From positions 22,810 through 86,809 of the forward strand of contig CAIPTO010000084.1 in NCBI GenBank assembly GCA_903867985.1: 64,000 nucleotides of DNA, given 5' to 3'. The notes under the pieces were generated by a model. The model saw only the letters and a program-made list of their open reading frames with translations. It did no database searches and was not told the origin of the DNA. Made by a program: the position numbers and the translations under genes. Shown one piece after another: positions 1 to 64,000 of this stretch. This stretch comes from an uncultured Elusimicrobia bacterium (GTDB lineage: Bacteria > Elusimicrobiota > Elusimicrobia > Elusimicrobiales > UBA9959). Position 1 is the stretch's first letter, and each line of letters starts with the position of its first letter.

Positions 1-201
1 CAGCACTTCGCGCCAATTCCCCCCGAACAGCTCATAAGTGGCGGTCAGCAAAACGGGGCGCAGGCGCTTACCGCCGGCGTCCAGAGAATACAACATGGCT
101 TCCCTGAGCCTGGAGTGGCACGCGGGGATGCGCTTTATCAGTCCGGCCAATTCTATGTTTATCGCCGATGCGCGCCGGTTAATAAATTTTTCTATGGTCA
201 T
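1..201 (-). CDS. ispA: Polyprenyl synthetase / geranyltranstransferase, N-terminal part; runs off the window edge
   Basis: Manual minus-strand translation from the ATG at 201: MTIEKFINRR...LREAMLYSLDAGGKRLRPVLLTATYELFGG. GGKRLRP is the conserved N-terminal motif of trans-prenyltransferases. Not in the ORF track because it is truncated. Confidence 0.85.
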   Translation of the reverse strand, partial: MTIEKFINRRASAINIELAGLIKRIPACHSRLREAMLYSLDAGGKRLRPVLLTATYELFGGNWREVL

Positions 202-295
202 TAATTGAATTATACAAAAATAGGCGGTCAGTCTTAAGGCGTCCCGCTAGTCTGCTTTTACATGATTGTCCGATAGCCGGCAATCTGCTCCCCCG

Positions 296-1351
296 CTACC
301 ATATTACCTGCATTCCAAAACGATGTGTTACGCCCAGGTTGCCGTAATCCAGATAGGAATAGTCAATCCTGGCGCCATGAATGATATTGTTCTTTTCGGT
401 TAATTTATCGAGATTCATCCCGAATCCGCCGGAAACGCTCGCGCCCGTGTCCCGCTGACCCTTGTACCCGGCGCGAAGCTGAAACATACGCATGATATCA
501 ACCTCGAGTCCGACGGTATGAAAGGCCTGGGCGTCAGAATATTTGACGATGTCAGAGGCGGCGGTGACTATCAATATATCTTTTAGAGAATGAAAATCCT
601 TGGCCACGCCGGCCCGCAGGACTCCGGGCAGGTTATAGCTCTCGGAAAAAAATTTCTGCTTGCCACCGATATTAAGAGCCGATACCCCTATATGCAAATG
701 GCCCGGCAACACAAGCATGGCGCCGGCATCCACGGTATAGGCGCTGGAACTCATCTTATCCAGCTTCTCATTTACATTTTTCAGACTCGCCCCAACCGAG
801 ATCCTGTAGGTCTTAGGGCGGTAATCCAGGACCGGCGTGACCCTTGTCCAGCTGGGAGTTATGAGCATCTGGTCCAGCTTGCCTATGTCCTGGTTAAAAT
901 TGGGCCAGGACCGGGCGTAGGACAGGATCCAGAACTGGTGACTGGTGCTGGTATGACCTATATCCGCGTCGTCTTTATCGTAGGCGGTTATCTGGCCGCT
1001 GGAAAGCATGGAGAAAGCCGCGCCCACGGTGCCGTAGGTTGAGCGATACGCGAGGGCGGCGTATTCCTGGGTCATAGAATCGAGGTATTGGTTATGGCTG
1101 CCGGAAAAGGAGGAATAGCGCAAAAGACCCAGGCCCGCGGGATTGTAGAGAATGGAGTCCGGGCCGACCAGAGCCGTATATGATTCGCCCAAAGCCGCCG
1201 GGATAACCGCCACCGGAATCTTAAGAAAATTAGCGCCAGTTGTTCCGGTCTGGGCTCCGGCGAAAAGCCGGCCAGCCGAAAAAATACAGAAAGCCGCGCA
1301 CGCCAAAGCGCCCTTTACAAAAAACCTGTTTTCACTGCGATTATGCTGCAT
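296..1351 (-). CDS. PorV/PorQ-family (UPF0164-like) outer-membrane beta-barrel protein
   Basis: Signal peptide, then GANFLKIPVAVIPAALGESYTA, SILYNPAGL, alternating beta-strands and C-terminal GVTHRFGMQVIW. Start moved from the track TTG (1411) to the ATG at 1351. Confidence 0.75.
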   Translation of the reverse strand: MQHNRSENRFFVKGALACAAFCIFSAGRLFAGAQTGTTGANFLKIPVAVIPAALGESYTALVGPDSILYNPAGLGLLRYSSFSGSHNQYLDSMTQEYAALAYRSTYGTVGAAFSMLSSGQITAYDKDDADIGHTSTSHQFWILSYARSWPNFNQDIGKLDQMLITPSWTRVTPVLDYRPKTYRISVGASLKNVNEKLDKMSSSAYTVDAGAMLVLPGHLHIGVSALNIGGKQKFFSESYNLPGVLRAGVAKDFHSLKDILIVTAASDIVKYSDAQAFHTVGLEVDIMRMFQLRAGYKGQRDTGASVSGGFGMNLDKLTEKNNIIHGARIDYSYLDYGNLGVTHRFGMQVIW

Positions 1352-1494
1352 AAATGTCGTATTACTGAAACTGCCCGGCCAACGATCGATCGCCGCGCTA
1401 TCAAATATCAATTATAGTATATACTGAGTTCCGTTTGATTCAATGTCATAATTGTTACGCCGCTTTCATAAAACGCATTTTCCGGGGCGCGGCC

Positions 1495-1533
1495 ATGAAA
1501 AAGGGCGCCCCCAAAACTTAGGAGTACGCCCTT
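1495..1533 (-). terminator. Probable intrinsic terminator downstream of the clostripain-like gene
   Basis: Minus strand AAGGGCGTACTCC-loop-GGGGGCGCCCTT followed by a T run. Confidence 0.5.
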
Positions 1534-1555
1534 CTGAAAAAATAACGCCGGATAC

Positions 1556-2818
1556 TTACTTTATCCACTTCAGGAAGTCATCCCACTTGGAATCTTTGGT
1601 CCACATCAAAGAATCATAAGCCGCTGTGTATGTGTTGGGGAGGTAGACTGCCAGGCCGAAAGAATTGGCGTACTTGGCGCCCGCGGCCCGGTTGTGGAAT
1701 ACCAGGTCCGTCTTAAGGAAATCCATCAGTTCCCGGCCCTTCGCGGATACCGCGGGACTGAGCGTGGCTTCACTGACGAGTTTTACGAAATGATAGAGGT
1801 CCTTATTGGTTGAATAGTAAAAAGCCTGGGCTTTGGTGCGGGCGTTCTTAACATTAACCAGATCATTGGCGGCCATGACTTCGGCGGTCCAACCGTCCAG
1901 AAGCTGAACAAGCTTGCCGAACGAAGCGGTCTTGACAGAAGACTGCGTGGCGCCCTGATTGATGGCCTGATAGTGGTCGGTGTAAGAATCGACCATCACT
2001 TTTGAAAGTTCCCCCGCGGCCATATCGGACTTGGCAGCCAGAGGGCTGAGCCAGGTGTTATAGGTGTAGCCGTCTCCGGGCTCGGTCTCCTCGGAAGCTA
2101 CCACATAATCGGCGTAATCCTTTATCTCGTAGCCGACCTCCGCCATCTGCATAAGGCAGGCGTCCATCGCGAAGATATCAATCTTGCCGATCTGTTCCAT
2201 GGCCTGTCTGAGCTGGGGAGTGGTGATGTGATTGCCTGTCTCGTCGTCGTAAGAGATGCCTCTTTGCGCTTCAAAGACAACGTCCTTATTCCAACCCGCG
2301 CCGTGATTCCAGACCACAAGCACGTAATGCTGTGCGGGGAAATTAGCCATGGACCATTTTGTGAATTCCACAAGGTGGTTCCAGTCGCCCATGTCGGCCT
2401 TTGGAAGTTCCATCAGCACCGGGGAGGTTATCTTGGAGGTGTCGGCGTCTTTCTGTATCAGATACCTTCTGCCGCCTTTCCAATCGCCGTCGGATGTGGA
2501 ATAGCCGTTTATACGGCCCAGTTCCGCCACAATATTAATATGTTCATCGGAACCCGTTATTTCCATTTCATTAACATCGCTGAGGCCGTATGACTCAAGA
2601 TTATTCTTCGCGTTGACAAATACCATGATGGTCCATTGTTTAGCGGCCTTGGAATTGCCGGGTATCGGAACAATTTCCGCGCCCGGATTTGCCGATTTCA
2701 CCTGATCTAATATGCCGGAAATGCTGCCCTTCTGGTCAAATGTGACGCCGCCGTCAAACGCGTGAACTGACGAAACCAGCAACAGGGCCGCGAGCGCGCC
2801 GAATATTACGTTTTTCAT
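1556..2818 (-). CDS. Secreted clostripain-family cysteine peptidase (C11)
   Basis: Signal peptide; WTIMVFVNAKNNL, LVVWNHGAGW (catalytic His), FAMDACLM (catalytic Cys), ASEETEPGDG, GLAVYLP. Confidence 0.9.
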   Translation of the reverse strand: MKNVIFGALAALLLVSSVHAFDGGVTFDQKGSISGILDQVKSANPGAEIVPIPGNSKAAKQWTIMVFVNAKNNLESYGLSDVNEMEITGSDEHINIVAELGRINGYSTSDGDWKGGRRYLIQKDADTSKITSPVLMELPKADMGDWNHLVEFTKWSMANFPAQHYVLVVWNHGAGWNKDVVFEAQRGISYDDETGNHITTPQLRQAMEQIGKIDIFAMDACLMQMAEVGYEIKDYADYVVASEETEPGDGYTYNTWLSPLAAKSDMAAGELSKVMVDSYTDHYQAINQGATQSSVKTASFGKLVQLLDGWTAEVMAANDLVNVKNARTKAQAFYYSTNKDLYHFVKLVSEATLSPAVSAKGRELMDFLKTDLVFHNRAAGAKYANSFGLAVYLPNTYTAAYDSLMWTKDSKWDDFLKWIK

Positions 2819-3010
2819 TTACTTTCTCCCTTTTCATCCTGATTCTCTTCCCTCTCGTACAGAAAAGAGCGCGACATAACGCGATACAATGAATGTTAAT
2901 AAACTCAATGATTTCAAGTCAAGGCAATAATTCAGACCTCTGAGCGGGTCTTATATTTTCACCAGCTCATCTCCCTGTGCATATTATATTTGCACACTGA
3001 AATCAGAAGG

Positions 3011-5506
3011 TCAGTCGCGCAGGACCATCATGGACAGCGGCGGCACTTCCACGAAACCGGAATACTTCCGGCCGCCGGCGCAGGCACCGTTCTCGTCAAG
3101 AGCCTTTTCATATTCCCCCATAGGCAGGGCGAACCTCTGTGCGGTTTTCTGAGGATTGATAAGCGTCACGATACGGTTCCAGGAGTCTCCGGCCTCCGCG
3201 CCCTTAAGCACATAGGCGATATTAGGCGCCGCAACCGGCAGGTCTATATCCTCGTAGAACTTAAGATTGTCCCGGACGGCCTGAGCCGTTTTCATCCTGA
3301 AAGCCGGATGGGCCTTGCGCAAGGCGATCAGGTCGCGGTAGAAAGTGAAAACCCCGTTATTGCTTTTTTTCAGGGTCCAGTCTATCCTGTTTACATCATC
3401 AGGCAGATTGTACGAGTTCTCCGCCCCGTTCTTGGTGCGCAAAAATTCCTCGCCCGAATGGATAAACGGGATCCCCTGGGAAGTCAGCACCACCGCCTGA
3501 GCCAGCTTATCCATCCTCACGCGCCTCTCCCTCGGCTCGTCTTTAACCGAAAGGCTGATCCGATCCCATAAAGTGTGATTATCGTGGCAGCTGACGTAGT
3601 TCAGGCTCTCCAGCGGCGAATCAGTGAACTCGTCTATGGCTCCCTTGATGCCGCGCATTACAGCTTCGCGATTGACCGCCGCCTGCACATAACCCAGGCT
3701 TTCAACTTTAAACACGCTCCCCTTGAGCGCGTCGCGCAGATTATCGTTGAATACCGAGAAACCTTTCGACCGCTGAACTCCTTTGCCCACGCCGCGTACG
3801 GGCGTGTCGCCGGCGGACCAGGGCTCGCCGTAGATCAGAATGTCCGGTTTCACTTCCTTAAGGCGCCTGACCAAAGCGAAAACCGTATCCTGGTCGATAA
3901 GCCCCATCAAGTCAAAGCGGAAACCGTCCACTTTGTATTCGTTGACCCAGCGCAGGAGACTGTCGATAATAAACTTCCGTCCCATAGGAGATTCGGACTT
4001 GAATTCGTTTCCGCAGCCGGAACCGTTCCAATAAGTCCCGTCGTCCCTGATACGGTAGTAATAATCCTTCGCGAGCGCGTCAAAATTAAACACCTTTCCG
4101 CCGGTTTCCGCCGTGTGATTGTAAACCACATCCATGATGACCTTGATGCCCTTTTTATGCAGAGCGTCTATCATGGCTTTGGCTTCTCTGACCCTTTCAT
4201 TTCCGTAAAGACCGGTGGCATACCACCCTTCCGGAGAATTGAAGTTGACCGGCATATAGCCCCAGTTATAAGTCGGAGAACTTTCGTTATTCTCAAAATC
4301 CTGGAACGGCAGAATATGAACGGCGTTCACCCCGAGCTCCGAAAGATGATCAATGCCGGTCTTTATGCCGGGGTATTCCGGATGAACGGTACCGGTCTCA
4401 GTAAAAGCGAGATATTTGCCTTTGTGCTCCGCTCCGGAGAAACCGTCGATGCTGAAGTCCCTGATATGCATTTCGTACAAAACGGTCTCCGAGAGGTCAA
4501 AAGCCGGACCGGGCGCGACAGGAGAGGAATCGAATTCCACAAACGCCAGTCCGTCATGGGCCGTCACGCAAGGCGCGTACGGGTCCACGCCCTCTGAAAT
4601 CCGGCCGTTCTGCGAAGTGCGGATTTTCCAATACTTGCCGGTCAGATCGGCGAAGATATCCGCTTCCCAGAGACCGTTCTCCTTCTGATTCAGCGGATAG
4701 GACTTGTGATCGCGGGCAACCGGCGTGTCGTAAAAAAGAGCCTCAACTTTTGACGCGGCAGGCGCAAAAACCCTTATAAAAGTTTTACCATCCTTTACGC
4801 GCAGCCCCATTTCCTTATCACTTTTAAAGTAATCGCCGTAACCGGCGTTTCCCAGTCTCAGGACTACCGGCTTCATATCTCCGGAGCGGATCTGCCAGCG
4901 CCCTGAATTGAGCGCGGGATAATCGATCTTTCCAAGACCGTGAAAAGCCAGAACAGCATAACGGCCGTAAGGTTTGTCCGGCGCGAAGCCGGCCTTCTCC
5001 GGATAAAAGATATGCCCCTCATCATCGGCGGCGCAAAAGTTCTGCCTTGATATATACGACAGATCCACGAAGCGGTTAAAGACGACCCGTATTTCGTTTT
5101 CACCTTCCAGGAGGGCTGAAATTATCCTGGTGGAGATCTCCGGAGACGCCGCGTATACGGCGGGGTCGCCCTCGGCAATAAATATCTGTCCGGGGGCGGC
5201 TTTCTTATACACACGGTCGGAACCGTCCTTGTCTTCCCATTTTTTATAACGCGGAAGGATCCCCACATCATATCCCTCCAAGTTGAAGCGTTTCAGGTCT
5301 AGTTTAAATGTGGCGCCATAGTTGTCGGCCGCGGCCGGGAGGATCTCAAATCCCTCTTTGTTATCTTTTTCATTCCACACCCACAGATTCCAGCCCGCAT
5401 AATCCCCGTTCAGCCGGTTATAATGCACGGTAAGTTCATTTTGCGCGTAAAGGTTTAACGGCATAAGACACACCCCTAGGGAAAATATAGATATAAATCG
5501 TTTCAT
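3011..5506 (-). CDS. pulA: Secreted type I pullulanase (GH13) with an N-terminal CBM41-like domain and CBM48
   Basis: Signal peptide; VHYNRLNGDYAGWNLWVW, RVFAPAA, YNWGYMP, MDVVYNHT, DGFRFDLMG, YGEPW, NYVSCHDNHTLWD. Confidence 0.92.
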   Translation of the reverse strand: MKRFISIFSLGVCLMPLNLYAQNELTVHYNRLNGDYAGWNLWVWNEKDNKEGFEILPAAADNYGATFKLDLKRFNLEGYDVGILPRYKKWEDKDGSDRVYKKAAPGQIFIAEGDPAVYAASPEISTRIISALLEGENEIRVVFNRFVDLSYISRQNFCAADDEGHIFYPEKAGFAPDKPYGRYAVLAFHGLGKIDYPALNSGRWQIRSGDMKPVVLRLGNAGYGDYFKSDKEMGLRVKDGKTFIRVFAPAASKVEALFYDTPVARDHKSYPLNQKENGLWEADIFADLTGKYWKIRTSQNGRISEGVDPYAPCVTAHDGLAFVEFDSSPVAPGPAFDLSETVLYEMHIRDFSIDGFSGAEHKGKYLAFTETGTVHPEYPGIKTGIDHLSELGVNAVHILPFQDFENNESSPTYNWGYMPVNFNSPEGWYATGLYGNERVREAKAMIDALHKKGIKVIMDVVYNHTAETGGKVFNFDALAKDYYYRIRDDGTYWNGSGCGNEFKSESPMGRKFIIDSLLRWVNEYKVDGFRFDLMGLIDQDTVFALVRRLKEVKPDILIYGEPWSAGDTPVRGVGKGVQRSKGFSVFNDNLRDALKGSVFKVESLGYVQAAVNREAVMRGIKGAIDEFTDSPLESLNYVSCHDNHTLWDRISLSVKDEPRERRVRMDKLAQAVVLTSQGIPFIHSGEEFLRTKNGAENSYNLPDDVNRIDWTLKKSNNGVFTFYRDLIALRKAHPAFRMKTAQAVRDNLKFYEDIDLPVAAPNIAYVLKGAEAGDSWNRIVTLINPQKTAQRFALPMGEYEKALDENGACAGGRKYSGFVEVPPLSMMVLRD

Positions 5507-5516
5507 GTTTCAATTT

Positions 5517-5589
5517 TTGTTACGGCACCTACGCAAGTATTGGCCGTCTGATGCACACAGTGCTTGTTACGGCACCTACGCAAGTATTG
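5517..5589. repeat. Two exact 26-bp direct repeats separated by 21 bp
   Basis: TTGTTACGGCACCTACGCAAGTATTG at 5517-5542 and 5564-5589. Confidence 0.9.
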
Positions 5590-5603
5590 TAAAATATATT
5601 CAT

Positions 5604-6767
5604 ATGCTTAAGACAATACTTTTTCTGCTCCTCACGCCCGCGTTCCCCGTCTCAGCCGAAGTCCGGGCTTCCGCCGTACCCCCCTACCCGTCCATCTCCA
5701 CCGACACCATACGCCAGAAAATACTTTCTGAAAGGGCCGTGCGCGGCATACATCTCAGCTCCTGGGGGGCCGGCTCAAAAAAAGCCCGCAGAGCTCTGAT
5801 CGCTAAAATAAACAATTCCGTTATCAACACCGTGGTAGTGGCCATAAAAGAAGTGGACGGCAAGGTCTACATCCCCGGGGTGGAAATGGCGCGCAAACAC
5901 AACGCCTATGAACCGGCCATTTCACAACCGGAGGAGATGCTTAAAGATTTCAAAGACGCCGGCCTTTACACCATAGCCCGCATCGTGGTATTTAAAGACA
6001 AGGTTATGCCGCTGGCCCGTAAAGACCTGGCCGTCCACACGCCCGACGGAGGAGTCTGGCGGGCCGCCAAAGGCGCCACCTGGCTGGACCCTTACAACAG
6101 AGAGGTCTGGGCGTACACACTGGACATAGCTGAACGGGCCGCCAAACTCGGTTTCGACGAGATCCAGTTCGACTATCTGCGTTACCCGACGGAGGGCAGA
6201 ACCGAACTCTGCCGATACGCCAAACAACACACCTCAAAGAGTTCGATAGCGAACCTGAATGACTTTCTCGTATACGCCTGCGGCCGCCTCAAACACTATA
6301 ACGTAAAGATATCGGTCGATGTCTTCGGCCTTACCACTACCGCAAAGGATGATATGGGTATCGGGCAGGATCTCAAAACCATGGCGCAGAACGTGAATTA
6401 CATCTGCCCTATGATGTATCCCTCCCACTATTACACAGGCGAGTACAATCTTAAGAACCCGAACAGCCAGCCCTATAAAGTTATAGATCGCGGCCTTAAG
6501 GACGCGCTGAAGCGCCTTGGCCCGAATTATGCCAAACTCCGCCCCTATTTGCAGGATTTCAACCTTGGCTGGAACTATGGTCCCCACGAAGTGCGCGCGC
6601 AAATCATCGCAGCCAGACACAATATGCTGGAAAGCTGGGTGCTCTGGAACGCTTCCAATAAATACAATTGGGCGGCCCTGACTCCCCAGTCTTTCAGAGC
6701 GTTCGTTGATCCGGAATATCGCGGCAAGCCGATAAAAGCATCAAGTTCTAATTGTAAACAGGAGTAA
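5604..6767 (+). CDS. Putative glycoside hydrolase (DUF4015-like TIM barrel), secreted
   Basis: VRGIHLSSW, IARIVVFKD, WLDPYNREVW, GFDEIQFDYLRYP, ICPMMYPSHY, RPYLQDF, WVLWNASN. Start moved to the ATG at 5604 (MLKTILFLLL signal peptide). Confidence 0.85.
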   Translation: MLKTILFLLLTPAFPVSAEVRASAVPPYPSISTDTIRQKILSERAVRGIHLSSWGAGSKKARRALIAKINNSVINTVVVAIKEVDGKVYIPGVEMARKHNAYEPAISQPEEMLKDFKDAGLYTIARIVVFKDKVMPLARKDLAVHTPDGGVWRAAKGATWLDPYNREVWAYTLDIAERAAKLGFDEIQFDYLRYPTEGRTELCRYAKQHTSKSSIANLNDFLVYACGRLKHYNVKISVDVFGLTTTAKDDMGIGQDLKTMAQNVNYICPMMYPSHYYTGEYNLKNPNSQPYKVIDRGLKDALKRLGPNYAKLRPYLQDFNLGWNYGPHEVRAQIIAARHNMLESWVLWNASNKYNWAALTPQSFRAFVDPEYRGKPIKASSSNCKQE

Positions 6768-6794
6768 GAGTAAGCCGATTGGACGCTTGAGTTT

Positions 6795-7595
6795 TTAACC
6801 GATTTCTTTCTTCAGAATCTCGTAGAATTTTTGTTTTGCATCTTTCTCAGCCCAGGGCCGGTGTCCGCAGTCCTTAAGCAGGATGAAATTAAAATTTTTA
6901 ATGACCGCCCCGAGCGGCTCACTGACACCTCCGGCGGGATGAGGGTCATAGTCTCCGTGTATAGCCGTCACCGGACACTTTATCATGCTCGCGCAGGACA
7001 GCAGGTCCCCGCCGCGGCGTAATTGAACAGCTTCCTTCCATACCCTTTGAAAAATATTCGCATCCAGGATGACGGGGTTCCCGGATTCGGCATCCTCCGG
7101 TTCAGGATTATAAGCGTCGGTTCTGGAAAGAAGGACGCCAAGTCGCGCGAACGCTCCGGCCCGCCCGGTCGCGACCGGGCTTTCAACCTGTTTGATCAAT
7201 TCCGCCGCCTCCGCGCGCTCAGCCATACTCAGCCGCGCGAATCTGGCCTCGGTAATGGTGTGGACATATTTCTCTTCAAAAGGCCCGCTGCTGATAAGGA
7301 TAATTTTTTTCACTAATGCGGGATGGCGCGCGGCGAGGATGAAAGCCAGCCAGGCTCCCCAGGAAAAACCGGCCAGGACAAGCGGACCAATTTTTTCCTT
7401 CTCCAATATAGCCTTCAATTCCGCCACCTGACCATCAAGCGAATCGGCAGTCTGCAAGGGCTCCAGAATGGAAATTTCCGAAGACATGGCAACCGCAACC
7501 GGAGCCAACTCACCCGCGGCGCCAGGCCCGCCGTGTATAAGCGCCGCTCTAAAAGGCGGCCTCCCATATTTGCGCGGATTTTCCATAAAAATCAT
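6795..7595 (-). CDS. Alpha/beta hydrolase
   Basis: LIHGGPG, nucleophile elbow GFSWG, IHGDYDP, CGHRPW. Confidence 0.85.
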   Translation of the reverse strand: MIFMENPRKYGRPPFRAALIHGGPGAAGELAPVAVAMSSEISILEPLQTADSLDGQVAELKAILEKEKIGPLVLAGFSWGAWLAFILAARHPALVKKIILISSGPFEEKYVHTITEARFARLSMAERAEAAELIKQVESPVATGRAGAFARLGVLLSRTDAYNPEPEDAESGNPVILDANIFQRVWKEAVQLRRGGDLLSCASMIKCPVTAIHGDYDPHPAGGVSEPLGAVIKNFNFILLKDCGHRPWAEKDAKQKFYEILKKEIG

Positions 7596-7621
7596 AAATC
7601 AGTCACTAATGCACTTCTTAT

Positions 7622-7661
7622 ATCCTCTAGTCCTCTAATCCTCTAATCCTCTAATCCTCTA
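7622..7661. repeat. Octamer tandem array (CTAATCCT family), single arm overlapping the deoB stop codon
   Basis: ctagtcct ctaatcct ctaatcct ctaatcct at 7627-7658. Confidence 0.85.
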
Positions 7662-8878
7662 ACAATCTTCCTATATTCCTTCTGCACTCCGAAAAGTTGA
7701 GCCGTCACATGCCCTATATCCGAGAGCCCGGGGCATACGCCGGTTTTAATACCACCCAGTTTCCCGTCATAGCCATTACGCGCTGCAATAAACGGCAGTG
7801 GTTCTTTGGAATGATAGCCATAATCCTCCTTATGCTCCATACCGTGATCGGCGGTGATCATAAAAAGGTCGCCTTTATCCATCCGGCTTTCAAAGAGCGG
7901 AATTATGCGGTCTATTTCCATAATGGCCTTCAGAGCGCCCGGGATATCACGCGTGTGGCCGTAGACGCTGTCCGTGTCCACTAAATTGGTAAATATGAAA
8001 GTTCCTCTGGGACGATAGATGTGTTTTGCTCCGGCCAGGGCGTTTATGGTCCCCTGTATGCAGTACGGGTTGGTGTCTTTTTTCTTAGGGTGGACGAATC
8101 GGAGGCCAAGGGCCGGATCGATGAACATTTCATGATTAAGTTTAATTTTGGCGTGATAAGAGGTGTTCACCAGGTCGCTGGTCTTACCCACAGCCACCGT
8201 CCAGACGTTATTCTCGCGCAAAATATCAACCAGCGTCTTCTGGCCGATCGGCAGCACGGCGTCGTGCCGGTTGGAGGTGCGCACAATATCCCCCCCGGCG
8301 CTCTTTATATAGGCCCGGGCAATAGCGCGGGTTATAGGAAGCCCCATCTCCATGGCCAGCGCGAAGGCGATGTCAGCTATCTTGTGCTGCTCAGCGACGG
8401 GGATCACGGCCTCGTTCATCGCCAGCTGGATGAGCGGATCACATTTGCTGGCGTAGACGATAGGTTTGCCGGTCCGCTCATGTTCCGCCGCGTTGAGCTC
8501 TATCGCCTCCATCCCGGCAGCCATCTTGTTGAAGAACGTCTTGCGGCCAATGCGCTTTTCCAGCTCGACGATGTACTTCTTCGGAAAACCGCTGTTGAAC
8601 AGGTCGTAGGTGCGGTCATCCAGCACACCCATCATCTCGCGATGGCCGACAAGGCTGTCGGCGGTGGCCGAGGCCTGAGTGAGAGCGGCGGCGTAGGATT
8701 TTTTTGAGTGTTTTGGCGCGAAGCGGCTCTTAAACCGCGGTCCGACTATTTCGCCTAAACCCAGACGAGACAGATTCGGGAGATTGACTTTCTTATTGTA
8801 GCTGGCAAGCAGGTGCTCAATGGTAGTAATACCGAGGGCGTCTATGACCAGCAGTAATGCCACAGGTGATTTTTTCAA
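7643..8878 (-). CDS. deoB: Phosphopentomutase (alkaline phosphatase superfamily)
   Basis: LLVIDALG, GHREMMG, RAIARAY, TNLVDTDSVYGHTRD, ITADHG. Likely TTG start at 8878 preceded by GGAGG. Confidence 0.8.
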   Translation of the reverse strand: MKKSPVALLLVIDALGITTIEHLLASYNKKVNLPNLSRLGLGEIVGPRFKSRFAPKHSKKSYAAALTQASATADSLVGHREMMGVLDDRTYDLFNSGFPKKYIVELEKRIGRKTFFNKMAAGMEAIELNAAEHERTGKPIVYASKCDPLIQLAMNEAVIPVAEQHKIADIAFALAMEMGLPITRAIARAYIKSAGGDIVRTSNRHDAVLPIGQKTLVDILRENNVWTVAVGKTSDLVNTSYHAKIKLNHEMFIDPALGLRFVHPKKKDTNPYCIQGTINALAGAKHIYRPRGTFIFTNLVDTDSVYGHTRDIPGALKAIMEIDRIIPLFESRMDKGDLFMITADHGMEHKEDYGYHSKEPLPFIAARNGYDGKLGGIKTGVCPGLSDIGHVTAQLFGVQKEYRKIVRGLED

Positions 8879-8981
8879 GATTCCTCCGGGACGAAGCGCG
8901 CTTCCATACCAATCCCCGCATATTTTAAAATTATAGTATATTGTAAAAGTGGCGCAACTAAAAAACAATGGAGCCTGTCCC

Positions 8982-11900
8982 ATGAAATCCCTGAGCCTTA
9001 TCCTCTTTTTTTACCTCTCCGCGAACCTGAGCGCCGGCGTCGTCAGCCACGATCTCAGGATCAGAATAAATCCCGGCCAAAACAGCCTGGAAGCGGAAGA
9101 TGACATAACCCTGCCGGAATACACGGACGGGATAGTATTCTCTCTTCATAAAGGGCTGGCGCCCTCGGCGCTCACTGCGGGAGCCGAACTAAAAGAAATT
9201 AGTTCCGCTCCGTCCGACGATATCTTCACCAGGTATTCCATCCTCCTGCCGGCCGGTGTGAAAACCTTCAGACTCAAATACAGTGGTGTGATTTATCATC
9301 CGCTGGCGGAACAAGCCGAAAACTACGCCCGCTCTTTCTCCGAAACCCCTGGTCTGATAAGCGCCGACGGCGTATATCTGTCCGGCGCGTCTTTCTGGTA
9401 TCCGGAATTTGACGGGCAGCTCTCTAAATTCAAGATTGAAACGGATCTGCCCCAAAACTACGAATCGATCTCCGGGGGCGACAGAGTTTCCAGGAAGGAA
9501 CATGACGGCCGGACACTGACCACATGGAAAACCGCTTTTCCCCAGGATGAGATAACCCTGGTCTGCGGCAAATATAAGGAATATAAAACTTCCGCCGGCG
9601 GCTTAGACTTCTATGTATTCCTGCAGGAGTCTGACGGGGAGCTGGCTCAAAAATATCTGACCGCCACCAGGCAGTATGTGGACATGTATTCGGGCCTGCT
9701 GGGCCCCTATCCGTACGGAAAATTCGCCCTGGTCGAAAATTTTTGGGAAACCGGCTACGGCATGCCATCCTTCACTCTGCTGGGGCCAAAGGTCATCCGC
9801 CTGCCTTTCATCCTGAACTCGTCCTATCCGCATGAAATATTGCACAACTGGTGGGGCAATGGCGTTTTCGTGGATTATAAGAACGGCAACTGGTGCGAAG
9901 GACTGACCGCCTACCTTGCCGATTACCTCATCAGCGAGGGCCGCGGCAAAGGCCGGGAATACCGCATGACTACCCTGCAAAAATACGCCGATTACGCGCG
10001 CCAGGGAAAGGATTTCCCGCTGCGGGAGTTCCGCTCGCGTGACTCCTCGGCCTCGGAAGCTGTCGGCTACGGGAAGGCGATGATGTTGTACCATATGCTC
10101 AGGATCAGCCTTGGGGACGAGAAGTTTAAAGCGGGCCTGAGGGACTTCTACAAGAACAATAAATTTAAGCTCGCATCCTTTGAGGACCTGAAGATCTCTT
10201 TTGAAAAACAGACCGGCCGTACCAGGCTGGATAATTTTTTCAAACAGTGGGTCGACCGGTCCGGAGCCCCGGAATTATCGCTTAAGGATATCAGGATAAC
10301 GCGTGAATTTGACGATTTCGCCCTGGAGTTCACCATCGCTCAGCTTCAGGACGGCCCGGCGTATCAGCTTGAGGTCCCGGTCGCGATACAGCTTGAAAAT
10401 ATAAGCCAGCCCCGCCTGATGCGCCTGGTCATGAAAAAAAAAGAGGAGATCTTTAAGTATTTTTCAAAAACGCGCCCGACACGGGTGGAGCTGGATCCGG
10501 AATTCGATCTGTTTCGAAGATTGAGTCCGCTTGAAACTCCTCCCACGCTGTCGCGCCTGCTGGGCGCGGATAAGCCGCTAATAGTACTGCCCTCAGCCGC
10601 CTCCGGGGGAATTTTTAAAGCCTATCGGGATTTAGCTGCGGGTTGGAGTAAAGATGCAGGCAATTTGCCGGAGATAAAAAACGACTCGGAGTTATCCGCC
10701 CTGCCCGGAGACCGCCATATATGGATCTTTGGACAGGAAAACAAATTTTATCCGGCTCTCGCCGCCCGCCTGGAAACGCTCGGGGCAGTATTCTCTCCCG
10801 GCCGGGTGCTATTGGATAACCAGGACTTCCCTGTAGCATCCTCAACATTTGTTCTGGCGGATTTAAATTCTGAAAATCCGCTTTATTCCGTCGGGCTGAT
10901 ACTCGCAAGCAGGCCGGAAAAACTACAATTACTTGCCGCCAAGATCCCTCATTACGGAAAATACGGCTACCTGGTATTCGACGGCGAAATGACTTCCCTG
11001 GCGACTGGCGGCTGGCAAGTGAAGAATTCCCCCCTGTCCGCGGTATTGAGCGATGCCTCCGTGCGCCAGACTTATCCCGCGCGCCCGCCGCTGGCCGCTC
11101 CAGCCTCAATCTTCTCCATCAAGCGTATAAAACCGCATATTTCTTACCTGGCCTCCGGCCTTGAAGGACGCGGGCCGGGAGAGCCGGGCCTGGAAAAAGC
11201 TCACAAGTATATCAGCGCGATGTTCCGCCAATACGGTTTGAAGCCGTTTTTTGAAGGCGGATTCACTCAGGAATGGAAGGAGTCAGGACAAACCTTCAGG
11301 AATCTGGCCGGAGTAGTGGAGGGTTCCGGACGCAAGGACGAATATGTGATTATAAGCGCCCATTACGATCATCTGCCTTCCGGGAAGGGCGGTGTCTATC
11401 CCGGCGCCAACGACAACGCCTCCGGCGTGGCGCTCATGCTCGAACTGGCACGGTATTATTCAAAACACCCCCCCGCGCGCTCGATCATTTTCACCGCTTT
11501 TGCCGGCGAGGAGGAGGGCCGGATAGGTTCAAAACATTTCGTACATGCACTGCCCGAAACGACTCTGGCGAAGATTGACGCCGATATAAATTTGGATTCC
11601 GTCGGCCGACTGGACGGCGGCAAAATGATATTTTTAAACTCCGGTTCCTCCGACAAGTGGATCCATATACTGCGGGGCGCCGGCTTTGTAACCGGCACCG
11701 ACTACGAAGCCTCAAAACTCGACCTTGACTCAAGCGACCAGGCCAGTTTCACGGAAGCGGGAGTGCCCGCCATACAGGCGCTCAGCGGCGTGAACGACGA
11801 TTACCACAAAACAACAGACACGGCCGACAAAATAGATTATGACGGCATGGTAAAAGAAGCGGAATTTATGAAAGAAATAACGGACTATCTGGCCGGCGAC

Positions 11901-12221
11901 AGCGCCCTGATCACGCGCCCGCTAGCCGCAAAGGCGCCCGGCCAGTCAACCGAACGGCGAAAGGTTTCCACCGGACTCGTACCGTCATTTGAGTGGCAGG
12001 GTAAAGGAGTCAAAGCGGACTCCGTGACCGAGGGCTCCCCCTTGTCCAGGGCCGGAATCAGGGCCGGAGATGTGATCATAAAAATCAACGATGTCACCGC
12101 CGATAATTTGCGCGAGTATTCACACGAATTAAGCAAGTATAAACCCGGCGACAGGGTGAAGCTGACATATCTGAGCGATAATCTGGAAAAAACCGTAGAA
12201 ATAGAGCTGATAGAACGATAA
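8982..12221 (+). CDS. Secreted multidomain peptidase: M1 aminopeptidase + M28 peptidase + PDZ
   Basis: HEILHNWWG...EGLTAY (M1 HExxH-x18-E), SAHYDH, GANDNASG, GEEEG, SSDQASF, YHKTTD (M28) and a C-terminal PDZ. Start at ATG 8982 after GGAG. Confidence 0.85.
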   Translation: MKSLSLILFFYLSANLSAGVVSHDLRIRINPGQNSLEAEDDITLPEYTDGIVFSLHKGLAPSALTAGAELKEISSAPSDDIFTRYSILLPAGVKTFRLKYSGVIYHPLAEQAENYARSFSETPGLISADGVYLSGASFWYPEFDGQLSKFKIETDLPQNYESISGGDRVSRKEHDGRTLTTWKTAFPQDEITLVCGKYKEYKTSAGGLDFYVFLQESDGELAQKYLTATRQYVDMYSGLLGPYPYGKFALVENFWETGYGMPSFTLLGPKVIRLPFILNSSYPHEILHNWWGNGVFVDYKNGNWCEGLTAYLADYLISEGRGKGREYRMTTLQKYADYARQGKDFPLREFRSRDSSASEAVGYGKAMMLYHMLRISLGDEKFKAGLRDFYKNNKFKLASFEDLKISFEKQTGRTRLDNFFKQWVDRSGAPELSLKDIRITREFDDFALEFTIAQLQDGPAYQLEVPVAIQLENISQPRLMRLVMKKKEEIFKYFSKTRPTRVELDPEFDLFRRLSPLETPPTLSRLLGADKPLIVLPSAASGGIFKAYRDLAAGWSKDAGNLPEIKNDSELSALPGDRHIWIFGQENKFYPALAARLETLGAVFSPGRVLLDNQDFPVASSTFVLADLNSENPLYSVGLILASRPEKLQLLAAKIPHYGKYGYLVFDGEMTSLATGGWQVKNSPLSAVLSDASVRQTYPARPPLAAPASIFSIKRIKPHISYLASGLEGRGPGEPGLEKAHKYISAMFRQYGLKPFFEGGFTQEWKESGQTFRNLAGVVEGSGRKDEYVIISAHYDHLPSGKGGVYPGANDNASGVALMLELARYYSKHPPARSIIFTAFAGEEEGRIGSKHFVHALPETTLAKIDADINLDSVGRLDGGKMIFLNSGSSDKWIHILRGAGFVTGTDYEASKLDLDSSDQASFTEAGVPAIQALSGVNDDYHKTTDTADKIDYDGMVKEAEFMKEITDYLAGDSALITRPLAAKAPGQSTERRKVSTGLVPSFEWQGKGVKADSVTEGSPLSRAGIRAGDVIIKINDVTADNLREYSHELSKYKPGDRVKLTYLSDNLEKTVEIELIER

Positions 12222-12239
12222 GCGGCCGGCGCCGGCCGC
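12222..12239. terminator. Perfect 18-bp GC palindrome between convergent genes; possible terminator or mRNA-stabilising hairpin
   Basis: GCGGCCGGCGCCGGCCGC directly after the stop codon at 12221. No clear U tract. Confidence 0.4.
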
Positions 12240-12265
12240 CTCGGAGCAAACCTTAAAATATAATT

Positions 12266-12916
12266 TTACAGGAAAGGAAGAACGCTGAGGAAATCCTGGG
12301 GCGGATCCACCTTAAGGGTCTTTTTTTTGCCGGCCATATCCGTAAACTCAAGCGAATAGGAGTGAAGCATCAAGCGCGGATAAGCGGCCTGCTTCACCTG
12401 GTCTCCGTATAGGCGATCGCCTATAACCGGATGTTTTATGTAGTACATGTGAACCCGTATCTGGTGGCGCCGGCCGGTAATCAGTTGCACTTCAAGCAAT
12501 GTCGAGTTTTTATACTGTTCCAGAACTTCGTACCTGGTGAGCGAATCTTTGCCTTCGAAACCCACCCCCATACGCCCTGAGCCGTAGGGTTTTATAGGCT
12601 TATCAACCTCGCCGCGTCTGGGCGCGACATCGCCCTCCACGGCTACAAGATATTTCTTTTTAATCGCTTTCGTCTCAAACATGATGGAGAAGTAACGGTG
12701 GGCTTTTTCATTCTTTGCGAAGACAATAAGGCCGCTGGCGTCCTTGTCCAGACGATGCACGACATACATAGGGCGCTTAAGCGCCTGGGTCAGAAGAGCG
12801 AGAAGATTCTTTTCCCGGGCGGCGGGGCCCCGGCCCGGCATTGTCAGCAGCCCAGAGGGTTTGTTGACAACGATATAGTCGTCATCCTCAAAAACTATTT
12901 CAAAAGGACTCATCAA
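12266..12916 (-). CDS. RluA-family pseudouridine synthase
   Basis: VNKPSGL, HRLDKDASG, TGRRHQIRVH, PVIGDRLYG, LMLHS. Confidence 0.9.
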   Translation of the reverse strand: MMSPFEIVFEDDDYIVVNKPSGLLTMPGRGPAAREKNLLALLTQALKRPMYVVHRLDKDASGLIVFAKNEKAHRYFSIMFETKAIKKKYLVAVEGDVAPRRGEVDKPIKPYGSGRMGVGFEGKDSLTRYEVLEQYKNSTLLEVQLITGRRHQIRVHMYYIKHPVIGDRLYGDQVKQAAYPRLMLHSYSLEFTDMAGKKKTLKVDPPQDFLSVLPFL

Positions 12917-14133
12917 GCCAGCTCCGGGTGGAAATCTCTTTTATAACACCAACCGCCTAAAATGGACGTCACGCCGCCGAAAAACAGGAACATCACCGCC
13001 AGGAAAATGGCGACCCCCAGGCCGCTTACGTCAGAAACCATGCCGAGTATCGTGGGCGAGATGGCGTCGCCAAAGGCGTGAAGTATAAAAATATCAAGGG
13101 CGAAAGCCATGGAGCGCATATTCACGGGGGTGATCTCAACGATAGCCGCGTGGTAAGGGCCGGAATGCATGAAAATAAAGAATTCGGTCATAAACACCAT
13201 TGCAAGCGCCATGGGAAGGCTGTTGGACAGAACTATCATAACGCCGAAGGGCATGCTGAGGAAAAAACTGAGGTACCCCACGATAAAATAAGAGCGTTTG
13301 GTCTTTTTATGCAACCAGTCGGCTATCCATCCGCCGGAGAGACTGCCGGCTATTCCGGCCAGAACAGTGACGGCGCCGAAATATAAACCCGCCCGCGCCA
13401 CAGAGAGGCCGAACTCCCTCACAAAGAACGACGGCATCCAGGCGGCCAGGCCGCCCACCGAAAAAGTACCGATTGCCTGGGTGAAAGCTATCAGCATAAA
13501 GGTTCTGTTTTTGAAAAGGTCTTTATACTGGCTTACCTTGATCCGCTCGGATTTTCTGGCCTTTTTCTCATCCGTTTCTCTGAGGAACATGGTGCTGATA
13601 CCCAAAAGTATGCCGGGCGCCGCGACAATATAAAAAGCGGCGCGCCAGCCGAAACGTTGTCCCAGCACGCCCCCGAGAAGATACCCTATTGCGCTGCCGA
13701 CCGGGATAGCCAGAGCGTAAAGGGCCATAACGCGCGCGCGTTTATCGATCGGGAACCATTCAGCCAGGTACGACGGCGAGACCGTGCCGTAACCGGCTTC
13801 ACCCACGCCCACGGCCGAGCGGGTAAACAGCATCTGGGGATAAGTCTTCGTCAAGCCGGTGAAAATGGTGGCCACACTCCAGAAAATGGCGCTGATACCG
13901 ATTATCGAAGACCGTTTATACTTGTCTCCGAAATAGCCGACCAGTGGCGCGAAGCACATGTAAACGATCATAAAGGAGGAGGCCAGAAAACCCAACTGGG
14001 TGTCGGTCAGAAACAGTTCCTTCTTTATCAACGGAAATACAGCGTAGAGCACCTGCCTGTCTATATAGTTAAAAAGGCTGACACAAAAGATCAGAAGCAG
14101 CACTTTCTTCGCGTAAGGATTATTGGTGAACAT
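12913..14133 (-). CDS. MFS transporter (spinster-like)
   Basis: NYIDRQ, GYFGDKYKR, RSAVGVGEAG and about 12 hydrophobic segments. Start moved to the ATG at 14133. Confidence 0.88.
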   Translation of the reverse strand: MFTNNPYAKKVLLLIFCVSLFNYIDRQVLYAVFPLIKKELFLTDTQLGFLASSFMIVYMCFAPLVGYFGDKYKRSSIIGISAIFWSVATIFTGLTKTYPQMLFTRSAVGVGEAGYGTVSPSYLAEWFPIDKRARVMALYALAIPVGSAIGYLLGGVLGQRFGWRAAFYIVAAPGILLGISTMFLRETDEKKARKSERIKVSQYKDLFKNRTFMLIAFTQAIGTFSVGGLAAWMPSFFVREFGLSVARAGLYFGAVTVLAGIAGSLSGGWIADWLHKKTKRSYFIVGYLSFFLSMPFGVMIVLSNSLPMALAMVFMTEFFIFMHSGPYHAAIVEITPVNMRSMAFALDIFILHAFGDAISPTILGMVSDVSGLGVAIFLAVMFLFFGGVTSILGGWCYKRDFHPELA

Positions 14134-14261
14134 CGCTATTATTCTACCAAATAGGACCGCCGGCCCACAGGAAAAAGGTAAAATTATGCTAATATTATTT
14201 AACAGGTCACGTACAAAACAATATAGCTGCAAAGTCTGCACGCTGCTGAACAGGAGCCACA

Positions 14262-15695
14262 ATGAAAACTCTCGCTGAAAAACCCTCAAAAAATATAGCT
14301 TACGCCCACAAGAACGGCTATGAAATAATTTCCGCGGCTGAAGCCAAATTAATGGAAGCGTTCAACAAACTGTATCTGGATTTTTTAAGTGACAGCAAGA
14401 CCGAGCGTGAAGCGCACGACAAAGGCGTAAACCTGCTGGAAGCTTCCGGCTTTAAAGATCTGGTCAAGTTTGAAAACGGGCGCATAAAACTCGCGCCCGG
14501 AGACCGGGTTTATAAATCCTGCGCGGGCAAGACGCTCATGGCCGTCATCATCGGCAAAAAACCGCTGGAGGCCGGAATGCACATCGTGGGAGCCCATACG
14601 GACGCGCCCCGCATTGATATTAAACAGAACCCGCTTTACGAGAACGGAGATATGGCGCTTTTGGATACGCATTACTACGGCGGCATAAAGAAATATCAAT
14701 GGGTCACGATCCCGCTGGCCCTGCATGGGGTGTTCGTTAAGCCAAACGGGAAGACGATCACGATCACCATCGGCGAAGATCCCTCCGACCCCGTACTCTG
14801 CATTACCGACCTCCTGCCACATCTATCCGCCGACCAGAACAAGAAAACCCTCTCAGAGGGGATAGAGGGCGAGAATCTGGATGTCATCGTTGGGTCTGTG
14901 CCCGTCAGCGAAAAAAGCCGGAAGGAAAAGATAAAACACAATATTCTCCAGTTGCTGCACGACAAATACGGCGTCACCGAAGAGGACTTTCTTTCCGCCG
15001 AACTTGAACTGGTTCCCGCCGGCAGGCCACGGGAAGCCGGCCTGGACCGCTCCATGATACTCGGCTACGGTCAGGACGACCGCGTCTGCGCGTACGCCGG
15101 CCTTAAGGCGCTCGTGGATATAAAAGGTATCCCAGAATACACCGCGTCAGTACTCCTCTGCGACAAGGAGGAGATCGGCTCGGTGGGAGCCACCGGTATG
15201 GCTTCAAACTTTTTTGAGAACACTTCCGCGGAACTGCTGAACCTGACCACGGACAGTTACAACGAACTCACCCTGAAACGCGCCCTCAATAATTCATGGA
15301 TGATTTCAGCCGATGTCAACGCGCTTTTCGACCCGCTTTACGCCTCGGTCTCGGAAAAAAAGAACTCCGCGATCCTCAATCACGGAGTGTGTCTGAGCAA
15401 ATACGGCGGATCCCGCGGCAAGTCCGGTTCTTCTGACGCCAGCGCGGAATTTGTGGCGGAAATAAGGAGAATCTTCGACAAAGCCGGAGTCATCTGGCAA
15501 ACCGGCGAGCTGGGCAAAGTTGACCAGGGCGGCGGCGGCACCATCGCCTGGCTTATGGCGCGCTACGGCATGCATGTAGTGGACTGCGGGGTCGGCCTCT
15601 TATCGATGCACTCCCCCATGGAACTGGCAGGAAAGCTGGATATATTTATGGCGTATAAGGCCTATCTGGCATTCCTTAAGGATGGGAGGAAATAA
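14262..15695 (+). CDS. M18-family aminopeptidase (aspartyl aminopeptidase / ApeA-like)
   Basis: KTEREA, GAHTDAPR, GYGQDDRVC, DKEEIGS, ISADV, LSMHSPME. Confidence 0.9.
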   Translation: MKTLAEKPSKNIAYAHKNGYEIISAAEAKLMEAFNKLYLDFLSDSKTEREAHDKGVNLLEASGFKDLVKFENGRIKLAPGDRVYKSCAGKTLMAVIIGKKPLEAGMHIVGAHTDAPRIDIKQNPLYENGDMALLDTHYYGGIKKYQWVTIPLALHGVFVKPNGKTITITIGEDPSDPVLCITDLLPHLSADQNKKTLSEGIEGENLDVIVGSVPVSEKSRKEKIKHNILQLLHDKYGVTEEDFLSAELELVPAGRPREAGLDRSMILGYGQDDRVCAYAGLKALVDIKGIPEYTASVLLCDKEEIGSVGATGMASNFFENTSAELLNLTTDSYNELTLKRALNNSWMISADVNALFDPLYASVSEKKNSAILNHGVCLSKYGGSRGKSGSSDASAEFVAEIRRIFDKAGVIWQTGELGKVDQGGGGTIAWLMARYGMHVVDCGVGLLSMHSPMELAGKLDIFMAYKAYLAFLKDGRK

Positions 15696-15700
15696 ATCAA

Positions 15701-15785
15701 AGGATTGGAGGATTGGTCAGACTTAGTGAACATCTTCATGCATCGCTAATCCTCTATTCTTCCAGTCCTCTGATCCTCAAATACT
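15701..15785. repeat. Inverted-arm octamer element (AGGATTGG / CTAATCCT family)
   Basis: Left arm aggattgg aggattgg; right arm ctaatcct ctattctt ccagtcct ctgatcct caaatact, ending at the next ATG. Confidence 0.8.
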
Positions 15786-16283
15786 ATGTCTATTAAAATA
15801 ATCGTTACCGGCGGAACCTTCGATAAGGAGTACAACGAATTCAACGGCGAGCTTTTCTTCAGGAGCACCCACCTGCGCGAGATGCTGGCGCTGGGCCGTT
15901 CCCGGGTCGCAGTGAACATAAAGACGCTTCTGATGGTGGACAGCCTGTTTATGACAGTTTCACACCGCAAAAAGATCCTCCGCGAGTGCCTTGCCTCCAA
16001 GGAGCACAGCATTGTCATAACTCACGGCACCGACACCATGCCGGAAACCGCCCGACTGCTTGGCCCGAAAATAACTAACAAAACCGTGGTGCTCACCGGG
16101 GCCATGGTGCCGTACAAGTTCGGCAGCTCGGACGGAATGTTCAATCTGGGCTCAGCTATCTCCTTCTCGCAAACGCTCCCCCCGGGCGTCTACATAGCAA
16201 TGAACGGACGTTATTTCAACTGGTATAATGTAAGGAAAAATAAAACCAAAGGCGAGTTTACTGAGCAGCAGACTTTAAAATAA
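15786..16283 (+). CDS. Short asparaginase-domain protein (N-terminal catalytic domain only)
   Basis: TGGTFDK, VDSL, ITHGTDTM, VVLTGAMVP, GVYIAMNG. Confidence 0.85.
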   Translation: MSIKIIVTGGTFDKEYNEFNGELFFRSTHLREMLALGRSRVAVNIKTLLMVDSLFMTVSHRKKILRECLASKEHSIVITHGTDTMPETARLLGPKITNKTVVLTGAMVPYKFGSSDGMFNLGSAISFSQTLPPGVYIAMNGRYFNWYNVRKNKTKGEFTEQQTLK

Positions 16284-16360
16284 TAGCCATCTTCTATTTG
16301 CCTTTGACCATGCGCAGAGCTTAAAGGGCGCATTGCAGCCGAAGGCGTATAGCGAATGCT
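16284..16360. repeat. Degenerate heptamer element (GCCTATG / CATAGGC family) between convergent genes
   Basis: tttgcct ttgacca tgcgcag resembles tttgcct ttggcca ... tacgcag near 29424; the right part gcgtata gcgaatg resembles gcatata gcctatg. Confidence 0.5.
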
Positions 16361-16370
16361 GACAGTGTTA

Positions 16371-17396
16371 TTAGAACAAACTTTTGTGTTTTTCCCAGGT
16401 AGCCCGGCTGGCAGAGTTAGAGAATGTCTCAACAGCGCCGGTGCCGTCTATCCATACCGCTGACGTGCCCTTTATCCCGCCCAACAACTCAAAAGCCTTT
16501 TTCTTGCCCATCACGGCCAACACCGCCGACGGAATGTATTCCCCGTTCTCTATGGCCGGGAAGTAAACCAGAAGGTTGGAAAAATCCGGTATCGGATATC
16601 CGGTCTTAAGGTCCAAAATATGAGAATAAAGTCTGCCCTCTATCTGCACGAAGTGATCTCTGCCTGATGAGGACATGACTACGCCCTCGTCAAAACGGAA
16701 CCGGCCCAGCGAACGCCCCTCGTGGAACGGGTCCGGCACTTCATAAGACCAGTCTCTCCTGCCATAAGCCAGCATGTAGCCGCCAAGCCTGAGTTCCACC
16801 TGGTATTTATCCGCAGCCAGTTCTTTTAGAACCTTGTAGCCGCGCTCCAGACAATAGCCCCGCAGAAGCCCCCCCATGTTTATTTGGACTGGCTTCGTAA
16901 ACCGGACCATTTTTCGGGCGTAATCTATCTGCACGTAATCGGAACCCATGCCGGACAGCGCTTTGGATATCTCTTCCTTTGAAGGCATTTTCTGGGAGGA
17001 TGCGGCCTCTTTCCAGATCGGCCACAACGGAGCGAATGTCACATCGAATGCGCCCCCCGTCAATTTAAAGTAGTCCATAGACAGGACCAGCAGCTTAAGA
17101 AATTCATCGTCAATCTTAACCCACTCTCCGTAAGCCTTGTTATTGACGTATGTGGTGTATGTAAATGGTTCGCCGAAATTATATTCCTCAGCGATCCGCG
17201 ACCATTCTTTGAAAACGGCGTCGGCGATCTTCTTGCCCCCGGCATCGTCGGAAGTGAACACCTTCACATGCGACGGAACATTCATAATGAACATGTTCCG
17301 GACATACGAGGGCTCCTCCTTCCTTGAACAAGCGGAAAGCGCGAGGAACGCGGCCATCCCGGCCGCCGCCAAATTATATTTTCTAGAAAAACCCAT
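16371..17396 (-). CDS. apbE: FAD:protein FMN transferase (ApbE), lipoprotein
   Basis: Lipobox LSAC; GAFDVTFAPL, INMGGLLRGY, SSSGRDH, YSHILDLKTGYP. Confidence 0.85.
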   Translation of the reverse strand: MGFSRKYNLAAAGMAAFLALSACSRKEEPSYVRNMFIMNVPSHVKVFTSDDAGGKKIADAVFKEWSRIAEEYNFGEPFTYTTYVNNKAYGEWVKIDDEFLKLLVLSMDYFKLTGGAFDVTFAPLWPIWKEAASSQKMPSKEEISKALSGMGSDYVQIDYARKMVRFTKPVQINMGGLLRGYCLERGYKVLKELAADKYQVELRLGGYMLAYGRRDWSYEVPDPFHEGRSLGRFRFDEGVVMSSSGRDHFVQIEGRLYSHILDLKTGYPIPDFSNLLVYFPAIENGEYIPSAVLAVMGKKKAFELLGGIKGTSAVWIDGTGAVETFSNSASRATWEKHKSLF

Positions 17397-17459
17397 TCCA
17401 CCCCCCGGTCAGATGTTTAAACGACTCGGCCGAAGCTTACTGCTTACACCTGAAAAAGA

Positions 17460-18398
17460 TCAATCGTCAGTAGTGGCCCCGTCAAAGAACTTCCCGTTAA
17501 AAACGGTATCTTTGAGAGAGGCGGGCGGGGGCGGCGGAGTCAGCCGTCCCCAGGACTTCGGATGAAGCATGGTGCCGGTGGTCAGCATCTTCTGATCATC
17601 CGAGTAGATGACGTTGCAATCCCGCTTGTACGGCATGGTGGGACAGCCGAACTTGCTGAAAACCGCGTACCGATAGTCGAAGCCGCCGGAGCCGGCATTG
17701 CGCCCGCCCTGGGAAGAAAAGTACTTAAAACCGACCACACTGGAATTATATTCCGGCTGAACCACGCCCTTCAGATCTATATATGCGATAAATGTAACGG
17801 CATGACCGGTGCGGTTGGTGCGGTTGATATTGACGAATGCGCCCGGCTTAAGTTTTTCGAAGGCCGTCCGCTCGCCCATGCCGAAGTTGATCAGGGCGTC
17901 AGCTGTACCATAAGAGTTGAACTCCGGATTAACCCAGATATGGCCTTTAATGTCTGCTACGCTCAGGCCCTCAAAGCTCCGCTTCGGAAGGTATCCATAA
18001 ATCGAATAATCCCCCGTCTCTTCCGCGTAGATTTGATAGGCCGTAAGGATCACTTCCATCTGGGCGGCCACGCACATGGTCAGCGGCGGGCGAAGGGCCG
18101 GAATGGTGCCGTAGGTATGGTAAACGATATCGTGGGTGAGGATGGAGTGTATATCATATCCAAGAAGCCTGTAGTTGGCGTAAAGGAAGTCCACGGCTTT
18201 CAAAACATACTCGTTGAAATACGTCTCATCCGGCGGCGCTGGTTTGAGGACGGGAAAAGGATAAACTTCATTTTCGATTGCAGGAACTGAGACAGAGCCG
18301 ATGGCGTCCGACCGAACCGCGTCAAGCATAAACGCCGATTCCGCGGCAAAAGCGCCGGAGGCAAAAATGAATAACATGGGAGCGAAAAAATTCAGCAT
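17460..18398 (-). CDS. Secreted hypothetical protein, possibly a papain-like (Cys-His) hydrolase fold
   Basis: Signal peptide from ATG 18398; TMCVAAQME, TGHAVTFI, YFSSQG. The fold assignment is inference. Confidence 0.65.
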   Translation of the reverse strand: MLNFFAPMLFIFASGAFAAESAFMLDAVRSDAIGSVSVPAIENEVYPFPVLKPAPPDETYFNEYVLKAVDFLYANYRLLGYDIHSILTHDIVYHTYGTIPALRPPLTMCVAAQMEVILTAYQIYAEETGDYSIYGYLPKRSFEGLSVADIKGHIWVNPEFNSYGTADALINFGMGERTAFEKLKPGAFVNINRTNRTGHAVTFIAYIDLKGVVQPEYNSSVVGFKYFSSQGGRNAGSGGFDYRYAVFSKFGCPTMPYKRDCNVIYSDDQKMLTTGTMLHPKSWGRLTPPPPPASLKDTVFNGKFFDGATTDD

Positions 18399-18479
18399 AT
18401 ATCTATAGATTTGATTTGGTTTATTATACCAATAAAAAACGACCGAATCACCTGGCTCCAATATGCGGCCCTTTCTCTT

Positions 18480-18508
18480 TTGACTTAGCAGATTTGTTTT
18501 TGTATCCT
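18480..18508 (+). promoter_or_regulatory. Sigma70-type promoter of the FlgO/VWA gene
   Basis: TTGACT-17 nt-TATCCT upstream of GAGGGG and the ATG at 18541. Confidence 0.45.
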
Positions 18509-18540
18509 AAATTCATCAAATTCACGCGAGGGGTGCTATT

Positions 18541-20139
18541 ATGAACCAAGTTTTAACATTGACTCTCCTTTTCCTGTTCCCTATACAGTCCGGCGCGCAG
18601 ATAGCGGCCCCAAAAGCGCAGACACAGGCTTCGGAAGAGCTTAAAACGCTGACTAAACAACTCGGAGATGGCGTCAACGACAAACCGGGCATAAAACTCG
18701 CGGTGCTGGAATTCGCGTACACCAGCGGGAAAGTGTCCGATGGCCCGGTAATCGTTCAGGAAAGGCTCACGACCCTGCTGGCTCAAAATAAGAAGCTTAC
18801 CATTATCGAACGAAACCTCCTAAAAAAGGTTCTTGGTGAATTAAATCTCCAGGCATCGGGAGCTATAGACGAAGAAACCACCAGAAAACTGGGCAAACTT
18901 TTAGGAGCCGACGCCGTTGTCACCGGGACTCTGAACGACACAAAAGACGGAGAGACAGAGGTCAACGCCCGCGTAGTCGATACCGAAACAGGGAAAATAC
19001 TGACCGCCGCCGGCGCCAGCGTGCGCAAAACCTGGCAGGATACGACGGCCGTAACCCAGACAGGCAAGAACTACGACGGCAAACCGCTGGTTCAGCTGGC
19101 GATCCTGCTGGACACATCAAACAGCATGGACGGCCTCATCAACCAGGCCCGCAACCAGGTCTGGAAGATAGTCAATGAACTGAACGCCTCCGAAAAGAGC
19201 GGCTCGGCCCCGGTGATCGAAGTAGCCGTATATGAATATGGAAATAGCGGCCTCGCGGCCGAGAAAGGCTGGATACGCCAGGTACTCCCCTTTACCCGAA
19301 ATCTTGATAAAGTGGCTGAAGAACTTTTCTCCCTAAAGACCAACGGCGGAGAGGAATACTGCGGGCAGGTTATCAAAGATGCCGTACAGGAACTGGCCTG
19401 GAGCAAGAAAGACGACGCGTACAAAGCCATCTTCATCGCCGGCAACGAACCCTTTACCCAGGGCGCCACTGACTTTCAGCAGGCGGTGGCGTTAGCTAAA
19501 GCAAAAGGCATTTTCGTCAACACAATCTTCTGCGGCCGCCGGCAGGAAGGCATGGCTACCCAGTGGCTGGCAGCCGCCCAGTTGTCAGAGGGCGAGTACA
19601 CCAATATCGACCAATCGGCTCCCGTGGCCGCAATAAGCGCTCCCCAGGACGATCAGATCGCTCTACTCAGCTCAAAACTCAACACCACTTATATTGCCTA
19701 CGGTTCAAAGGGTAAAGCGGAATTGAATCGCAAAGAAGCTCTTGAAAGCAATGTCGCCGCCTCCGGAGGCGCCGGCATACTATCTGAGCGGGCCGCCTTC
19801 AAGGCTTCCGCTCCCGCGGCCATGGCTGATTATGAATCTTCCTGGGATATAATAACGGCGGTGGAGAGCGGCGCCATGAAACGTTCCGAGATAAAAAAGG
19901 AACAGCTTCCCGAGGAACTCCGGAAAATGGACAAGGCGCAGCTGGATAAGCATATTGATTCAAAACTAGCCGAGCGCAAAAAAATAAAATCGGATATAAT
20001 CCGCCTCCAGGAGCAGCGCAAAAGTTACATAGCCAAACAGGAAAAGACGCGGTCCGGCGCTCCCGTAACCCTGGATAAGGCTATCATAGACGCGGTGCAC
20101 AAACAGGCCGTAACAAAAGGCTATAAGTTCTCACGCTGA
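18541..20139 (+). CDS. Secreted protein with a FlgO/CsgG-like N-terminal domain and a von Willebrand A domain
   Basis: LAVLEF...IIERNLLKKVLGELNLQASGAID...GKLLGADAVVTGT...NARVVDTETGKIL, then LLDTSNSM (MIDAS DxSxS), TNGGEEYCG, FIAGNEPF. Confidence 0.75.
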   Translation: MNQVLTLTLLFLFPIQSGAQIAAPKAQTQASEELKTLTKQLGDGVNDKPGIKLAVLEFAYTSGKVSDGPVIVQERLTTLLAQNKKLTIIERNLLKKVLGELNLQASGAIDEETTRKLGKLLGADAVVTGTLNDTKDGETEVNARVVDTETGKILTAAGASVRKTWQDTTAVTQTGKNYDGKPLVQLAILLDTSNSMDGLINQARNQVWKIVNELNASEKSGSAPVIEVAVYEYGNSGLAAEKGWIRQVLPFTRNLDKVAEELFSLKTNGGEEYCGQVIKDAVQELAWSKKDDAYKAIFIAGNEPFTQGATDFQQAVALAKAKGIFVNTIFCGRRQEGMATQWLAAAQLSEGEYTNIDQSAPVAAISAPQDDQIALLSSKLNTTYIAYGSKGKAELNRKEALESNVAASGGAGILSERAAFKASAPAAMADYESSWDIITAVESGAMKRSEIKKEQLPEELRKMDKAQLDKHIDSKLAERKKIKSDIIRLQEQRKSYIAKQEKTRSGAPVTLDKAIIDAVHKQAVTKGYKFSR

Positions 20140-20153
20140 CGACTCTTCTTTTC

Positions 20154-20189
20154 AAAAAGCCTCCGCGTTTAACTACGCGGAGGCTTTTT
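20154..20189. terminator. Intrinsic terminator, potentially bidirectional
   Basis: AAAAAGCCTCCGCGT-ttaact-ACGCGGAGGCTTTTT. Confidence 0.85.
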
Positions 20190-20192
20190 ATT

Positions 20193-20221
20193 TAGACATC
20201 CCGGACTATGTTTAATAGAAT
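20193..20221 (+). promoter_or_regulatory. Sigma70-type promoter, leaderless spacing to the GH3 start codon
   Basis: TAGACA-17 nt-TAGAAT-6 nt-ATG (20228); no Shine-Dalgarno sequence. Confidence 0.55.
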
Positions 20222-20227
20222 ATAACG

Positions 20228-21829
20228 ATGTTCTCCCATCTTTTCACCTCCATTATTTTATTTTTTTCAGGGTCCGGGCTATGGGCGCAAGCATCTCCTT
20301 CACTTGAGGATAAAGTAGGACAACTGCTTATGATCTCAATAGACGCGGCCGAAGCGTCTAAAGCTGAGGGCCCTATAGCGCAGGGAGTGGGCGGCGTGCA
20401 GCTGCAATGGGGCTCTTATTCGCTCGAAGACACCCGCCGCCTGAACGAGGAACTCCAGCGCGGCGCCCTTAAGAGCAGCCTCCATATACCGCTCTTCATC
20501 GCCACCGATTATGAGGGCGGCAGCGTATACGCGCCCACCACTCTGGGGCTGGCGGAATTGCCGACGAACATGATGCTGGGGGCGGCGAACGACGAGGACA
20601 ATACAGCCTCTCTTTTCTACCTGGCCGGACGCGAGCTTAAAAGGGCCGGTATAAATATGGCCTTCGGCCCTGTACTGGACGTTAATACGAACCCCAAAAA
20701 TCCGATAATCGGCGTCAGGGCTATCGGCGGCAACCCCGAACTGGTTTCAAGGATCGGGGCCGCGGTGATCAGCGGCTTTACCACGGGCGGGATCCTGACC
20801 GTGGCCAAACATTTCCCCGGCCACGGCGCGGCTGAACAGGACTCTCACAAACTTATGCCCCTGATCAGTCTCACGCCCGCGGCGCTGGAAACTTACCACA
20901 TGCAACCTTTTAAAAGAGCGATAGAGTTCAGGGTCCCGCTCATCATGACGGCCCACATTCTCTACCCCGCTCTTGATCCCCAAAAGCCGGCAACCCTTTC
21001 AAAAGCGATAATTGTCGACTTGCTTAAAAAGAAACTTGGATTCACTGGCCTGGTGATAACGGACAGCATGGACATGCTGGCCATAAGCTCAAGATACCAG
21101 ATACATAAAGCCGCCGCGCTCGCCATCAAAGCCGGCGCCGACATCGTTCTCCTCGGGAAAGGCGACTTCGTTAAAGCCAGGAATGAGATAGTCCGCCAGG
21201 TCAAAGCCGGCATCATCACCGAGACGAGGGTGAATGACGCCTATTACCGGATTTACGAAACCAAACGAGCGGCAGGTTTTTTTGAGGCGCAGACTTACCC
21301 GTCGTCCTTCGACAAGGCTTATGTAAACATCGCAGAAACCATCTCCCGCGAGGCGGTAACTCTCTTGAAGGACAGGGACGGCCTGATCCCGCTGAAGGAT
21401 ACAGCGCTGAAGACCGCCGTCATCATATTCGCCCCGTCACGCTTCAGCGGCAACGCTCTGACTCTTTATAAGGCGCTCTCCGCGAAAGGCTATACGACGG
21501 AACAATCTGTTTTCGATATCAACCCGGACGCGAAAGCTATCGCCGGCGCCGTCGCCGCGGCCGGCAAAGCCGACCGGCTCATCATAGGCAGCTTCCAGTG
21601 GGCGCAGGCGCAGAATATAAACCAGAAGAAGGCGATAAAAGCGCTTCTGGCACTCGGCAAGCCTTCGATCCTGATAAGTTTAATGAGCCCTTATGATCTG
21701 CCGAACTATCCTGAGGCGGGCACGCAACTGGCCGTCTATGGCATGACAGCGCCCGGAATGGCGGCGGCCGGCGAAGTACTGAACGGCGATACCGCCCCCA
21801 CGGGCCGGTTGCCGGTGAAGATGGAGTAA
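20228..21829 (+). CDS. nagZ: GH3 beta-N-acetylhexosaminidase (NagZ-like) with a C-terminal domain, secreted
   Basis: ATDYEGG, GPVLDVN, AKHFPGHG, DSH, MTAHI, ITDSMDM. Confidence 0.88.
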   Translation: MFSHLFTSIILFFSGSGLWAQASPSLEDKVGQLLMISIDAAEASKAEGPIAQGVGGVQLQWGSYSLEDTRRLNEELQRGALKSSLHIPLFIATDYEGGSVYAPTTLGLAELPTNMMLGAANDEDNTASLFYLAGRELKRAGINMAFGPVLDVNTNPKNPIIGVRAIGGNPELVSRIGAAVISGFTTGGILTVAKHFPGHGAAEQDSHKLMPLISLTPAALETYHMQPFKRAIEFRVPLIMTAHILYPALDPQKPATLSKAIIVDLLKKKLGFTGLVITDSMDMLAISSRYQIHKAAALAIKAGADIVLLGKGDFVKARNEIVRQVKAGIITETRVNDAYYRIYETKRAAGFFEAQTYPSSFDKAYVNIAETISREAVTLLKDRDGLIPLKDTALKTAVIIFAPSRFSGNALTLYKALSAKGYTTEQSVFDINPDAKAIAGAVAAAGKADRLIIGSFQWAQAQNINQKKAIKALLALGKPSILISLMSPYDLPNYPEAGTQLAVYGMTAPGMAAAGEVLNGDTAPTGRLPVKME

Positions 21830-21946
21830 CAAAAGCACGGCAGTACGACAGCGGGATAGCGCGGCAGGTGCTGCACGAGTCACCAGCCATAAATTGCGGT
21901 TTATGGAACTGTCGTGCTTTCCTGCTGCCGCGCTGCCGTACTATTT
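21829..21946. repeat. Inverted-arm octamer element (ACGGCAGT / ACTGCCGT family) with an internal hairpin
   Basis: Left arm acggcagt acgacagc gggatagc gcggcagg; inner ccataaa/tttatgg stem; right arm actgtcgt gctttcct gctgccgc gctgccgt up to the ATG. Confidence 0.8.
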
Positions 21947-22456
21947 ATGAAACGCATACTGATCATTATTATCATAACCCTGGCAGCAGTTCTGGCGGTC
22001 AGAGAATACGCCTATGAGCCGATGTACATCGCCAGCGAATCCATGGCGCCGACACTTTACGTGGGCCAGCGCCTTATCATGGATAAGCTCGCTTTTAAAT
22101 TCCGATCCCCCGCCAGGGGCGAGATAATAGTCTTCCGCTCGCCAATGGGACAGGAACACGAATCGGTCAAAAGGGTAATAGCGGTACCGGGCGACACAGT
22201 GGAGCTCAGAAGCAAGGACGTGTGGCTGAACGGCGAAAAGCTATTTGAGATATACACGCAGCACATCAGGCCGAACGAGGTGTTGGACGGGGATAATCTC
22301 GGCCCGTTGATCGTGCCTAAGGACGCGCTTTTTGTCATGGGCGACAACAGGGACTGCTCCGACGATTCCGCAACCTGGAAGGATCCGGCCACCGGCAAAA
22401 AAATCTATTTCCTCCCTCTTTCCTCGGTAACAGGGAAAATACGGGGCATTTACTAA
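21947..22456 (+). CDS. lepB: Signal peptidase I
   Basis: IASESMAPTL (catalytic Ser), VKRVIAVPGD (catalytic Lys), MGDNRDCSDDS. The track N-terminal extension is repeat DNA. Confidence 0.88.
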   Translation: MKRILIIIIITLAAVLAVREYAYEPMYIASESMAPTLYVGQRLIMDKLAFKFRSPARGEIIVFRSPMGQEHESVKRVIAVPGDTVELRSKDVWLNGEKLFEIYTQHIRPNEVLDGDNLGPLIVPKDALFVMGDNRDCSDDSATWKDPATGKKIYFLPLSSVTGKIRGIY

Positions 22457-22524
22457 ACCATGGCGGTTGTATTGTTTTTGTAAATTATTTAAACTCTTAT
22501 TATATGATGACGCACCGGGGTTCA

Positions 22525-23544
22525 ATGAGGTTTAACATCTTAATATCATCGGTGCTGCTGCCGCTGTTTTTCTCGGGATTTTGCGCCTGTTCACCCGGGG
22601 AAAAATTTGACTCCTCCAAGCCCGCCGCCGGCCTGGTCTTCGATGTGGGAGGCCGCGGCGACAAATCCTTTAACGATTCCGCTTATAACGGTATAGAAAG
22701 GGCCCAGAAGGATTTTAAGATACCGATAGACTACATAGAACCCGGGGAAGGCGCAGACAAAGAATCCGCGCTCAGACAGCTGGCCTCGGGGCATTACGGG
22801 CTGATCTTCGGCACCGGCTTCCTTTTTACGGATGACATAAATACCGTAGCAGGCGATTTCCCGAATAAAAAATTTGCCTGCATCGATTACGCCGTAGACC
22901 CCTCGAAAACTATACCGCCCAACGTCCTGGCGATAAAATTCAAGGAAGAAGAAGGCAGCTTCCTGGTGGGCGCCATAGCGGCCCTGACCACCAAAACGAA
23001 CGCCATCGGCTTCGTCGGCGGCATGGACATACCGCTAATACACAAATTTGAGGCCGGTTACCGCGCCGGGGCCCTTTATGTTAACCCGAAATGCAAAGTC
23101 CTAATCGGCTATGCCGGCGTAACCGGCGAAGCCTTTAAGAATCCGGCTAAAGGCAAGGAGCTGGCCCTTTCGCAGATTGGCAAGGGCGCCGACGTTATAT
23201 TTCACGCTTCAGGTTCCACAGGCCTTGGCGTCTTTGAAGCCGCCCGGGATAAGCATATCTATGCCATCGGCGTGGATTCTGACCAATACGCGGAGGCTCC
23301 CGGCTATATCCTCACTTCAATGATCAAGATGGTGGATATCTCGGTCTATAAGACCGTCCGGGAATATCTGGACGGAACTTTTAAAGGCGGAATGCGGGAG
23401 TTCGGCCTGGCCGAGGACGGCGTGGGCTATGTTTATGACCGCAACAACAAGGATTTGATAAAGCCCGAAATCATTAAGAAAGTGGAAGAACTGAAAAAGC
23501 TGATCATAATCGGTAAAATAAAAGTGCCGAACACTAACAGATAA
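22525..23544 (+). CDS. BMP-family (nucleoside) ABC transporter substrate-binding lipoprotein
   Basis: GGRGDKSFNDSA, FKEEEGSFLVG, GADVIFHASG, AIGVDSDQ, LTSMIK. Confidence 0.92.
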   Translation: MRFNILISSVLLPLFFSGFCACSPGEKFDSSKPAAGLVFDVGGRGDKSFNDSAYNGIERAQKDFKIPIDYIEPGEGADKESALRQLASGHYGLIFGTGFLFTDDINTVAGDFPNKKFACIDYAVDPSKTIPPNVLAIKFKEEEGSFLVGAIAALTTKTNAIGFVGGMDIPLIHKFEAGYRAGALYVNPKCKVLIGYAGVTGEAFKNPAKGKELALSQIGKGADVIFHASGSTGLGVFEAARDKHIYAIGVDSDQYAEAPGYILTSMIKMVDISVYKTVREYLDGTFKGGMREFGLAEDGVGYVYDRNNKDLIKPEIIKKVEELKKLIIIGKIKVPNTNR

Positions 23545-25089
23545 ATGAAACCCGAAGAAATTTTCGCTATAGAACTTTCAGGCGTCACCAAACGCTTCGG
23601 CACTATTTACGCGAACAAGAACGCCGAACTTAAGGTGAAAAAAGGTGAGATCCACGCTCTCGTGGGCGAGAATGGCGCCGGCAAATCCACTTTAATGAAG
23701 ATCCTCTATGGCATGTACCGGCCCGACACCGGCGTGATCAAAGTGAACGGCAAAGCCGTGACGCTGAAATCCCCTAAGGACGCCATAGATCTAAAAATTG
23801 GCATGGTCCACCAGCATTTCATGCTGGTAAAAACTCTGACCGTGGCAGAGAACGTCGTTCTTGGAGAAGAGCCGGTAAAGAACGGATTCGCGCTCGATTA
23901 TGCCAGGGCCAAGGAAGAAACCGCGCGCCTGATAAAAAAATTCAACCTTATACTGGACCCCGACGCACTGGTTTCCGGACTGAGCGTGGGAGAGGAGCAG
24001 CGCCTTGAGATCCTTAAGATACTCTACCGCAAGGCCGATATTCTCATACTGGATGAGCCGACGGCGGTACTCACCCCCCAGGAAATAAAACATTTTTTTG
24101 ACATCATCAGAAAACTCAGTTCTGAAGGCAAGACCGTGGTGCTCATAACCCACAAACTAAAGGAAGTGCTGGCCGTATCCGGCTCAGTGACCGTCATGCG
24201 CCAGGGCGCCACCGTGGCCCGGATGGAAACCGCGGGCGCGACCGAGAGCTCGCTGGCCCAGTTCATGGTCGGCCGCCCGGTGGTCTTCCAGGTGGCAAAA
24301 GCCATGCGCACGAAAGAGGAGCTGGAACGCAGCGATACCGTGCTTTCTATCAGGGACCTGAAAGCGATGTCGCCCAAAGGCCACATGGCCCTGAATGGCC
24401 TCTCGCTCGATATCAAAAAGGGCGAAATATTCGGCATAGCCGGAGTTGAAGGCAACGGCCAGTCCGAACTGGTGGAGATCATCACTGGTCTTAAACAACC
24501 TGTCTCAGGCTCCATGAACGTGCGCGGCAAAGGTATAAATTTCCCATGCAGCTCTCCCAGAAAAATGTTTGACGCCGGGATAGCCCATATCCCGGAAGAC
24601 CGCCACAAAAAAGGTCTGATCCTGGACTATTCGGTTGCGGAGAACCTTATACTCGGCAGGCACCGCGAACCGGCCTTCTCTAGTCCGATGAAAATGAATT
24701 TCCCGGGAGTGGACGCCTTCGCTGCCAAAATGGCAGGCGACTACAGTATTTACCCCCCTCGCACAGATCTCCGCGCGGGCGGCATGTCGGGCGGAAACCA
24801 GCAAAAGATAGTGGTGGCCAGGGAACTCTCCCGCGAGCCGCGGCTGCTGGTAGTTTCACAACCCACGCGCGGCGTGGACGTCGGCGCTATCGAATTTATT
24901 CACAAAAAAATAATAGAAACCAGGGACCGCGGCTGTGCGGTGCTGCTCATTTCCGCCGAACTTTCCGAGATACTTTCACTTTCTGACCGCGTAGGCGTCA
25001 TCTATCGCGGCCAGCTGGCTGGAATCTTCGGCGCCGGAGAGATCGGAGAGGAACAGCTCGGCCTCCTGATGATGGGCGGCAAACAATGA
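23545..25089 (+). CDS. Nucleoside/sugar ABC transporter ATP-binding protein with two NBDs
   Basis: GENGAGKST, LDEPT, PEDRHKKG, MSGGNQQK, PTRGVDVG. Confidence 0.93.
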   Translation: MKPEEIFAIELSGVTKRFGTIYANKNAELKVKKGEIHALVGENGAGKSTLMKILYGMYRPDTGVIKVNGKAVTLKSPKDAIDLKIGMVHQHFMLVKTLTVAENVVLGEEPVKNGFALDYARAKEETARLIKKFNLILDPDALVSGLSVGEEQRLEILKILYRKADILILDEPTAVLTPQEIKHFFDIIRKLSSEGKTVVLITHKLKEVLAVSGSVTVMRQGATVARMETAGATESSLAQFMVGRPVVFQVAKAMRTKEELERSDTVLSIRDLKAMSPKGHMALNGLSLDIKKGEIFGIAGVEGNGQSELVEIITGLKQPVSGSMNVRGKGINFPCSSPRKMFDAGIAHIPEDRHKKGLILDYSVAENLILGRHREPAFSSPMKMNFPGVDAFAAKMAGDYSIYPPRTDLRAGGMSGGNQQKIVVARELSREPRLLVVSQPTRGVDVGAIEFIHKKIIETRDRGCAVLLISAELSEILSLSDRVGVIYRGQLAGIFGAGEIGEEQLGLLMMGGKQ

Positions 25090-26150
25090 AACTTTCAAAA
25101 ACTTTTAAAATATTCCTCATAAATATCGGCGTCACGCTTGCCGCTATACTTGCCTCTTTTATCGTAGGCGCTTTTTTTATTCTGCTGGTTGATGTAAATC
25201 CGATAACGGTCTACTGGAAGCTGTTCGAAGGCATAGCCCTTAATCCCTATGGTCTGGCGCAGACCCTTTTCAAGGCTACCCCCCTCATTATGACAGGCCT
25301 GGGTATAGCCCTGGGCTTCAAAGCAAATATTTTCAACATCGGCGCGGAAGGCCAGATGGTTGTGGGCGGCTTCGCCTGCGCCTGGCTGGGATTCACATTC
25401 GCCGGCCTTCCCGCGTTCCTTATGGTTCCGCTATGCATCCTGGGCGCGTTCCTGGGCGGAGTGCTCTGGGCGGCTGTGCCTGCCATACTTAAAGTTAAAA
25501 CAGGCGCGCATGAGGTTATCACGACCATTATGATGAACTTCATCGCCCTGGCGCTCACCAATTACCTTGTGACCTATTTCTTTCACCTCCCGGAAACCGT
25601 CCACACACAACTGACCTCGCAAACCGCCTTCCTGCCCCGCCTGGATCAGTATATTTCCGCTTTCAAAGGCTCTCCCGCCAACGTCACTCTTTTCCTGGCC
25701 GTCGCCCTGTGCGTGGCTTTCTGGTGGCTGATCTGGAAGACGCCTTACGGGTACGAGATCCGCGCAATAGGCCTCAATCCTTCCGCGGCCGAAACCGGCG
25801 GCATACATATCAAACGCACTGTTCTCATGACATTCCTGATCTCCGGCGGCCTGAGCGGACTGGCCGCCACCAACTTTATAATGGGCTACAAGCACTATTT
25901 TGAGGAAGGATTCTCCCAGGGCGTAGGATTCATGGGAATTGCGGTGGCGCTGGTCGGCCAGAACAATCCTTTCGGGATCATCTTTGCCGCGCTCCTCTTC
26001 GGCGCCCTGTCACACGGCACGCTGGTCATTAACGCCCTGGTCCCCAAGGATATAATACAGATACTCCAGGCCCTTGTGATACTTTTTGTCATTTCGGCTA
26101 ATCTGCTGATAAAAAAATATATTGCCAGGCTGAACGAAGACAGATCATGA
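25086..26150 (+). CDS. Nucleoside ABC transporter permease
   Basis: FNIGAEGQ, HEVITTIMMN, YEIRAIGLN, GFMGIAVAL. Confidence 0.92.
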   Translation: MKLSKTFKIFLINIGVTLAAILASFIVGAFFILLVDVNPITVYWKLFEGIALNPYGLAQTLFKATPLIMTGLGIALGFKANIFNIGAEGQMVVGGFACAWLGFTFAGLPAFLMVPLCILGAFLGGVLWAAVPAILKVKTGAHEVITTIMMNFIALALTNYLVTYFFHLPETVHTQLTSQTAFLPRLDQYISAFKGSPANVTLFLAVALCVAFWWLIWKTPYGYEIRAIGLNPSAAETGGIHIKRTVLMTFLISGGLSGLAATNFIMGYKHYFEEGFSQGVGFMGIAVALVGQNNPFGIIFAALLFGALSHGTLVINALVPKDIIQILQALVILFVISANLLIKKYIARLNEDRS

Positions 26151-27070
26151 ACGAATTCCTGCAAATTTTCACGCTTGCTCTGCTAAGCACGACCGTCCGT
26201 ATCTCGGTGCCCTATATACTCGTAGCCCTGGGCGCCACGGTCTCTGAGCTGGGCGGCGTGGTAAACATCGGACTGGAAGGCTTGATCCTTATCGGGGCTT
26301 TCTGTTCGGTGCTGGGCAATTATTACACTGGCAACCCGTGGCTTGGCGTGCTGTGCGCCGTGGCCGGAGGAATGTTCTTTGCCTGGATACACGCCGTAGT
26401 CTGTATCAAGTTCCGCGCCAATCAGATAATCTCCGGCCTGGCCATAAATATCATGGCGATCGGAGTGACCAAGTTCTTTCTGAAATACTTTTTCCACTCC
26501 TCCTCTAACTCTGGCCGCATCTCGGGCCTGCCAAAATGGAATATCCCCTTTTTATCCGGGACACCCGTGCTGGGAGACATAACATCCAGCCCGCTCATCC
26601 TTCTGACCATCCTGCTCGTTTTCGCTGTTTTCTACGCCGTATATAAGACGCCTTTCGGCCTGCGACTGCGCGCCGTGGGCGAAAACCCGGAGGCGGCCGA
26701 CACCCTGGGCGTAAACGTTTACAAGATGCGCTATGCGGGAGTGCTTATTTCCGGAGCACTGGCCGCTTTGGGCGGAGTCTGGCTGGCGTACGACCAGCAC
26801 CAATTTACCGACGGCATGAGCGGTGGACGGGGATATATAGCCCTTACCGCCATGATCTTCGGTAAATGGAATCCGGCGCTTGCGGCCCTCGCCGCCCTTT
26901 TCTTCGGTTTCGCGGAAGCCATTCAGATACAGCTGCAGACCATCGGCGTGGATTTGCCTGTGCAGTTCATCCAGATGATTCCATATGTACTCACCATAGT
27001 GGTGCTGGCCGGATCATTATCAAAATCCACCGCCCCCTCTGCGGACGGCGTCCCCTACGAAAAGGAATAA
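26147..27070 (+). CDS. Nucleoside ABC transporter permease
   Basis: VVNIGLEG, GLRLRAVGENP, GRGYIALTAMIFGKW. Confidence 0.92.
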   Translation: MNEFLQIFTLALLSTTVRISVPYILVALGATVSELGGVVNIGLEGLILIGAFCSVLGNYYTGNPWLGVLCAVAGGMFFAWIHAVVCIKFRANQIISGLAINIMAIGVTKFFLKYFFHSSSNSGRISGLPKWNIPFLSGTPVLGDITSSPLILLTILLVFAVFYAVYKTPFGLRLRAVGENPEAADTLGVNVYKMRYAGVLISGALAALGGVWLAYDQHQFTDGMSGGRGYIALTAMIFGKWNPALAALAALFFGFAEAIQIQLQTIGVDLPVQFIQMIPYVLTIVVLAGSLSKSTAPSADGVPYEKE

Positions 27071-27078
27071 TCAGCCTC

Positions 27079-28302
27079 ATGGCGCTAAAAATACTGGTCA
27101 ACTCCCTGTTTGGGGGCGGCGCGGAAATTCAGGCTGCGCTTCTTGTTAAAGCGCTGAAGCCGGAGGCTTTTTTACTCCTTGATACCGAAGGCGCCCCACG
27201 CCCTGGAATCCCGGACTTTTCGAGTCTTTCAAAACGCGGCTCTTCATTGCCGGGAGCCATAAAAACCCTTCTGGCGCCTCTCTACGCCAGACGCCTGGCG
27301 GCGCTTACCGGCCCCGGCGACACCGTCCTCTCTTTAATGGAGCGCTCAAATTTCGTTAATATAATGGCCGCGCGCAGTAGCGGACACCGCGCCGTTATCT
27401 GCGAACGCACGTATCCTTCAATCGATTTTTCGGGAGTTCGCGGCATGCTGATGAAGCCGATCATCAGAAAACTATACCCTGAAGCGGATCTGATAATTTC
27501 AAATTCAAAAGGCAACGCGCGGGACCTTGTAGAAAACTTCGGGGTTACGGCGGAAAAGATCCGGGTTATAACGAACCCCTGCGACACCGAGGCGGTAAAA
27601 AAAGCGGCCGCAGAGCCGCTTGAAAGCGGGCATGAAGCTATTTTCAGAAGGCCGGTCATCATAACAAGCGGCCGCCTACGACCTCAAAAAGGACATTGGC
27701 ATTTACTCAGGATATTCGCTGAATTTAAAAAGACCCGGCCGGAAGCCGCTCTCGTTTTTTTAGGTGAAGGAGAGCTGCAGGTAAAATTACTAAGCTTATG
27801 CGCAGCTATGGGACTTAAAGCATGCGCCCCCGGCCGCACTTCGCCCGCGCTGGGAACAGAAGACGTGTTTTTCCTGGGTTTTCAAAAAAACCCTTATAAA
27901 TTTTTCTCAAAAGCCGGGCTGTTCGTATTCACCCCGCTTTGGGAAGGACTTCCGAACTCAATTATTGAGGCCCTGACATGCGGCCTGCCGGTAATATCTT
28001 CAGACTGCCGCTCCGGTCCGAGAGAAATACTGGCGCCGGAGACGGATTTCAAAATTGAGACCGCGACACCGGAAGAGACAGCTTTTGGACTTTTGATGCC
28101 TCAATTTCAGATCACCGGACCCGACTTCACTACTGAGGTAAGCGACCTTGAGCGGCTTTGGGCCAAGCAGATATCAGCTCTTATGTACGATAAGGCCAGA
28201 CTTGAGCGATGCGGCGCCGCGGGCCGCAGGCGCGCCGAGGCGTTTTCTCTGAAAACAAAAATTTTGGAATGGCAGGAAGTTCTAGCGGATGTAAAAGTTT
28301 AA
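27079..28302 (+). CDS. Glycosyltransferase family 4
   Basis: GGGAE, SGRLRPQKG, WEGLPNSIIEALTCGLPVISSDC. Start moved to the ATG at 27079. Confidence 0.88.
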   Translation: MALKILVNSLFGGGAEIQAALLVKALKPEAFLLLDTEGAPRPGIPDFSSLSKRGSSLPGAIKTLLAPLYARRLAALTGPGDTVLSLMERSNFVNIMAARSSGHRAVICERTYPSIDFSGVRGMLMKPIIRKLYPEADLIISNSKGNARDLVENFGVTAEKIRVITNPCDTEAVKKAAAEPLESGHEAIFRRPVIITSGRLRPQKGHWHLLRIFAEFKKTRPEAALVFLGEGELQVKLLSLCAAMGLKACAPGRTSPALGTEDVFFLGFQKNPYKFFSKAGLFVFTPLWEGLPNSIIEALTCGLPVISSDCRSGPREILAPETDFKIETATPEETAFGLLMPQFQITGPDFTTEVSDLERLWAKQISALMYDKARLERCGAAGRRRAEAFSLKTKILEWQEVLADVKV

Positions 28303-28336
28303 AATTCCGGAAGTCGGCCGCGTCAATCCTTGGACT

Positions 28337-29398
28337 TTACCACATAAAGTTGATTTCGTTCCCAGTCTCCGCGGGCACCGGTTTGCGGCCCTTATTCTGC
28401 GCGCCGCGCTTTTGTGGCTGGGCCGGCGTCTTGCCGCCGCTATAGGATTTTTTACTTCCGCGGTTCGGCACGATATCCCGCCTGTCTTGCCCGAATTTAA
28501 GCGTGAGGGATATCCGATGAGTGTCACCCAGATCCCCGAACGGCGAGAAAGCGTAATCCAGCCGCAAATCATTGCTTTGCAGCCCAACACCTGCCGAGAT
28601 TCCGGAGCCCGCGTTCTTGGAGCGCCCGGTTTTGTAGCCTAGCCTGGCGAAAAGTGTCTCCCTGGGGTCAAAGGAATATTCCCCCTCCGCTCCGGCCGCG
28701 AAAGCGGTATCGGACTCTCCAGCCTTCACAAGCTCCGCGGTCAGCCAGGCCATATCCCGGACCCTGTAGGCCGCTCCCCCCCGACAAGTGAACGGCAGGC
28801 TGAAGCTTTCGGTGTAAAGTTTCATCGCCGTGCCAAGGTTCTGCGCCGCCAAACCCAGGCGCACGTTGTTTCCGTAAGTCTTGATCAGACCGAAGTCTCC
28901 GGCATAGGCGAATGCTTTTCGAGTATCCGCCTGCTGATAGACGGTCTTTACGAACAGGCCGCCGAATAAATCATCGCCAAACGCCCAGGCAAAACCCGCG
29001 CCGGCCGCGCCGTCCATGGCGCTGAAACTGCCGGTCTTGTCGCCGGCAATATCCAATTTATCCATGGACGGGACAATAAGCGCCGTGAGCCCTGTAAAAA
29101 TTGTCAGCCTGGGCGAAATCGGATGGATATACGCCGCATGCTCGTTCCTGAGACCCTCCAGCCATTCGCTATGCGACAGCATTAGCTCCTGATTGCGCGC
29201 CAGGGCGGGTCCCGCAGGGTTATAGAAGACCGAAGACGCGTCATCGCCTACGGCGCCAAAAGCCCCGCCCATGGCCGCGGCCCTGGCCCCGGCGTCTATC
29301 TTAAGGAAAGCGGCGGCATCGGACCCGGCGCCGGCGTAAAGCGCCGGAACCGTAAGGCCCGTAATAATAACCGCTGCCAGAATATATTTCTTCCTCAT
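28337..29398 (-). CDS. PorV/PorQ-family outer-membrane beta-barrel protein
   Basis: Signal peptide; AAFLKIDAGARAAAMGGAF, SVFYNPAG, LDYAFSPFGDLGDTHRISL. Confidence 0.8.
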   Translation of the reverse strand: MRKKYILAAVIITGLTVPALYAGAGSDAAAFLKIDAGARAAAMGGAFGAVGDDASSVFYNPAGPALARNQELMLSHSEWLEGLRNEHAAYIHPISPRLTIFTGLTALIVPSMDKLDIAGDKTGSFSAMDGAAGAGFAWAFGDDLFGGLFVKTVYQQADTRKAFAYAGDFGLIKTYGNNVRLGLAAQNLGTAMKLYTESFSLPFTCRGGAAYRVRDMAWLTAELVKAGESDTAFAAGAEGEYSFDPRETLFARLGYKTGRSKNAGSGISAGVGLQSNDLRLDYAFSPFGDLGDTHRISLTLKFGQDRRDIVPNRGSKKSYSGGKTPAQPQKRGAQNKGRKPVPAETGNEINFMW

Positions 29399-29414
29399 AG
29401 TAAGGAACTGAGTA

Positions 29415-29514
29415 TAAATGCCGTTTGCCTTTGGCCATTTGCCATACGCAGATTATTTAGTGACACCTTAAAAGCGTACTGCATATAGCCTATTGCTATG
29501 GCTTATGGCATGTG
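29415..29514. repeat. Inverted-arm heptamer element (CATA(C/G)GC / GCCTATG family)
   Basis: Left arm cgtttgc ctttggc catttgc catacgc ag; 27-nt spacer; right arm ct gcatata gcctatt gctatg gcttatg gcatgtg. Confidence 0.75.
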
Positions 29515-29522
29515 CTTGTGAC

Positions 29523-32126
29523 TCACCAAAACACATAAAACTTCCCTTTTCCGTTTCCGTAATTGGAAGTCTTGGCCAGATAAATATATAGCCCGCTGGC
29601 GGCTTTCTGCCCGCTCTTGTTCTTGCCGTCCCAGACGGCTTTATTCAGACTGTCAATTCCGTCGCCGGATGACAGTTCGCGCACCAGCTCCCCCGCGGTG
29701 TTATATATATATATCTTCGGTATCTGCGCGTCGGCGGGGATGCCGTCAATGATCAGGATAGAGCCCGGGAAATAACAGGGATTCGGGTAGGCCTTAAGAT
29801 TTCCCATGCCCGACAGAGAAGCGTTCAGGACACGTATGGCGTAGATCGAGAGATGAGAAGTAGACGCGCTGATGCAATTCGCCGCAGTATCTCTGACGGC
29901 GCCAGGCACCGCCGTCCACCTGGACGCGGTTTCGTCCAGCCAATAAAGCCCGGCCAGGTTCTCGATTATGTAATCCCCGTCAATATACCCGTCATTATTT
30001 GAATCCGGGTAGCAGAGCTTGATAGTGATCGGAGTGTTAAAAGTGGTCACAGTCAGGCCGGCCGGTGTTTTAGCGGTAAATTCCCGCGTCAGATCGTAAG
30101 CCAGCAGCGGGTGAGAATCGGGAGAATATGAGTCGGCTAGCGAGGTCCGGGAAGACGCGACAGTGGAGATAGCTATCACCAGGTTGTCGGAGTAGGCACC
30201 GGCCGGAACTGTTACGGAATCGTTATTGCTGTTCACAACGCTGCCCCCGGTTACACCGCTGATAGCCGTGTTTATGGCAAAAGTCCCGCCTGACGTGATA
30301 ACGGAACCGATATTGCCCGCCTGATCCACGGCTCTGAAAGCGAAAGCAGCCGTGCCTGTGGAATAGAAAGACTCTATAAAGCCCGTGCCTGTCCAGGTAG
30401 AACCAGTAAGGTAACTCAGATTAACGGTCTGCGAAGAGCCGCGGACCGGAGTAAAGGTCAGCGACGGGTTGCCGGTAAGGTAATTGGGTTCAGTCACGAT
30501 AAGCTTAAGACCAAGCGCGCCGGTATGCGCCGGGAGCGGCGAGCTTATCTCAACTTTAGCCGTGGGGCTGGTAACATCCACGCGCTGGCCGTTTGAAACC
30601 GAAACTCCGGAATAAACAGCTCCCGTGCCCATAGCGCGCACGCTGAAATAATAAACCGTGTTTTCAGTAAGGTTAAGTCCTGAGCGCGTGGCGCTGCGAT
30701 TAAGACCGGCGCTTAGCCAGCCAGCCGTTTCGGTCCCGCCCGGAGTAGTGCCTATGGCGGATTCATATGTCACTCCGCCTGGATAAACTGAAGCGCCCCA
30801 ATTTGCGGAGAGAGAATGGAGACTGGACACATAGGTTATATCGGCGCCAAGGCCGTCGTAAACATATGCGATATCCTGAGGTATAGCGGTATTTACGGTA
30901 AGCGAGTCGGATGCCGGAGTGGCGTCATAGGCCAGGAAATTATCTTTTGCCCGGGCCTGTATTGTATGGACAACTCCGCCGGCGGACAGAGCGGAGGGAG
31001 TAAAGGCAAAGTTCTCTATGGTCCCGTTGAAGGCTCCGTCGCTCGGCGTAGCTGCCAGCCAGGCGCCGGAGTCCACTCGATACTCCACCGAAGCTATTGT
31101 GTTGATGTTTAAATTGTCCGGGGTCCTGGCCGGATCCCAATCGTCATATGGATTAGCGTTCGGATAAGCCGTGGTAGAATGGGCTATGCCGTAATACGCG
31201 GGCGTAGTATTGGTGGTGGGGTCGGGCGAATAGGCGTAAAGGGCCGTGGTGGGCGGCAGATCTACTATATCCGGAATGCCGTTCGAGTTAGAATCCCGCC
31301 AGCCCAGCATATTCCTGCTGGCCGTGCAGACTGATTTAGAAGTATACGGATCTACCTGCCCCCGCATTATGCAGGCGACATTGGTACTTCCGCCTTCTAC
31401 ATGGTTCACATTTTGAATATTTAAATATCCTGAGTACCCAGTGCCATTTGGCACCGAACCGCTATACTCGTCCAATGCATAGAAAATATGACCTATCTCA
31501 TGCGCGGCAACCGCGGACATGGCGCCTATGCCGAATTCCTCATTGTCATAGGTCAGCACCGCAAACGGCCCGCCTAAATAGGCGTAAGCGAAATAACCGT
31601 CGGCAAACATGCCATCGCTATCGTTAAGGCTATCCGCCACGAAAATAGTGAAAGCCCAGTCAGCGTTATTGGCTGTCCTGATATCATTATTATAATGATA
31701 CACGCTGTCAAAATAATCGCTGTCTGTGGTATAGTTCAATTTACCCATTATGTCCGCTACCCAATCCCCCTCGGTGCATGGGGAACTGTGCGTGGCAACA
31801 TTACACTTTATGGGTTCATAGCCGGTATTAATGGTGTTAGTCAGAAATACAAATGAAAGTTTGGCGTTTGAGTTCCTGTCCGACCACCAGGACATGGTTG
31901 CCTGCAACTTTGTAACAATATCCAATTTCCTTTCTGCGCTCCAGTTTTCCGACTGAGGTTTTATAGAGCCGTCGCTCTCGGGGAATATTACGGACACGAC
32001 AACTTTGCCTATCATATACTCGCTGGTATCATAAAAACCCGCACCCATAGGCACGGCAAAGCTCCGACCAGGGCTAAAGCAGGAGAAAACAAGGACTGCG
32101 GCGGCCGAAATTAAATATTTTTTCAT
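29523..32126 (-). CDS. Secreted zinc metallopeptidase with Ig/FnIII domains and a T9SS type A-like (FlgD-Ig) C-terminal domain
   Basis: AHEIGH zincin motif; FnIII-like SANWGAS...YYFSVRA; C-terminus LKAYPNP...IYIYNTAGELVREL...WDGKNKSGQKAASGLYIY. Confidence 0.75.
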   Translation of the reverse strand: MKKYLISAAAVLVFSCFSPGRSFAVPMGAGFYDTSEYMIGKVVVSVIFPESDGSIKPQSENWSAERKLDIVTKLQATMSWWSDRNSNAKLSFVFLTNTINTGYEPIKCNVATHSSPCTEGDWVADIMGKLNYTTDSDYFDSVYHYNNDIRTANNADWAFTIFVADSLNDSDGMFADGYFAYAYLGGPFAVLTYDNEEFGIGAMSAVAAHEIGHIFYALDEYSGSVPNGTGYSGYLNIQNVNHVEGGSTNVACIMRGQVDPYTSKSVCTASRNMLGWRDSNSNGIPDIVDLPPTTALYAYSPDPTTNTTPAYYGIAHSTTAYPNANPYDDWDPARTPDNLNINTIASVEYRVDSGAWLAATPSDGAFNGTIENFAFTPSALSAGGVVHTIQARAKDNFLAYDATPASDSLTVNTAIPQDIAYVYDGLGADITYVSSLHSLSANWGASVYPGGVTYESAIGTTPGGTETAGWLSAGLNRSATRSGLNLTENTVYYFSVRAMGTGAVYSGVSVSNGQRVDVTSPTAKVEISSPLPAHTGALGLKLIVTEPNYLTGNPSLTFTPVRGSSQTVNLSYLTGSTWTGTGFIESFYSTGTAAFAFRAVDQAGNIGSVITSGGTFAINTAISGVTGGSVVNSNNDSVTVPAGAYSDNLVIAISTVASSRTSLADSYSPDSHPLLAYDLTREFTAKTPAGLTVTTFNTPITIKLCYPDSNNDGYIDGDYIIENLAGLYWLDETASRWTAVPGAVRDTAANCISASTSHLSIYAIRVLNASLSGMGNLKAYPNPCYFPGSILIIDGIPADAQIPKIYIYNTAGELVRELSSGDGIDSLNKAVWDGKNKSGQKAASGLYIYLAKTSNYGNGKGKFYVFW

Positions 32127-33124
32127 TTTTTCCGGGGCCCTACTTTCCGGGCGTCGTTAGCTATTGGTCCGGGGACGTCAAACACAACTTCAGACGCTTC
32201 GGACCAGGTCCCGACCGACGTGCCGTCGGAGCCCATCAGGCGCATAAAATACGGCTTACCGTATTCAACCGGCAGACCGGAAATTTTGTAAAACTCTTTA
32301 TCCGTAAAAGTATCCACCAGCGGGACCGCGAAGTCGGCCGTTTCAGATAGCTGCAGCCTGTAGTGTTTGAAAGCAGGGCTCTTCGCCCAGCTTAGCGGCG
32401 TTTTTCCTTTTAAATCCTTCGCCTGCAAAAGAACAGGCGCCGGCAGCAGCGCTCTGGCCGCCGGTGGGGCAGTATTTGATACGGCGAATGAATACACTTC
32501 GGAGAAACGACCTGCTTTTCTGCCGCCATTATTCAGGGTCAGCAACCCCGAAACGCGCCAGTAATATACGCCGTCGGAGAAGAAGGCCGGATAGACCTCA
32601 TATTTATTGCGGTTAAGGATCGTTTCAACGACTATAGCCGTAAAATCCTTGTCGGAAGCGATCTGCAGTTTATAGTAGGCCGCCTTCATAACCTCATTCC
32701 ATGAGAGGGTTATAGCGTCACCCTGCTTTAATTGCGAAACTTTATAACTTACTACCAGCGGCGCCTCGGGCGGATCTTCCACAAAACGCTTATTCCAGAT
32801 ATTTACAGCGTAGAACGCGTTCTCGCCATAGTTGGCTATCACGGATATATCCGCGACTTTCCCCCTGTAGACGGACGTGCCATATTCTTTAAGCAGTACG
32901 GCGTCCAGGCTGTCCGGCACATAGCCCATAAAGGCGTGCGGAGGAAAAGCGTCGGTGATACGCGCGCCTCTATCCGCCAGGTATTTCTGAAAATTCTTGT
33001 TAAAAGCCGCAGAATCGGAATCTACTATCATCAGGGCGTTCATCCCGCTGCCTTCCTGCGCCACGGCGACAATGGAAAATGCGGGCGTCAGGCCCGCAAG
33101 CAATATAAAAATAGTTTTTCGCAT
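32123..33124 (-). CDS. Secreted protein with a possible prodomain-like N-terminus and two FnIII-like beta-sandwich domains
   Basis: ITLSWNEV...YYKLQIA...YYWRV and LSWAK...HYRLQLS...YFMRL; 4-nt ATGA overlap with the peptidase gene. Confidence 0.65.
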   Translation of the reverse strand: MRKTIFILLAGLTPAFSIVAVAQEGSGMNALMIVDSDSAAFNKNFQKYLADRGARITDAFPPHAFMGYVPDSLDAVLLKEYGTSVYRGKVADISVIANYGENAFYAVNIWNKRFVEDPPEAPLVVSYKVSQLKQGDAITLSWNEVMKAAYYKLQIASDKDFTAIVVETILNRNKYEVYPAFFSDGVYYWRVSGLLTLNNGGRKAGRFSEVYSFAVSNTAPPAARALLPAPVLLQAKDLKGKTPLSWAKSPAFKHYRLQLSETADFAVPLVDTFTDKEFYKISGLPVEYGKPYFMRLMGSDGTSVGTWSEASEVVFDVPGPIANDARKVGPRKK

Positions 33125-33149
33125 CTTATTCCTCCATTAACACAAAAAC

Positions 33150-33215
33150 TCAGACTGTTCAGGTTTCAGTGTGTCAGAACATCAGAGACGGAACACTCTG
33201 AACAGAAGACTACAC
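33150..33215. repeat. Degenerate ~8-nt TCAG-cored array with a short inverted arm
   Basis: TCAG at 33150, 33159, 33166, 33174 and 33182; ctgttcag (33155) is the inverse of ctgaacag (33198). Confidence 0.45.
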
Positions 33216-33349
33216 GACCGGGCTTCATTTATATCTATATTATACAATGCCTGTTTTGCGGATTTGTTGCGCGCTGAAATAAACCCGATGTGATCTGATT
33301 TTTGAAGGAAGGCTGCGTATAATCCACGCAAAAACAAAACGGCACGCTA

Positions 33350-34525
33350 TTAGTCCAAGACTTCGATTTTATAAGGACCGCGCGCCTTATAGCGCACACC
33401 CGCCCAACTTGTTCTCCGGCTAAACGCAGACATGCAATAATTGGCGAGGAATAAACCCCAGGCCGCCGGCGCCGCCAGCGCGGTCCAGGCCCATATCGGC
33501 CGCCATTGTTCCGGCCAGCGTTCTTTCCACAACGGGAAGCGCAGTGCTGAAAGCAAAGCGATCCCCGCCGGAAACCCCAGCTCACTGGCCGCCAAAAGGG
33601 CCAGAAGAGCCGGCTGAGGCGAGGGCCAGAGCGCACGCACGAGAATCACCCCTTTAGCAAGGACGCACAAGCCGGTAACCAGCCACGCCCATGGGGTAAA
33701 GAGGCGCGTACAGAACACGTAGCGCGTCGTTATGCCGATTATCCCGCGCGGCGTGAGACGCCGGTCGATCACACCCACGGCATCAGGGACAGCGGCAATA
33801 TATTTTCGATGCCGCTTGGCCAGCACCGTTACAACACCATCGTCCGTCACGGCGCGCAGCCAGTGCTCGGACACTTTCCAATCCTCGTAGTCACGGCGAC
33901 GGATAGCAAACGAGGCCGCGCTCACCCAGCTGCAAACATAAAAGTACGGAACACAAATGAGGTACCAGGTGGAGAACCAGAGACCGGCCACGTTACCCAC
34001 CTTGGGAAATGGCAGCGGCAATGAGGAAGCGACTCCTACCCGGGCCGGGCTCAGACCGGAAATGAGCGCGGCCAGCCAACCGGCGGGAGCACAATGCTTA
34101 TCCTCCGAAAACACCAGAACCTCGCTGCCAGCGGCGGCCTGCGCGACCGCGTGAACAAGATCGGCGTTCTTTCCGGCGCATTTTGCAGGTTTAACTCCTG
34201 AAACCAGCACGCGCACACGGCCGGCAGTATTCTCGCGCGCAAGCTGCTCTATCTCGGCAAAAGCCGGGTCTTCGCGGCTGCCTACTACGAACAAAAACTC
34301 TACCGGTCCTTCATAACCTTGAACAAGCATGGACCGGAGGTTGCGACAGCGTTCAGGCAGATTTCCTTTACAGGGGATAATCACGCTGACAGCCGGAGTC
34401 CAGGCCGACTGAGATTCGCGCCTGCGGATCCGCCAGCCCATCACCAGAAGCGCCAATAACTGGACACCAGCGATCAGCGCTCCAAACATGAAGCACTCGT
34501 TCACCGACGGATATGTAAGGTGCAT
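33350..34525 (-). CDS. Membrane GT2 / ceramide-glucosyltransferase-like (HpnI-like) glycosyltransferase
   Basis: VSVIIPCKG, KNADL, AVTDD and C-terminal TM helices ending WAGVRY. The DxD and QxxRW motifs look degenerate. Confidence 0.7.
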   Translation of the reverse strand: MHLTYPSVNECFMFGALIAGVQLLALLVMGWRIRRRESQSAWTPAVSVIIPCKGNLPERCRNLRSMLVQGYEGPVEFLFVVGSREDPAFAEIEQLARENTAGRVRVLVSGVKPAKCAGKNADLVHAVAQAAAGSEVLVFSEDKHCAPAGWLAALISGLSPARVGVASSLPLPFPKVGNVAGLWFSTWYLICVPYFYVCSWVSAASFAIRRRDYEDWKVSEHWLRAVTDDGVVTVLAKRHRKYIAAVPDAVGVIDRRLTPRGIIGITTRYVFCTRLFTPWAWLVTGLCVLAKGVILVRALWPSPQPALLALLAASELGFPAGIALLSALRFPLWKERWPEQWRPIWAWTALAAPAAWGLFLANYCMSAFSRRTSWAGVRYKARGPYKIEVLD

Positions 34526-34526
34526 A

Positions 34527-35048
34527 TTAAGGACGCTTAGGCTCGAGAACCGTAAAGACCCGGTGGATAAAGCCTAAGTCCCAATGGCCATGGGTGGTTG
34601 CGACCAGATCGTATTCCCGGGCTATACGTTCGCACAGAGCGCGGTCGGCCCGGCGGTCGGTGTCGTCAATTATTACGGTAGTGGAAGGCTTCATACACTG
34701 CGGAAGCACTTTTAAAACGGCGTCCCGGCCAGTGGCCGGACCGTCAATAAAAATAAGGTCGAAGAAATGAGAAGGGCGCCAATCATACCACGGCGGATCG
34801 CCGACAAGGGGAGCTATTACCACTGAGGGAAGGGCCGCCGAATGCTTTGCCTTATGCTCAAGAGCGATGTGCCTGCAGCCTGCCGCTTCAAAAATATAGG
34901 TGCTGCGGCCGGAGCCGGTCTCGAGCGTAAACATGCCGGGCTTGAGCCTGGCGCGCAACGCCTCCTCGCATGGCTTTGAAAGTTCCCAAAAATGGCGCTG
35001 GTAGAAATTCCAAAACCCGGAAAATATTTTATTATTCATGAAATTCAC
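34527..35048 (-). CDS. Class I SAM-dependent methyltransferase-like protein
   Basis: LETGSGRST, FDLIFIDGP, VIIDDTDR. Confidence 0.7.
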   Translation of the reverse strand: MNFMNNKIFSGFWNFYQRHFWELSKPCEEALRARLKPGMFTLETGSGRSTYIFEAAGCRHIALEHKAKHSAALPSVVIAPLVGDPPWYDWRPSHFFDLIFIDGPATGRDAVLKVLPQCMKPSTTVIIDDTDRRADRALCERIAREYDLVATTHGHWDLGFIHRVFTVLEPKRP

Positions 35049-35135
35049 AGAGGGCGACTCCTCTCCTCTTCTACAATATCATAATCGGCCGTATTGCCGC
35101 AAATTGCCAGAATTTCATGGAATTCCTCACCACGA

Positions 35136-36089
35136 TTAATAGCGCAGCGCCGGAGTCAGGACGAATACCGGCTGATTATCGAAACTCCCCAGCGGTCCCT
35201 TGTCCAGCATCGCGTCATGGAAATCATAAGCCGCCAAGATGCGCCAGCCTTCAAGGAGGCGAGGCAGGCGTTTGCGCCCGTAGACGCGGTGCGCGTTCCA
35301 AACCAGCGCGTCCAATCCGACAGGAACAGATAGAAACAATATCCCGCCGTCTTTCAACAGCCGCTTAAAATCCGCCATGGCCCTGATGTCGCCGTCGGGA
35401 TCAAGCGCGTCGCCATAACGTCCCAGTCCGTCATGCTCAATGGCTGAAATCGACAGCGCCGCGTCAAAACGGCGGGGGTGTGCGGCAAACTGCTCCGGAG
35501 TCACGACTTCAAGCCCAGGAATCGTGCAAACGACTTTGCGGTATTCAATTGTCATTACCGCGGCGCCATACTCTGCGGCGATGCACTCATACCAGGGCGT
35601 CTCTGAACCGACGATCACAAGTTGTTTACCGCGAACCGGGTAATGATCCAGGGCATCGTAAAGGGCAAGATCGGTCTTGCCATAGTAGCCGACTTTGCGG
35701 CGGATTTTACCCGGGTTCCACCATAATGAAGCCGGAGTCCACTTCAGACCGCCGGCCTTTATATCGTTGAGATAGCATTGAACTACGGGAACCTCCCCAC
35801 CCATGGTATACCCGTGTTTCAGCGACAAAGGCATGGCGGCCGGCGGCCAGCTACCGGACCTTAAACCGTTAAAACAACTGATGCACCGCAGTAAACCGCG
35901 TTCCGCCATTCTGATAAAGCGCCGCTTACGGCCGACGCTAAAGGCGGCAGCTAATTCACGGTACTTCTGAGAAACAAGAGCGGTTCCGATAAGTTCTCCC
36001 CCCTGCAATAGTTTCCGCGTATCAACATGGAAACTGTCAGCCACATTCTTTAACGATATGATACCAAAAACCGGGAGCGATTTTATCAA
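35136..36089 (-). CDS. DUF268-family (methyltransferase-like) protein; start uncertain
   Basis: IVGSETPWYE, SISAIEHDGLGRYGDALDP, VPVGLDALVWNAHRVYG. Confidence 0.75.
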   Translation of the reverse strand: MIKSLPVFGIISLKNVADSFHVDTRKLLQGGELIGTALVSQKYRELAAAFSVGRKRRFIRMAERGLLRCISCFNGLRSGSWPPAAMPLSLKHGYTMGGEVPVVQCYLNDIKAGGLKWTPASLWWNPGKIRRKVGYYGKTDLALYDALDHYPVRGKQLVIVGSETPWYECIAAEYGAAVMTIEYRKVVCTIPGLEVVTPEQFAAHPRRFDAALSISAIEHDGLGRYGDALDPDGDIRAMADFKRLLKDGGILFLSVPVGLDALVWNAHRVYGRKRLPRLLEGWRILAAYDFHDAMLDKGPLGSFDNQPVFVLTPALRY

Positions 36090-36190
36090 AGCTGCTGGTC
36101 GGCTTTTTGCATACTTCCAGACAAAACCGCCTTTAAACAGGAGATTAATGCACTACAAAACCCGGATCATGTATTTCTCAGAAAAGTGCG

Positions 36191-38503
36191 TCAAAATTTA
36201 AAACGCAAACCTGCGCTGAAGATCTGTTCCACAAACTGCGGCCGTACCTCTGCGGAATAATCCAGGCCGGCCGTGATCAGATCGCTGCACTTCGCTGAAA
36301 TACCTATCCCGCCCAGCGCGGAATCGCGGCCGGAATCGCCCGTGGTAACGGAAAATACGGTGCCGGTCCCCGATGCCAGCCGGGCAGACATCTCCGCTTT
36401 ATCCCTGAACTCATGCCGCCAGGCAAGACTGATGTATGACGCGAGCAGTGACGAATCCACCATTACGGCATCCGAATACCTCACACCCAGGCTGGACTTC
36501 ATTGATTTTGCCGTTTGAGCGGCAACGTTAAGGTTAAGGCTTTCCGCACCCTTTTCAGTAAAGGCATCTATGTTAAGGCGATCATAGTTCAGTCCCGCGA
36601 ACAATGAAACAGGCCCCCAGCCATCATACGCGGCGCCGGCACCCATATTTATCTCATCACCGCCTGGCTTAGCGCTCGCTTTCCGGGAAATATCGCCGAA
36701 AGCGACTTTACGTTCTGTGGCAAATGAATCAGCAGCCCTGCCTGCGTACAAATTAGCGCGAAAAGCGTCTCCGTGTCCTGATACATAAAAACCGTAACGC
36801 ACACTATTATTATCAACAGTGGCGATCCCGGGTAATGAAACTGACGCCCTCCCGTCAAGATACCCACCCAAAACACCCGCCTCAAGGTGTTCGCTAAAAC
36901 GATAATCCGCGCCCATTATCAGGCCGCCGCTGTGAAATTTGTAGCCGGGCTGCTGGTCAACCTTCTTGTTGACCGTTCCGGCAGTTCCTGCCCCCGACGC
37001 AAAGAAACCCCATGGTTCCCTTGAATGCTTATTTGCGCGTTTATGGAAATTGCCGACGCCACTCCCCGTTGCGGCGGACTGAAATTCTCCTGATCCGGAC
37101 GAATGCCCGTTAATGTTATAAAAAGCTACTCCGCCGCTGTCGAAACCATCGGCCAGCGCATTCGTGCGCTGGTTGATGGCAGCGGACTGTATCCCTGCCC
37201 CAGCCAGGCCTATACCACGCATTGAAGCCAGAGAAAATGGACTTATCTGATCAAAGGCGGCGCCCAATTGGGCGGCGCTAAGGGTGTAAAGATTCCCAAG
37301 GACTGTGGCCATATCGCCTGATGGGCTGACCCGAAATGCTTCAAGGTCATTCGCAACCGCCTTCTGGTTGCGTGTCTCGGCAATATCAGAGAAAGGAACC
37401 AGCGCGGCCGTCAACACCAAGCTGGCGGAATTATATGTTGGTGTGAAAGAAATAGCGGCGGGCGCATTTATGCCGGCAAATTCGCCTGTGATAGATCCGG
37501 CTGTTATCGGAGTAAAGGTTTGTCCGGCGGTTATTATCTGCGGTGTTATTCCCACAGCCAGCGTACCGTCGGTAAGCGTTGCCGCGTTCGTTATGGCCAG
37601 ATTGGTGACGCCGGATTTCAGAGTGATTGCAAGCTTTCCTGCGCCTGAATATGAATCAATGGACTGCGTGTATGCTCCAAGCGCCAGGTCCGCACCTGAA
37701 GCCACGATAACTGCCCCGCCGGATGGCAGAGCATTATCCGCGCCAGCCTGGAGCGTGCCATAGCTTACGGTGGTACCTCCGGTGTAGGTATTGGCACCAC
37801 TGAGAACAAGCGTCCCACCTCCTGTTTTGGCGAGGCCGCCGACACCGCTTACGATTCCGGCAAGATAAAACACGCAGTTGGCGTTCGTGTCAACGGCTCC
37901 GCCGCCGGACTTAAGTATCATGCTGCGCGCAGAAGAAACATTATCGCTGATCTGCAGGATTCCGCCATCAAAAGTCAGCGTACCGGCTGAACTGCCCAGG
38001 GCGGAATCTTTCGCTATACTTATAGTTCCGTTGTTAATGACCGTTCCGCCGCTGTAAGTATTTATTTTTGTCAGGGACAATACCCCGTCGCCATCTTTGA
38101 TCAGCGAACCGGTACTGGTAAGTATCACCGCTATGCTCACAGGATTTGCGGTATTGTCGTTCCTTATTGTTATGGTCCCGGCCAGACCGAGCGTAAAGTC
38201 GTCATCCGGAGAATAAATCGTTACCGCCGAGGCAGCGTTTGTAACATCAAGCGTTGTCACCCCGTTTATATCCGGCAGACCGCTGACAATTGAAATAAGC
38301 CCTCCTGTGTATCTCCAGGTGATGCTTGTGTCCACGCCGTCGCTATTGGAGGCATTTATCGCATCCCGCAGGCTGACCAGGCCGGAACCGGCCGAATCTT
38401 CAGAGTTGTCTACATAAACAATACCGGCCCTGCATGGGACTGCCATCAGTAGCCCTGCTATTAGATAAACCGCTGTTAAAATATATTTTGTGTTTTTATG
38501 CAT
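36191..38503 (-). CDS. Autotransporter with passenger-associated beta-strand repeats
   Basis: Signal peptide; two repeats GSLIKDGDGVLSLTKINTYSGGTVI and GGLAKTGGGTLVLSGANTYTGGTTV; C-terminal barrel ending AGLRFKF. Confidence 0.88.
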   Translation of the reverse strand: MHKNTKYILTAVYLIAGLLMAVPCRAGIVYVDNSEDSAGSGLVSLRDAINASNSDGVDTSITWRYTGGLISIVSGLPDINGVTTLDVTNAASAVTIYSPDDDFTLGLAGTITIRNDNTANPVSIAVILTSTGSLIKDGDGVLSLTKINTYSGGTVINNGTISIAKDSALGSSAGTLTFDGGILQISDNVSSARSMILKSGGGAVDTNANCVFYLAGIVSGVGGLAKTGGGTLVLSGANTYTGGTTVSYGTLQAGADNALPSGGAVIVASGADLALGAYTQSIDSYSGAGKLAITLKSGVTNLAITNAATLTDGTLAVGITPQIITAGQTFTPITAGSITGEFAGINAPAAISFTPTYNSASLVLTAALVPFSDIAETRNQKAVANDLEAFRVSPSGDMATVLGNLYTLSAAQLGAAFDQISPFSLASMRGIGLAGAGIQSAAINQRTNALADGFDSGGVAFYNINGHSSGSGEFQSAATGSGVGNFHKRANKHSREPWGFFASGAGTAGTVNKKVDQQPGYKFHSGGLIMGADYRFSEHLEAGVLGGYLDGRASVSLPGIATVDNNSVRYGFYVSGHGDAFRANLYAGRAADSFATERKVAFGDISRKASAKPGGDEINMGAGAAYDGWGPVSLFAGLNYDRLNIDAFTEKGAESLNLNVAAQTAKSMKSSLGVRYSDAVMVDSSLLASYISLAWRHEFRDKAEMSARLASGTGTVFSVTTGDSGRDSALGGIGISAKCSDLITAGLDYSAEVRPQFVEQIFSAGLRFKF

Positions 38504-38575
38504 TCTTTAAATTCCTCAATTGAAAACCGTATGCCGGAGAAGACCGCGACGCTGCTGACTTCAACCCGCTGTTCA

Positions 38576-39154
38576 TCACTCCGGGTCCGAAGGCGGCGGC
38601 AATCGCCCGATTCCAAGCATAGAATCCGGCGCACCGGGGCCGTCTCTGCGGGGCGGACGCATCTCACTGATCATTTTTATCTGCTTATCTGTAAGGATCT
38701 TACGGGCTTCCAGCAGGCCTTCGAAACGATTATCCTCAAGCTGATCCGAAAGCGCCTTCATTTCGGTATGCGCTTTGCGCGCTTTATCTACGATATAATC
38801 CGGTTTGCTCAATTCTTTCATAACCGCCTCACGCTTGGCCCATATATTTTCAGCAAGCGCCGACATTTTGGCGCTGCGCGCGTCACGTAATTTCTTCAAC
38901 TCTTTCTCCTGCGCATCAGTTATGCCCAGCTCCTTTTTCATCCGGGTCATACGGGTGTTCGCGCGCTCCAGCATATCGCCACCATGCGGGCCCGGAAATC
39001 CCGCGTCGTGCCTGAAAAATCCCGTATCACCGGCACCCGGCACCTCCGGAGGCTGCTTGGCCCGGCAGGCGACCATGCATAACGCCAGCATAAGCGTTCC
39101 TGCGGTCGCAGTTAATAGGACTCTGATGTTCCTCATAAGATTGCTCCTTTTCAT
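38576..39154 (-). CDS. Spy/CpxP-family periplasmic protein (lipoprotein-like)
   Basis: LGITDAQEKELKKL, ARKILTDKQIK; signal ending VAC. Confidence 0.8.
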   Translation of the reverse strand: MKRSNLMRNIRVLLTATAGTLMLALCMVACRAKQPPEVPGAGDTGFFRHDAGFPGPHGGDMLERANTRMTRMKKELGITDAQEKELKKLRDARSAKMSALAENIWAKREAVMKELSKPDYIVDKARKAHTEMKALSDQLEDNRFEGLLEARKILTDKQIKMISEMRPPRRDGPGAPDSMLGIGRLPPPSDPE

Positions 39155-39597
39155 GAACCCAGAATATAATGTGAAGCCTGCGCGTAACTGTCGGCTTCAG
39201 CGGTATCGCCGGCAAAAAGCTCAGCGACGAAAGCCGTACCCTCTATCCCGCTTTCACTGTGTAAGGACAGGAAAGGGCGGGAAATAAAGATCAGCAGCGC
39301 CACCGCAACCGCGCCGGCTGCCAAACGCGGGATGCTGAAATACGGGCGCAGCCGCCGAAAGAAGCCCGGGACCTCACACTCTTCCGCTTTTATCCTTGAC
39401 ATGACCCGGCCGGAAAAATCGGGGGAGATCAATACGGTCTGCGGTCTGAACACCACCCCGGACAGGGCTCTCCAATCGGCGATCGCCCGCCTGCATTCGG
39501 CGCACCTTTTAAGATGAATCTCGGCATCCTCACGTTCTTCGCCCGAAAGTGCACCATCATACAGGTAAAACATATTATCCGTCTTATTACAGGCCAT
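39151..39597 (-). CDS. Anti-sigma factor (zf-HC2)
   Basis: YLYDGAL...HLKRCAEC (HxxxCxxC) plus one TM segment; adjacent to an ECF sigma factor. Confidence 0.85.
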   Translation of the reverse strand: MACNKTDNMFYLYDGALSGEEREDAEIHLKRCAECRRAIADWRALSGVVFRPQTVLISPDFSGRVMSRIKAEECEVPGFFRRLRPYFSIPRLAAGAVAVALLIFISRPFLSLHSESGIEGTAFVAELFAGDTAEADSYAQASHYILGS

Positions 39598-39616
39598 ATA
39601 TCAGCCTCCTTACGCC

Positions 39617-40153
39617 TTAGATTTTCCCCCGCTCCAGCAAATCCCGGCCCGCTTCCGCAAGCATTACACGGGCGCGCCGAAGCCTGCATCTGACAGCCTC
39701 AATCGATATATCGGTCGCCGACGCGATCTCCGCATACGACATCCCGGTGCCTTCCCTCATAACAAGTATGGCGCGGTAATCTGCTGGCAGGCCCGCAAGC
39801 GTTTGCCCGATCAGCAGGCGGTCTTCGGCGTTGACCCCGTCCGGAACCGGTTCCTCGATATCGCGCATTATCGCTACTTGTTTTTTCCCGGCATTGTCCT
39901 TTAGCATATCGGCACACAGGTTGTAAGCAATTCGATACAGCCATGTGGAGAAAGAAGCCTCAAAACGGAATTTACTAAGATTCCGGTAAGCTCTGACAAA
40001 AACTTCCTGCGCAGCATCCTCGGCTTCCGTGGGAGAGCGCAGCAGCGAAAGACAGATTGAGAACACTTTGCCCTGGTGCGCCAGTATAAGCGCGGCAAAA
40101 TCATCTGTACGTCCTTTAATAACATTTTTAATTATTTCCTTTTCATTATCCAT
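39617..40153 (-). CDS. ECF RNA polymerase sigma factor
   Basis: AEDAAQEVF, FSTWLYRIAYN, MSYAEIA, VRCRLRRAR. Start moved to the ATG at 40153. Confidence 0.9.
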   Translation of the reverse strand: MDNEKEIIKNVIKGRTDDFAALILAHQGKVFSICLSLLRSPTEAEDAAQEVFVRAYRNLSKFRFEASFSTWLYRIAYNLCADMLKDNAGKKQVAIMRDIEEPVPDGVNAEDRLLIGQTLAGLPADYRAILVMREGTGMSYAEIASATDISIEAVRCRLRRARVMLAEAGRDLLERGKI

Positions 40154-40196
40154 ATTAAGGATGCACAACGGGGCCGAGAGAAGACCGGACAATCAA

Positions 40197-40227
40197 TTAG
40201 ACCTGTTTTTTTAAAAAAAGTGTCACA
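40197..40227 (-). promoter_or_regulatory. Candidate ECF-type autoregulatory promoter
   Basis: Minus strand TGTGACAC-T7A7-CAG-GTCTAA upstream of the sigma gene, resembling ECF -35/-10 elements. Inference only. Confidence 0.3.
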
Positions 40228-40362
40228 CGCCGGCAAAACAGGCATCTCTTTGCCGCCGCGTCGCCACAACCGTCCTTCGTTAATATAACGCCAAAGCTTC
40301 TAAAATATTGCGCCGTGCAAAATTTTTGTATTTTACATGGAACTGTTTTATATAATCAATCT

Positions 40363-40734
40363 ATGGAGATATCCAAGTTCCAAAAAGCTCCGGAAGACGA
40401 TTGTATTGAGCCTGAAATAGTTTCAGGGCCAGGATCAGGCGCTCACACCGCGCGCGCCCGCCGGGAAAGCGCGCGGGATTATGAATCACCCCGCCCGGAG
40501 CCGGTCAATATTCCATTTTACGGTTTGTTCATCAAGCTGAAATTCATATTTGTTGCCGCCTTTTTTATGATAGGCTTCGGCTTCATAATCCTGGGCATGA
40601 TCCTGACCTCCACGATAATAGGCGCGATATTAGGCATCCCCCTGCTGCTTTTAGGCGGCTTCCTCCTATGGCTCCTGTTCAAGCTCCTGACCTTCGGACA
40701 AAAAAGCCAGCCCATAGTCTTCCGCAGATTTTAA
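40363..40734 (+). CDS. Small hypothetical membrane protein
   Basis: Hydrophilic N-terminus then two TM segments; TATAAT 6 nt before the ATG at 40363. Confidence 0.7.
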   Translation: MEISKFQKAPEDDCIEPEIVSGPGSGAHTARARRESARDYESPRPEPVNIPFYGLFIKLKFIFVAAFFMIGFGFIILGMILTSTIIGAILGIPLLLLGGFLLWLLFKLLTFGQKSQPIVFRRF

Positions 40735-40810
40735 TCATCCAGTCCTCCGCACATCCCGGGTGTTCCTGCCTAAAATGATATAATTGCTTATCCTGTTTTA
40801 AGGAACTGCT

Positions 40811-42505
40811 ATGTCCAAATACCTCATAACCAGCGCTCTGCCATACGCCAACGGCCCCATCCATTTCGGACACATCGCCGGAGCCTATCTGCCCGCCGAC
40901 ATCTTTAATCGCTTCCTCCGCCAGAAAGGAGAAGAAGTCATCTACATCTGCGGCACCGACGAATACGGCGTAGCTATAACGATCAACGCTGAAAAGGCCG
41001 GCGTTCCTTATAAAGAGTATGTTGACAAGAACCACGCCCTTATCAAGAAATTTTTTGACAAACTCAATATCCGCTTCGACCATTTTTCCAGGACCACAAT
41101 CCCCGAACATGCCGCTCTCGCGCAGGAATTCTTTCTGGAACTGCACAAGAAGGGCCATATCAAGCCCGCGGTGGAAGCTCAGTTCTACTGCACCACCTGC
41201 AACCGCTTCCTTGCCGACCGTTATGTTTCCGGCACCTGCCCAAAATGCGGAGCGGCCAATGTCCGCGGCGACGAGTGCACCAAGTGCGGCGAATGGCTGG
41301 ACCCGTCCAAAATAGTTTCCCCTGCCTGCAAAGTCTGCGGCAAGACGCCGGAGATCCGTCAGACAACCCAGTATTTCCTGGACCTGAAAGCTTTCGCGCC
41401 CAGACTTAAGGAATGGATAGAGAGTAAAAAGGATTGGAAGCCCAACGTTAAGAACAAGGCCCTCTCCCTTATCGAAGAAGGCCTGGTGCAGCGCGCGATA
41501 ACCCGCGACATCTCGTGGGGCGTACCTGTGCCGCTGGAGGAAGCCAAAGGCAAAGTTCTTTATGTCTGGTTCGACGCGCCCATCGGCTATATCTCCGCCA
41601 CAATGGAATGGGCGAAACTTAAAGGCAAGCCCGAAGCCTGGAAAGACTGGTGGCTGAATAAAGAGACGAAGCTCGTGCATTTTATCGGCAAAGACAATAT
41701 CATCTTCCACACCATCGTCTGGCCCGCCATGCTTCTGGGGCAGGACAAACCGTATATAATACCCGACAATGTGCCGGGCAATGAATTTTACAACCTGGAG
41801 GGCAGACAGTTCTCCAAATCTGAAGGCTGGTATATCGACACGGAAGATTTCTTTTCAAAATACGGCGTGGACGCACTTCGTTACGCTATCGCTTCCAACG
41901 GGCCGGAGACCTCGGATTCTCAGTTCACCTGGGAGGATTTCCAGGCCCGCAACAATGAACTGGCCGACAGCCTGGGGAACCTGGTCAACAGGTGCTTCTC
42001 GTTCATGAAAAAGAATTTTGAAGGGAAGATCCCGGCCATAGCTTCGGACCTTACCGCCGAAGACAAGGCGCTGCTGGACAGCTTTGGCCCGGTTTTTGAA
42101 GAGGTGGGCAAGTCCTATTATTCTTACCGGGTACGGGCCGCGCTGGCGCAAACCATGGCTCTCGCTCACGCCGCCAATAAGTATGTCAACGACACCGCCC
42201 CCTGGAAGCTCAGAAAAACGGATCTCGCTCGCTGCGGCACGGTGCTAAACGTGGCCTCGCGGGCGATAATTAACGTCGCCATACTTCTTTACCCGGTGAT
42301 ACCGGATACCGCGCTGAAGGTCCTGACCAAGGCCGGGCTTGTCCCCGACGGCAAAGTTCCGGAATTCAAGCCTTACTCCGGAGATTTAAACAACATGGCC
42401 TTAGGCGCTGACGACACGCTGCTCTTCGCCAAAATAATGGACGACCAGATAAAATTCGAAGTAGAAAAACTGAAAGCCTCCTCCAAACCACTGGCGCAAC
42501 CATAA
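40811..42505 (+). CDS. metG: Methionine--tRNA ligase (no C-terminal dimerisation / tRNA-binding domain)
   Basis: TSALPYANGPIHFGH, CxxC zinc knuckles, YVWFDAPIGY, GKDNIIFH, QFSKS. Confidence 0.96.
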   Translation: MSKYLITSALPYANGPIHFGHIAGAYLPADIFNRFLRQKGEEVIYICGTDEYGVAITINAEKAGVPYKEYVDKNHALIKKFFDKLNIRFDHFSRTTIPEHAALAQEFFLELHKKGHIKPAVEAQFYCTTCNRFLADRYVSGTCPKCGAANVRGDECTKCGEWLDPSKIVSPACKVCGKTPEIRQTTQYFLDLKAFAPRLKEWIESKKDWKPNVKNKALSLIEEGLVQRAITRDISWGVPVPLEEAKGKVLYVWFDAPIGYISATMEWAKLKGKPEAWKDWWLNKETKLVHFIGKDNIIFHTIVWPAMLLGQDKPYIIPDNVPGNEFYNLEGRQFSKSEGWYIDTEDFFSKYGVDALRYAIASNGPETSDSQFTWEDFQARNNELADSLGNLVNRCFSFMKKNFEGKIPAIASDLTAEDKALLDSFGPVFEEVGKSYYSYRVRAALAQTMALAHAANKYVNDTAPWKLRKTDLARCGTVLNVASRAIINVAILLYPVIPDTALKVLTKAGLVPDGKVPEFKPYSGDLNNMALGADDTLLFAKIMDDQIKFEVEKLKASSKPLAQP

Positions 42506-42541
42506 CACGACGGATTAATCCCCCAAAGCCGGCAGAACTTT

Positions 42542-43447
42542 TCACCCTTCAAACTCTCCAAGCAGGATCTGTTCCAGTTCCAGGTCCACACCCATCCTGG
42601 CTTTGACTTCGGCTTTGACCTTTTTAATCAGCGCGTAAATATCGCAAGCCCGGGCGTTACCGGTATTGATAATGAAGCCGGCGTGTTTTTCCGAAACCCG
42701 GGCGCCGCCTATCGCCAACCCTTTAAGTCCTGCCGCGTCTATCAGACGGGAGGCGAAGTCCCCCGCCGGGCGCTTAAACACGCTCCCGGCCGACGGGAAG
42801 TCCAGCGGCTGCTTCTCGGCGCGCGCGCCAAGAACTCCGGACCTATCCGCCTGCAAAGCGGTTATATTTTCGGCCTTGAGCCGAAACGCCGCTTTTAAAA
42901 TTATCAGTCCGGAAAGACCTTCAACTCTTCGGTAGCTGTATTTAACTTCTGACTTTCTAAAAGTTTTCACCACGCCGGATGGTTCCATCGCCTCAAAACT
43001 TTCAAGGCTATCGAAAGTTTCCTGCCCGAAAGCGCCCGCGTTCATGACTATCGCCCCCCCCACTGTCCCGGGGATACCCGATGTCTTCTCCAGACCGGAC
43101 AGACCCGCGGAAACTGAAGCTTTGACCGCGTTATCCCAGAGCGCGCCCGCTTCGGCTGTCAGAATATCGCCAAAAATCTCTAGCCTGTCCATTTTCACGG
43201 TAAGAGCGACCACGCCCCTGATGCCTTTGTCGCTAACGAGGACATTGGATCCCGCGCCCAACACCAGAAACGGGATACTGCTTTCGGCGCAAAATTTGCG
43301 CAGCCAGGCCAGGTCCGGGAGAGAAGAAGGTTTCACCAATACATCCAGCGGCCCGCCGGCCCTGTAGGTGGTGACTCCGGAAGCCGGGGAGTCGAACGCG
43401 CAGTCCGGACCGAATTTATCTTTTATCTGATTATAGGTGTCAAGCAT
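42542..43447 (-). CDS. murB: UDP-N-acetylmuramate dehydrogenase
   Basis: GAGSNVL, GIPGTVGGAIVMNAGAFG, PSAGSVFKRP, SEKHAGFIIN. Confidence 0.95.
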   Translation of the reverse strand: MLDTYNQIKDKFGPDCAFDSPASGVTTYRAGGPLDVLVKPSSLPDLAWLRKFCAESSIPFLVLGAGSNVLVSDKGIRGVVALTVKMDRLEIFGDILTAEAGALWDNAVKASVSAGLSGLEKTSGIPGTVGGAIVMNAGAFGQETFDSLESFEAMEPSGVVKTFRKSEVKYSYRRVEGLSGLIILKAAFRLKAENITALQADRSGVLGARAEKQPLDFPSAGSVFKRPAGDFASRLIDAAGLKGLAIGGARVSEKHAGFIINTGNARACDIYALIKKVKAEVKARMGVDLELEQILLGEFEG

Positions 43448-44381
43448 TGCCGCACATCCTCGCCAGTAATTTCCCTACGCCGTGCCCTCTCTCAATGTTC
43501 ACCAGGTAAACGCCAAGCATTATCAGCACTCCGCCCGCGAAAGCCACTGGAGCCACAGGCTCGCTCAGTAATATATAAGCCGACAAAAGCGTGGCAAAAG
43601 GTTCGATGTAGATAAAATATGAGGACCTGACAGGACCGATGCGCTCCACCGATTTATTCCAGAACAGATAGGCCAGCGCGGAAGACAGAAAGCTTAAATA
43701 GCCCAGGCAAAGCCAGCCTTTCGGCGTTATGGCGGCTATCTCGCCGGCCTTGCCCGACAATAGCCATATGGGCAACATGGAAGCCGCGGCCACCAGCATG
43801 GTGACAGTGGTCACTTTGGTCTGCTTCCAAAAAGTCAGCCATTTCTTGGTCATCACCACATAGCCGGCCCAGGCAACGCAGGTTCCCACAAAAATAAGAT
43901 CCGCTTTTGTCGCCGGCAAGGCTATGGCTCCGCTCCCCGTCTTCGCTTTTGAGAAGATCACAAGCAGCGTACCGATAAACCCCAGCAGAAAAGCGATTAT
44001 CCTTGGAACCCCGATGCGCTCGCCCAGCATGGCCATGGCCGCGGCCACCAGTATCGGCGTGGAAGCTATCAGCCAGCCTGCGTGGTTGGCGCTGGTATAC
44101 GAGAGGGCGTAAGCCTGCGCGTACTGCTGCGCGGACACGCCCAGGACCGACATAAAAAATATTTTCCGGATATTATTAAATTTGAAGTCTGAGGCTTTGA
44201 GGCCCGAACCGGTAAGCGGGATCAAGAGTAAAGCGCCGATAAGCGCGCGGATGGTGACAATGGTTACCGGCGAAATCTCGGTGACCAGATGCTTTGTAAA
44301 GGGATAGGCGCCCCCCCATATCACGGTGGCGAACACCACCTGGAAATAGGTCCACTTAGTTGTTTTTTCCGGTATATCCAT
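43440..44381 (-). CDS. DMT/EamA-family transporter
   Basis: Ten hydrophobic segments; IWGGAY, LGERIG, YLFWNKSVERIG. Confidence 0.88.
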   Translation of the reverse strand: MDIPEKTTKWTYFQVVFATVIWGGAYPFTKHLVTEISPVTIVTIRALIGALLLIPLTGSGLKASDFKFNNIRKIFFMSVLGVSAQQYAQAYALSYTSANHAGWLIASTPILVAAAMAMLGERIGVPRIIAFLLGFIGTLLVIFSKAKTGSGAIALPATKADLIFVGTCVAWAGYVVMTKKWLTFWKQTKVTTVTMLVAAASMLPIWLLSGKAGEIAAITPKGWLCLGYLSFLSSALAYLFWNKSVERIGPVRSSYFIYIEPFATLLSAYILLSEPVAPVAFAGGVLIMLGVYLVNIERGHGVGKLLARMCGNA

Positions 44382-44438
44382 AACACAAGCGAGCGGAGTC
44401 CCTTCACCCTTCCGGGACGCAGGCCCCGGGTAAAGAAC

Positions 44439-44469
44439 GGGGCGCCAGACTAGTTTAATCTGACGCCCC
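44439..44469 (-). terminator. Probable terminator downstream of rocD
   Basis: Minus strand GGGGCGTCAGA-9 nt-TCTGGCGCCCC followed by GTTCTTT. Confidence 0.55.
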
Positions 44470-44490
44470 CAAGCCTTTCCCTCTTTCGGA

Positions 44491-45705
44491 TCACTTGCGA
44501 AGGACTTTTTTAATCCGCCTGAAAGCCCAGTCTATTTCTTTTTTTGTGACAACCAGCGGCGGGGCGAAGCGTATGACATGGTCATGCGTTTCTTTGGCAA
44601 GAAGGCCGAGACCCATCAGTTCTTCGCAGTAAGGGCGGGCGGCGGTATCCAGCTCCACGCCGATGAGCAGACCTTTGCCCCGCACTTCCTTTATATGTTT
44701 TCCCTTGATGGTCCGCAGCTTTTCCATAAAATATTCGCCCATCTCATAGGATTGTTCCACAAGCTTTTCTTCCACGAGAACTTTTAGCGCCGTCCTGGCT
44801 ACCGCGCAGGCCAGCGGGTTTCCGCCGAAGGTGCTTCCGTGGTCTCCGGGGTTGAACACTCCAAGTATCTCCCTGGAGGCAACCACGGCCGATATCGGCA
44901 TGACGCCCCCGCCCAGGGCCTTGCCCATCACTATCATGTCGGGTTTTACATTTTCATAGTCGCAGGCGAATTTCTTACCGGTCCTGCCGAAGCCGGTCTG
45001 AATCTCGTCGGCTACGAAGAGGATATTATTAGCCTTGCACAGGTCATACGCGGCCTTGAGATAACCGGCCGGCGGCACTATTATCCCGGCCTCCCCCTGA
45101 ATAGGCTCCACCATAAACGCGACGGTATTGGGATTGACAGCGGCTTTAAGCTCGTCGATATTGCCGTAGGAGACTATCTTAAAACCGGGCGTGAAGGGCC
45201 CGAAACCGTCCCGGTACTGCGGCTCGGTTGAGAATGAGACGATGGAGATGGTCCTGCCGTGAAAATTATTGGAACACACTATTATCTCGGCCTTGCCTTC
45301 CTCCACGCCTTTTACTTTATAGCCCCATTTGCGCACGGTCTTAAGCGCGGTCTCCACGGCTTCAGCGCCGGAGTTCATGGGCAGGGCCATGTCGTAGCCG
45401 GTAAATTCGCAGAGTTCCTTCAGAAACGGGCCGAGCTGGTCGTTGTTGAACGCCCGCGAAGTCAGCGTTACTTTTTTCGCCTGCTCGGTAAGGGATTTTA
45501 TCACTCTGGGGTGCCTGTGTCCGTGGTTCAGCGCGGAATAGGCGCTGAGCATATCCATGTACTTTTTACCTTCGGGGTCCTTCACCCAGACGCCCTTGGC
45601 CTGCGATATCACTATCGGCAGGGGATGATAGTTATTGGCGCCGTAGTGCTCGGCTGTCTCGATGAGTTTGCGGCTTTCGGCATTTTCCGTCTGATCAGTA
45701 TCCAT
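44491..45705 (-). CDS. rocD: Ornithine--oxo-acid transaminase
   Basis: [62 protein letters not shown]. Confidence 0.95.
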
Positions 45706-45771
45706 TATTCCTCCAGTTTTGGGTCGTAAAACGTAAAGCGGAAATCGGAAAGAGTCGGGAATGACAATTCC

Positions 45772-46509
45772 TTAGAACTTTACCCCTAGACCAGCCTGAT
45801 AACCAGCGACCCCGTGCAGTATACTGTAGGCGCCGAAGACGTAGGTCAGAGGGAAGGGTGTCACCTTCAGGCCCACAGTACAGCGGCTCCCCGTCGCGGT
45901 GGCCGAAGTGCCGTTGAGCGCCGCGGAGACGCCTGTCACTTCAATTTTCGTCCTGTCGTAGCCGATCCCGGCGAAAGGTTTTATGACCGGTATATCCAGC
46001 GAGGCCGACACATCGAAGGACATGTGGCTGCCTTTAAAGTAGGTGTAATTTATCGCGTCATAGAAGGCGGAAACCGCTACGTCCGGGATGAATTTGGTAA
46101 GAGTCCCGCTTTTCAGAAGCGGATAGCGCAGACCGCCGCCGATGACGGACAGACTGGCGTAACTCATACCCCTGAGAGCTATATCCGCGCCGACTACCGG
46201 CAAACCTACGGAAGCCTGAAGTAAGGGTAAGCCGAAAGCATTAACGCGCGCGTTCCGGAGTATGCGATTGGAGTCGCTGGGCTTGGTCTGCACCACGGCT
46301 GAAAATCCGACATCAAAGCCGGGGAAACCGACCGCGCGGCCAGAACTGAAATCCGAACCGCCGATAAGTCCTCCAAAATCCTTCGCGAAAGGCTTTATAT
46401 AGCCATCCTGTACTGTTTTAAAATTAGAAAAAGGGCCGGCCATCGCCACCCCGTTAAACATAAAACCCGAAATTAAAACAGCCGGCGCGAATTTTATAAA
46501 CCGCTTCAT
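45772..46509 (-). CDS. Hypothetical outer-membrane beta-barrel protein
   Basis: Signal peptide, amphipathic beta-strands and C-terminal GLGVKF. Confidence 0.7.
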   Translation of the reverse strand: MKRFIKFAPAVLISGFMFNGVAMAGPFSNFKTVQDGYIKPFAKDFGGLIGGSDFSSGRAVGFPGFDVGFSAVVQTKPSDSNRILRNARVNAFGLPLLQASVGLPVVGADIALRGMSYASLSVIGGGLRYPLLKSGTLTKFIPDVAVSAFYDAINYTYFKGSHMSFDVSASLDIPVIKPFAGIGYDRTKIEVTGVSAALNGTSATATGSRCTVGLKVTPFPLTYVFGAYSILHGVAGYQAGLGVKF

Positions 46510-46634
46510 TATAGCCTCCAGACTTAACTATACCCCTCTGTCTTCTATTATTACAAAAAAACACCAAAAATAAAAGCCGGAGCCGTCCCAGAATCCTCCG
46601 CTAAAATTAAATTAAAACGGTGACAAGTATACAT

Positions 46635-46650
46635 TGGAGCGGGCGGCGGG
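46635..46650 (-). other. 3'-terminal 16 nt of a tRNA-Gly-like gene (att-like remnant; not an intact tRNA)
   Basis: Minus strand CCCGC-CGCCCGC-T-CCA equals T-stem 3' strand + acceptor 3' strand + U73 + CCA, typical of tRNA-Gly. The 5' part of the tRNA is absent. Confidence 0.55.
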
Positions 46651-46727
46651 GGAGCTGGGTTAGCAAAACCCTTCGGGTTCGATGACCGGCGCAAAACTTC
46701 AAAATGTTATAATTGTGGCTGAACCCT

Positions 46728-48506
46728 ATGCATGCCAGCAAATTTTTACCAATTACTCCGGAAGAGATTAAATCCCTGGGCTGGGACTATGTAGACATAG
46801 TCCTGGTTACCGGCGACGCCTATGTCGACCACCCCTCCTTCGCCATGGCCATAATAGGCCGCGTCCTGGAAGCCGCCGGCTACCGCGTAGCGATCCTCGC
46901 GCAGCCAAACTGGACTTCCGCCGAGGACTTTAAAAAATTCGGCAAACCCCGCCTGTTCTTCGGAGTCGCGGCCGGCAACATGGACTCCATGATCAACAAA
47001 TACACTCACAACCGCCGCATACGCTCCAGCGACGACTATTCTCCCGGCGGCCGCGCGGGGCTCAGACCCGACCGGGCCACAGTCATCTACGCCCAGCGCG
47101 CCAGAGAAGCCTACCCCGATGTCCCCGTTATACTCGGCGGCATAGAGGCGTCCATGCGCCGCTTTGCCCATTATGATTATTGGTCAGACAAGGTCCGCAA
47201 AAGCGTCCTGCTCGACTCCAAAGCGGATTTGCTGGTCTACGGCATGGGCGAGAGGCCCGTGCTGGAGATAGCCGCCCTGCTTAAAACAGGAACCCCCGCC
47301 AGGAACATCCGCGGTATACGGGGAACCGCCTACATCCTAGGCCAGAACGAAGCACGGGAGCTCAATCTGGAAAACTCAGCGGTAATCCCCTCATTTGAGG
47401 AAGCAGCCTGCGACCGTTTTAAATTTTCTATCGCCACCCGCATGATACACGAAGAAGCCAACCCGTACTGCGCCAGGACCCTTATTCAATTCTCGGATAC
47501 CAGGGCCGTCATACAAAATCCGCCGTCACTGCCCCTGACCACCGGGGAACTGGACAGGATCTACGGCCTCCCCTATCTAAAGGAACAGCACCCGTCTTAT
47601 AAGGATCCGGTCCCGGCTTTTGAGACCGTTAAGGATTCGATCGTAATACACCGGGGCTGCTTCGGCGGCTGCGCTTTCTGTTCGCTGGGCCTCCATCAGG
47701 GCAAATTCATCCAGTCCCGCAGCTGCGAATCCGTCATTAAAGAAGCCGTGAAACTGGTGAACGAAAAAGATTCCACCCGCTTTATCTCCGACTTGGGCGC
47801 GCCGTCAGCCAATATGTACCGCATGGCCGGCACCGACATAAATATCTGCGAAAAATGCAGACGCCCCTCCTGCCTGCATCCGTCCATCTGCTCCAACCTG
47901 AACACCGATCATAAACCGCTTCTTGACCTGCTGCGGGAAGTCAGGAAGATAAAAGGCCTGAAAAAAGCTTTCGTAGCTTCCGGCATAAGAATGGACCTGG
48001 CGCTCCAGTGCGGCGAATACATAAACGAAATAGCCGCTTTCCATACCAGCGGGCAGCTAAAAGTGGCGCCGGAACATAGCCGGCCCGAAGTGCTGTCCAA
48101 GATGCGCAAACCCGCAAGCGGCGTATTTCTTAAATTCGCCGAACAATTTTTGGCAGCTTCCTCAAAAGCGGGAAAGGAGCAGTATCTGGTGCCCTATTTT
48201 ATCTCAGCCCACCCCGGGGCCACGCTCGAAGACGCGGCGGAGCTGGCGGTTTTTCTGAAAGCGCACCGCTACCGGCCGCTGCAGATAAACGATTTCCTGC
48301 CCGCGCCCATGGATATCGCCTCTTCAATGTACTACACCGGGCTGGACCCTTTCACGATGGAACCCGTCTACTCCGCAAAAAAAGAAACGGAACGGCGCCT
48401 GCACAGGGCGCTGCTCCAGTACTTTAAACCGGAAAACCGGCCTCTTATAATGAAGGCTTTAAAACAGATAAACAGAACGGATTTGATAAGGAAAATTTTA
48501 GGATAA
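46728..48506 (+). CDS. YgiQ-family radical SAM protein
   Basis: TGDAYVDHPSF, GGIEASMRR, HRGCFGGCAFC (CxxxCxxC), LKVAPEH, PYFISAHPG. Confidence 0.92.
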   Translation: MHASKFLPITPEEIKSLGWDYVDIVLVTGDAYVDHPSFAMAIIGRVLEAAGYRVAILAQPNWTSAEDFKKFGKPRLFFGVAAGNMDSMINKYTHNRRIRSSDDYSPGGRAGLRPDRATVIYAQRAREAYPDVPVILGGIEASMRRFAHYDYWSDKVRKSVLLDSKADLLVYGMGERPVLEIAALLKTGTPARNIRGIRGTAYILGQNEARELNLENSAVIPSFEEAACDRFKFSIATRMIHEEANPYCARTLIQFSDTRAVIQNPPSLPLTTGELDRIYGLPYLKEQHPSYKDPVPAFETVKDSIVIHRGCFGGCAFCSLGLHQGKFIQSRSCESVIKEAVKLVNEKDSTRFISDLGAPSANMYRMAGTDINICEKCRRPSCLHPSICSNLNTDHKPLLDLLREVRKIKGLKKAFVASGIRMDLALQCGEYINEIAAFHTSGQLKVAPEHSRPEVLSKMRKPASGVFLKFAEQFLAASSKAGKEQYLVPYFISAHPGATLEDAAELAVFLKAHRYRPLQINDFLPAPMDIASSMYYTGLDPFTMEPVYSAKKETERRLHRALLQYFKPENRPLIMKALKQINRTDLIRKILG

Positions 48507-48569
48507 CCCGGCGGGACAGAACAGCGGGGACGGTTATAAGCGATATTTCTCGATCACAAACACTTAGCA

Positions 48570-49718
48570 TCAGACCTTTTTACTGTGATGGTGCAGGACC
48601 TTTACCATCTCGTCAGCATAAAGGACAAATTTCTCCGGCCCGAAACCCTTGACATCCTTCAATTGCTCTGCCGTCTTCGGATTTATCAAAGCCGTCTTCT
48701 CCAGAATATCATTGCCGAGCACGGCTTCGGGGAGCATATTGCGCCGGTTAGCCGTCTCCAGACGCCAGGCCTTAAGCGTCTTAAAGCGTTCCCTTATCCC
48801 TTCAAAATGCTGATGTTTGTCCGGGGCTGCCGCCTGGGCGCGTTTCGGGAACTGGACTTCCGGGGCCTTCAAACCCAGCTGGATGGCGTCCTTTATCCAA
48901 GGACCGTGGTTGGCCAGAACATAAGTAGACATTCCTTTGAAAATTGAAAGGTTCTCAATGGCTTCTTTGGGCGCCGTAGCCAGGCGAAACATCAGGTCCT
49001 CGCTGATGATCTTAAAGGGCGGCCGGTTCCGCTCTTTCGCCGCAGCCTCACGGCAAATGTAAAGTTCTCTGAGAACAGCCAGCCCGCGGCCGTTAAGCTG
49101 GCGGGCCTCTCTGATACGGAAAAATCCGTTAGGGTCAAAAACGCTTCGTGACGGTTCAAGAACCGCTACTTCGGCGAATTCACCTTTGATCTCTTCTAGT
49201 TTCCCCTTCTTGTTGAGTTCCTCGGCGAACATAGTGCGGAGTTTGTGGAGATAGAGCACGTCACCGATGGCGTAATCCAGCATCTCTTTCATCAGCGGCC
49301 GCCGGCCCCAGTCGGCTTTCTGAAATTTTTTATTCAGTTCGATACCTATATGCTCTTTGACCATATTATCAAGTCCGCAGCGCTTGATGCCCAGGTATTT
49401 AGCGGCAAGCATGACGTCGAAGATATTCTCAAACTTGCACGGCATAGCCGCCTTCAGGGTTCTAATGTCGGACTCGGCTGAATGGAAAATCTTTTCTATG
49501 TGTTTATTGGCGAAAATAGGCGCAAGACCCTTGATATCTACGGCAATAGAGTCCACCACGGCGTTTAAGTGTTCGCTGGCCAGCTGCACCAGACAGAGCT
49601 GCTCCTTATGGACATACATGCTGTTTGATTCCGTGTCTATTGAAAGGTATTTATGGGAGCTCAACTTGGCAACAAGGGCATCAAAATCGGACTGCCTGTC
49701 TATAAAGGTATAGGGCAT
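48570..49718 (-). CDS. rnd: Ribonuclease D (DEDDy exonuclease + HRDC domains)
   Basis: IDTESNS, LCLVQL, FQKADWGRRP, YAIGDV and HRDC-like REAAAKERNRPPFKII. Confidence 0.9.
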   Translation of the reverse strand: MPYTFIDRQSDFDALVAKLSSHKYLSIDTESNSMYVHKEQLCLVQLASEHLNAVVDSIAVDIKGLAPIFANKHIEKIFHSAESDIRTLKAAMPCKFENIFDVMLAAKYLGIKRCGLDNMVKEHIGIELNKKFQKADWGRRPLMKEMLDYAIGDVLYLHKLRTMFAEELNKKGKLEEIKGEFAEVAVLEPSRSVFDPNGFFRIREARQLNGRGLAVLRELYICREAAAKERNRPPFKIISEDLMFRLATAPKEAIENLSIFKGMSTYVLANHGPWIKDAIQLGLKAPEVQFPKRAQAAAPDKHQHFEGIRERFKTLKAWRLETANRRNMLPEAVLGNDILEKTALINPKTAEQLKDVKGFGPEKFVLYADEMVKVLHHHSKKV

Positions 49719-49757
49719 ATAAAATATAATAACATATTACAGTTGACCTTCGGGCCG

Positions 49758-49880
49758 ACCATGCGATAAGCCATACGCTTTAGGCTATAGGCAGAGAGAG
49801 TTTACAAGGAACAAAGCAGACGCATGTGGTATAAGGCAATAATCTGCCTATGGCTTACGGCATATAGCCTATGGCAACTT
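49758..49880. repeat. Inverted-arm heptamer element (CATAGGC / GCCTATG family) between divergent genes
   Basis: Left arm gataagc catacgc tttaggc tataggc aga; 47-nt spacer; right arm tct gcctatg gcttacg gcatata gcctatg. Confidence 0.8.
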
Positions 49881-49882
49881 TT

Positions 49883-50443
49883 ATGCACTATATAGTTTTT
49901 TATAAACCTTACGGCGTCCTTTCGCAGTTTACCCCCGCGCACGGACACAGATCCCTTTCGGATTTCGGCTTTCCAAAAGGCGTTTACGCGGCCGGGCGCC
50001 TGGACGCCGACAGTGAAGGCCTGCTCTTCCTCACCGACGATGGTATTTTCCAGAGCCGGATAGCAGAACCGAAGCACAAGACACCCAAGATATACCTGGC
50101 CCAAGTGGAGCGGATCGTCACGCCCGAAGCCCTGGAAAAATTGCGCGGCGGCGTGATCCTTAACGACGGCCCAACCCTGCCCTGCAAGGCCCTCGCCGTA
50201 CCGGAACCGTCCCTGCCCCCGAGAGAACCGCCTATCAGGTTTCGCAAGACCGTACCTACATCCTGGGTCGAAATAGAACTGAAGGAAGGACGGAACCGGC
50301 AGGTACGCCGAATGATGGCATGCGTGGGCTTTCCAGTGTTGCGGCTGGCGCGGCGCGCCATAGGCACGCTGACGCTGGACGGCTTGGCGCCAGGCCAATG
50401 GCGGGAACTGACCCCGGCCGAAATAAAAAGGCTAAAAAAATAA
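49883..50443 (+). CDS. RsuA/RluE-family pseudouridine synthase
   Basis: [31 protein letters not shown]. Confidence 0.9.
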
Positions 50444-50444
50444 T

Positions 50445-52403
50445 ATGGAAAATGAAAGAACATCCGATCTCCTCTCCATGAAGGAACATGAAAAAGGCTG
50501 CGTTATTGAAATTTCCGGCGGCGGCGCGCTGGCGGAAAAACTGAAAGCCATCGGCATACATCCCGGCAGACAGGTTACCAAGAGAACGCCCAAGGGCTAC
50601 AACGGACCAATCACGGTGGAAGTGATGGGTTCCAAGGTCGCCCTGGGACGCGGTATGGCAAAAAATATAACAGTGAAGGTGAGCTGCGGCATGCTCATGC
50701 TGACCGGAAATCCTAATGTCGGGAAGAGCGTCGTATTCTCCCGTCTGACCGGCTTGGACGTCATTTCCTCCAACTATCCCGGCACCACGGTAGCTTACAC
50801 AAGCGGCACGGCGGTGCTGGGCGGCGAGCATTTCTCCGTTATAGACGTGCCGGGCACTTACAGCCTCTCTCCCGCCAATAAAGCCGAAGAAGCCGCCAGG
50901 AAGATGATATTAGAGGACGGCAAGGAACTTTTGGTACATGTGCTGGACTCCACCAACCTGGAACGGAATCTTTTTTTCGCGCTGGAACTTATGGGTCTCG
51001 GGACCCCTATGATAATCCTGCTGAATAAGTCCGATATCGCACGGCGCCGTGGTATCAGCATCGATGCCGCCAAACTTGAAGCCGTGCTGAAGATCAAAGT
51101 GATACCATTCGTGGCGACCACCGGCGAAGGGCTCAAAACTCTCAACGATACCGTGCGGCTCTTCCGGGCGGGCGGTCTCCCGCAATACGACGCACCTCCC
51201 ACCTCCGCCGACGAAAAATGGCGGTTCATAGGCAAGCTGGCCGCACAGTGCCAGACCATATCCCACAAACACCCCAGCCTGCTCGAAGGCCTTGAGGACT
51301 TCACCTCCAGGCCCTCCACCGGGATCCCATTCGCTTTCGCGGCCATGATCGCCGTTTTCCTGGCCGTGAGGACGACCGGAGAAACCCTGATCACTTATGT
51401 GCTGGACCCTGTTTTCAACAACGTCTATATCCCCGCGCTGGCCAAAGCGTCCGACTTCCTTCATTTAAGCGGGATCATGAAGGCATTGCTGCTGGGCGCA
51501 TCAATGAAACCGATGGAAGACTTCGGTTTGCTGACCACCGGACTTTATATTCCCCTGGTAAGCGTTATGCCTTATCTGGTGGCGTTCTACCTGGTTCTCG
51601 GTTTCATGGAGGATCTGGGCTATCTTCCCAGACTTTCGGTCCTGCTGGACAGCGTGATGCACAAGCTGGGCCTGCACGGGTACGGAACTATCCCCCTGAT
51701 GCTGGGACTCGGCTGCAAAGTGCCGGCCATCCTCGCCGTGAGAGTGCTTGAGAACAGGCGCGAGCGCGTTATCGCCACGGCACTAACTTTGGCCGCCGCT
51801 CCCTGCATGCCCCAGAGCGCCATGATCTTAAGCGTACTGGCGCCTTATCCGATCAGGTATACGGCGGCCGTTTTCATAGCCCTGGCGGCCACCGGCGCGG
51901 CGGCGGGCCTGGCGCTTAACCGGATCCTTAAGGGCGAAACCCCGGAAATTTTTATAGAGATACCCCCATATCAGATACCTTCCCTCACGGTATTGTGGTC
52001 CAAAACCTGGCTGCGACTGAAGAATTTCCTTGTAGAAGCGGTGCCGATGATATTCGTCGGCGTCCTGATAATAAACATTCTCGGTATGACCGGCGTCCTG
52101 GGCGCTGTTACCGAGATCTTTAAATACCCCGTAACTCATTTTCTGGGTCTGCCGGCCGACACGGTCTCGGTAATGACGCTCGGCTTTCTGAGAAAGGACA
52201 TTTCCATAGCCATGCTCATACCCTTCGGGCTCGGACCGGGGCAGCTCGTTGTAGCCTCGGTATTCCTGACACTGTACCTGCCCTGCCTGGGCGCTTTTAT
52301 GATCACAATAAGGGAATTAGGGCTCAAGGACTCGATGGGCGTATTTGCGCTCAACTTCTTCACCGCCGCTTTATTGGCGACGGCTCTGAATCTATTGGTA
52401 TAA
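50445..52403 (+). CDS. feoB: Ferrous iron transporter: FeoA domain fused to FeoB
   Basis: N-terminal SH3-like LKAIGIHPG...VALGRGMA; GNPNVGKS, NYPGTTV, DVPGTYSL, NKSD; gate domains EDLGYLPR and GLGCKVPA. Confidence 0.92.
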   Translation: MENERTSDLLSMKEHEKGCVIEISGGGALAEKLKAIGIHPGRQVTKRTPKGYNGPITVEVMGSKVALGRGMAKNITVKVSCGMLMLTGNPNVGKSVVFSRLTGLDVISSNYPGTTVAYTSGTAVLGGEHFSVIDVPGTYSLSPANKAEEAARKMILEDGKELLVHVLDSTNLERNLFFALELMGLGTPMIILLNKSDIARRRGISIDAAKLEAVLKIKVIPFVATTGEGLKTLNDTVRLFRAGGLPQYDAPPTSADEKWRFIGKLAAQCQTISHKHPSLLEGLEDFTSRPSTGIPFAFAAMIAVFLAVRTTGETLITYVLDPVFNNVYIPALAKASDFLHLSGIMKALLLGASMKPMEDFGLLTTGLYIPLVSVMPYLVAFYLVLGFMEDLGYLPRLSVLLDSVMHKLGLHGYGTIPLMLGLGCKVPAILAVRVLENRRERVIATALTLAAAPCMPQSAMILSVLAPYPIRYTAAVFIALAATGAAAGLALNRILKGETPEIFIEIPPYQIPSLTVLWSKTWLRLKNFLVEAVPMIFVGVLIINILGMTGVLGAVTEIFKYPVTHFLGLPADTVSVMTLGFLRKDISIAMLIPFGLGPGQLVVASVFLTLYLPCLGAFMITIRELGLKDSMGVFALNFFTAALLATALNLLV

Positions 52404-52500
52404 TAGGGCTGCAAAAGAGACGGGAACTATCGCGGCGATAAAGCGCCGCAAGATCAGCGGCAAGAAGTTCCGACCTTTTCAGGTTTTTTTAACGGAGAAT
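52396..52500 (+). promoter_or_regulatory. Extended -10 promoter plus structured leader of the MFS / desulfidase genes
   Basis: TG-G-TATAAT overlapping the feoB stop; stems GGAACT/AGTTCC and GCGGCG/CGCCGC; ACCT-tttc-AGGT followed by a T run; GGAG before the ATG. Confidence 0.35.
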
Positions 52501-52501
52501 A

Positions 52502-53749
52502 ATGACTTTTTTAAAGGACATGAAAACCGGGTTGACCAGGAATGTGACTTTTCTGGGCATTGTAAGCGGTCTCACAGATATATCGAGTGAGATGCTCTAC
52601 CCGATAGTGCCTATTTTTCTCACCTCTATACTTGGCGCGCCGATGAGTACAGTGGGGTTTATAGAAGGAGTGGCGGAATCCACCGCCAGCTTCCTAAAGA
52701 TTGCCGGCGGTATGTGGTCGGACAAGGTCGGACGGCGCAAACCATTTGTCGTGGCGGGCTATAGCCTCTCGGCTATCTCAAAACCTGTACTTGCCCTTGC
52801 GTATACCTGGCATTTTGTCCTTTTCTCAAGATTCATAGACCGCGTGGGGAAGGGCCTGCGTACTTCGGCCCGCGACGCGATAATCGCCAACTCCACAGAC
52901 AAGCAACACTGGGGAAAGGCCTTCGGTTTCCACCGGGCTATGGATACGATGGGCGCGGCCCTCGGCCCGCTGGCGGCCCTGCTTATGCTCAATATGATGC
53001 CGCCGGCCGCGCCCGACTACCGCCTCATCTTCATAATCGCTTTTGTTCCCGCCGTACTGGGCGTTTTTGTCCTGATACATTTCGTAAAAGAATCAGCCAA
53101 TAGGGTGGAGGGTTCAGGGTATAGGGTTCAGGGTCAAGGCATTCCGAATAACTCCACCCTAAACCCTAAACCCTCTCCCCTAGCCCCTACCCCTATGTCT
53201 TCCGATTTTAAAACCTTCGTCGGCCTGTACGCAATCTTCGCCCTCGGCAATTCAAGCGATGTCTTCCTAATTATGAAAGCTAAAAGCGTCGGCTTCACCA
53301 CCACCCATGTTATACTGGCTTACACCGGTTACAATCTGGTCTACGCTTTCCTTGCCGCGCCGGCAGGCTGGCTATCAGACAAACTGGGCAGGATCAAAAC
53401 CATGGCTTTCGGCTTCCTGGTCTTCGCCGCCGTTTACCTGGGCTTCGCTACTGCGGATAAGGGATGGATGATCTGGGCACTGTTCGCCCTTTACGGTTTC
53501 TACGGCGCGTTCAACGAGGGTATAGCCAAAGCCGTCATCTCGCATCTTAGCGCGGATGATAATCGCGCCACCGCTATGGGGTATTTTCAGGGCTCTCTGG
53601 GCTTCCTAACCTTCTTCGCCAGTACCATGGCCGGCTTCCTTTGGACCAGATTTTCTCCCGCAGCGCCTTTCCTGATCGGAGCCGGCTGCGCCCTAGTTTC
53701 CACAGCAGCGTTGATAATCTGGAGCAGAAAAAGACAATTAGCATTTTAA
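52502..53749 (+). CDS. MFS transporter carrying an in-frame repeat element in its central loop
   Basis: SGLTDISSEM, GMWSDKVGRRKP, DRVGKGLRTSARDA, GFHRAMDTMGA, GWLSDKLGR. Confidence 0.9.
   Translation: MTFLKDMKTGLTRNVTFLGIVSGLTDISSEMLYPIVPIFLTSILGAPMSTVGFIEGVAESTASFLKIAGGMWSDKVGRRKPFVVAGYSLSAISKPVLALAYTWHFVLFSRFIDRVGKGLRTSARDAIIANSTDKQHWGKAFGFHRAMDTMGAALGPLAALLMLNMMPPAAPDYRLIFIIAFVPAVLGVFVLIHFVKESANRVEGSGYRVQGQGIPNNSTLNPKPSPLAPTPMSSDFKTFVGLYAIFALGNSSDVFLIMKAKSVGFTTTHVILAYTGYNLVYAFLAAPAGWLSDKLGRIKTMAFGFLVFAAVYLGFATADKGWMIWALFALYGFYGAFNEGIAKAVISHLSADDNRATAMGYFQGSLGFLTFFASTMAGFLWTRFSPAAPFLIGAGCALVSTAALIIWSRKRQLAF
53101..53195. repeat. Inverted-arm heptamer element (nAGGGTn / nACCCTn) inside the MFS coding sequence
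   Basis: tagggtg gagggtt cagggta tagggtt cagggtc ... cacccta aacccta aaccctc tccccta gccccta. Confidence 0.88.
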
Positions 53750-53752
53750 TAA

Positions 53753-53773
53753 CACCCTAAACCCTGAACCCTT
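53753..53773. repeat. Single-arm heptamer array (nACCCTn) between the MFS stop and the next start
   Basis: cacccta aaccctg aaccctt. Confidence 0.7.
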
Positions 53774-53777
53774 TCTT

Positions 53778-55070
53778 ATGACCACCCTACTTAAAGAAGT
53801 CCTCAAGCATGAAGTCTACCCGGCCATGGGCTGTACCGAGCCTGTGGCTGTGGCGTTCTGCGCCGCGAGCGCGGCAAAACTGCTCGGGAATGAAAGGATC
53901 CTGACGGCGGAAATAAAAACAGATGCCGGCACCTACAAGAACGGCCTGGCTGTAGCTATCCCAAACACCCGCGGAGCAAAGGGCAACCTGCTTGCCGCCT
54001 CGCTAGGCGTTCTCATAAGGGATCCCGGCCTTAAAACGGAAATGTTCAAAAAGATTTCACCTACTCTGCTTAAAAACGCCAAAGCTCTGATAAAAAACGG
54101 AAAGATAAGACTGGCAGTGGAATATACCCGGCGCGGAATTTACATAGAGACCCGCCTTAAGACCGCGCGTCATAGCGCCGTATGCGTGGTCGCGGGCGGC
54201 CACGGCAATATCATACTGCTAAGGAAGGACGGCAGGACCCTGTTTAAATGCAACCCGGTAAAGCCCGGAAAAAATCACGCCGCCTACAAAAACCTCCTCA
54301 AAAAATCTAATTTCAAACTGCTCTTCAAAGAAGCGGAACGGGCGGACGCCGAAGATCTGTCTTACATAAAAACAGGCATAGAGCTTAACATCAAGGCCGC
54401 TAAAGAAGGCCTAAAACTGAAAAAAGTCGGTTACTATATCTCCGACCTTATAAAAAAAGGCTATTTGAAAAGGGATATCCTGTCCGTAGCAAAGCTCACC
54501 ACCTCCGCCGCCACCGACGCGCGCATGGCCGGAGCCACGGTAAAAGTCATGTCCAGCGGAGAATCCGGCAACCAAGGCGTTGTCGCAATACTGGTCCCCT
54601 ATCTGGTGGGCAAGGCTTTTAAGATAAAAGAGACTAAAGTATTACGGAGCATAGCCCTTTCTCACCTTGTGAATTCCTACATAAAGGTCTTCACGGGGGA
54701 ATTGGCTCCCATCTGCGGCTGCGCCGTGGCCGCCGGCGTCGGCGCCTCGGTGGCCGTGGTCTACCAGCAAAAGGGGACTGATCTTAAAGCCGCAACGAGG
54801 GCGGTAAACACCGTGATCAGCGACATCGGCGGCATGCTTTGCGACGGCGCGAAAAGTGGTTGCGCTCTCAAGGTCGCATCCTCGGCCGATTCCGCTATCC
54901 GCGCCGCCTACATGGCGATAAACGGGGAGGGCATAACGGAACTCGAAGGCTTTATCGGCGCCACCGCCGAAGAAACAATAAAAAATATGGCCCGAATCTC
55001 AAAGATGGGAATGGATAAGGTTGACAGGATAATCCTGGGCATCATGTCGTTGAAGAAGCTTAAAAGCTAG
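53778..55070 (+). CDS. L-cysteine desulfidase / serine dehydratase-like Fe-S protein (YhaM/CyuA-like)
   Basis: PAMGCTEPVAVA, SSGESGNQG, ICGCAVAAG, MLCDGAKSGCALK. Confidence 0.88.
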   Translation: MTTLLKEVLKHEVYPAMGCTEPVAVAFCAASAAKLLGNERILTAEIKTDAGTYKNGLAVAIPNTRGAKGNLLAASLGVLIRDPGLKTEMFKKISPTLLKNAKALIKNGKIRLAVEYTRRGIYIETRLKTARHSAVCVVAGGHGNIILLRKDGRTLFKCNPVKPGKNHAAYKNLLKKSNFKLLFKEAERADAEDLSYIKTGIELNIKAAKEGLKLKKVGYYISDLIKKGYLKRDILSVAKLTTSAATDARMAGATVKVMSSGESGNQGVVAILVPYLVGKAFKIKETKVLRSIALSHLVNSYIKVFTGELAPICGCAVAAGVGASVAVVYQQKGTDLKAATRAVNTVISDIGGMLCDGAKSGCALKVASSADSAIRAAYMAINGEGITELEGFIGATAEETIKNMARISKMGMDKVDRIILGIMSLKKLKS

Positions 55071-55081
55071 TTTAGACAGTT

Positions 55082-55867
55082 ATGACCGACTTATACTGCG
55101 TTCTTCATAAAGATACCTCGTACTCCCTGGAAAAAACTGCCGATTTCCTAGCCGTAGAGCGGTGTATCGACCGCGCTGACGCGGCCGCCGCTTTTAAAAA
55201 AACTCCCGGCTTTCTGCTGGAAAACGCTGAATTGGGCAAAGCTTCCGCTTTTAATTTCCGGGCCTCGGCTTTCGGTTTTGAAACGTTGTTGCTGTCGCAA
55301 AAGGAACTAAAAAGTCCGCCGCCGGCGTCCGCCCTCTTAAAAATTGAATTCAAGACGGATGGTTTTTATTATTTTTCAAACGCTACAAAGGAACATATTC
55401 CTTTTGAAGCCGTGAAGGCTGTCACCGCCTGCGCCTTTGCCGTAGAAATGCCTCCAAAGGACACGTCTGTAACGGAAGCTGGTCTGCTGGATTCTCTGCG
55501 CGCGCGCTATTTTCCGTTCGCTCTGCCTTTCGGGGAAAAGTATAGTCAGGCGCCCGTCACCCCTCCCCCGCCATCTCCCGTAAGGGAAACCGTATTTCTG
55601 GCGGACATACTTACCGGCGGACCCATACCGCTCCGTTTAACCCTGAACTGCGACGAGCATGATTATTCAAGCCTGGGAGAGAAAAAAACATTATCAAGCT
55701 TCGAAAATTTCCGTTTACTTCTGGGTGAACTGTCATCACGGGCCTTTGGCGCGGCCAGAAATCCCTTTCTGCAGGCGCTCCTCGGCAAGAAGGCGCTCAA
55801 CCAACTTAAATATCCTTCAACCGCCTCATATGAAAAAGAACTGGTATGGATTAACACAGTACGATAG
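55082..55867 (+). CDS. Hypothetical protein
   Basis: 261-aa ORF co-oriented with its neighbours; no motif recognised. The stop codon lies inside a repeat arm. Confidence 0.6.
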   Translation: MTDLYCVLHKDTSYSLEKTADFLAVERCIDRADAAAAFKKTPGFLLENAELGKASAFNFRASAFGFETLLLSQKELKSPPPASALLKIEFKTDGFYYFSNATKEHIPFEAVKAVTACAFAVEMPPKDTSVTEAGLLDSLRARYFPFALPFGEKYSQAPVTPPPPSPVRETVFLADILTGGPIPLRLTLNCDEHDYSSLGEKKTLSSFENFRLLLGELSSRAFGAARNPFLQALLGKKALNQLKYPSTASYEKELVWINTVR

Positions 55868-55954
55868 TACGACAGCAAGACAGGAAGACAGTACGACAGG
55901 GAGCAGTGAACATTACTGCCGCACTATCCCGCTGCCGCACTGCAGCGCGATCCT
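55853..55954. repeat. Inverted-arm octamer element (ACGACAGT family, same as 21829)
   Basis: Left arm acgatagt acgacagc aagacagg aagacagt acgacagg; right arm actgccgc actatccc gctgccgc actgcagc. Confidence 0.82.
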
Positions 55955-55974
55955 GCCCGGTTGCCTCGCTGACT

Positions 55975-55983
55975 TGGTATAAT
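55975..55983 (+). promoter_or_regulatory. Extended -10 promoter at leaderless spacing
   Basis: TG-G-TATAAT, 7 nt, then the ATG at 55991; no Shine-Dalgarno sequence. Confidence 0.55.
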
Positions 55984-55990
55984 TATCCTT

Positions 55991-58474
55991 ATGGAAAAAG
56001 CAGCAAAACCTAAAAAATATCTTACAATTCACGCCCATTTTTATCAGCCTCCCCGCGAGAACCCCTGGACGGGCGACATCCCCCCGCAGAATTCCGCCTT
56101 CCCTTACAACGACTGGAACGAGCGAATAGCCCGCGAGTGTTATATTCCGAACGCCTACGCGCGTATAAACGATTCTATGGGCCGCGCCGTTGAACTGGTC
56201 AACAACTACGAATATCTCAATTTTGATTTCGGCCCCACCCTACTGACGTGGATGGAAAAGCGATATCCGGCTTATTACTCCAAGATCGTCCAAACCGCCG
56301 CAAAGACCAGAGCGAAGAGCGGTCACTCCAATGCCATAGCCCAGGCATATAACCACAGCATACTCCCCTTGGCCTCATTCAATGACCGGCTGACGCAGGT
56401 ACTCTGGGGGCTGGCTGATTTTGAGCGGCGCTTCGGTTTTAAGGCTGAAGCCATGTGGCTGCCGGAAACAGCTGCCGACGAGGGCACACTGCGTCTGCTC
56501 ATCGACCAGGGCCTGCGCTACGCCATATTATCCCCCTACCAGGCCGAAAAGATCCGCCCATTGGATTCGGAAAAGTGGACGGATGTAGAAACCGGGCAGT
56601 TTGATAACCGGCGCCCCTACGCCTGGTTCGACCGCGCGCCCTCCGGAGAAAAAATAAAAAACCGCAGCCTCACTCTTTTCTTTTACGACGGTCCGCTTTC
56701 AAAAGCCGTAGCTTTCGAGGGCGCGTTAAGAAATTCCGAAAGCTTCGCCTCACGCCTGGCCGACAACTTCAAGCCCGGCGCCGAACATGACCAGCTCCTC
56801 AGCATCGCCATAGACGGAGAAACCTTCGGCCACCACCATAAATTTGCCGACCTGACCCTGGCGCACGCTTTCCGCCACGAGATACATAAACACGGCATAG
56901 AAGTGACTAATTTCTCCTCCTACCTGGATTCGCATCCTGCGACTCACGAAGCCGAGATCAAAAAAGGCCCGGACGGCGACGGTACCGCCTGGAGCTGCGC
57001 CCACGGGGTACGCCGCTGGAAAGGTGGCTGCGACTGCGGGCAGGAGGGCGCCGGCCAGACCAACTGGCGCATGCCGCTCAGAGCCGCCCTGAACTGGCTC
57101 AGAGACGCGGCGGACGAAGTTTATACGGCGCAAGCCCAGGACATGTTCAGGGACATATGGCGGACAAGGAACGATTATGTGGCCCTTTTCTCGCTCCCGT
57201 CAAGGGCCGGGGCAGAAGCCTTTATAGCCGCGCATGCTTTAAAAACGCTATCGCACGACGAGAAAACACACGCGCTAAAACTCCTTGAACTTCAGAAGGA
57301 CATTAATTTCATGTTCACCAGCTGCGGCTGGTTTTTCTCCGATATTTCCAGAATAGAGGCGGTGCAAAATCTGAAATACGCCGCCAAAGCCGCTGCGGCC
57401 CTGGATGACCTGGGATTTAAGAACATAGAAAAGGGGTTTGCCGCTATTCTGGAGCTGGCGCCTTCAAACTATGCCAATTGCGAAAATGGGCGCAAAGTGT
57501 ATGAAACTCAGGCCCGGGGACCGCTCCCGGCTATGGAATCGCTGGCGGCCTTCCGGCTGATGGAAAAATTTCTTTTCGGGCTGCCCCTGACCGGGCCCGG
57601 CCATACACACTTCACTGTTTTCAAGGAGGAGACGCACGTAGCAGGCGAACTTGAAACGGTCACGGGCGAATTAATGGAAGAAAACTTCCTCACAATGGAG
57701 AACAGGGCGTTCTCCTTTCTGTACGCCCGTCATGATTCGGAACTGCCGGTAATATGGTTCTCCGCACCGGAAAACCTTGACGAGTTCCGACGCCTGGCCC
57801 ACAGCACCTCTTTTGACACGCTGCGGACGGGCGCCGCGGCATTCAAGGCGACATGTGTTTCGTTTGAAAATTTCCCGCCTGAAGACAAATCCGCTATCAT
57901 CAAGGGTTTCGTGCGTTCGGTCCGACATAAGAACCGGGGACTGCTCTCAAAGATAGTGCACGACTACCTGTATATGTTCGACAAGAATCCCAAGATCGGC
58001 CTTTCGGAATTCAGCGAGATAAAATACGAGGTTGAAATATACGCGGCCGAGGTCTTTGAAATACTTTTTGACGAACTTTCCCTTTCCCGCGACCCCGCGC
58101 TGCTGGAGAAGATCTACGCTCAGTCGGAAAACCTGAAGCGGCATCAACTGGTGATACGCTTCGTGGTACCGCCGCTCAAAGCGGCCGACTGCGTCCTATA
58201 TGCCCTGGAGGAAACGCTTACCTCCCCCTCACCGGAGAATCTGGCGCGGTTGCTGAAATTGCTGCATACCGCGCGCAATCTGGGCCTGAATGACGCTTTT
58301 TTTCACCTGCAGAACGGCCTTTCAGAATTGTTCGCCGGGGCCGCGGCCGCGCCCGCGCAATGGGCCCCCTACGCGCGTCAGATCAGAGATCTCTACGATA
58401 ATTCAGATATCATAATAGATCGGTTTTCGTCCGGACTGGACGAACTTGCCGCTATGGCGGAAGGTAAAATATAA
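55991..58474 (+). CDS. GH57 family protein with a DUF3536 domain
   Basis: IHAHFYQPPRENPW, YNHSILPL, MWLPETA, IDGETFGHHH, AWSCAHGVRRW, MFTSCGWFF. Confidence 0.9.
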   Translation: MEKAAKPKKYLTIHAHFYQPPRENPWTGDIPPQNSAFPYNDWNERIARECYIPNAYARINDSMGRAVELVNNYEYLNFDFGPTLLTWMEKRYPAYYSKIVQTAAKTRAKSGHSNAIAQAYNHSILPLASFNDRLTQVLWGLADFERRFGFKAEAMWLPETAADEGTLRLLIDQGLRYAILSPYQAEKIRPLDSEKWTDVETGQFDNRRPYAWFDRAPSGEKIKNRSLTLFFYDGPLSKAVAFEGALRNSESFASRLADNFKPGAEHDQLLSIAIDGETFGHHHKFADLTLAHAFRHEIHKHGIEVTNFSSYLDSHPATHEAEIKKGPDGDGTAWSCAHGVRRWKGGCDCGQEGAGQTNWRMPLRAALNWLRDAADEVYTAQAQDMFRDIWRTRNDYVALFSLPSRAGAEAFIAAHALKTLSHDEKTHALKLLELQKDINFMFTSCGWFFSDISRIEAVQNLKYAAKAAAALDDLGFKNIEKGFAAILELAPSNYANCENGRKVYETQARGPLPAMESLAAFRLMEKFLFGLPLTGPGHTHFTVFKEETHVAGELETVTGELMEENFLTMENRAFSFLYARHDSELPVIWFSAPENLDEFRRLAHSTSFDTLRTGAAAFKATCVSFENFPPEDKSAIIKGFVRSVRHKNRGLLSKIVHDYLYMFDKNPKIGLSEFSEIKYEVEIYAAEVFEILFDELSLSRDPALLEKIYAQSENLKRHQLVIRFVVPPLKAADCVLYALEETLTSPSPENLARLLKLLHTARNLGLNDAFFHLQNGLSELFAGAAAAPAQWAPYARQIRDLYDNSDIIIDRFSSGLDELAAMAEGKI

Positions 58475-58475
58475 A

Positions 58476-58508
58476 AGAGCGGGAAGGTTTTAAAAACCTT
58501 CCCGCTCT
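58476..58508. terminator. Bidirectional terminator between convergent GH57 genes
   Basis: AGAGCGGGAAGGTTTT / AAAACCTTCCCGCTCT inverted repeat. Confidence 0.8.
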
Positions 58509-58532
58509 GTTTTGATACCGCAGCCGCCGCTA

Positions 58533-60152
58533 CTACCCCCGCGCCGCCTTCTCCTGGGCGCCGGTGGAAAACACCTTGTAATCGATATGGCTGAAGATAT
58601 TATCACGCCACTCGATATCAGCAAGATATTTTTCCTCTATACGGTTTCCCATTATCTGTTCATAGAGCCCTATAAAGCGGTTGGTATGCTCTATAAAACG
58701 TTTGGTGGAATAAGTTTTAGCCGTTCCTACGGTCATCAGGAAAGCCCAGTCCGAAGACATACCCAGCACAACCTCTCTGGCACACTGATTAAGAGCGCGC
58801 TTAAGGATACCGTCGGCGTTCGGGAAGCGGTTGGCCATGTTTACCATACGCTCCACTCCCTTATGGAGATGCCGGTACATCCAGTCGTTGGACGCGTTGA
58901 GCCAGACTTCATTGTAGCCCTTGTCCCCCCATGAAGACATGGACGGCTGTATCATCTGGTTGTCGGGGTGCCTTTCCAGATATTCGCTCGGCGTGATCAT
59001 TTTGACCGTATTCTGGTCGTAATGCAGTTTCTTGAACAGGTACTCAAGGAAATCGGGACCCTCGTACCACCAGTGGCCGTAAAGCTCGGCGTCGTACATC
59101 GATACGACAACCGGCTTTCTGCCGAGAAAATGGTTCAGGTGCTCTACCTGGCGCTCGCGGTTAAACATGAAATTACCTGCGTGGCTGGCGGCCATCTCAC
59201 GCGCTTCGGCGGGATTATAAGCAGCCTTCTCGTTTAAGCCTACTTTGCCGGTGATCTTGTAGTACTTCATGCCGATATTGCGCCTGACGCCGTCCTGGTG
59301 CAGATAGGGCTTCACATAATCGTATTCCAGATCATAACCAAGGTCGCGATAAAATTCGCGATATCGGTAGTCTCCCGGATACCCCATTTCCGCGCTCCAT
59401 ACCTGGTGCGCGGATTCCATGTCTCGGCTGAAAGCGGCGACGCCGGAAGGGCAATAGACCGGGGCGTACACGCCGTAGCGGGGCCTGGGACTGCCGTATA
59501 TTATGCCGTGCGTCTCCAGAAAAAAATACCGGATGCCGTTAGCTTTCAAATAAACTTCGTCGCCCGGGTTATAAGCGCACTCCGCCAGCCACATGCCCCT
59601 GGGACCGCGGCCGAAGCGGAGCTTGTAATCATCAGCCGCGATTTTCACCTGGGCGTAAACAGCTTCTTTACGAACCGCCAACGGCAGGAAGCCGTGGGTG
59701 GCGCCGCAGGTGATGATCTCAAGTTTGCCCATGTCCTGGAATTTTTTAAAGCCCTCCAGAATATTGCCGTGGTAGTAATCCTCATAGAGCTCGCGGATGC
59801 GCTTAAACTTGCGCTCATACATTTTGGCGACTTCATAAAACTGGGTGTTGCGGTTGCGGACAACTTCCTTCTCGGCGAGTTCCAGGCGCTGGTTGAAATA
59901 GCGGCGGAAGCGTTCGCGCAGGAGGTCGTCCGTCATCATGTTGCAAAGAGGCGGGGTCAGAGACATTGTGACGCGGAAATCCGTATTTTCAGAGGTCAGC
60001 CGCTCGTAGACGTCAAGGAGCGGAATATAAGTCTCACACATCGCCTCAAAATACCAGTCCTCCTCCAGGAAATCCTCATACTCGGGATGCCGGATGAAGG
60101 GCAAGTGCGCGTGCAAAACCAGGGCAAGGTAACCTTTTTCTTTATTTTCCAT
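58533..60152 (-). CDS. GH57 1,4-alpha-glucan branching enzyme (DUF1957)
   Basis: LVLHAHLPFIRHP, TCGATHGFLP, GMWLAECAY, YDAELYGHWWYEG, SSDWAF. Confidence 0.93.
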   Translation of the reverse strand: MENKEKGYLALVLHAHLPFIRHPEYEDFLEEDWYFEAMCETYIPLLDVYERLTSENTDFRVTMSLTPPLCNMMTDDLLRERFRRYFNQRLELAEKEVVRNRNTQFYEVAKMYERKFKRIRELYEDYYHGNILEGFKKFQDMGKLEIITCGATHGFLPLAVRKEAVYAQVKIAADDYKLRFGRGPRGMWLAECAYNPGDEVYLKANGIRYFFLETHGIIYGSPRPRYGVYAPVYCPSGVAAFSRDMESAHQVWSAEMGYPGDYRYREFYRDLGYDLEYDYVKPYLHQDGVRRNIGMKYYKITGKVGLNEKAAYNPAEAREMAASHAGNFMFNRERQVEHLNHFLGRKPVVVSMYDAELYGHWWYEGPDFLEYLFKKLHYDQNTVKMITPSEYLERHPDNQMIQPSMSSWGDKGYNEVWLNASNDWMYRHLHKGVERMVNMANRFPNADGILKRALNQCAREVVLGMSSDWAFLMTVGTAKTYSTKRFIEHTNRFIGLYEQIMGNRIEEKYLADIEWRDNIFSHIDYKVFSTGAQEKAARG

Positions 60153-60262
60153 CGGTCCTTTTGCGGAACTGCTAAGATTGTTCAGTCTTTAACCGAGCGG
60201 GCTGTTGACCAAATCATTTTACACCTGACAAGCCGCCTCCAGTTAAACAGTCATTCCGATCA

Positions 60263-61117
60263 CTATGAAGTCTTTCTGGTGACCAGGATTGAAATCTGAC
60301 GGGAATCGGTCTCATCCTTCGACACAGCCTTGACAGGCAGGTCCATGTTGCCGTCGGGCAGCGCGAAACGCATGGAGAAAGTACCGTCCTGATTCAACGT
60401 GACCTTCCGTCCGGCGACGGTAACACAAGCGTCCGGCTCCGTGGCGCCGTAAAGAATAAGCTCACAGTCGGCTACCAGCCAGAATTTTTTTTCCGCGGCA
60501 GCCGGCCTGACCAGCGTCTGTGAAGACATTGAACTGAGCCCCCAGGACGAGGCTCTGGAGAATACCGAGCGAAGCATTTCCCAGCGCTGCGCCAGGGATT
60601 TGGCTACCTCGCCCGAACTTTTGCCGGTGTACTCGACACCTGAGATCTGCAGGAGCTTGTCAAACTCGGTGGAAACCGACATCCACTTCTCGTCCATAAC
60701 TTCGGAAACCCGGCTGGTCGGGAGATTGACGGTATTGGTTTTAACTATTGCGATAAACCGGCCGTCCGGCAGGACAAGGCCGACCTCGCAGCAGTATGTC
60801 CGGCCGCCGTCCTGAACATTAATATACCAGCTCCTGGCGTCAATCATCGCGGGAATGTCAAAATACTTCTGACCATCTACGGAGCTATGGCTAACATCGT
60901 AGACGCGGATCACATGTCGGGCCTTTTCAAAAACATCATGTCCGTGCTCGCGGGCGATATTGGCTTTGGAGTTGGCCGTTATTTCCCAGTAGATAAACAT
61001 CCAGTTGGGATCGCGCGGCAGCAGGGCCGCCTCGGTATTGCCGTAAGATTCCGGCAGTGACTTATAATCGGAATCGGGCTTGTTGTTCTTATTATTCAGC
61101 TGCCCTGATGACGTCAT
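60263..61117 (-). CDS. DUF4912-domain protein
   Basis: LPESYG...LLPRDPNWMFIYWEI, SWYINV and C-terminal WLVADCELILYGATEPDA. Confidence 0.88.
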   Translation of the reverse strand: MTSSGQLNNKNNKPDSDYKSLPESYGNTEAALLPRDPNWMFIYWEITANSKANIAREHGHDVFEKARHVIRVYDVSHSSVDGQKYFDIPAMIDARSWYINVQDGGRTYCCEVGLVLPDGRFIAIVKTNTVNLPTSRVSEVMDEKWMSVSTEFDKLLQISGVEYTGKSSGEVAKSLAQRWEMLRSVFSRASSWGLSSMSSQTLVRPAAAEKKFWLVADCELILYGATEPDACVTVAGRKVTLNQDGTFSMRFALPDGNMDLPVKAVSKDETDSRQISILVTRKTS

Positions 61118-61356
61118 GATTTCCCCCTAAGCGTTCATAGGTTGCGTCCCGGCGCGGACTCCGGCATCTTGCCCCGCCCGCGCGGCAACAACCTCGGTTA
61201 AAAAACATGTATTTGCTCAGCCTGAAAAAGAGCGTAAAACTATGACTGGCACGCCAGCCCCACTCCCCTTTTACTATAAATTACTATACAAAAATTGACC
61301 CTAAAAAAGCAAAAGTAACTCTACTTTTCCGGGAGATAGCTGTCTGAAAATAAAGT

Positions 61357-62658
61357 TTAGAAGGGCTCAAGTCCATCTTCTTCCGGATCTCTATCCGCGA
61401 AGGCGTCGTTCGGTGTGAAAAAATCAATTACGGGAGCGGTGGAACTGGAATAAAACCAGTCATATTTGGACTGATATTCATTAAGGGCCGCGGTATTGTT
61501 GGTGAAAACCACGTTTTCAAAGGAATTGACGCTGGCATTAGTAGTCCAGTTAAAGGACCCGGTCTCAAGCAGAGCACCGTCCATGATGGCGAACTTGTTA
61601 TGCAGCGCTCCCGTATCGGTCCTGCCGCCGCGCACCCGGAAATCCACCCCGCTTTCAAAAACATATTTGGCGACCGCGGAGGTCTTTGCCATGGTAGAGT
61701 CCATAATCATGCGTACTTTGACGCCGCGATTTTTTGCGGCCACCACCGCGTCGGCCAGAGGCTTAGATGAGAATGTGAAAGTGACCACATCCAACGTGTG
61801 TTTAGCGGCATCTATGATGCCGGAGAGCCTGTTCTCGGTATTCGAGCCCGGAGAAAAAAGATAAGCCGGCACAGGAACATGATTAAGAGCCATAGCCGGG
61901 GCCGGATCCTGGGGAGGCGTGCCGTAATAACCTTCAGGGACTTCAGGAGAAGCGCCCTGCTCAAGAGTGCGGGACCTTGCCCACATCCATTCAAAATAAT
62001 TCACAAAACCGCTCACATGAACATTATCCCTGACTATGAGCATATTCTCGAAATTGTAGAAAGTGGCGCTGAAAGTCCAGTTGTATGAGCCGACCGAGGC
62101 TACGGCCATATCGAACACGCCTATCTTGTTATGGTTGACTCCGTACGACCTGGTGCCCCGCAGCGTGCGAATATCGATACCGCCGGCGTCTATCAGCTCC
62201 TTCAGGCGGATATTCATATTTGGATAAACATGGCTCTCATCCATTATGATCCGTACCTTTACGCCGCGGTCTCTGGCGCGACGAAGGGCGTCGGGCATAT
62301 CCTGAAGTGTAAGACTATACATGACCACATCGATGGATGACCGGGAGGCGTCTATAAGTTTTACCGTAACTTCGTCGAGATGATTGAAAGAATAGTCGGG
62401 GATGGCGGAAAAATCACCTTTGGCCGAAGTCGGCGCATACACCCGGGGTTCCGGCAGAACCGGCGCCGAAACCTTGAATGGAGCAGGATATGGGAAATCA
62501 AAAGATTGCCCGCCTGACAACCCGGCAGATCCTCCTGCAGAGGAGAAAACCTGAGAAATTGCAATGTTTGAGGTACTGTTAGGATTGCTTTCGGAAAAAA
62601 CGCCAAGGGGCTGAATGAACAATAAAATGCCGGCCAGTTTTAAAGAGAGATTATTCAT
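61357..62658 (-). CDS. Secreted phospholipase D-like nuclease/lipase with two HKD-type domains
   Basis: NHNKIGVFD...GSYNWT and LHNKFAIMD...GSFNWT. Confidence 0.88.
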   Translation of the reverse strand: MNNLSLKLAGILLFIQPLGVFSESNPNSTSNIAISQVFSSAGGSAGLSGGQSFDFPYPAPFKVSAPVLPEPRVYAPTSAKGDFSAIPDYSFNHLDEVTVKLIDASRSSIDVVMYSLTLQDMPDALRRARDRGVKVRIIMDESHVYPNMNIRLKELIDAGGIDIRTLRGTRSYGVNHNKIGVFDMAVASVGSYNWTFSATFYNFENMLIVRDNVHVSGFVNYFEWMWARSRTLEQGASPEVPEGYYGTPPQDPAPAMALNHVPVPAYLFSPGSNTENRLSGIIDAAKHTLDVVTFTFSSKPLADAVVAAKNRGVKVRMIMDSTMAKTSAVAKYVFESGVDFRVRGGRTDTGALHNKFAIMDGALLETGSFNWTTNASVNSFENVVFTNNTAALNEYQSKYDWFYSSSTAPVIDFFTPNDAFADRDPEEDGLEPF

Positions 62659-62740
62659 GTGAACATATTATATATGAAGGAGCCTGTTCTTTAAAGGGCC
62701 CTAAGGCCCAGGCCCGGATGAAACGAAGGGCCTACCCATA

Positions 62741-62984
62741 AGATGCAAAGCAATCCAGTAATTTAGACGCAAAGCAGTCCAGAGGCAAAGCTGTTTAGCG
62801 ATTTATATGCAAGGCAATCTAGCAATTTAGAGGAAAAGTAGTTTGGATGTCAAGCAGTTTAGCTAAACAGCTGAATCGCTGTGCTTCTAAGTCGCTAGCT
62901 AGCCTTACTTCTAAACTGCTTTGCATCTAGATGGCTTTACGTCCAGACTGCCTTGCATCTAGACTGCTTTGCCTCTAGACTGCT
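62741..62984. repeat. Large inverted-arm element of 16-nt units (two alternating octamers), about 245 bp
   Basis: Five AGA(T/G)GCAAAGCAGT(C/T)(C/T)-like units plus AGCAATTT-like octamers in strict 8-nt phase (62741-62876), then inverted AGACTGCTTTGCATCT-like units (62897-62984). Confidence 0.9.
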
Positions 62985-63733
62985 ATATTCAGCAACCGGG
63001 CGACTGACTCGGGATTATTGATACCGTAGGCCGCGGCGATATTAACTCCGGATAAGCCCTCTTTAGCGGGCCCGTAAAAAAGTTGTCCGGCTTTTTTAAG
63101 GATCAGGGCCTTACCGGCGTAAGCTGCCATCAGCGCCAGGTCATGGGAAACCACGATAACACCCATACCACCGGAGGCCAGGCGCGTAAGAAGTTCGAAA
63201 ATCTGGATCTTATAATTTATGTCCAGGTGCGAGGTGGGCTCATCCAACAGAAGAACTTTCGGATCCTGGGCCAAAGCCTGGGCGATAAGAACCAGCTGAC
63301 GTTCACCGCTTGAAAGTGAATTAATACTCCTGTCCCGCAGTTCAGGAACACCCACCTCATTTAATGCGTCATGGACGCGGGAAGCGTCGGCGCCGGAATA
63401 ATCGCGCCACCACGGAACGCGCGGACTGCGCCCCATGAGGACTATTTCAAAAACAGAAAAATCGTAAGGCAGGTAAAGTTCGCTGGGAACATACGCCACA
63501 AGTCGGGCAAGTTCAGCCTTTGAGTAAGCGTGAATATCCCTATCCAGAAGTTTAGCAGAACCCTCCGAAGGCTCCAGGAAACCGCTTATAAGCCTTAGGA
63601 GCGTGGATTTACCGGAACCGTTCGGCCCCATAACCGCGAGCAGATCTTTCTCCATAAGTTCAAAACCGGCGCCAGCCACCGCCGGGGCGCCATTATATGA
63701 AAACTTAAGACCTTCAACTTTTATCAGCATCAT
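62975..63733 (-). CDS. Iron-siderophore/cobalamin ABC transporter ATP-binding protein
   Basis: GPNGSGKST, LSSGERQ, LLLDEPTSHLD, VSHDL. Confidence 0.9.
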   Translation of the reverse strand: MMLIKVEGLKFSYNGAPAVAGAGFELMEKDLLAVMGPNGSGKSTLLRLISGFLEPSEGSAKLLDRDIHAYSKAELARLVAYVPSELYLPYDFSVFEIVLMGRSPRVPWWRDYSGADASRVHDALNEVGVPELRDRSINSLSSGERQLVLIAQALAQDPKVLLLDEPTSHLDINYKIQIFELLTRLASGGMGVIVVSHDLALMAAYAGKALILKKAGQLFYGPAKEGLSGVNIAAAYGINNPESVARLLNIAV

Positions 63734-63765
63734 ATATAGATGTACTCTTCACTATCCGCCGATCA

Positions 63766-64000
63766 CTATTCGGCGCTGTCGCCTCCAGCCGTACGACGCA
63801 GAAGCCAAATAAAAAATGGCGCCCCGAACAACGCCGTGATAACGCCCACCGGAATCTCTGCCGGGGCCGCGGCGGCGCGCGCGACAGCGTCGGCCAGGAT
63901 CAGGAATAGCGCTCCGCCAAGTGCCGACGAGATTAACAGGCGCCTGTGAGAAGGACCGAAAAAAATCCTCAGCACATGCGGGACTATGAGCCCCACAAAA
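63766..64000 (-). CDS. FecCD/BtuC-family ABC permease, C-terminal part; runs off the window edge
   Basis: [38 protein letters not shown]. Confidence 0.9.

Follow-up and report, generated by a model that had tools for sequence, protein, structure and literature searches.

Several ribosomal and intergenic repeat systems of bacteria come close to the elements analysed here. Intervening sequences (IVS) of 23S rRNA that bear an open reading frame are known from Coxiella burnetii (the S23p IVS), Leptospira, Xanthomonas and Brucella (Warrier et al. 2016, PMC4990558). In Coxiella a gene of the PF05635 family lies in the stem, which contains tandem GACAGAT heptamers in a number that varies between strains and is cut by RNase III (PMC4990558). 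ORF-less and decayed versions of rRNA IVS occur as well, their distribution is sporadic, and mobility is suspected without a known mechanism (PMC4990558). A second group, the intergenic heptamer repeats GGGAATC of Xanthomonas and GGGGAYT (STRR) of Nostoc/Anabaena, is treated by Rehm et al. (2015, PMC4692102); the passages of that paper found by term search describe 70-75 array pairs facing each other as inverted repeats in Xanthomonas and essentially one G-rich family per genome, read as quadruplex-forming DNA, and these passages mention no link to a gene.

The elements described here were found in a stretch of 64,000 nucleotides (the window) of a 2.6-Mb Elusimicrobiota metagenome-assembled genome from lake or groundwater. 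They share with the rRNA IVS a long terminal inverted-repeat stem, which in the cassettes described below likewise encloses a PF05635 gene, and, as in Coxiella, tandem heptamers of varying copy number within that stem; the inverted arms of the window elements form long stems (-31 to -97 kcal/mol, z to -7.8). They differ from IVS, which occupy rRNA helices 25 or 45, in lying between, and once inside, protein-coding genes (no element was located in 23S rRNA helix 25 or 45, all being at or within protein-coding genes), and in comprising at least seven unit families in one genome, with about 150 copies that lack a gene. The likeness to STRR, as far as the passages found describe them, is that tandem heptamers are mostly intergenic, lie nearer to the gene on their 5' side than to the downstream gene and vary in length between close species; here, too, intergenic tandem heptamers often form convergent pairs. 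The difference is that many unrelated and mostly non-G-rich families coexist here, with periods of 7, 8, 10 and 16, and that a gene-bearing cassette form exists. We consider it probable that the elements belong, as ORF-less members, to a single class of palindromic insertion element, in which many lineages coexist, each with a unit sequence of its own.

Tandem-unit elements of the window and the genome

Twelve elements were placed in the window, as follows (no strand is assigned except where given; MFE is the RNA fold energy in kcal/mol and z its score against shuffled sequence).

7622-7661: one-armed array of five units (ATCCTCTA x5), of the 3'-arm type of the AGGATTAG/CTAATCCT octamer family; TAGAGGAT on the minus strand
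15701-15777: AGGATTAG-family hairpin filling the spacer between an M18 aminopeptidase gene and a short asparaginase-like gene; 5' arm 15701-15716 (AGGATTGG x2), loop 15717-15745, 3' arm 15746-15777 (four units); MFE -31.1, z -6.0
16284-16364: decayed GCCATAG-family hairpin between convergent genes; weak fold, z -0.7
21837-21940: hairpin of the nnGnCAGn octamer family (ACGACAGT/GCGGCAGC) between a GH3 gene and a signal peptidase gene; 5' arm 21837-21876, 3' arm 21909-21940, small inner hairpin within the loop; MFE -60.7, z -6.1
29418-29516: GCCATAG-family hairpin; GCAGA closes the 5' arm at 29452, 3' arm 29482-29516; MFE -34.6, z -2.0
33151-33210: doubtful and irregular, five octamer units of the form CAGnnnnn and after them a partial match in inverted orientation; z -2.0
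45728-45762: one-armed CGTAAAG-family array of five units with a minus-strand gene on each side
49762-49876: GCCATAG-family hairpin between divergent genes; 5' arm 49762-49796 ending GGCAGAG, loop of ~45 nt, 3' arm 49842-49876 beginning ATCTGCC; MFE -45.5, z -3.1
53102-53195, plus strand: AGGGTnn-family hairpin inside the MFS transporter gene 52502-53749; MFE -43.4, z -5.5
53754-53774: one-armed ACCCTAA array of three units directly 3' of the MFS gene stop
55857-55970: nnGnCAGn octamer-family hairpin whose arms differ in length (5' arm 55857-55904, 3' arm 55915-55970); fold unexceptional, z -1.0
62743-62988: ~245-nt palindrome of 16-nt units (GCAAAGCA + rTyTAGAn) between a PLD-like gene and an ABC ATPase gene; MFE -97.1, z -7.8

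An earlier note, made from the sequence of the window, had listed eleven of these sites as tandem-unit hairpins, and the array at 45728-45762 is an addition to that list. Seven of the eleven are clear hairpins and two are one-armed, while the site at 16284 is decayed and that at 33150 doubtful; the unit families given there proved correct when all eleven sites were re-read. The irregular element at 33151-33210 could be assigned to no family found elsewhere. Local folds are absent (MFE 0) from the one-armed arrays at 7622-7661 and 53754-53774, and for the latter, pairing with the 5' arm that begins at 53102, ~620 nt away, is conceivable. No known RNA family (Rfam) matched within the window.

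Chance does not account for these arrays. A strict detector reports 13 arrays of period 7, 8, 14 or 16 in the window, four of them with an inverted partner, against means of 2.5 arrays and 0.05 paired arrays in 20 shuffles. Over the whole genome, where about 290 tandem-unit arms fall into at least seven sequence-defined families, seven family patterns yield 25-55 arms each and 0-2 in the shuffled genome, so that composition-matched sequence almost never produces such arrays. The claim that variation is limited to certain positions of the unit is also borne out: in CGTAAAG and GCCATAG, positions 1, 2, 5 and 6 are conserved to at least 89% and positions 3, 4 and 7 to 42-78%, figures that are somewhat biased by the seed pattern. 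An assembly artefact is excluded, as contigs from independent metagenome runs contain the same elements unchanged; DNA contigs from five runs show almost no variation within the population except one unit insertion (an extra TATGGCT after 29496 in the run X3 contigs). Composite modules that flank whole genes were observed in inverted orientation, and a recombination-inversion model for these modules was rejected because it predicts direct orientation.

Placement at gene ends

The elements are nearly confined to gene boundaries. Among 57 placed hairpins, 46 lie at same-direction junctions, two at convergent and five at divergent ones, and four inside ORFs; convergent junctions are depleted (2 of 53 against a background of 14%, p 0.016). 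Elements start a few bases past the upstream stop codon or span it, the median distance between the upstream stop and the arm being 4 nt and that between the arm and the next start 17 nt, and arm units encode the tails and stop codons of upstream genes; the stop codon (7643-7645) of the metalloenzyme-family gene 7643-8983, for example, is one TAG of the 7622-7661 array. All three reading frames are closed in 25 of 79 5' arms and 7 of 70 3' arms, compared with 3.6% of random 35-mers. A stop-rich 5' arm would make insertion in or beside the 3' end of a gene tolerable in either orientation, and we infer that landing there is possible in both because the element itself supplies a prompt stop.

The hairpins are unlike intrinsic terminators in that they have no T-run and are scarce at convergent junctions, and an intrinsic terminator scan over 14000-33999 called none of the elements. 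A depletion of Shine-Dalgarno sequences 3' of the hairpins was considered and rejected: GGAG, GAGG or AGGA stands upstream in 34% of genes that follow a hairpin, compared with 27% when all first starts of long ORFs are taken and 11% in random 17-mers. When transcribed, the arms would form a long imperfect double-stranded stem. RNase III cleavage has been shown for rRNA IVS; by analogy with these homologous intervening sequences, the enzyme, whose gene is present in this genome, would probably process the stem here as well, and such processing may uncouple or tune the flanking cistrons.

The element at 53102-53195 is in frame and free of stops, and encodes the central loop residues NRVEGSGYRVQGQGIPNNSTLNPKPSPLAPTP of the MFS transporter. 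Among orthologues this loop holds the same element in L001, a version in L006 with both arms co-varied to near-perfect pairing, one arm in L002, another family in L004 and nothing in eight others. This copy resembles Rickettsia palindromic elements, in which a palindromic repeat is translated in frame as an extra protein loop. Families of those elements have a fixed sequence of about 100-150 nt and neither tandem units nor a cassette form, and in-frame copies are exceptional here (the four among the 57 placed hairpins).

Cassettes, empty hairpins and their distribution

Inverted tandem-unit arms also enclose genes. Two four-helix-bundle genes (PF05635/TIGR02436) are present in this genome, one flanked by CGTAAAG arms (C48) and one by GCCATAA arms (C82); their TIGR02436 scores are 111-121 bits, and XCC0516 (PDB 2GSC) is the closest solved structure. 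Such arms surround nearly all of the 57 PF05635 genes retrieved from 60 genomes of the bacterial family, so the link between arms and TIGR02436-like genes that the earlier note had drawn from other bacteria applies here also. The second cargo it had suggested, GxxExxY (TIGR04256), did not hold up, the best match reaching 23.3 bits against a cut-off of 35 and lying inside a 278-aa frame. Sister proteins have arm families in common (GAGTCT, CAAGTC, AGTGR, GCCATAG, TAGACGGC and AGCGTAT), and the arms agree where closely related proteins are encoded at different loci. Complete cassettes and empty hairpins draw on the same unit families: the 16-mer of the window forms the arms of cassettes L147 and L149 (genomes G037 and G044) and, judged by eye, the arms of L155 look like the AGGATTAG octamer of the window and those of L146 like the nnGnCAGn octamer.

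A PF05635/TIGR02436 ORF is absent from the loops of all twelve window elements and present in the cassettes elsewhere, and the window copies are therefore best described as ORF-less relatives of IVS-type cassettes. No significant remnant of the gene was found in the loops of the window hairpins (best E 0.09); with the junction elements of relatives included, the best E values were 0.09-0.15 in a tiny database, in which the positive control, a loop in G016, gave 7.5e-6. That control comes from the junction orthologous to C82, where the idea of empty copies is confirmed by an ORF-less hairpin plainly recognisable as a decayed cassette. The cassette at this junction is complete in G000; G016 has the same arms around a gene remnant (ATT in place of the start ATG, the final 17 codons retained, blastx E 7.5e-6); two units are left in G001 and none in G003, and G037 and G044 contain a different cassette. 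Internal deletion of the gene can thus turn a cassette into an empty hairpin, which continued deletion reduces to a one-armed array or to a couple of units.

Old hairpins standing unchanged at orthologous junctions were not seen; these junctions hold other unit families, other unit counts or nothing. Neither of the two outcomes that the earlier note had named as refuting its reading, such fixed hairpins or an equal yield from shuffled sequence, thus occurred. At the M18 peptidase/asparaginase-like junction, 11 genomes comprise six with a tandem-unit element of a different kind, two with plain hairpins and three with 6-15 nt. The 16284 site has only a one-unit mini-hairpin in the sister genome G002 and a different (AAGGCTT) family in G001. 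Elsewhere whole units have been gained and lost in arms between sister genomes: 21837-21940 is kept in G002 with a left arm 24 nt shorter and a right arm ~22 nt longer, and in L001 the 49762-49876 element is conserved with a right arm ~9 nt longer, 53754-53774 is ~8 nt longer, and 55857-55970 has gained 24 nt in the left arm and lost 24 nt in the right. Loop inversion as a cause of this +24/-24 pattern is excluded at 21829, the orientation of the loop being kept in G002. The repeated occupancy of the same junctions could mirror sites that tolerate inserts rather than targeting.

Families differ sharply in their spread among genomes. GAGTCT arms give 93 matches in G037, 48 in G016 and none in the congener G044; the 16-mer arms give 39 in G000, 74 in G002 and 0-2 in the remaining five congeners. 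Five genomes, belonging to four genera, have more than 130 matches each to CAAGTC arms, and four of them also have a cassette with arms of this family (Fisher p 5e-5, without correction for phylogeny). Two genomes with eight four-helix-bundle genes each have 10-11 paired matches per 100 kb. In 67-100 kb samples of five genomes that lack the gene there were 1-3 paired matches each, consisting of GC-rich or irregular repeats, and no unit-armed hairpins like those of the window. The suggestion of several MITE-like families is consistent with these lineage-specific bursts and this patchy distribution.

If the elements are ORF-less members of one insertion-element class, they would spread through a factor acting in trans; among candidates for it, only the four-helix-bundle protein travels with the arms, but neither movement of the elements nor an enzyme, a terminal signature or a target duplication was seen. 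Protein identity was not significantly correlated with arm similarity (6-mer sharing) over 1,114 cassette pairs that are not orthologous: the Spearman coefficient is 0.03, a value reached by 471 of 2000 permutations; arm sharing is confined to close pairs (0.155 against a background of 0.062), which plain co-inheritance would explain equally well. This genome has at least seven arm families and two four-helix-bundle genes, and no cassette with 16-mer arms was found in G000 and G002, where the 16-mer family is expanded, so that a resident cognate gene is either not needed for abundance or has been lost.

Competing explanations and significance

The elements might instead have grown in place, intergenic hairpins such as terminators or mRNA stabilisers being expanded by slippage and selected for RNA or DNA structure, with four-helix-bundle genes landing in their loops and no movement of the hairpins. 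The gain and loss of whole units described above, the one-unit mini-hairpin of G002, which could be a seed, the co-varied arms of L006 and the drift of units between orthologous cassettes, where the period itself is not constant (L116 has a 10-mer and L128 an 8-mer), all fit such growth. We nevertheless regard it as unlikely, since identical units, in one case together with a conserved 22-nt linker, occur at dozens of unrelated loci, and since units stay almost constant across genera while congeners lack them. The arms shared by close protein relatives at different loci, the lack of the class in the sampled genomes without the gene, the missing T-runs and the low number of hairpins at convergent junctions also speak against it.

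Movement by a conventional DNA transposase encoded elsewhere, for example a REP-associated tyrosine (Y1/HUH) enzyme acting on DNA hairpins, with the four-helix-bundle gene as a passenger on non-autonomous MITE- or REP-type elements, appears quite improbable. Two Y1_Tnp proteins are encoded in the genome, enzymes of that family, as known from IS200/IS605 and RAYT, naturally act on hairpin DNA, and the elements are MITE-like in being small, non-coding, inverted-repeat sequences of multiple families with bursts in particular lineages. They also resemble REP/BIME, which are short intergenic palindromes in sequence-defined families; there, inverted copies of a family's repeat enclose its protein gene, and gene-less copies far exceed the gene. 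However, the protein bracketed here is a four-helix bundle without a known catalytic motif and not an HUH enzyme, and the arms are tandem arrays rather than one fixed palindrome. The two RAYT-like Y1 genes of this genome have separate REPs of their own, each being flanked by a different palindrome (AAAAAGGTAGCGTCTACCTTTTT at C96, a GTGACACACAACTTAATT-type repeat at C71) and not by tandem-unit arms. Unlike MITEs, the elements have no transposase-bearing parent, the only parent-like form carrying the four-helix-bundle gene, and comparison of filled and empty junctions, whose boundaries are not clean, revealed neither target-site duplications nor a fixed terminal signature. At least seven unrelated arm sequences would, moreover, demand as many specificities. 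None of the 20 window ORFs scanned against Pfam was a transposase.

Reiterative writing of the arms by a template-copying enzyme (slippage synthesis by a reverse transcriptase or a telomerase-like activity) with an Avd-like four-helix-bundle accessory, as in diversity-generating retroelements, would suit arms built of short degenerate units in runs; the proteins are distant Avd relatives (NF033474, 26-32 bits against a cut-off of 80), and the genome has one reverse transcriptase gene. A process that writes units was among the earlier suggestions. This explanation is nevertheless very improbable, given that the sole reverse transcriptase gene is on another contig and adjoins no cassette, that the families are stable sequence lineages common to several genera, and that the observed changes, of single or triple whole units, fit replication slippage.

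A broader form of the insertion-element reading can be offered tentatively. It is conceivable, if speculative, that PF05635 proteins and tandem-unit hairpins are a two-part system comparable to REP and its transposase, with a non-HUH, Avd-like binder, in which each protein clade recognises its own unit "word" and maintains or spreads hairpins at transcribed gene junctions and in rRNA helices; the 23S IVS, the cyanobacterial STRR and the Xanthomonas heptamer pairs might then be faces of one system that crosses phyla.

Such a connection would join bacterial heptamer repeats to the old puzzle of the nature and origin of 23S rRNA intervening sequences, and would also bear on why short tandem heptamer repeats fill some bacteria. 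The natural series is unusually clean: many arm families occur together, the same junctions range from full cassettes through decayed ones, empty hairpins and half elements to empty sites, and whole families differ between close relatives. With this series, binding of the protein to its own arms, cutting by RNase III and movement become testable questions. In practical terms, metagenome contigs break at these elements, gene ends are lengthened or cut short by them and proteins can acquire extra loops, and annotation pipelines should account for them.

Unit-armed elements in the window and genome

The source assembly comprises 2.6 Mb in 147 contigs, the window being part of contig C84. Groundwater and other environments have yielded its close relatives, which are Elusimicrobiota MAGs; lake-water and freshwater metagenome runs contain the window sequence. 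For the eleven sites listed as elements in the earlier note, the sequence was read, the fold computed and the arms divided into units. The listing holds for six strong hairpins, in which runs of one degenerate unit oppose each other (-31 to -97 kcal/mol; folding z -2.0 to -7.8), and for one further two-armed element; the other four are one-armed, decayed or doubtful. The elements, named by start coordinate, are:

7622: single array, no partner close by
15701: strong hairpin
16284: decayed copy
21837: strong hairpin
29418: strong hairpin
33150: doubtful copy
45728-45762: one-armed CGTAAAG array, a twelfth element absent from the earlier list
49762: strong hairpin
53102-53195: strong hairpin of AGGGTnn units, part of the reading frame for the central loop of an MFS transporter and stop-free in that frame
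53754: single array, no partner close by
55857: two arms with unequal unit numbers (z -1.0)
62743: strong hairpin

Splitting the arms into units gave the same families as the earlier note had assigned. A strict detector, requiring a TRF array and an inverted run of its consensus no more than 200 nt away, found 13 arrays of period 7, 8, 14 or 16 in the window, four of them paired, against averages of 2.5 arrays and 0.05 paired in 20 shuffled windows. Genome-wide, seven family patterns matched 55, 31, 25, 47, 51, 37 and 47 arms (∼290 arms and some 1,200 units in total), compared with 0–2 arms for the same patterns in a shuffled genome. Unit variation is position-specific, as previously claimed: in CGTAAAG and GCCATAG, conservation is at least 89% at positions 1, 2, 5 and 6 and 42–78% at positions 3, 4 and 7, figures that carry some bias from the seed pattern.

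A composite module, in which a CGTAAAG array is joined to a CTATGGC array by a conserved 22-nt linker (CAGCAAGCGATTTCTATTCTGCC), occurs at ten or more loci of the genome. Single copies lie on contigs C74, C32, C105, C48 and C82 and at C84:91690-91760, and cannot self-fold because their two arrays belong to different families. Twice, two inverted copies flank ordinary genes, encoding a 630-aa membrane protein in one case and proteins of 285 and 224 aa in the other (pairs at C52:11186-11300 with 13203-13302 and C47:30567-30651 with 32265-32349); a long-range stem of 100 bp would have the bracketed genes in its loop. Elsewhere in the window, the minus strand of 28337-32126 carries two adjoining genes, one matching UPF0164 (PF03687) and the other encoding an 867-aa protein with C-terminal FlgD_ig / CHU_C type IX-secretion-like sorting domains.

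Four-helix-bundle genes between the same arms

The genome holds two PF05635 genes, on contigs C48 and C82, both members of TIGR02436 (111–121 bits); their proteins are only distant relatives of DGR Avd, and among solved structures the nearest is that of the pentameric XCC0516. The C48 gene is preceded by CGTAAAA CGGAAAG CGTAAAG... and followed by ...CTTTACG CTTTCCG, the CGTAAAG family of window element 45728, while the C82 gene has GCCATAA GCCATAG GCTTTAG...GGCAGA on one side and TCTGCG TATGGC...TAAAGCC on the other, the GCCATAG family of elements 16284, 29418 and 49762. Both genes therefore sit between arms of window families, which bears out the link to four-helix-bundle genes that the earlier note had suggested; the GxxExxY gene named alongside was not found in a search of the genome.

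Flanks were fetched for 57 strong PF05635 matches in 60 genomes of the same bacterial family, and in nearly all of them units upstream are matched by the same units inverted downstream. In the protein tree, sister proteins have identical or recognisably related units, even in some pairs whose members lie at different loci; shared units are GAGTCTnn, CAAGTCn, AGTGrnn, GCCATAG, TAGACGGC, AGCGTAT and GTAACnn. The 16-mer of the window is the arm of cassettes in two relatives (loci L147 and L149, genomes G037 and G044), and by eye the window octamers AGGATTAG and nnGnCAGn resemble the arms of cassettes L155 and L146, respectively. Tested globally across cassettes, protein identity and arm similarity were not significantly related. 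Arm sharing is seen only above ∼60% protein identity (0.155 versus a background of 0.062), so that the pace of arm divergence is about that of the proteins; sharing among close proteins can be explained by plain co-inheritance.

The C82 site, flanked by genes for a dehydratase-like protein and a metallo-beta-lactamase-fold protein, was compared across genomes. The window's own genome has the full cassette. In G016, which belongs to another genus, arms of GCCATAA type enclose a 110-nt loop that keeps the cassette leader, a start codon now reading ATT and the last 17 codons of the gene (remnant LVWDIGVKLWFFYEVVK against LTQDVGVKLWAFYKVVK, blastx E 7.5e-6). In G001 the right flank is fused to the only two units left (GCCATAG GCCATAA), and G003 has 22 nt with no units. 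This series, from full cassette through remnant and two-unit stub to empty site, indicates that deletions in cassettes have given rise to at least some of the ORF-less hairpins, the arrays with one arm and the stubs of two units. The junction can also receive another cassette or other kinds of insert: G037 and G044 carry another cassette, whose arms are of the 16-mer and whose protein is 35% identical, and G004 an unrelated ATPase gene of ∼435 aa (L220, G004:C4:61250-62950). The gene-bearing and gene-less forms constitute one element class, the former decaying into the latter.

Turnover and family expansion across relatives

The comparison of orthologous junctions called for in the earlier note did not reveal identical old hairpins; at 15701, 16284 and 21837, relatives differ in family or unit count or have near-empty spacers. 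The 15701 junction, between M18 peptidase and asparaginase-like genes, was compared in eleven genomes. It carries AGGATTGG arms in the window's own genome, AGTGGTT arms flanking a 200-nt structured insert in G002, arms of CGGCTAG type in G003, CGTAAAG/CGGATAG in G016, AGTGATT in G010 and CGTAAGT in G006, plain hairpins in G004 and G005, and only 6–15 nt in G001, G009 and G017. The 16284 site has a one-unit mini-hairpin in G002 and another family in G001.

Unit slippage accompanies this turnover of occupancy. The 21837 element is the same in G002, with the left arm shorter by 24 nt and the right longer by about 22 nt; relative to L001, a close relative at ∼88% nucleotide identity, 55857 is shorter by 24 nt on the left and longer by 24 nt on the right, and 53754 and 49762 are shorter by 8 and 9 nt, respectively. 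One population sample has an additional TATGGCT unit at 29496. L001 lacks the 652-aa gene of window 50445-52403 and has at that position 109 nt (2888-2996) containing an inverted repeat of 11 bp (CAATCCTGCAG...CTGCAGGATTG).

Family expansions are lineage-specific. GAGTCT arms have 93 matches in G037, 48 in G016 and none in the congener G044; 16-mer arms have 39 in the window's genome, 74 in G002 and 0–2 in five congeners, and 16–17 in G037 and G044 with a nearly identical unit sequence. Five genomes, belonging to four genera, have more than 130 matches to CAAGTC arms, and a cassette with CAAGTC arms is present in four of these five genomes (Fisher p 5e-5 for abundance against cognate cassette, uncorrected for phylogeny). 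Two genomes with eight PF05635 genes each gave 10–11 paired matches per 100 kb. Five genomes without a PF05635 gene gave 1–3 each in samples of 67–100 kb, these being GC-rich or irregular repeats, with no unit-armed hairpins like those of the window.

Placement, translated arms and candidate factors

Of 57 strictly detected, placeable hairpins, same-direction genes flank 46, convergent genes 2 and divergent genes 5, and the other 4 are within ORFs, compared with background junctions of 74% same-direction, 14% convergent and 12% divergent (binomial p ∼0.02 each). They nearly fill the spacer (median 4 nt from upstream stop to first arm and 17 nt from last arm to next start). A T-run is absent, and a terminator scan of window 14000-33999 called none of the elements there. 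Stop codons close every one of the three frames in 25 of 79 5' arms and 7 of 70 3' arms, versus 3.6% of random 35-mers, and half of the 3' arms have no stop codon at all. Since the hairpin reads the same on both strands, the stop-rich arm is met first whichever strand is translated.

In every occupied genome at the C82 junction, arm units encode the C-terminal residues and stop codon of the upstream gene, and in the window gene 7643-8983 stops on a TAG within the 7622 array. The 53102 element in the MFS transporter is an exception to this stop-rich placement. Among orthologues, L001 has the same element, L002 one arm, L004 an AGTGGTT-type arm and L006 two arms co-varied to near-perfect pairing (-60.8 kcal/mol); eight others have nothing inserted. 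A one-armed array of about seven CTAATCCT-family units within the dehydratase-like coding region upstream of the C82 cassette (∼56190-56240) would be a second translated array.

With its stops, the leading arm would allow an element to insert at the 3' end of a gene without harm, whichever way round it lands. By analogy with the Coxiella rRNA intervening sequence, an element transcript may form a long imperfect duplex cut by RNase III, a gene for which is present in the genome. Spread would require a factor acting in trans, for which the four-helix-bundle protein, the only gene travelling with the arms, is a candidate. The genome has seven arm families and two PF05635 genes, and the lineage in which the 16-mer expanded yielded no cognate gene. 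The genome also has two Y1 (HUH) transposase genes (IS200/IS605-type, RAYT-like; C96:1390-2310 and C71:2900-3800). Each is bracketed by unrelated REP-like palindromes of its own, AAAAAGGTAGCGTCTACCTTTTT in four copies for the first and a repeat of GTGACACACAACTTAATT type for the second, so that a conventional REP system exists here separately from the unit-armed elements. The one reverse transcriptase gene lies on a different contig (L203, C46:166-1158; 330 aa, RVT_1 79 bits) and is followed by a 226-aa ORF.

In Xanthomonas, inverted pairs of one G-rich heptamer are interpreted as quadruplex DNA (PMC4692102). The Coxiella intervening sequence, a homologous rRNA element cut by RNase III, resembles the elements described here in having tandem heptamers, variable among strains, in its stem (PMC4990558). 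A full-text literature search returned no paper tying the PF05635 family to dispersed repeat-armed hairpins. The contributions of the window are the coexistence of several arm families, a clear succession of decay stages at a single junction, the presence or absence of whole families within a genus, the contrast with genomes that have no such gene, and the stop-codon polarity of the arms.

Follow-up and report, generated by a model that had tools for sequence, protein, structure and literature searches.

A fold-back array of AGGGTnn heptamers in the interdomain linker of an MFS transporter gene from an uncultured Elusimicrobia bacterium

Analysis of an MFS transporter gene from an uncultured Elusimicrobia bacterium (GCA_903867985.1) revealed a 94-base hairpin of degenerate heptamers within the region encoding the TM6-TM7 linker. 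The segment is likely a copy of this lineage's AGGGTnn fold-back repeat that replaced the disordered linker, is read through and is tolerated, the same process having recurred in related genomes. Coordinates are positions in the window, the whole 64,000-nt stretch of DNA analysed (contig CAIPTO010000084.1, 22,810-86,809, forward strand), in which the following features were delimited.

52502..53749, + strand: MFS_1 transporter gene, 415 aa, host of the element (ORF, Pfam MFS_1, AlphaFold2)
53101..53135, + strand: G-rich arm of five heptamers (TAGGGTG, GAGGGTT, CAGGGTA, TAGGGTT, CAGGGTC), conceptually translated as RVEGSGYRVQGQ
53136..53155, + strand: spacer AAGGCATTCCGAATAACTCC, 20 nt, hairpin tip, conceptually translated within GIPNNS
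53156..53194, + strand: C-rich arm of five to six inverted units (ACCCTAA, ACCCTAA, ACCCTCT, CCCCTAG, CCCCTAC, CCCT), conceptually translated as TLNPKPSPLAPTP
53753..53775, + strand: intergenic half element CACCCTAAACCCTGAACCCTTTC, C-rich arm only, three ACCCT units, 91% identical to 53155-53177
53778..55070, + strand: serine dehydratase alpha chain-like gene (PF03313), 430 aa, neighbour of the MFS gene and conserved in relatives

The element (53101-53194) consists of five nAGGGTn units, a unique 20-nt spacer and five to six inverted (A/C)CCCT units. AGGGT cores start at 53102, 53109, 53116, 53123 and 53130, and TRF detected a period of 7 at 53109-53134 and 53156-53174. This anatomy of direct and inverted units had been proposed in a preliminary description of the locus and was recovered here, as was the exact inversion at 53152-53161 of the first 10 nt, TAGGGTGGAG (53101-53110). 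The span proposed there, 53101-53195, was right at its start but not at its end: the last repeat base is 53194, and 53195 is the A of the Met232 codon (ATG, 53195-53197), which directly abuts the C-rich arm. The arms at 53101-53127 and 53156-53182 are 85% complementary, and the RNA fold of both arms reached -43.4 kcal/mol (z = -3.1 versus shuffles). The five G3N4 repeats of the G-rich arm fit a G-quadruplex motif, a structure predicted by reading the sequence. Rfam returned microRNA hairpin families only, all below threshold, which reflects the generic hairpin shape. No direct repeat or target-site duplication flanks 53101-53194, nor are there terminal inverted repeats apart from the arrays themselves.

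The host protein matched Pfam MFS_1 (PF07690) with E = 7.6e-44, and no NCBIfam model scored above its cut-off. AlphaFold2 modelled an MFS-like helical fold (mean pLDDT 88) with a coil at residues 195-233, helices at 181-194 and 234-249 on either side, and pLDDT values below 50 at residues 202-220. Residues 200-231, in the disordered TM6-TM7 linker, are encoded by the element. The ORF at 52502-53749 runs through it as NRVEGSGYRVQGQGIPNNSTLNPKPSPLAPTP without a stop codon, as had been noted previously. Only one of its six frames is stop-free, and this is the frame in use; among the 11 full palindromes of the genome, 11 of 66 frames are open. Outside the linker, comparison with the orthologue in the sister genome G002 gave a dS of 0.48, a dN of 0.036 and an omega of 0.075, that is, strong purifying selection. 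From the open frame and the selection on the gene we infer that the element is translated by read-through; tryptic peptides predicted to span it include VEGSGYR and VQGQGIPNNSTLNPKPSPLAPTPMSSDFK. No RNA run was found to contain the gene.

The pattern AGGGTNNAGGGT matched 8 times in the window, against 0.08 matches expected from shuffles, and all eight matches lie within the in-gene element or at 53754-53772. Genome-wide, the AGGGTnn family occupies about 35-42 dispersed loci in 2.6 Mb, nearly all of them intergenic, whereas control pentamers of similar composition yielded 0-4 arrays; triple-unit matches to AGGG[GT] numbered 75, versus 0-4 for permuted cores. These counts bear out the earlier view of the segment as repeat DNA and not codon bias. 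Among 42 family loci, the MFS copy alone lies well within a credible ORF. A candidate second case at C144:2831 was not counted, its spanning ORF looking like a spurious, Arg-rich antisense frame. Intergenic copies sit beside stop or start codons, some ending a few nucleotides before a start codon. Inverted pairs of the AGGGT family run G-rich arm then C-rich arm in 14 cases and in the reverse order in none, and across all four unit families tested the purine-rich arm comes first, 40 to 0.

The distribution of the family is patchy, with 35-37 pattern matches each in this genome (G000), G001 and G002, 393 in G008, and none in a further four genomes from the genus. BLAST of a 105-nt segment found no full-length homologous copy elsewhere in the genome, array matches being 16-36 nt only. 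The spacer AAGGCATTCCGAATAACTCC likewise has no second copy in the genome, other loci sharing the units alone, and unrelated unit families show the same fold-back architecture. The family is built from units, not copied from a master element.

The half element following the gene, also pointed out previously and confirmed at 53753-53775, fills the 28 nt that separate the MFS stop codon (53747-53749) from the start codon of the next gene (ATG, 53778). This locus has four units in G002 versus three here, and in other relatives the spacer holds ATCTT, CACTG or AAGGCTG arrays, or none.

Alignment of about 100 orthologues revealed an Ala/Pro-rich linker of 25-29 residues without periodicity, compared with 44 residues here; only the orthologue of G002 carries the same element. 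As the preliminary description foresaw, homologues lack the segment; the native linker appears to have been replaced and not simply lengthened. The peptide did not occur without nucleotide periodicity in any distant homologue, the observation that would have refuted the earlier reading. In related lineages, the same linker holds other heptamer arrays. Five close relatives carry CACT arrays; the locus DNA of relatives was compared in P0110 and P0016. On the gene tree, the palindrome state requires at least two changes and the presence of any array at least five. Linker palindromes occur in two separate clades, and monophyly of the carriers was rejected (delta lnL 121, AU p = 0.008). The palindromes of both clades share the same start (21 nt past a Phe codon), 5+5 units and the same 132-nt span, which is not obviously predicted by random insertion followed by filtering. 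Short-patch transfer from the palindrome carriers of clade B was considered and is not visible in the flank: the downstream flank is 79-90% identical to the gene's own clade and 70-78% to clade B. A patch confined to the element is conceivable.

In-frame arrays also occupy variable loops in at least two further genes of this genome, encoding an FAD oxidoreductase and TsaB, and these loops contain different unit families in relatives. Between sister genomes, the TsaB array differs by +24 nt with the frame kept. Together with the arrays in the relatives' linkers, these cases agree with the earlier proposal that such elements can enter coding DNA. Arrays in MetH (C146:40007) and HolB (C83:89375) are also in frame and fall outside the variable-loop count.

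Two alternatives without any link to the repeat family, the in-place evolution of an ordinary low-complexity linker and an error of assembly, are effectively refuted. MFS central linkers do differ in length and composition, and the native linker is C-rich in its Pro and Ala codons and could seed C-rich repeats; however, the excess of pattern matches in the window and the identical arm order of these units at about 40 other loci speak against such an origin, and codon repetition would not give inverted arms. Independent assemblies from at least three separate studies agree with one another, which excludes an assembly artefact: difference-free matches of the same length were found in contigs of four samples from one lake study (X1, X3, X4 and X5) and in X2 (2017) and X6 (2016) from other studies, and the X8 contig (2025 study) shows no difference over the G-rich arm. 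We regard as very unlikely a classical RPE-, MITE- or REP-type element inserted in frame by a transposase (for example, one of the RAYT-type Y1 group). Such an element would fit the palindromic architecture, the dispersed and mostly intergenic distribution and the patchy phyletic spread, and the genome encodes two Y1_Tnp homologues. Against it stand the lack of a full-length homologous copy in the genome, a spacer found only here, and the absence of a target-site duplication and of terminal inverted repeats distinct from the arrays; moreover, a single mobilised sequence fits poorly with unrelated unit families of like architecture. On this evidence a RAYT/Y1 transposase was rejected as the mobiliser: the 1.5 kb on either side of the two Y1_Tnp genes yielded no heptamer array, and across 41 genomes Y1_Tnp does not track the AGGGT family, G004 and G006 having the gene without arrays. 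It is also very unlikely that the locus is a phase-variable contingency locus that switches the transporter off and on by gaining or losing units. Because the unit length of 7 nt is not divisible by three, slippage by a single unit would shift the frame, and the intergenic arrays and the TsaB array do vary in unit number between sister genomes. However, the element has the same length in G000, G002 and every contig across it (eight runs), a result short of strict exclusion as contigs hide rare variants; its units are degenerate, with variable positions differing between neighbours, which disfavours slippage; it lies mid-gene in the linker, away from the 5' end; and the TsaB change preserved the frame.

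An intragenic hairpin that is functional and selected as DNA or RNA is unlikely. It might, for example, pause translation between the N and C domains and so aid membrane insertion, or promote internal initiation at Met232, yielding the C-terminal half as a separate product as well; the C-rich arm stops exactly at the Met232 ATG, like the intergenic copies near start codons. Between G000 and G002, the single genome pair behind all divergence figures, the element has no indel and 6 differences in 95 nt, versus 56 of 198 at fourfold-degenerate sites (binomial p = 7.5e-8), a rate 4-5 times slower. Synonymous-site differences were 3 of 25.5 in the linker versus 98.5 of 277.7 outside it (Fisher p = 0.015). 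Positions 53123-53176 (54 nt, spacer included) are invariant, whereas the 30 nt directly upstream contain 9 differences; both genomes give a stable RNA hairpin (-43.4 and -40 kcal/mol), and the neighbouring intergenic half element changed its unit number over the same interval. This slow divergence points to nucleic-acid-level constraint or recent short-patch exchange, and it counts against a tolerated, unconstrained linker, which should diverge faster. On the other hand, when set against the whole-gene rate of 11% the deficit does not reach significance (p = 0.08), and no compensatory base changes occur between the two genomes, the six differences being unpaired or one-sided. Met232 is nearly invariant and is conserved in every orthologue without an element, and none of the orthologues is split into two ORFs.

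The explanation we favour is that the segment is one AGGGTnn fold-back copy, of a kind that normally occupies intergenic spacers, lodged in the cytoplasmic interdomain linker (TM6-TM7) of a 12-helix MFS transporter. It would have turned an ancestral Ala/Pro-rich linker of about 16 residues into one of 33 residues. Its survival may be explained by tolerance: the linker is disordered and would accept a change in length, of the six frames the copy occupies the only one free of stops, and the reading frame is maintained over the linker region as a whole. Ribosomes would read through the element, and the transporter would therefore gain a new low-complexity linker peptide and stay functional. The element would be put together from units, like a simple-sequence repeat, and not transposed as a fixed sequence. 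In related lineages this array-forming process has probably struck repeatedly, both in the present linker and in variable loops of other proteins, with selection retaining only frame-preserving outcomes.

Heptamer arrays are known from several bacterial groups. The cyanobacterial STRR are tandem arrays of heptamers with a patchy phylogenetic spread and several unit families per genome. The TAACTGA heptamers of Beggiatoaceae, cyanobacteria and Bacteroidetes also form tandem arrays of patchy distribution (MacGregor 2015, PMC4679880). Like both, the present family has sites directly upstream of start codons and occasional in-ORF copies where the frame permits. Unlike the TAACTGA arrays, which are almost all direct with a single indirect repeat (PMC4679880), the inverted pair is the standard full form here. 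Among published systems, the element stands nearest to the G-rich heptameric simple-sequence repeats that Rehm et al. (2015, PMC4692102) described in Xanthomonas (GGGAATC) and Nostoc (GGGGA(C/T)T); it is no transposon of the RPE or MITE type. As reported there, the Xanthomonas and Nostoc repeats are likewise arrays of a G-rich 7-nt unit (with a preference for about four units) that are dispersed, biased towards intergenic positions and located near stop and start codons; they frequently form convergent pairs able to fold into stem-loops, and their G-rich strand is G-quadruplex-capable. Intragenic copies are a minority, 68% of the repeats being intergenic in Nostoc; that study gives counts of the intragenic copies and is not known to analyse them as protein insertions (PMC4692102). 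The present family differs in its phylum, Elusimicrobiota, in a unit (AGGGTnn) with two free positions, in a complete inverted pair that is apparently read in frame within a conserved gene, and in the presence of other unit families in the same linker of relatives.

The comparison with Rickettsia RPEs made in the preliminary description holds for the effect, an in-frame repeat in a tolerant loop, but not for membership, given the absence of a full-length copy, terminal repeats and target duplication. RPEs, as characterised in PMC10969869, lie in frame in unrelated genes and are about 150 bp long; each family has a conserved full-length consensus and encodes a conserved peptide. As with the RPEs of that report, a palindromic repeat lies in frame, and its extra peptide would be translated and compatible with fold and function; the element is stop-free in a functional host gene and is absent from orthologues outside the sister pair. 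It differs in its 94-nt length, degenerate 7-nt units, unique spacer, lack of a full-length paralogue in the genome and replacement of the native linker. REP, BIME and REPIN sequences, described as mobilised by RAYT transposases (PMC3116915, PMC3733652), are similar in being short, high-copy intergenic hairpin palindromes accompanied by Y1-transposase homologues in the genome; unlike in those reports, no conserved palindrome sequence of 20-40 nt was found here, and Y1_Tnp and the arrays do not co-occur across genomes.

Borg repeats are direct, not inverted, and their in-ORF units are multiples of three. The likeness to them lies in fast-evolving in-ORF repeats that create new disordered protein segments, as reported in PMC9879509. 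The present arrays are inverted and belong to a primarily intergenic family of a bacterial chromosome; unlike in Borg repeats, the unit is 7 nt long and each one is therefore read in all three phases. The element adds a clear new case to an effect already known, the remodelling of protein loops by repeat DNA.

How such arrays arise is a separate matter. A speculative and rather improbable model is that they are written on the spot at break-prone sites by a strand-specific, unit-iterating process. Such a process could, for instance, copy a short template again and again onto each of the 3' ends at a double-strand break, which would then be joined. If true, the model would account for the rule that the purine-rich arm comes first (40 to 0 in four families), for a native linker replaced instead of interrupted, for the unique spacer of each locus, for the differing unit families at one loop even in sister genomes, and for the common start, 5+5 units and span of the palindromes in the two clades.

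Judged from the sequences compared, the locus may offer a clean and well-controlled case, in an uncultured free-living bacterium, of protein sequence arising from intergenic repeat DNA, with an ancestral linker defined by about 100 orthologues, a gene still under selection and an element kept across speciation. In practical terms, such segments inflate linker lengths, break low-coverage assemblies and can mislead alignments and annotation. Because the same linker and the loops of other proteins hold different 7-8-nt families in close relatives, the lineage is naturally suited to studying both the origin of heptamer arrays and the way in which they give rise to disordered protein segments. If the on-the-spot model is true, a repair-like repeat generator rewrites protein linkers repeatedly in these bacteria.

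The MFS element lies within an open reading frame (ORF; window 52502–53749) identified as an MFS_1 transporter (PF07690, E = 7.6e-44), for which no NCBIfam subfamily was returned at cut-off. Read directly from the sequence, its units, spacer and inverted arm at 53101–53194 are as the preliminary description gave them:

Parts of the MFS element (window coordinates)
53102, 53109, 53116, 53123 and 53130: cores of the five AGGGT-core units of the G-rich arm
53136–53155: spacer, 20 nt
53156–53194: inverted arm, three ACCCT units followed by CCCCT units

The ATG of Met232 (53195–53197) directly follows the inverted arm on its 3' side. Tandem Repeats Finder assigned a period of 7 to both arms; the exact 10-nt inversion described previously was recovered (53101–53110 versus 53152–53161), and the longer arms, of 27 nt, showed 85% complementarity. 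The ORF stays open across the element, as had been claimed, with the translation NRVEGSGYRVQGQGIPNNSTLNPKPSPLAPTP; this is the only stop-free frame of six, the two other forward frames containing four and two stops. The sequence AGGGTNNAGGGT occurred eight times in the 64-kb window versus 0.08 times expected from shuffles, and all eight matches belonged to the MFS element or to 53754–53772, confirming the half element reported after the gene. The unit CCCTAAA (53156–53174 and 53754–53765) is identical to the plant-type telomere repeat, and such bacterial arrays could be flagged in automated screening for contamination or telomeres.

An AlphaFold2 model of the MFS protein, built from 33 homologues (mean pLDDT 88), placed residues 195–233 in a coil flanked by helices 181–194 and 234–249, with pLDDT below 50 at residues 202–220. 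Because this coil separates the two helices, the element encodes the interdomain linker, which bears out the proposed position between TM6 and TM7. The alignment suggested as a check also favored the claim of extra residues: approximately 100 of 120 close homologues carry a linker of 25–29 residues between FVKE and PM(T/S)SDFK, compared with 44 in the window protein. The plain linkers are Ala/Pro-rich and recognisably conserved (e.g., FVKEAAAAPKAPGAAPAARTPMTSDFK), and their DNA showed no 7-nt periodicity. Since all that is retained is SAN, the three residues after FVKE, and a Pro before Met232, the MFS element appears to have replaced the ancestral linker.

G002, the sister genome (amino-acid identity 93%), shares the MFS element. 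Outside the linker, the MFS genes of the window genome (G000) and G002 showed a dS of 0.48, dN of 0.036, and omega of 0.075; judged from sequence, the gene appears functional in both. The element itself differed at 6 of 95 nt with no indels, versus 56 of 198 fourfold-degenerate sites (binomial p = 7.5e-8), and 3 of 25.5 synonymous sites differed in the linker versus 98.5 of 277.7 outside it (Fisher p = 0.015); the deficit relative to the whole-gene rate was not significant (p = 0.08). Positions 53123–53176 were invariant and the 30 nt directly upstream had nine differences; no compensatory changes were found in the element between the two genomes. This slow divergence is suggestive, not proof, of a constraint acting on the nucleic acid itself. 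Upstream of the gene, synteny was broken (window 50445–52403 versus the orthologous loci L072, L095, and L096), with a fused FeoA-FeoB gene in G000 and a pseudouridine synthase and/or dehydrogenase gene in relatives; L071 and L072 did not align over their first ~1.8 kb.

Other relatives have filled the same linker with different arrays. CACT heptamers were found in the linker DNA of G001/P0014 and P0016, and are probably present in P0002, P0003, and P0004, given their SPLATNHSPLTTA-type peptide; G008 carries an ACCCT arm, while full AGGG(G/T)/CCCCT palindromes occupy the linkers of G019, P0110, and G016/P0093; a linker of that type, 44 residues long, is seen for P0100 at the protein level. In a maximum-likelihood MFS tree computed without linker columns, the window protein and P0001 fell in a 12-row clade with CACT-array proteins and the remaining palindromes in a separate 8-row clade, with many plain-linker lineages in between. 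The minimum number of state changes was at least two for the palindrome and at least five for any array, and forced grouping of the palindrome carriers was rejected (delta lnL 121, AU p = 0.008). In G000, G019, and P0110, the palindrome begins 21 nt past the Phe codon, is composed of 5+5 units, and covers an identical 132-nt span. Such likeness in two clades may reflect either short-patch transfer or a preferred site at which the palindromes arose in parallel. The downstream flank of the window gene showed 79–90% identity to its own clade versus 70–78% to the palindrome carriers of clade B, and no larger recombination tract was visible in that flank. Two contigs, one of 6.2 kb (2020 lake study) and one of 3.6 kb (2017 freshwater study), showed no differences across the MFS element, and contigs of further samples agreed with the window, with no length variants. 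The gene turned up in no RNA run. In lake-study run X1, a co-occurring relative (~15% divergent; contig record 3, aligned to 52853–53580) has 65 other letters in place of 53092–53188, so two linker states coexist in one community.

The window corresponds to positions 22810–86809 of contig C84 in a 2.6-Mb assembly (147 contigs, 52.5% G+C) whose closest public records are Elusimicrobiota MAGs. This genome holds 35 loci with at least two adjacent exact AGGGT units and 42 with at least three in-phase AGGG(G/T) units, including 11 full palindromes. AGGG[GT] formed 75 arrays versus 0–4 for permuted control cores; with the unit at ~40 loci genome-wide, the earlier reading as repeat DNA, not codon bias, holds. 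Most copies lie in spacers, frequently starting just past a stop codon and ending a few nucleotides 5' of an ATG, and only the MFS copy is flanked on both sides by at least 40 codons of a credible ORF. Only 11 of 66 frames over the full palindromes are stop-free, so most occurrences inside genes must be purged, and one intragenic copy among ~40 fits this. BLAST against the genome revealed no full-length paralogue of the MFS element, only array matches of 16–36 nt, and no second copy of its spacer; it is therefore put together from units in the manner of a simple-sequence repeat and does not derive from a master copy.

Whole-genome matches of the pattern AGGGTNNAGGGTNNAGGGK ranged from 0 to 393 among relatives, so the AGGGT family is patchy:

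Matches of AGGGTNNAGGGTNNAGGGK per genome
G000, own: 35
G001, same genus: 36
G002, same genus: 37
G003–G006, same genus: 0
G008, another genus: 393
G019, same genus as G008: 141
G010, same family: 24
G028, same order: 32
Small-genome family, same order: 0

In the spacer between the MFS gene and its SDH_alpha-like neighbor (53747–53778) and in its orthologues (L072–L096), the array changes with almost every relative: ACCCT x3 or x4, ATCTT, CACTG, an AAGGCTG palindrome, or none. Spacer and linker arrays share their unit family in G000, G002, and the P0016 contig. Situated 600 nt downstream of the MFS element, the half element has three units in G000 and four in G002, with several positions differing.

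When all period-7 and period-14 arrays of G000 were screened, further in-frame cases appeared in credible genes, in line with the suggestion that such elements enter coding DNA:

In-frame arrays in other genes of G000
C77:22727–22757: FAD-dependent oxidoreductase (L098; orthologues L099–L111), GCCAT heptamers in a variable loop between GFLEAY and PEVF
C40:19169–19199: TsaB (L112; orthologues L113–L125), octamer array plus four ACGCTTT heptamers
C146:40007–40031: MetH, linker peptide KPEIVNRKPEIVG, AAATCGT-type units
C83:89375–89405: HolB (DNA polymerase III delta'), period-14/15

The oxidoreductase loop contains an octamer array in G002, GCCAT heptamers in G001, G016, and G041, CAGCCTT heptamers in G004, and no array in G045, G054, G003, or G006. 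The TsaB octamer sequence is 24 nt longer in G002 than in G000; the loop carries palindromic CAGTG/CCAGT arrays in G001 and G019 and no array in G009 or G006, and residues ~145–170 are absent from distant relatives. The in-frame array phenomenon is general in G000. Arrays of other units were also present in the window:

Other arrays in the window
7622–7662: octamer ATCCTCTA x5
29419–29445: heptamer TGCCATT x3.9
55871–55899: octamer GACAGCAA x3.6
62743–62984: 240-nt array, 16/64-nt period

The peptide GSKTARQQD, from GACAGCAA-type units, also occurs in two other places, TsaB and the C-terminus of a polyketide/fatty-acid-synthase-like ORF.

The architecture is common to other unit families of G000 (GCCAT, CACT/AGTG, ACGCTTT, AAATCGT, and octamers), and arm order was exclusive in all four families tested:

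Palindromes by first arm (reverse order in brackets)
AGGGT family: AGGGT arm first 14 (0)
AGTG family: AGTG arm first 15 (0)
AAGCG family: AAGCG arm first 8 (0)
GCCAT family: GCCAT arm first 3 (0)

Because a palindrome reads alike on both strands, this asymmetry is real and not a strand effect, and it calls for an explanation in terms of mechanism or function. Palindromes of unrelated unit families (C29:55338, C34:2922, C114:4124, C27:8802, C34:26557, and C43:8520) have a central AAGGAG(C/T)TCCTT, a Shine-Dalgarno-like sequence plus its complement; the MFS element lacks it and has its unique spacer in that place.

In the best-supported reading, an intergenic-type heptamer fold-back array would have taken over a tolerant, disordered linker and would be translated in the sole frame permitting read-through; it would persist because the linker tolerates it and because any 7-nt change would destroy the gene. 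Four features speak against transposition of a fixed element: arm order is fixed, native sequence has been replaced, the spacers are unique, and families switch at a single site. These features are compatible, speculatively, with local, strand-specific array synthesis. A REP-RAYT system is also disfavored: Y1-transposase (PF01797) homologues occur in 26 of 41 genomes, their presence does not track arrays, and no heptamer arrays were detected near the Y1-transposase genes of G000.

Among known repeats, cyanobacterial STRRs are close to the AGGGT family. So are TAACTGA heptamers (PMC4679880). The closest published relatives of the MFS element, described by Rehm et al. 2015 (PMC4692102), come from Xanthomonas and Nostoc: their G-rich heptamer repeats share with the AGGGT family the array size, intergenic bias, sites beside stop and start codons, convergent pairs, and an intragenic minority. 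The comparison with Rickettsia palindromic elements (PMC10969869) stands for the in-frame effect on the protein and falls for membership of that or a MITE class, as there was no full-length consensus and no terminal repeats with target duplication. The preliminary interpretation as a whole is supported. In-frame repeat insertions and heptamer arrays were both known already; new here are the phylum, the apparent in-frame read-through of an array-built inverted heptamer repeat, and the recurrent filling of one and the same linker. The MFS case is clean and generalises within the lineage.

Follow-up and report, generated by a model that had tools for sequence, protein, structure and literature searches.

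The 244-nt palindrome between an ABC-transporter ATPase gene and a PLD-family gene is, in our judgement and with moderate confidence, the largest copy of a lineage-restricted, non-coding fold-back repeat family that spread by copying, whose arrays would have changed in length afterwards and which is mainly tolerated, self-propagating DNA. Nothing shows a dedicated function for the palindrome. The window (the whole 64,000-nt stretch of DNA that was analysed) is part of a 103.9-kb contig (C84), in which the palindrome is internal, of an Elusimicrobiota MAG (G000; 2.62 Mb, 147 contigs, 52.5% GC). The relatives retrieved with the PLD protein were Elusimicrobia MAGs. The comparisons below are chiefly with a sister species (G002), and the features of the junction are listed in the table.

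Features of the palindrome and its gene junction (window coordinates; a slash marks the centre of the palindrome)
Feature	Position	Strand	Remarks
PLD-family gene	61357..62658	-	433 aa; two PLDc_2 domains (PF13091); downstream of the palindrome
Promoter-like site	62667..62695	-	TTTAAA-17-TATAAT, 10/12 matches; ends 9 nt before the PLD ATG; kept in the sister species
Small GC hairpin	62696..62709	-	GGGCCTTAGGGCCC; between palindrome and PLD ATG, downstream of the palindrome; kept in the sister species
Left arm	62741..62862	.	15 octamers + AG, order ABBABABB ABBABAB
Conserved asymmetric family core	62845..62892	.	(A B) AG/CT (B' B' A'); ~25 copies in two genomes
Right arm	62863..62984	.	CT + 15 octamers; complements B' = RRAYNGCT, A' = TTGCMTCT
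ABC-transporter ATPase gene	62975..63733	-	252 aa; PF00005; stop codon 62975-62977 within the last right-arm unit

Architecture, folding and gene surroundings of the palindrome

The palindrome (inverted-repeat pair I21) occupies 62741-62984 with its dyad centre between 62862 and 62863, where AGCAGTTTAG meets CTAAACAGCT. Each arm is composed of 15 octamers plus AG or CT, with six octamers of type A (AGAKGCAA) and nine of type B (AGCARTYY). Counted from 62741, the 8-nt phase is unbroken across all 244 nt: of the 16 phase positions in each arm, 13 begin with AG on the left (the remaining three being AT, GG and GG) and 13 with CT on the right (the remaining three being CC). Self-identity was 0.39, 0.54, 0.47 and 0.52 at lags of 8, 16, 24 and 32, respectively, compared to approximately 0.25 in Markov shuffles (z = 4.8 to 9.1), and 0 of 2000 shuffles matched the palindrome. 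The preliminary description of an approximately 245-bp palindrome of 16-nt units was accurate in the letters it quoted, with a length of 244 nt and complete arms, and its unbroken 8-nt phase of two octamer types was upheld both by cutting the sequence into octamers and by the lag self-identity against shuffles. A stretch at 62863-62910 that had been set apart as a unique spacer is in reality the right arm's inner portion, a run of degenerate B'B'A' octamers, and the palindrome is therefore complete about its centre.

The two arms differ in their internal order. The left arm consists of two copies of a 64-nt super-unit (TRF: period 64, 1.9 copies, 77% matches). The right arm, read as its complement, is ordered BABABABABABBABB, with an inner 48 nt of degenerate B'B'A' units and an outer part with a 16-nt period (TRF: period 16, 4.7 copies). 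The core in this copy reads GGATGTCAAGCAGTTT AGCT AAACAGCT GAATCGCT GTGCTTCT. In-register complementarity of the arms was 71% over 70 nt, and 21 inverted pairs were found in several registers. No GGG run occurs in 62741-62984 and the unit consensus AGAKGCAAAGCARTYT has no G-tract. An Rfam scan of the whole window returned no match at gathering score.

Folding was strong on each strand, as RNA and as DNA, with z of about -6 throughout. The minimum free energy of the RNA was -118.6 kcal/mol on the - strand (z = -6.3) and -111.0 kcal/mol on the + strand (z = -6.0), and that of the DNA was -51.7 kcal/mol (z = -5.9). The MFE structure had a frequency of approximately 0.0005 in the ensemble, which fits many alternative registers. 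The long imperfect hairpin or cruciform proposed earlier was thus borne out as a structure that can fold on either strand in many registers; nothing indicated that the RNA form is the one selected, and the family as a whole has no sense-strand advantage. Among the 21 co-directional copies in G000 (copies lying between genes read in the same direction), the sense strand folded better in six, the antisense strand in ten and five were ties, and the orientation of the core relative to transcription was 11:10, with no preference. This absence of bias in both MFE strand and core orientation leaves no family-wide strand-specific RNA signal, and a role of that kind was rejected. The copy studied here had the better fold on the sense (-) strand in the same comparison (-99.1 kcal/mol compared to -88.0 kcal/mol for antisense).

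The ATPase gene ends within the palindrome. Its final codons Ala-Val-stop (GCAGTCTAG; GCA GTC TAG) are element sequence in both G000 and the sister species. A terminator scan of the - strand found no terminator-like site at the palindrome and no T-run after the hairpin, and the small GC hairpin at 62696-62709 was not called either. This small hairpin was also tried as a repeat family of its own and rejected, with nine matches compared to five in the control. The placement of the palindrome in the transcript path between the ATPase and PLD genes was correct as to position, between two - strand genes; co-transcription through the palindrome is not needed, because the PLD gene has a conserved promoter-like site of its own. 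Separately, no Shine-Dalgarno sequence was visible ahead of the PLD ATG (62656-62695, - strand), and the PLD mRNA may be leaderless or nearly so.

The repeat family, its distribution and candidate enzymes

Related units elsewhere in the genome, on which the earlier reading had depended, were readily found, with a BLAST of the region matching many intergenic sites. A position weight matrix (PWM) made from 16-nt units detected 29 clusters in G000 compared to none in the reversed genome, and the palindrome studied here was the largest. A stricter search of the genome, for palindromes paired in register with at least 28 matches over 40-nt arms, was discarded as a family finder; it gave 12 hits only, and such a scan is thus too insensitive for multi-register elements. 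The family core has the form ...GGATGTAAAGCRATTT AG/CT AAATTGCT GAATCGCT TTGCCTCT..., i.e., ...GCARTTTAG/CTAAAYTGC..., and occurs in both orientations. The arms are arrays of a 16-nt composite unit, AGAKGCAA + AGCARTYY, to which an additional B octamer is sometimes added, the other side being complementary. In every two-armed copy in both G000 and G002 the GCAAAGC array stands ahead of the GCTTTGC array, the commonest distance between the last '+' unit and the first '-' unit being 28 nt.

Gene contexts, assigned by an ORF heuristic and not from annotation, were co-directional for 21 of 27 G000 copies, convergent for three and divergent for three. Many copies start at or inside the upstream stop codon, with TAG sharing the first AG of the element, and finish a few bases before the next start codon. 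Element boundaries (n = 116) start with AG(A/C), preceded by T in 47%, and carried neither a GTAG/CGTC tag nor any other upstream target motif.

The same polarity was seen in other repeat families. The purine-rich array came first in 13 of 14 convergent TRF array pairs with a period of 7 or 8 across the whole of G000 (examples in the window are 53109-53195 and 7622-7662). With the purine-rich arm 5' on both strands, the two purine-rich strands converge at the centre with their 3' ends. Heptamer arrays at 53156-53174 and 53754-53772 have the unit ACCCTAA, the complement of TTTAGGG, which we take to be the plant-type telomere repeat; the likeness is probably a coincidence.

The family was restricted to a small number of genomes. 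Among 41 relatives it was present in G000 (25 two-unit hits) and its congener G002 (52) only, with traces in G001, G008 and G016 and 0 hits in controls. A 401-genome sample of the phylum added G190 and G321, both of the genus of G016, to G000, together with one hit in G008, all within one taxonomic family. Across more than 400 genomes, the family-bearing groups were the species of G000, the sister species G002 and one other genus, and a GCATAGC variant of the unit was found in G016 (L006, L010). Five of seven sampled species of the window's own genus lack the family, and no hit was obtained among IMG/VR viral contigs. With so few carriers among the 41 relatives and the 401-genome sample, the distribution is patchy and recent, and a patchy spread in two genera suggests transfer or repeated loss.

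A possible origin of such a family is a REP/REPIN-type element moved by a RAYT (Y1 HUH transposase), or a classical MITE moved by an IS transposase. The units are quasi-palindromic, the family is dispersed, mostly intergenic and hairpin-forming, and Y1_Tnp genes exist in both genomes (two in G000 and four in G002). Both G000 genes (on C71 and C96) are, however, bracketed by other repeats, AAAAAGGTAGCGTCTACCTTTTT and AATTAAGTTGTGTGTCACTTTAA, and not by GCAAAGC units, and congeners that do not carry the family have Y1 genes too. The tags and target motif expected of such elements are missing from the element ends, as noted above, and no coding partner, IS or otherwise, was seen beside any copy. 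The single empty site of the family (described below) carries no target-site duplication, which would suit single-strand HUH transposition but speaks against a classical MITE. Taken with these points, mobilization by either route is, we think, decidedly improbable. The two Y1_Tnp (RAYT/IS200-like) genes, at C96:1390-2310 and C71:2920-3780 (L047), each have their own palindromic repeats, AAAAAGGTAGCGTCTACCTTTTT with GTAG and CGTC tags, and these loci look like classical REP-RAYT units unrelated to the palindrome.

Nothing visible connected the only RVT_1 gene of G000 with the family, and some relatives have no reverse transcriptase at all. That gene (C46:376-960, L056) lies approximately 250 nt from a strong palindrome, AGTTCCGGGGACAGTATAT..., at C46:114, and the two may form a retron-like unit.

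Conservation, copying and replacement between sister species

An orthologous copy of the palindrome was found on G002 contig C120 between the same ABC-ATPase and PLD genes, in flanking DNA that is approximately 90% identical to that of G000. The orthologues align over the full element length with 92% identity (199/216). The G000 element is longer by a net 40 nt: one arm has an additional exact 16-nt unit, and the other has approximately 24 additional nt at its outer end. Octamers counted by hand were 15+15 in G000 and 13+13 in G002. This matched change in both arms is treated as a coincidence, because other orthologous pairs alter one arm only. Non-zero length differences between shared orthologues were multiples of 8 in 5 of 16 cases, with approximately two expected.

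An independent 11.8-kb metagenome contig carries the same copy, identical to that of G002 over the stretch read. A further 65.8-kb metagenome contig, from a third close relative (L051; Ga0247841_10001051), appears from its positions 1-30 to start 8 nt before the GC hairpin, so that this assembly may have broken at the repeat. Such a break is a reminder that assemblers can fail here, and collapsed or chimeric repeats could in principle have produced the palindrome. An artefact of this kind is nevertheless extremely improbable, with the palindrome lying inside a long contig and the same structure recurring at the G002 orthologous site and on the independent contig with unit-size differences only.

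The 92% identity of the orthologues exceeds the values for their surroundings, 83% in the adjacent spacer and 74% for third codon positions in both flanking genes. When the two copies were folded to a consensus with RNAalifold, pairing survived every substitution that fell in a paired column (8 of 8 sense and 5 of 5 antisense), a result obtained from two sequences with a method that is biased in that direction. Identity above that of third positions and spacer, together with the pairing kept, is more than would be expected of junk DNA and hints that this copy is under constraint. This copy could accordingly be modelled as a selected RNA hairpin at the 3' end of the ABC-transporter transcript, where it would act as a 3'-exonuclease barrier, as an RNase III substrate or as an insulator before the separately promoted PLD gene. 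Such a model would also draw on the better fold of the sense (-) strand in this copy and on the start of the element inside the ATPase stop codon. It is weakened by the hairpin's want of a T-run, by the absence of the element from most relatives, by the lack of any sense-strand or orientation preference in the family, and by the covariation itself, which comes from two sequences, mostly via G-U pairs, with the structure itself picked to suit those sequences. At family level the picture is different: the 17 shared orthologous copies had a pooled identity of 78%, no higher than the approximately 80% at the least conserved codon phase (third positions) of their flanks, so that evolution of the family overall is roughly neutral. 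Conservation exceeded that of the flanks in this copy and in three more (94%, 90% and 87%). On this evidence we regard a selected RNA hairpin as unlikely, though the most credible of the alternatives to tolerated, self-propagating DNA.

Further sites were also compared. G002 was covered in part, and which species gained or lost an element is our reading of the comparison. A total of 29 G002 sites could be placed in G000, where 17 carried the same family and approximately nine a different tandem-unit hairpin family; of the remaining sites, one held an unrelated non-repeat sequence, one a degenerate relic and one was empty. The different families in G000 were octamers (AGAGGATT/CTAATCCT), heptamers (ACCCTA-type) and GCCATA-type repeats, and the replaced segments had identical boundaries, with the stop codon on one side and the next start codon or hairpin on the other. 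The family's sole empty site (C43:13930-13936; GGGGT compared to 84 nt in G002) showed no target-site duplication. Over approximately 170 kb compared between G000 and G002, 27 gaps of at least 35 nt were found between collinear matches, and most of these were hairpin elements of several families present in one species only. Heptamer hairpins likewise formed presence/absence pairs, at C84:86545-86552 compared to G002 L046:3527-3691 and at C60:401-402 compared to L023:2125-2237, the empty sites again having no target-site duplication.

Idiosyncratic sequence was common to separate loci. Approximately 90 nt of the degenerate inner units and centre of the palindrome recur at G002 L034:3071-3170, and the units in common include GGCGAGCT AGCGACTT AGAAGCAC GGCGATTC AGCAGTTT AG/CT. 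An odd centre, GGAGGTAAGGARGCAAAGTCTGCGCT, is common to three G002 copies within 4.4 kb, only one of which has a G000 orthologue, and the core of the copy at G000 C72:4990 is found again in G002, where the site, placed in G000 coordinates, is 7 kb away. Such shared odd units and centres point to whole-element copying and show, at the level of sequence comparison, that existing elements have been copied between loci and not generated locally. The suggestion that the palindrome would be the best template for working out how the units are generated holds in part: the orthologue differs by an exact 16-nt unit and the left arm is a 64-nt duplication, but the units are not mainly generated in place, whole elements being copied.

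Repeat-derived inserts were also found in frame within a gene. A hotspot lies in a DegT/DnrJ/EryC1-like aminotransferase gene (assigned by conserved motifs), between DNCDALGSRY and YTGTFGDIG, at G000 C82:59217-59352, G002 L033:2930-3031, G004 L057, G001 L058, G009 L059 and G016 L060. The insert is 3 aa long in other genera, 7 aa in G001 and 32 aa in G004, where it is made from GGAAGGTT octamers; in G000 it comprises 46 aa from GGAGGACT/CTAATCCT octamers and in G002 41 aa from the GCAAAGC 16-mer family. All inserts are stop-free and their boundaries are identical.

The strict polarity of the arms raises a further model, in which the arrays arose in situ as 3' ends at a break or hairpin were extended in a templated or iterative manner (by a telomerase-, reverse-transcriptase- or primase-like activity) and the purine-rich 3' ends joined at the AGCT centre. 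Extension of this kind would fit a purine-rich arm that is always 5' in every two-armed copy and in 13 of 14 pairs of other families, a centre always at the same unit phase, an empty site without target-site duplication, and congeners that hold different unit families at identical boundaries, even in frame in the DegT-type gene. The degenerate units and odd centres common to loci argue instead for copying and not for synthesis from a unit template; the RVT_1 gene of G000 is unlinked and some relatives are without reverse transcriptases; and the orthologous arrays changed by two indels only over approximately 26% synonymous divergence. Arm polarity is thus compatible with a break-healing model, the copied idiosyncratic units speak against purely template-driven synthesis, and we consider on-the-spot writing of the arrays very improbable.

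Under our preferred reading of the family as tolerated, self-propagating DNA, whole elements or their inner parts are copied to other sites, usually intergenic and often nearby, the copying itself being the step shown by the shared units. Many copies finish precisely at the upstream gene's stop codon, some occupy places where the sister species has an older repeat family, and their arrays would later expand or contract by 8, 16 or 64 nt through slippage or unequal exchange. Once in place, an element such as the palindrome may form a long hairpin of many registers within the 3' UTR of the ABC-transporter mRNA, or a cruciform, and may serve as a generic 3' stabiliser or insulator. The element would nonetheless be primarily tolerated DNA that propagates itself.

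A broader proposal, which we put forward as a long shot, is that all tandem-unit hairpins here (the 16-mer, octamer GGAGGACT/CTAATCCT and heptamer families) come from one unrecognised hairpin-directed copy-and-replace mechanism. It would install convergent arrays, purine arm first, at fixed boundaries and without target-site duplication, and could displace an older family from its site, an example of such a site being in frame in the aminotransferase gene. Candidate routes would be a single-strand HUH enzyme that works in trans, a switch of replication template from a hairpin at one locus to a hairpin at another, or templated 3'-end extension at breaks.

Relation to known repeats and significance

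Cyanobacterial STRR heptamers are a related kind of tandem repeat. The BOX element of Streptococcus pneumoniae is modular, boxA-(boxB)n-boxC, with modules of 45 to 59 nt, distinct terminal modules and no known transposase. The palindrome resembles BOX as a modular intergenic fold-back with variable internal tandem modules; it differs in its unrelated sequence and in that both arms are arrays of one unit.

Among the closest published arrangements is that of the intergenic heptamer repeats of Xanthomonas (GGGAATC) and Nostoc, which form convergent pairs (Rehm et al. 2015, PMC4692102). As in those pairs, which belong to a type defined by head-to-tail units of 6-9 nt, short tandem units form two arrays that face each other, the purine- or G-rich one leading on each strand, the elements are dispersed, mostly between aligned ORFs and near stop codons (21 of 27 G000 copies being co-directional), and related species differ in repeat number while the arrangement is kept (PMC4692102). 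Unlike the heptamers, the unit here is a composite 16-mer in 8-nt phase, and the palindrome has no G-tracts, so that no G-quadruplex is possible. The family also differs in its conserved asymmetric core, in the idiosyncratic units common to loci and in its lower copy number, approximately 30 to 50 per genome.

REP/BIME and REPIN elements (PMC3116915, PMC3733652) share with the family short quasi-palindromic units, an intergenic and often intra-operon position, hairpin formation, inverted clusters and the lack of target-site duplication. In contrast to REP/REPIN-RAYT systems, there is here no GTAG/CGTC tag and no RAYT gene bracketed by these units, and in contrast to REP/BIME, long direct arrays face a complementary array in place of alternating inverted pairs. 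MITEs such as ERIC/IRU and Correia (Delihas 2011, PMC3184786) are likewise small dispersed repeats without coding capacity, imperfect palindromes that lie at the ends of genes and can be co-transcribed; the present elements differ in their variable length, in their arms of tandem units and in the lack of a target-site duplication at their one empty site. The palindrome resembles the Xanthomonas/Nostoc convergent pairs and like REP/BIME- or BOX-type fold-backs, a kind of element already described, of which it would be a new variant.

Tandem-unit fold-backs occupy many gene junctions in uncultured bacteria, and the literature on them is thin beyond the Xanthomonas and cyanobacterial heptamers. 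Such repeats matter for assembly, as contigs break at them, and for the annotation of gene ends, as they provide genes with stop codons and, when inside a gene, can be read through. How the elements evolve is illustrated by this copy together with its orthologue and paralogue: unit-size steps, whole-element copying, strict polarity and swaps of families between sister species. A single mechanism behind all of this would amount to a new mode of DNA mobility or repair; if there is no single mechanism, the elements would be ordinary selfish or neutral DNA.
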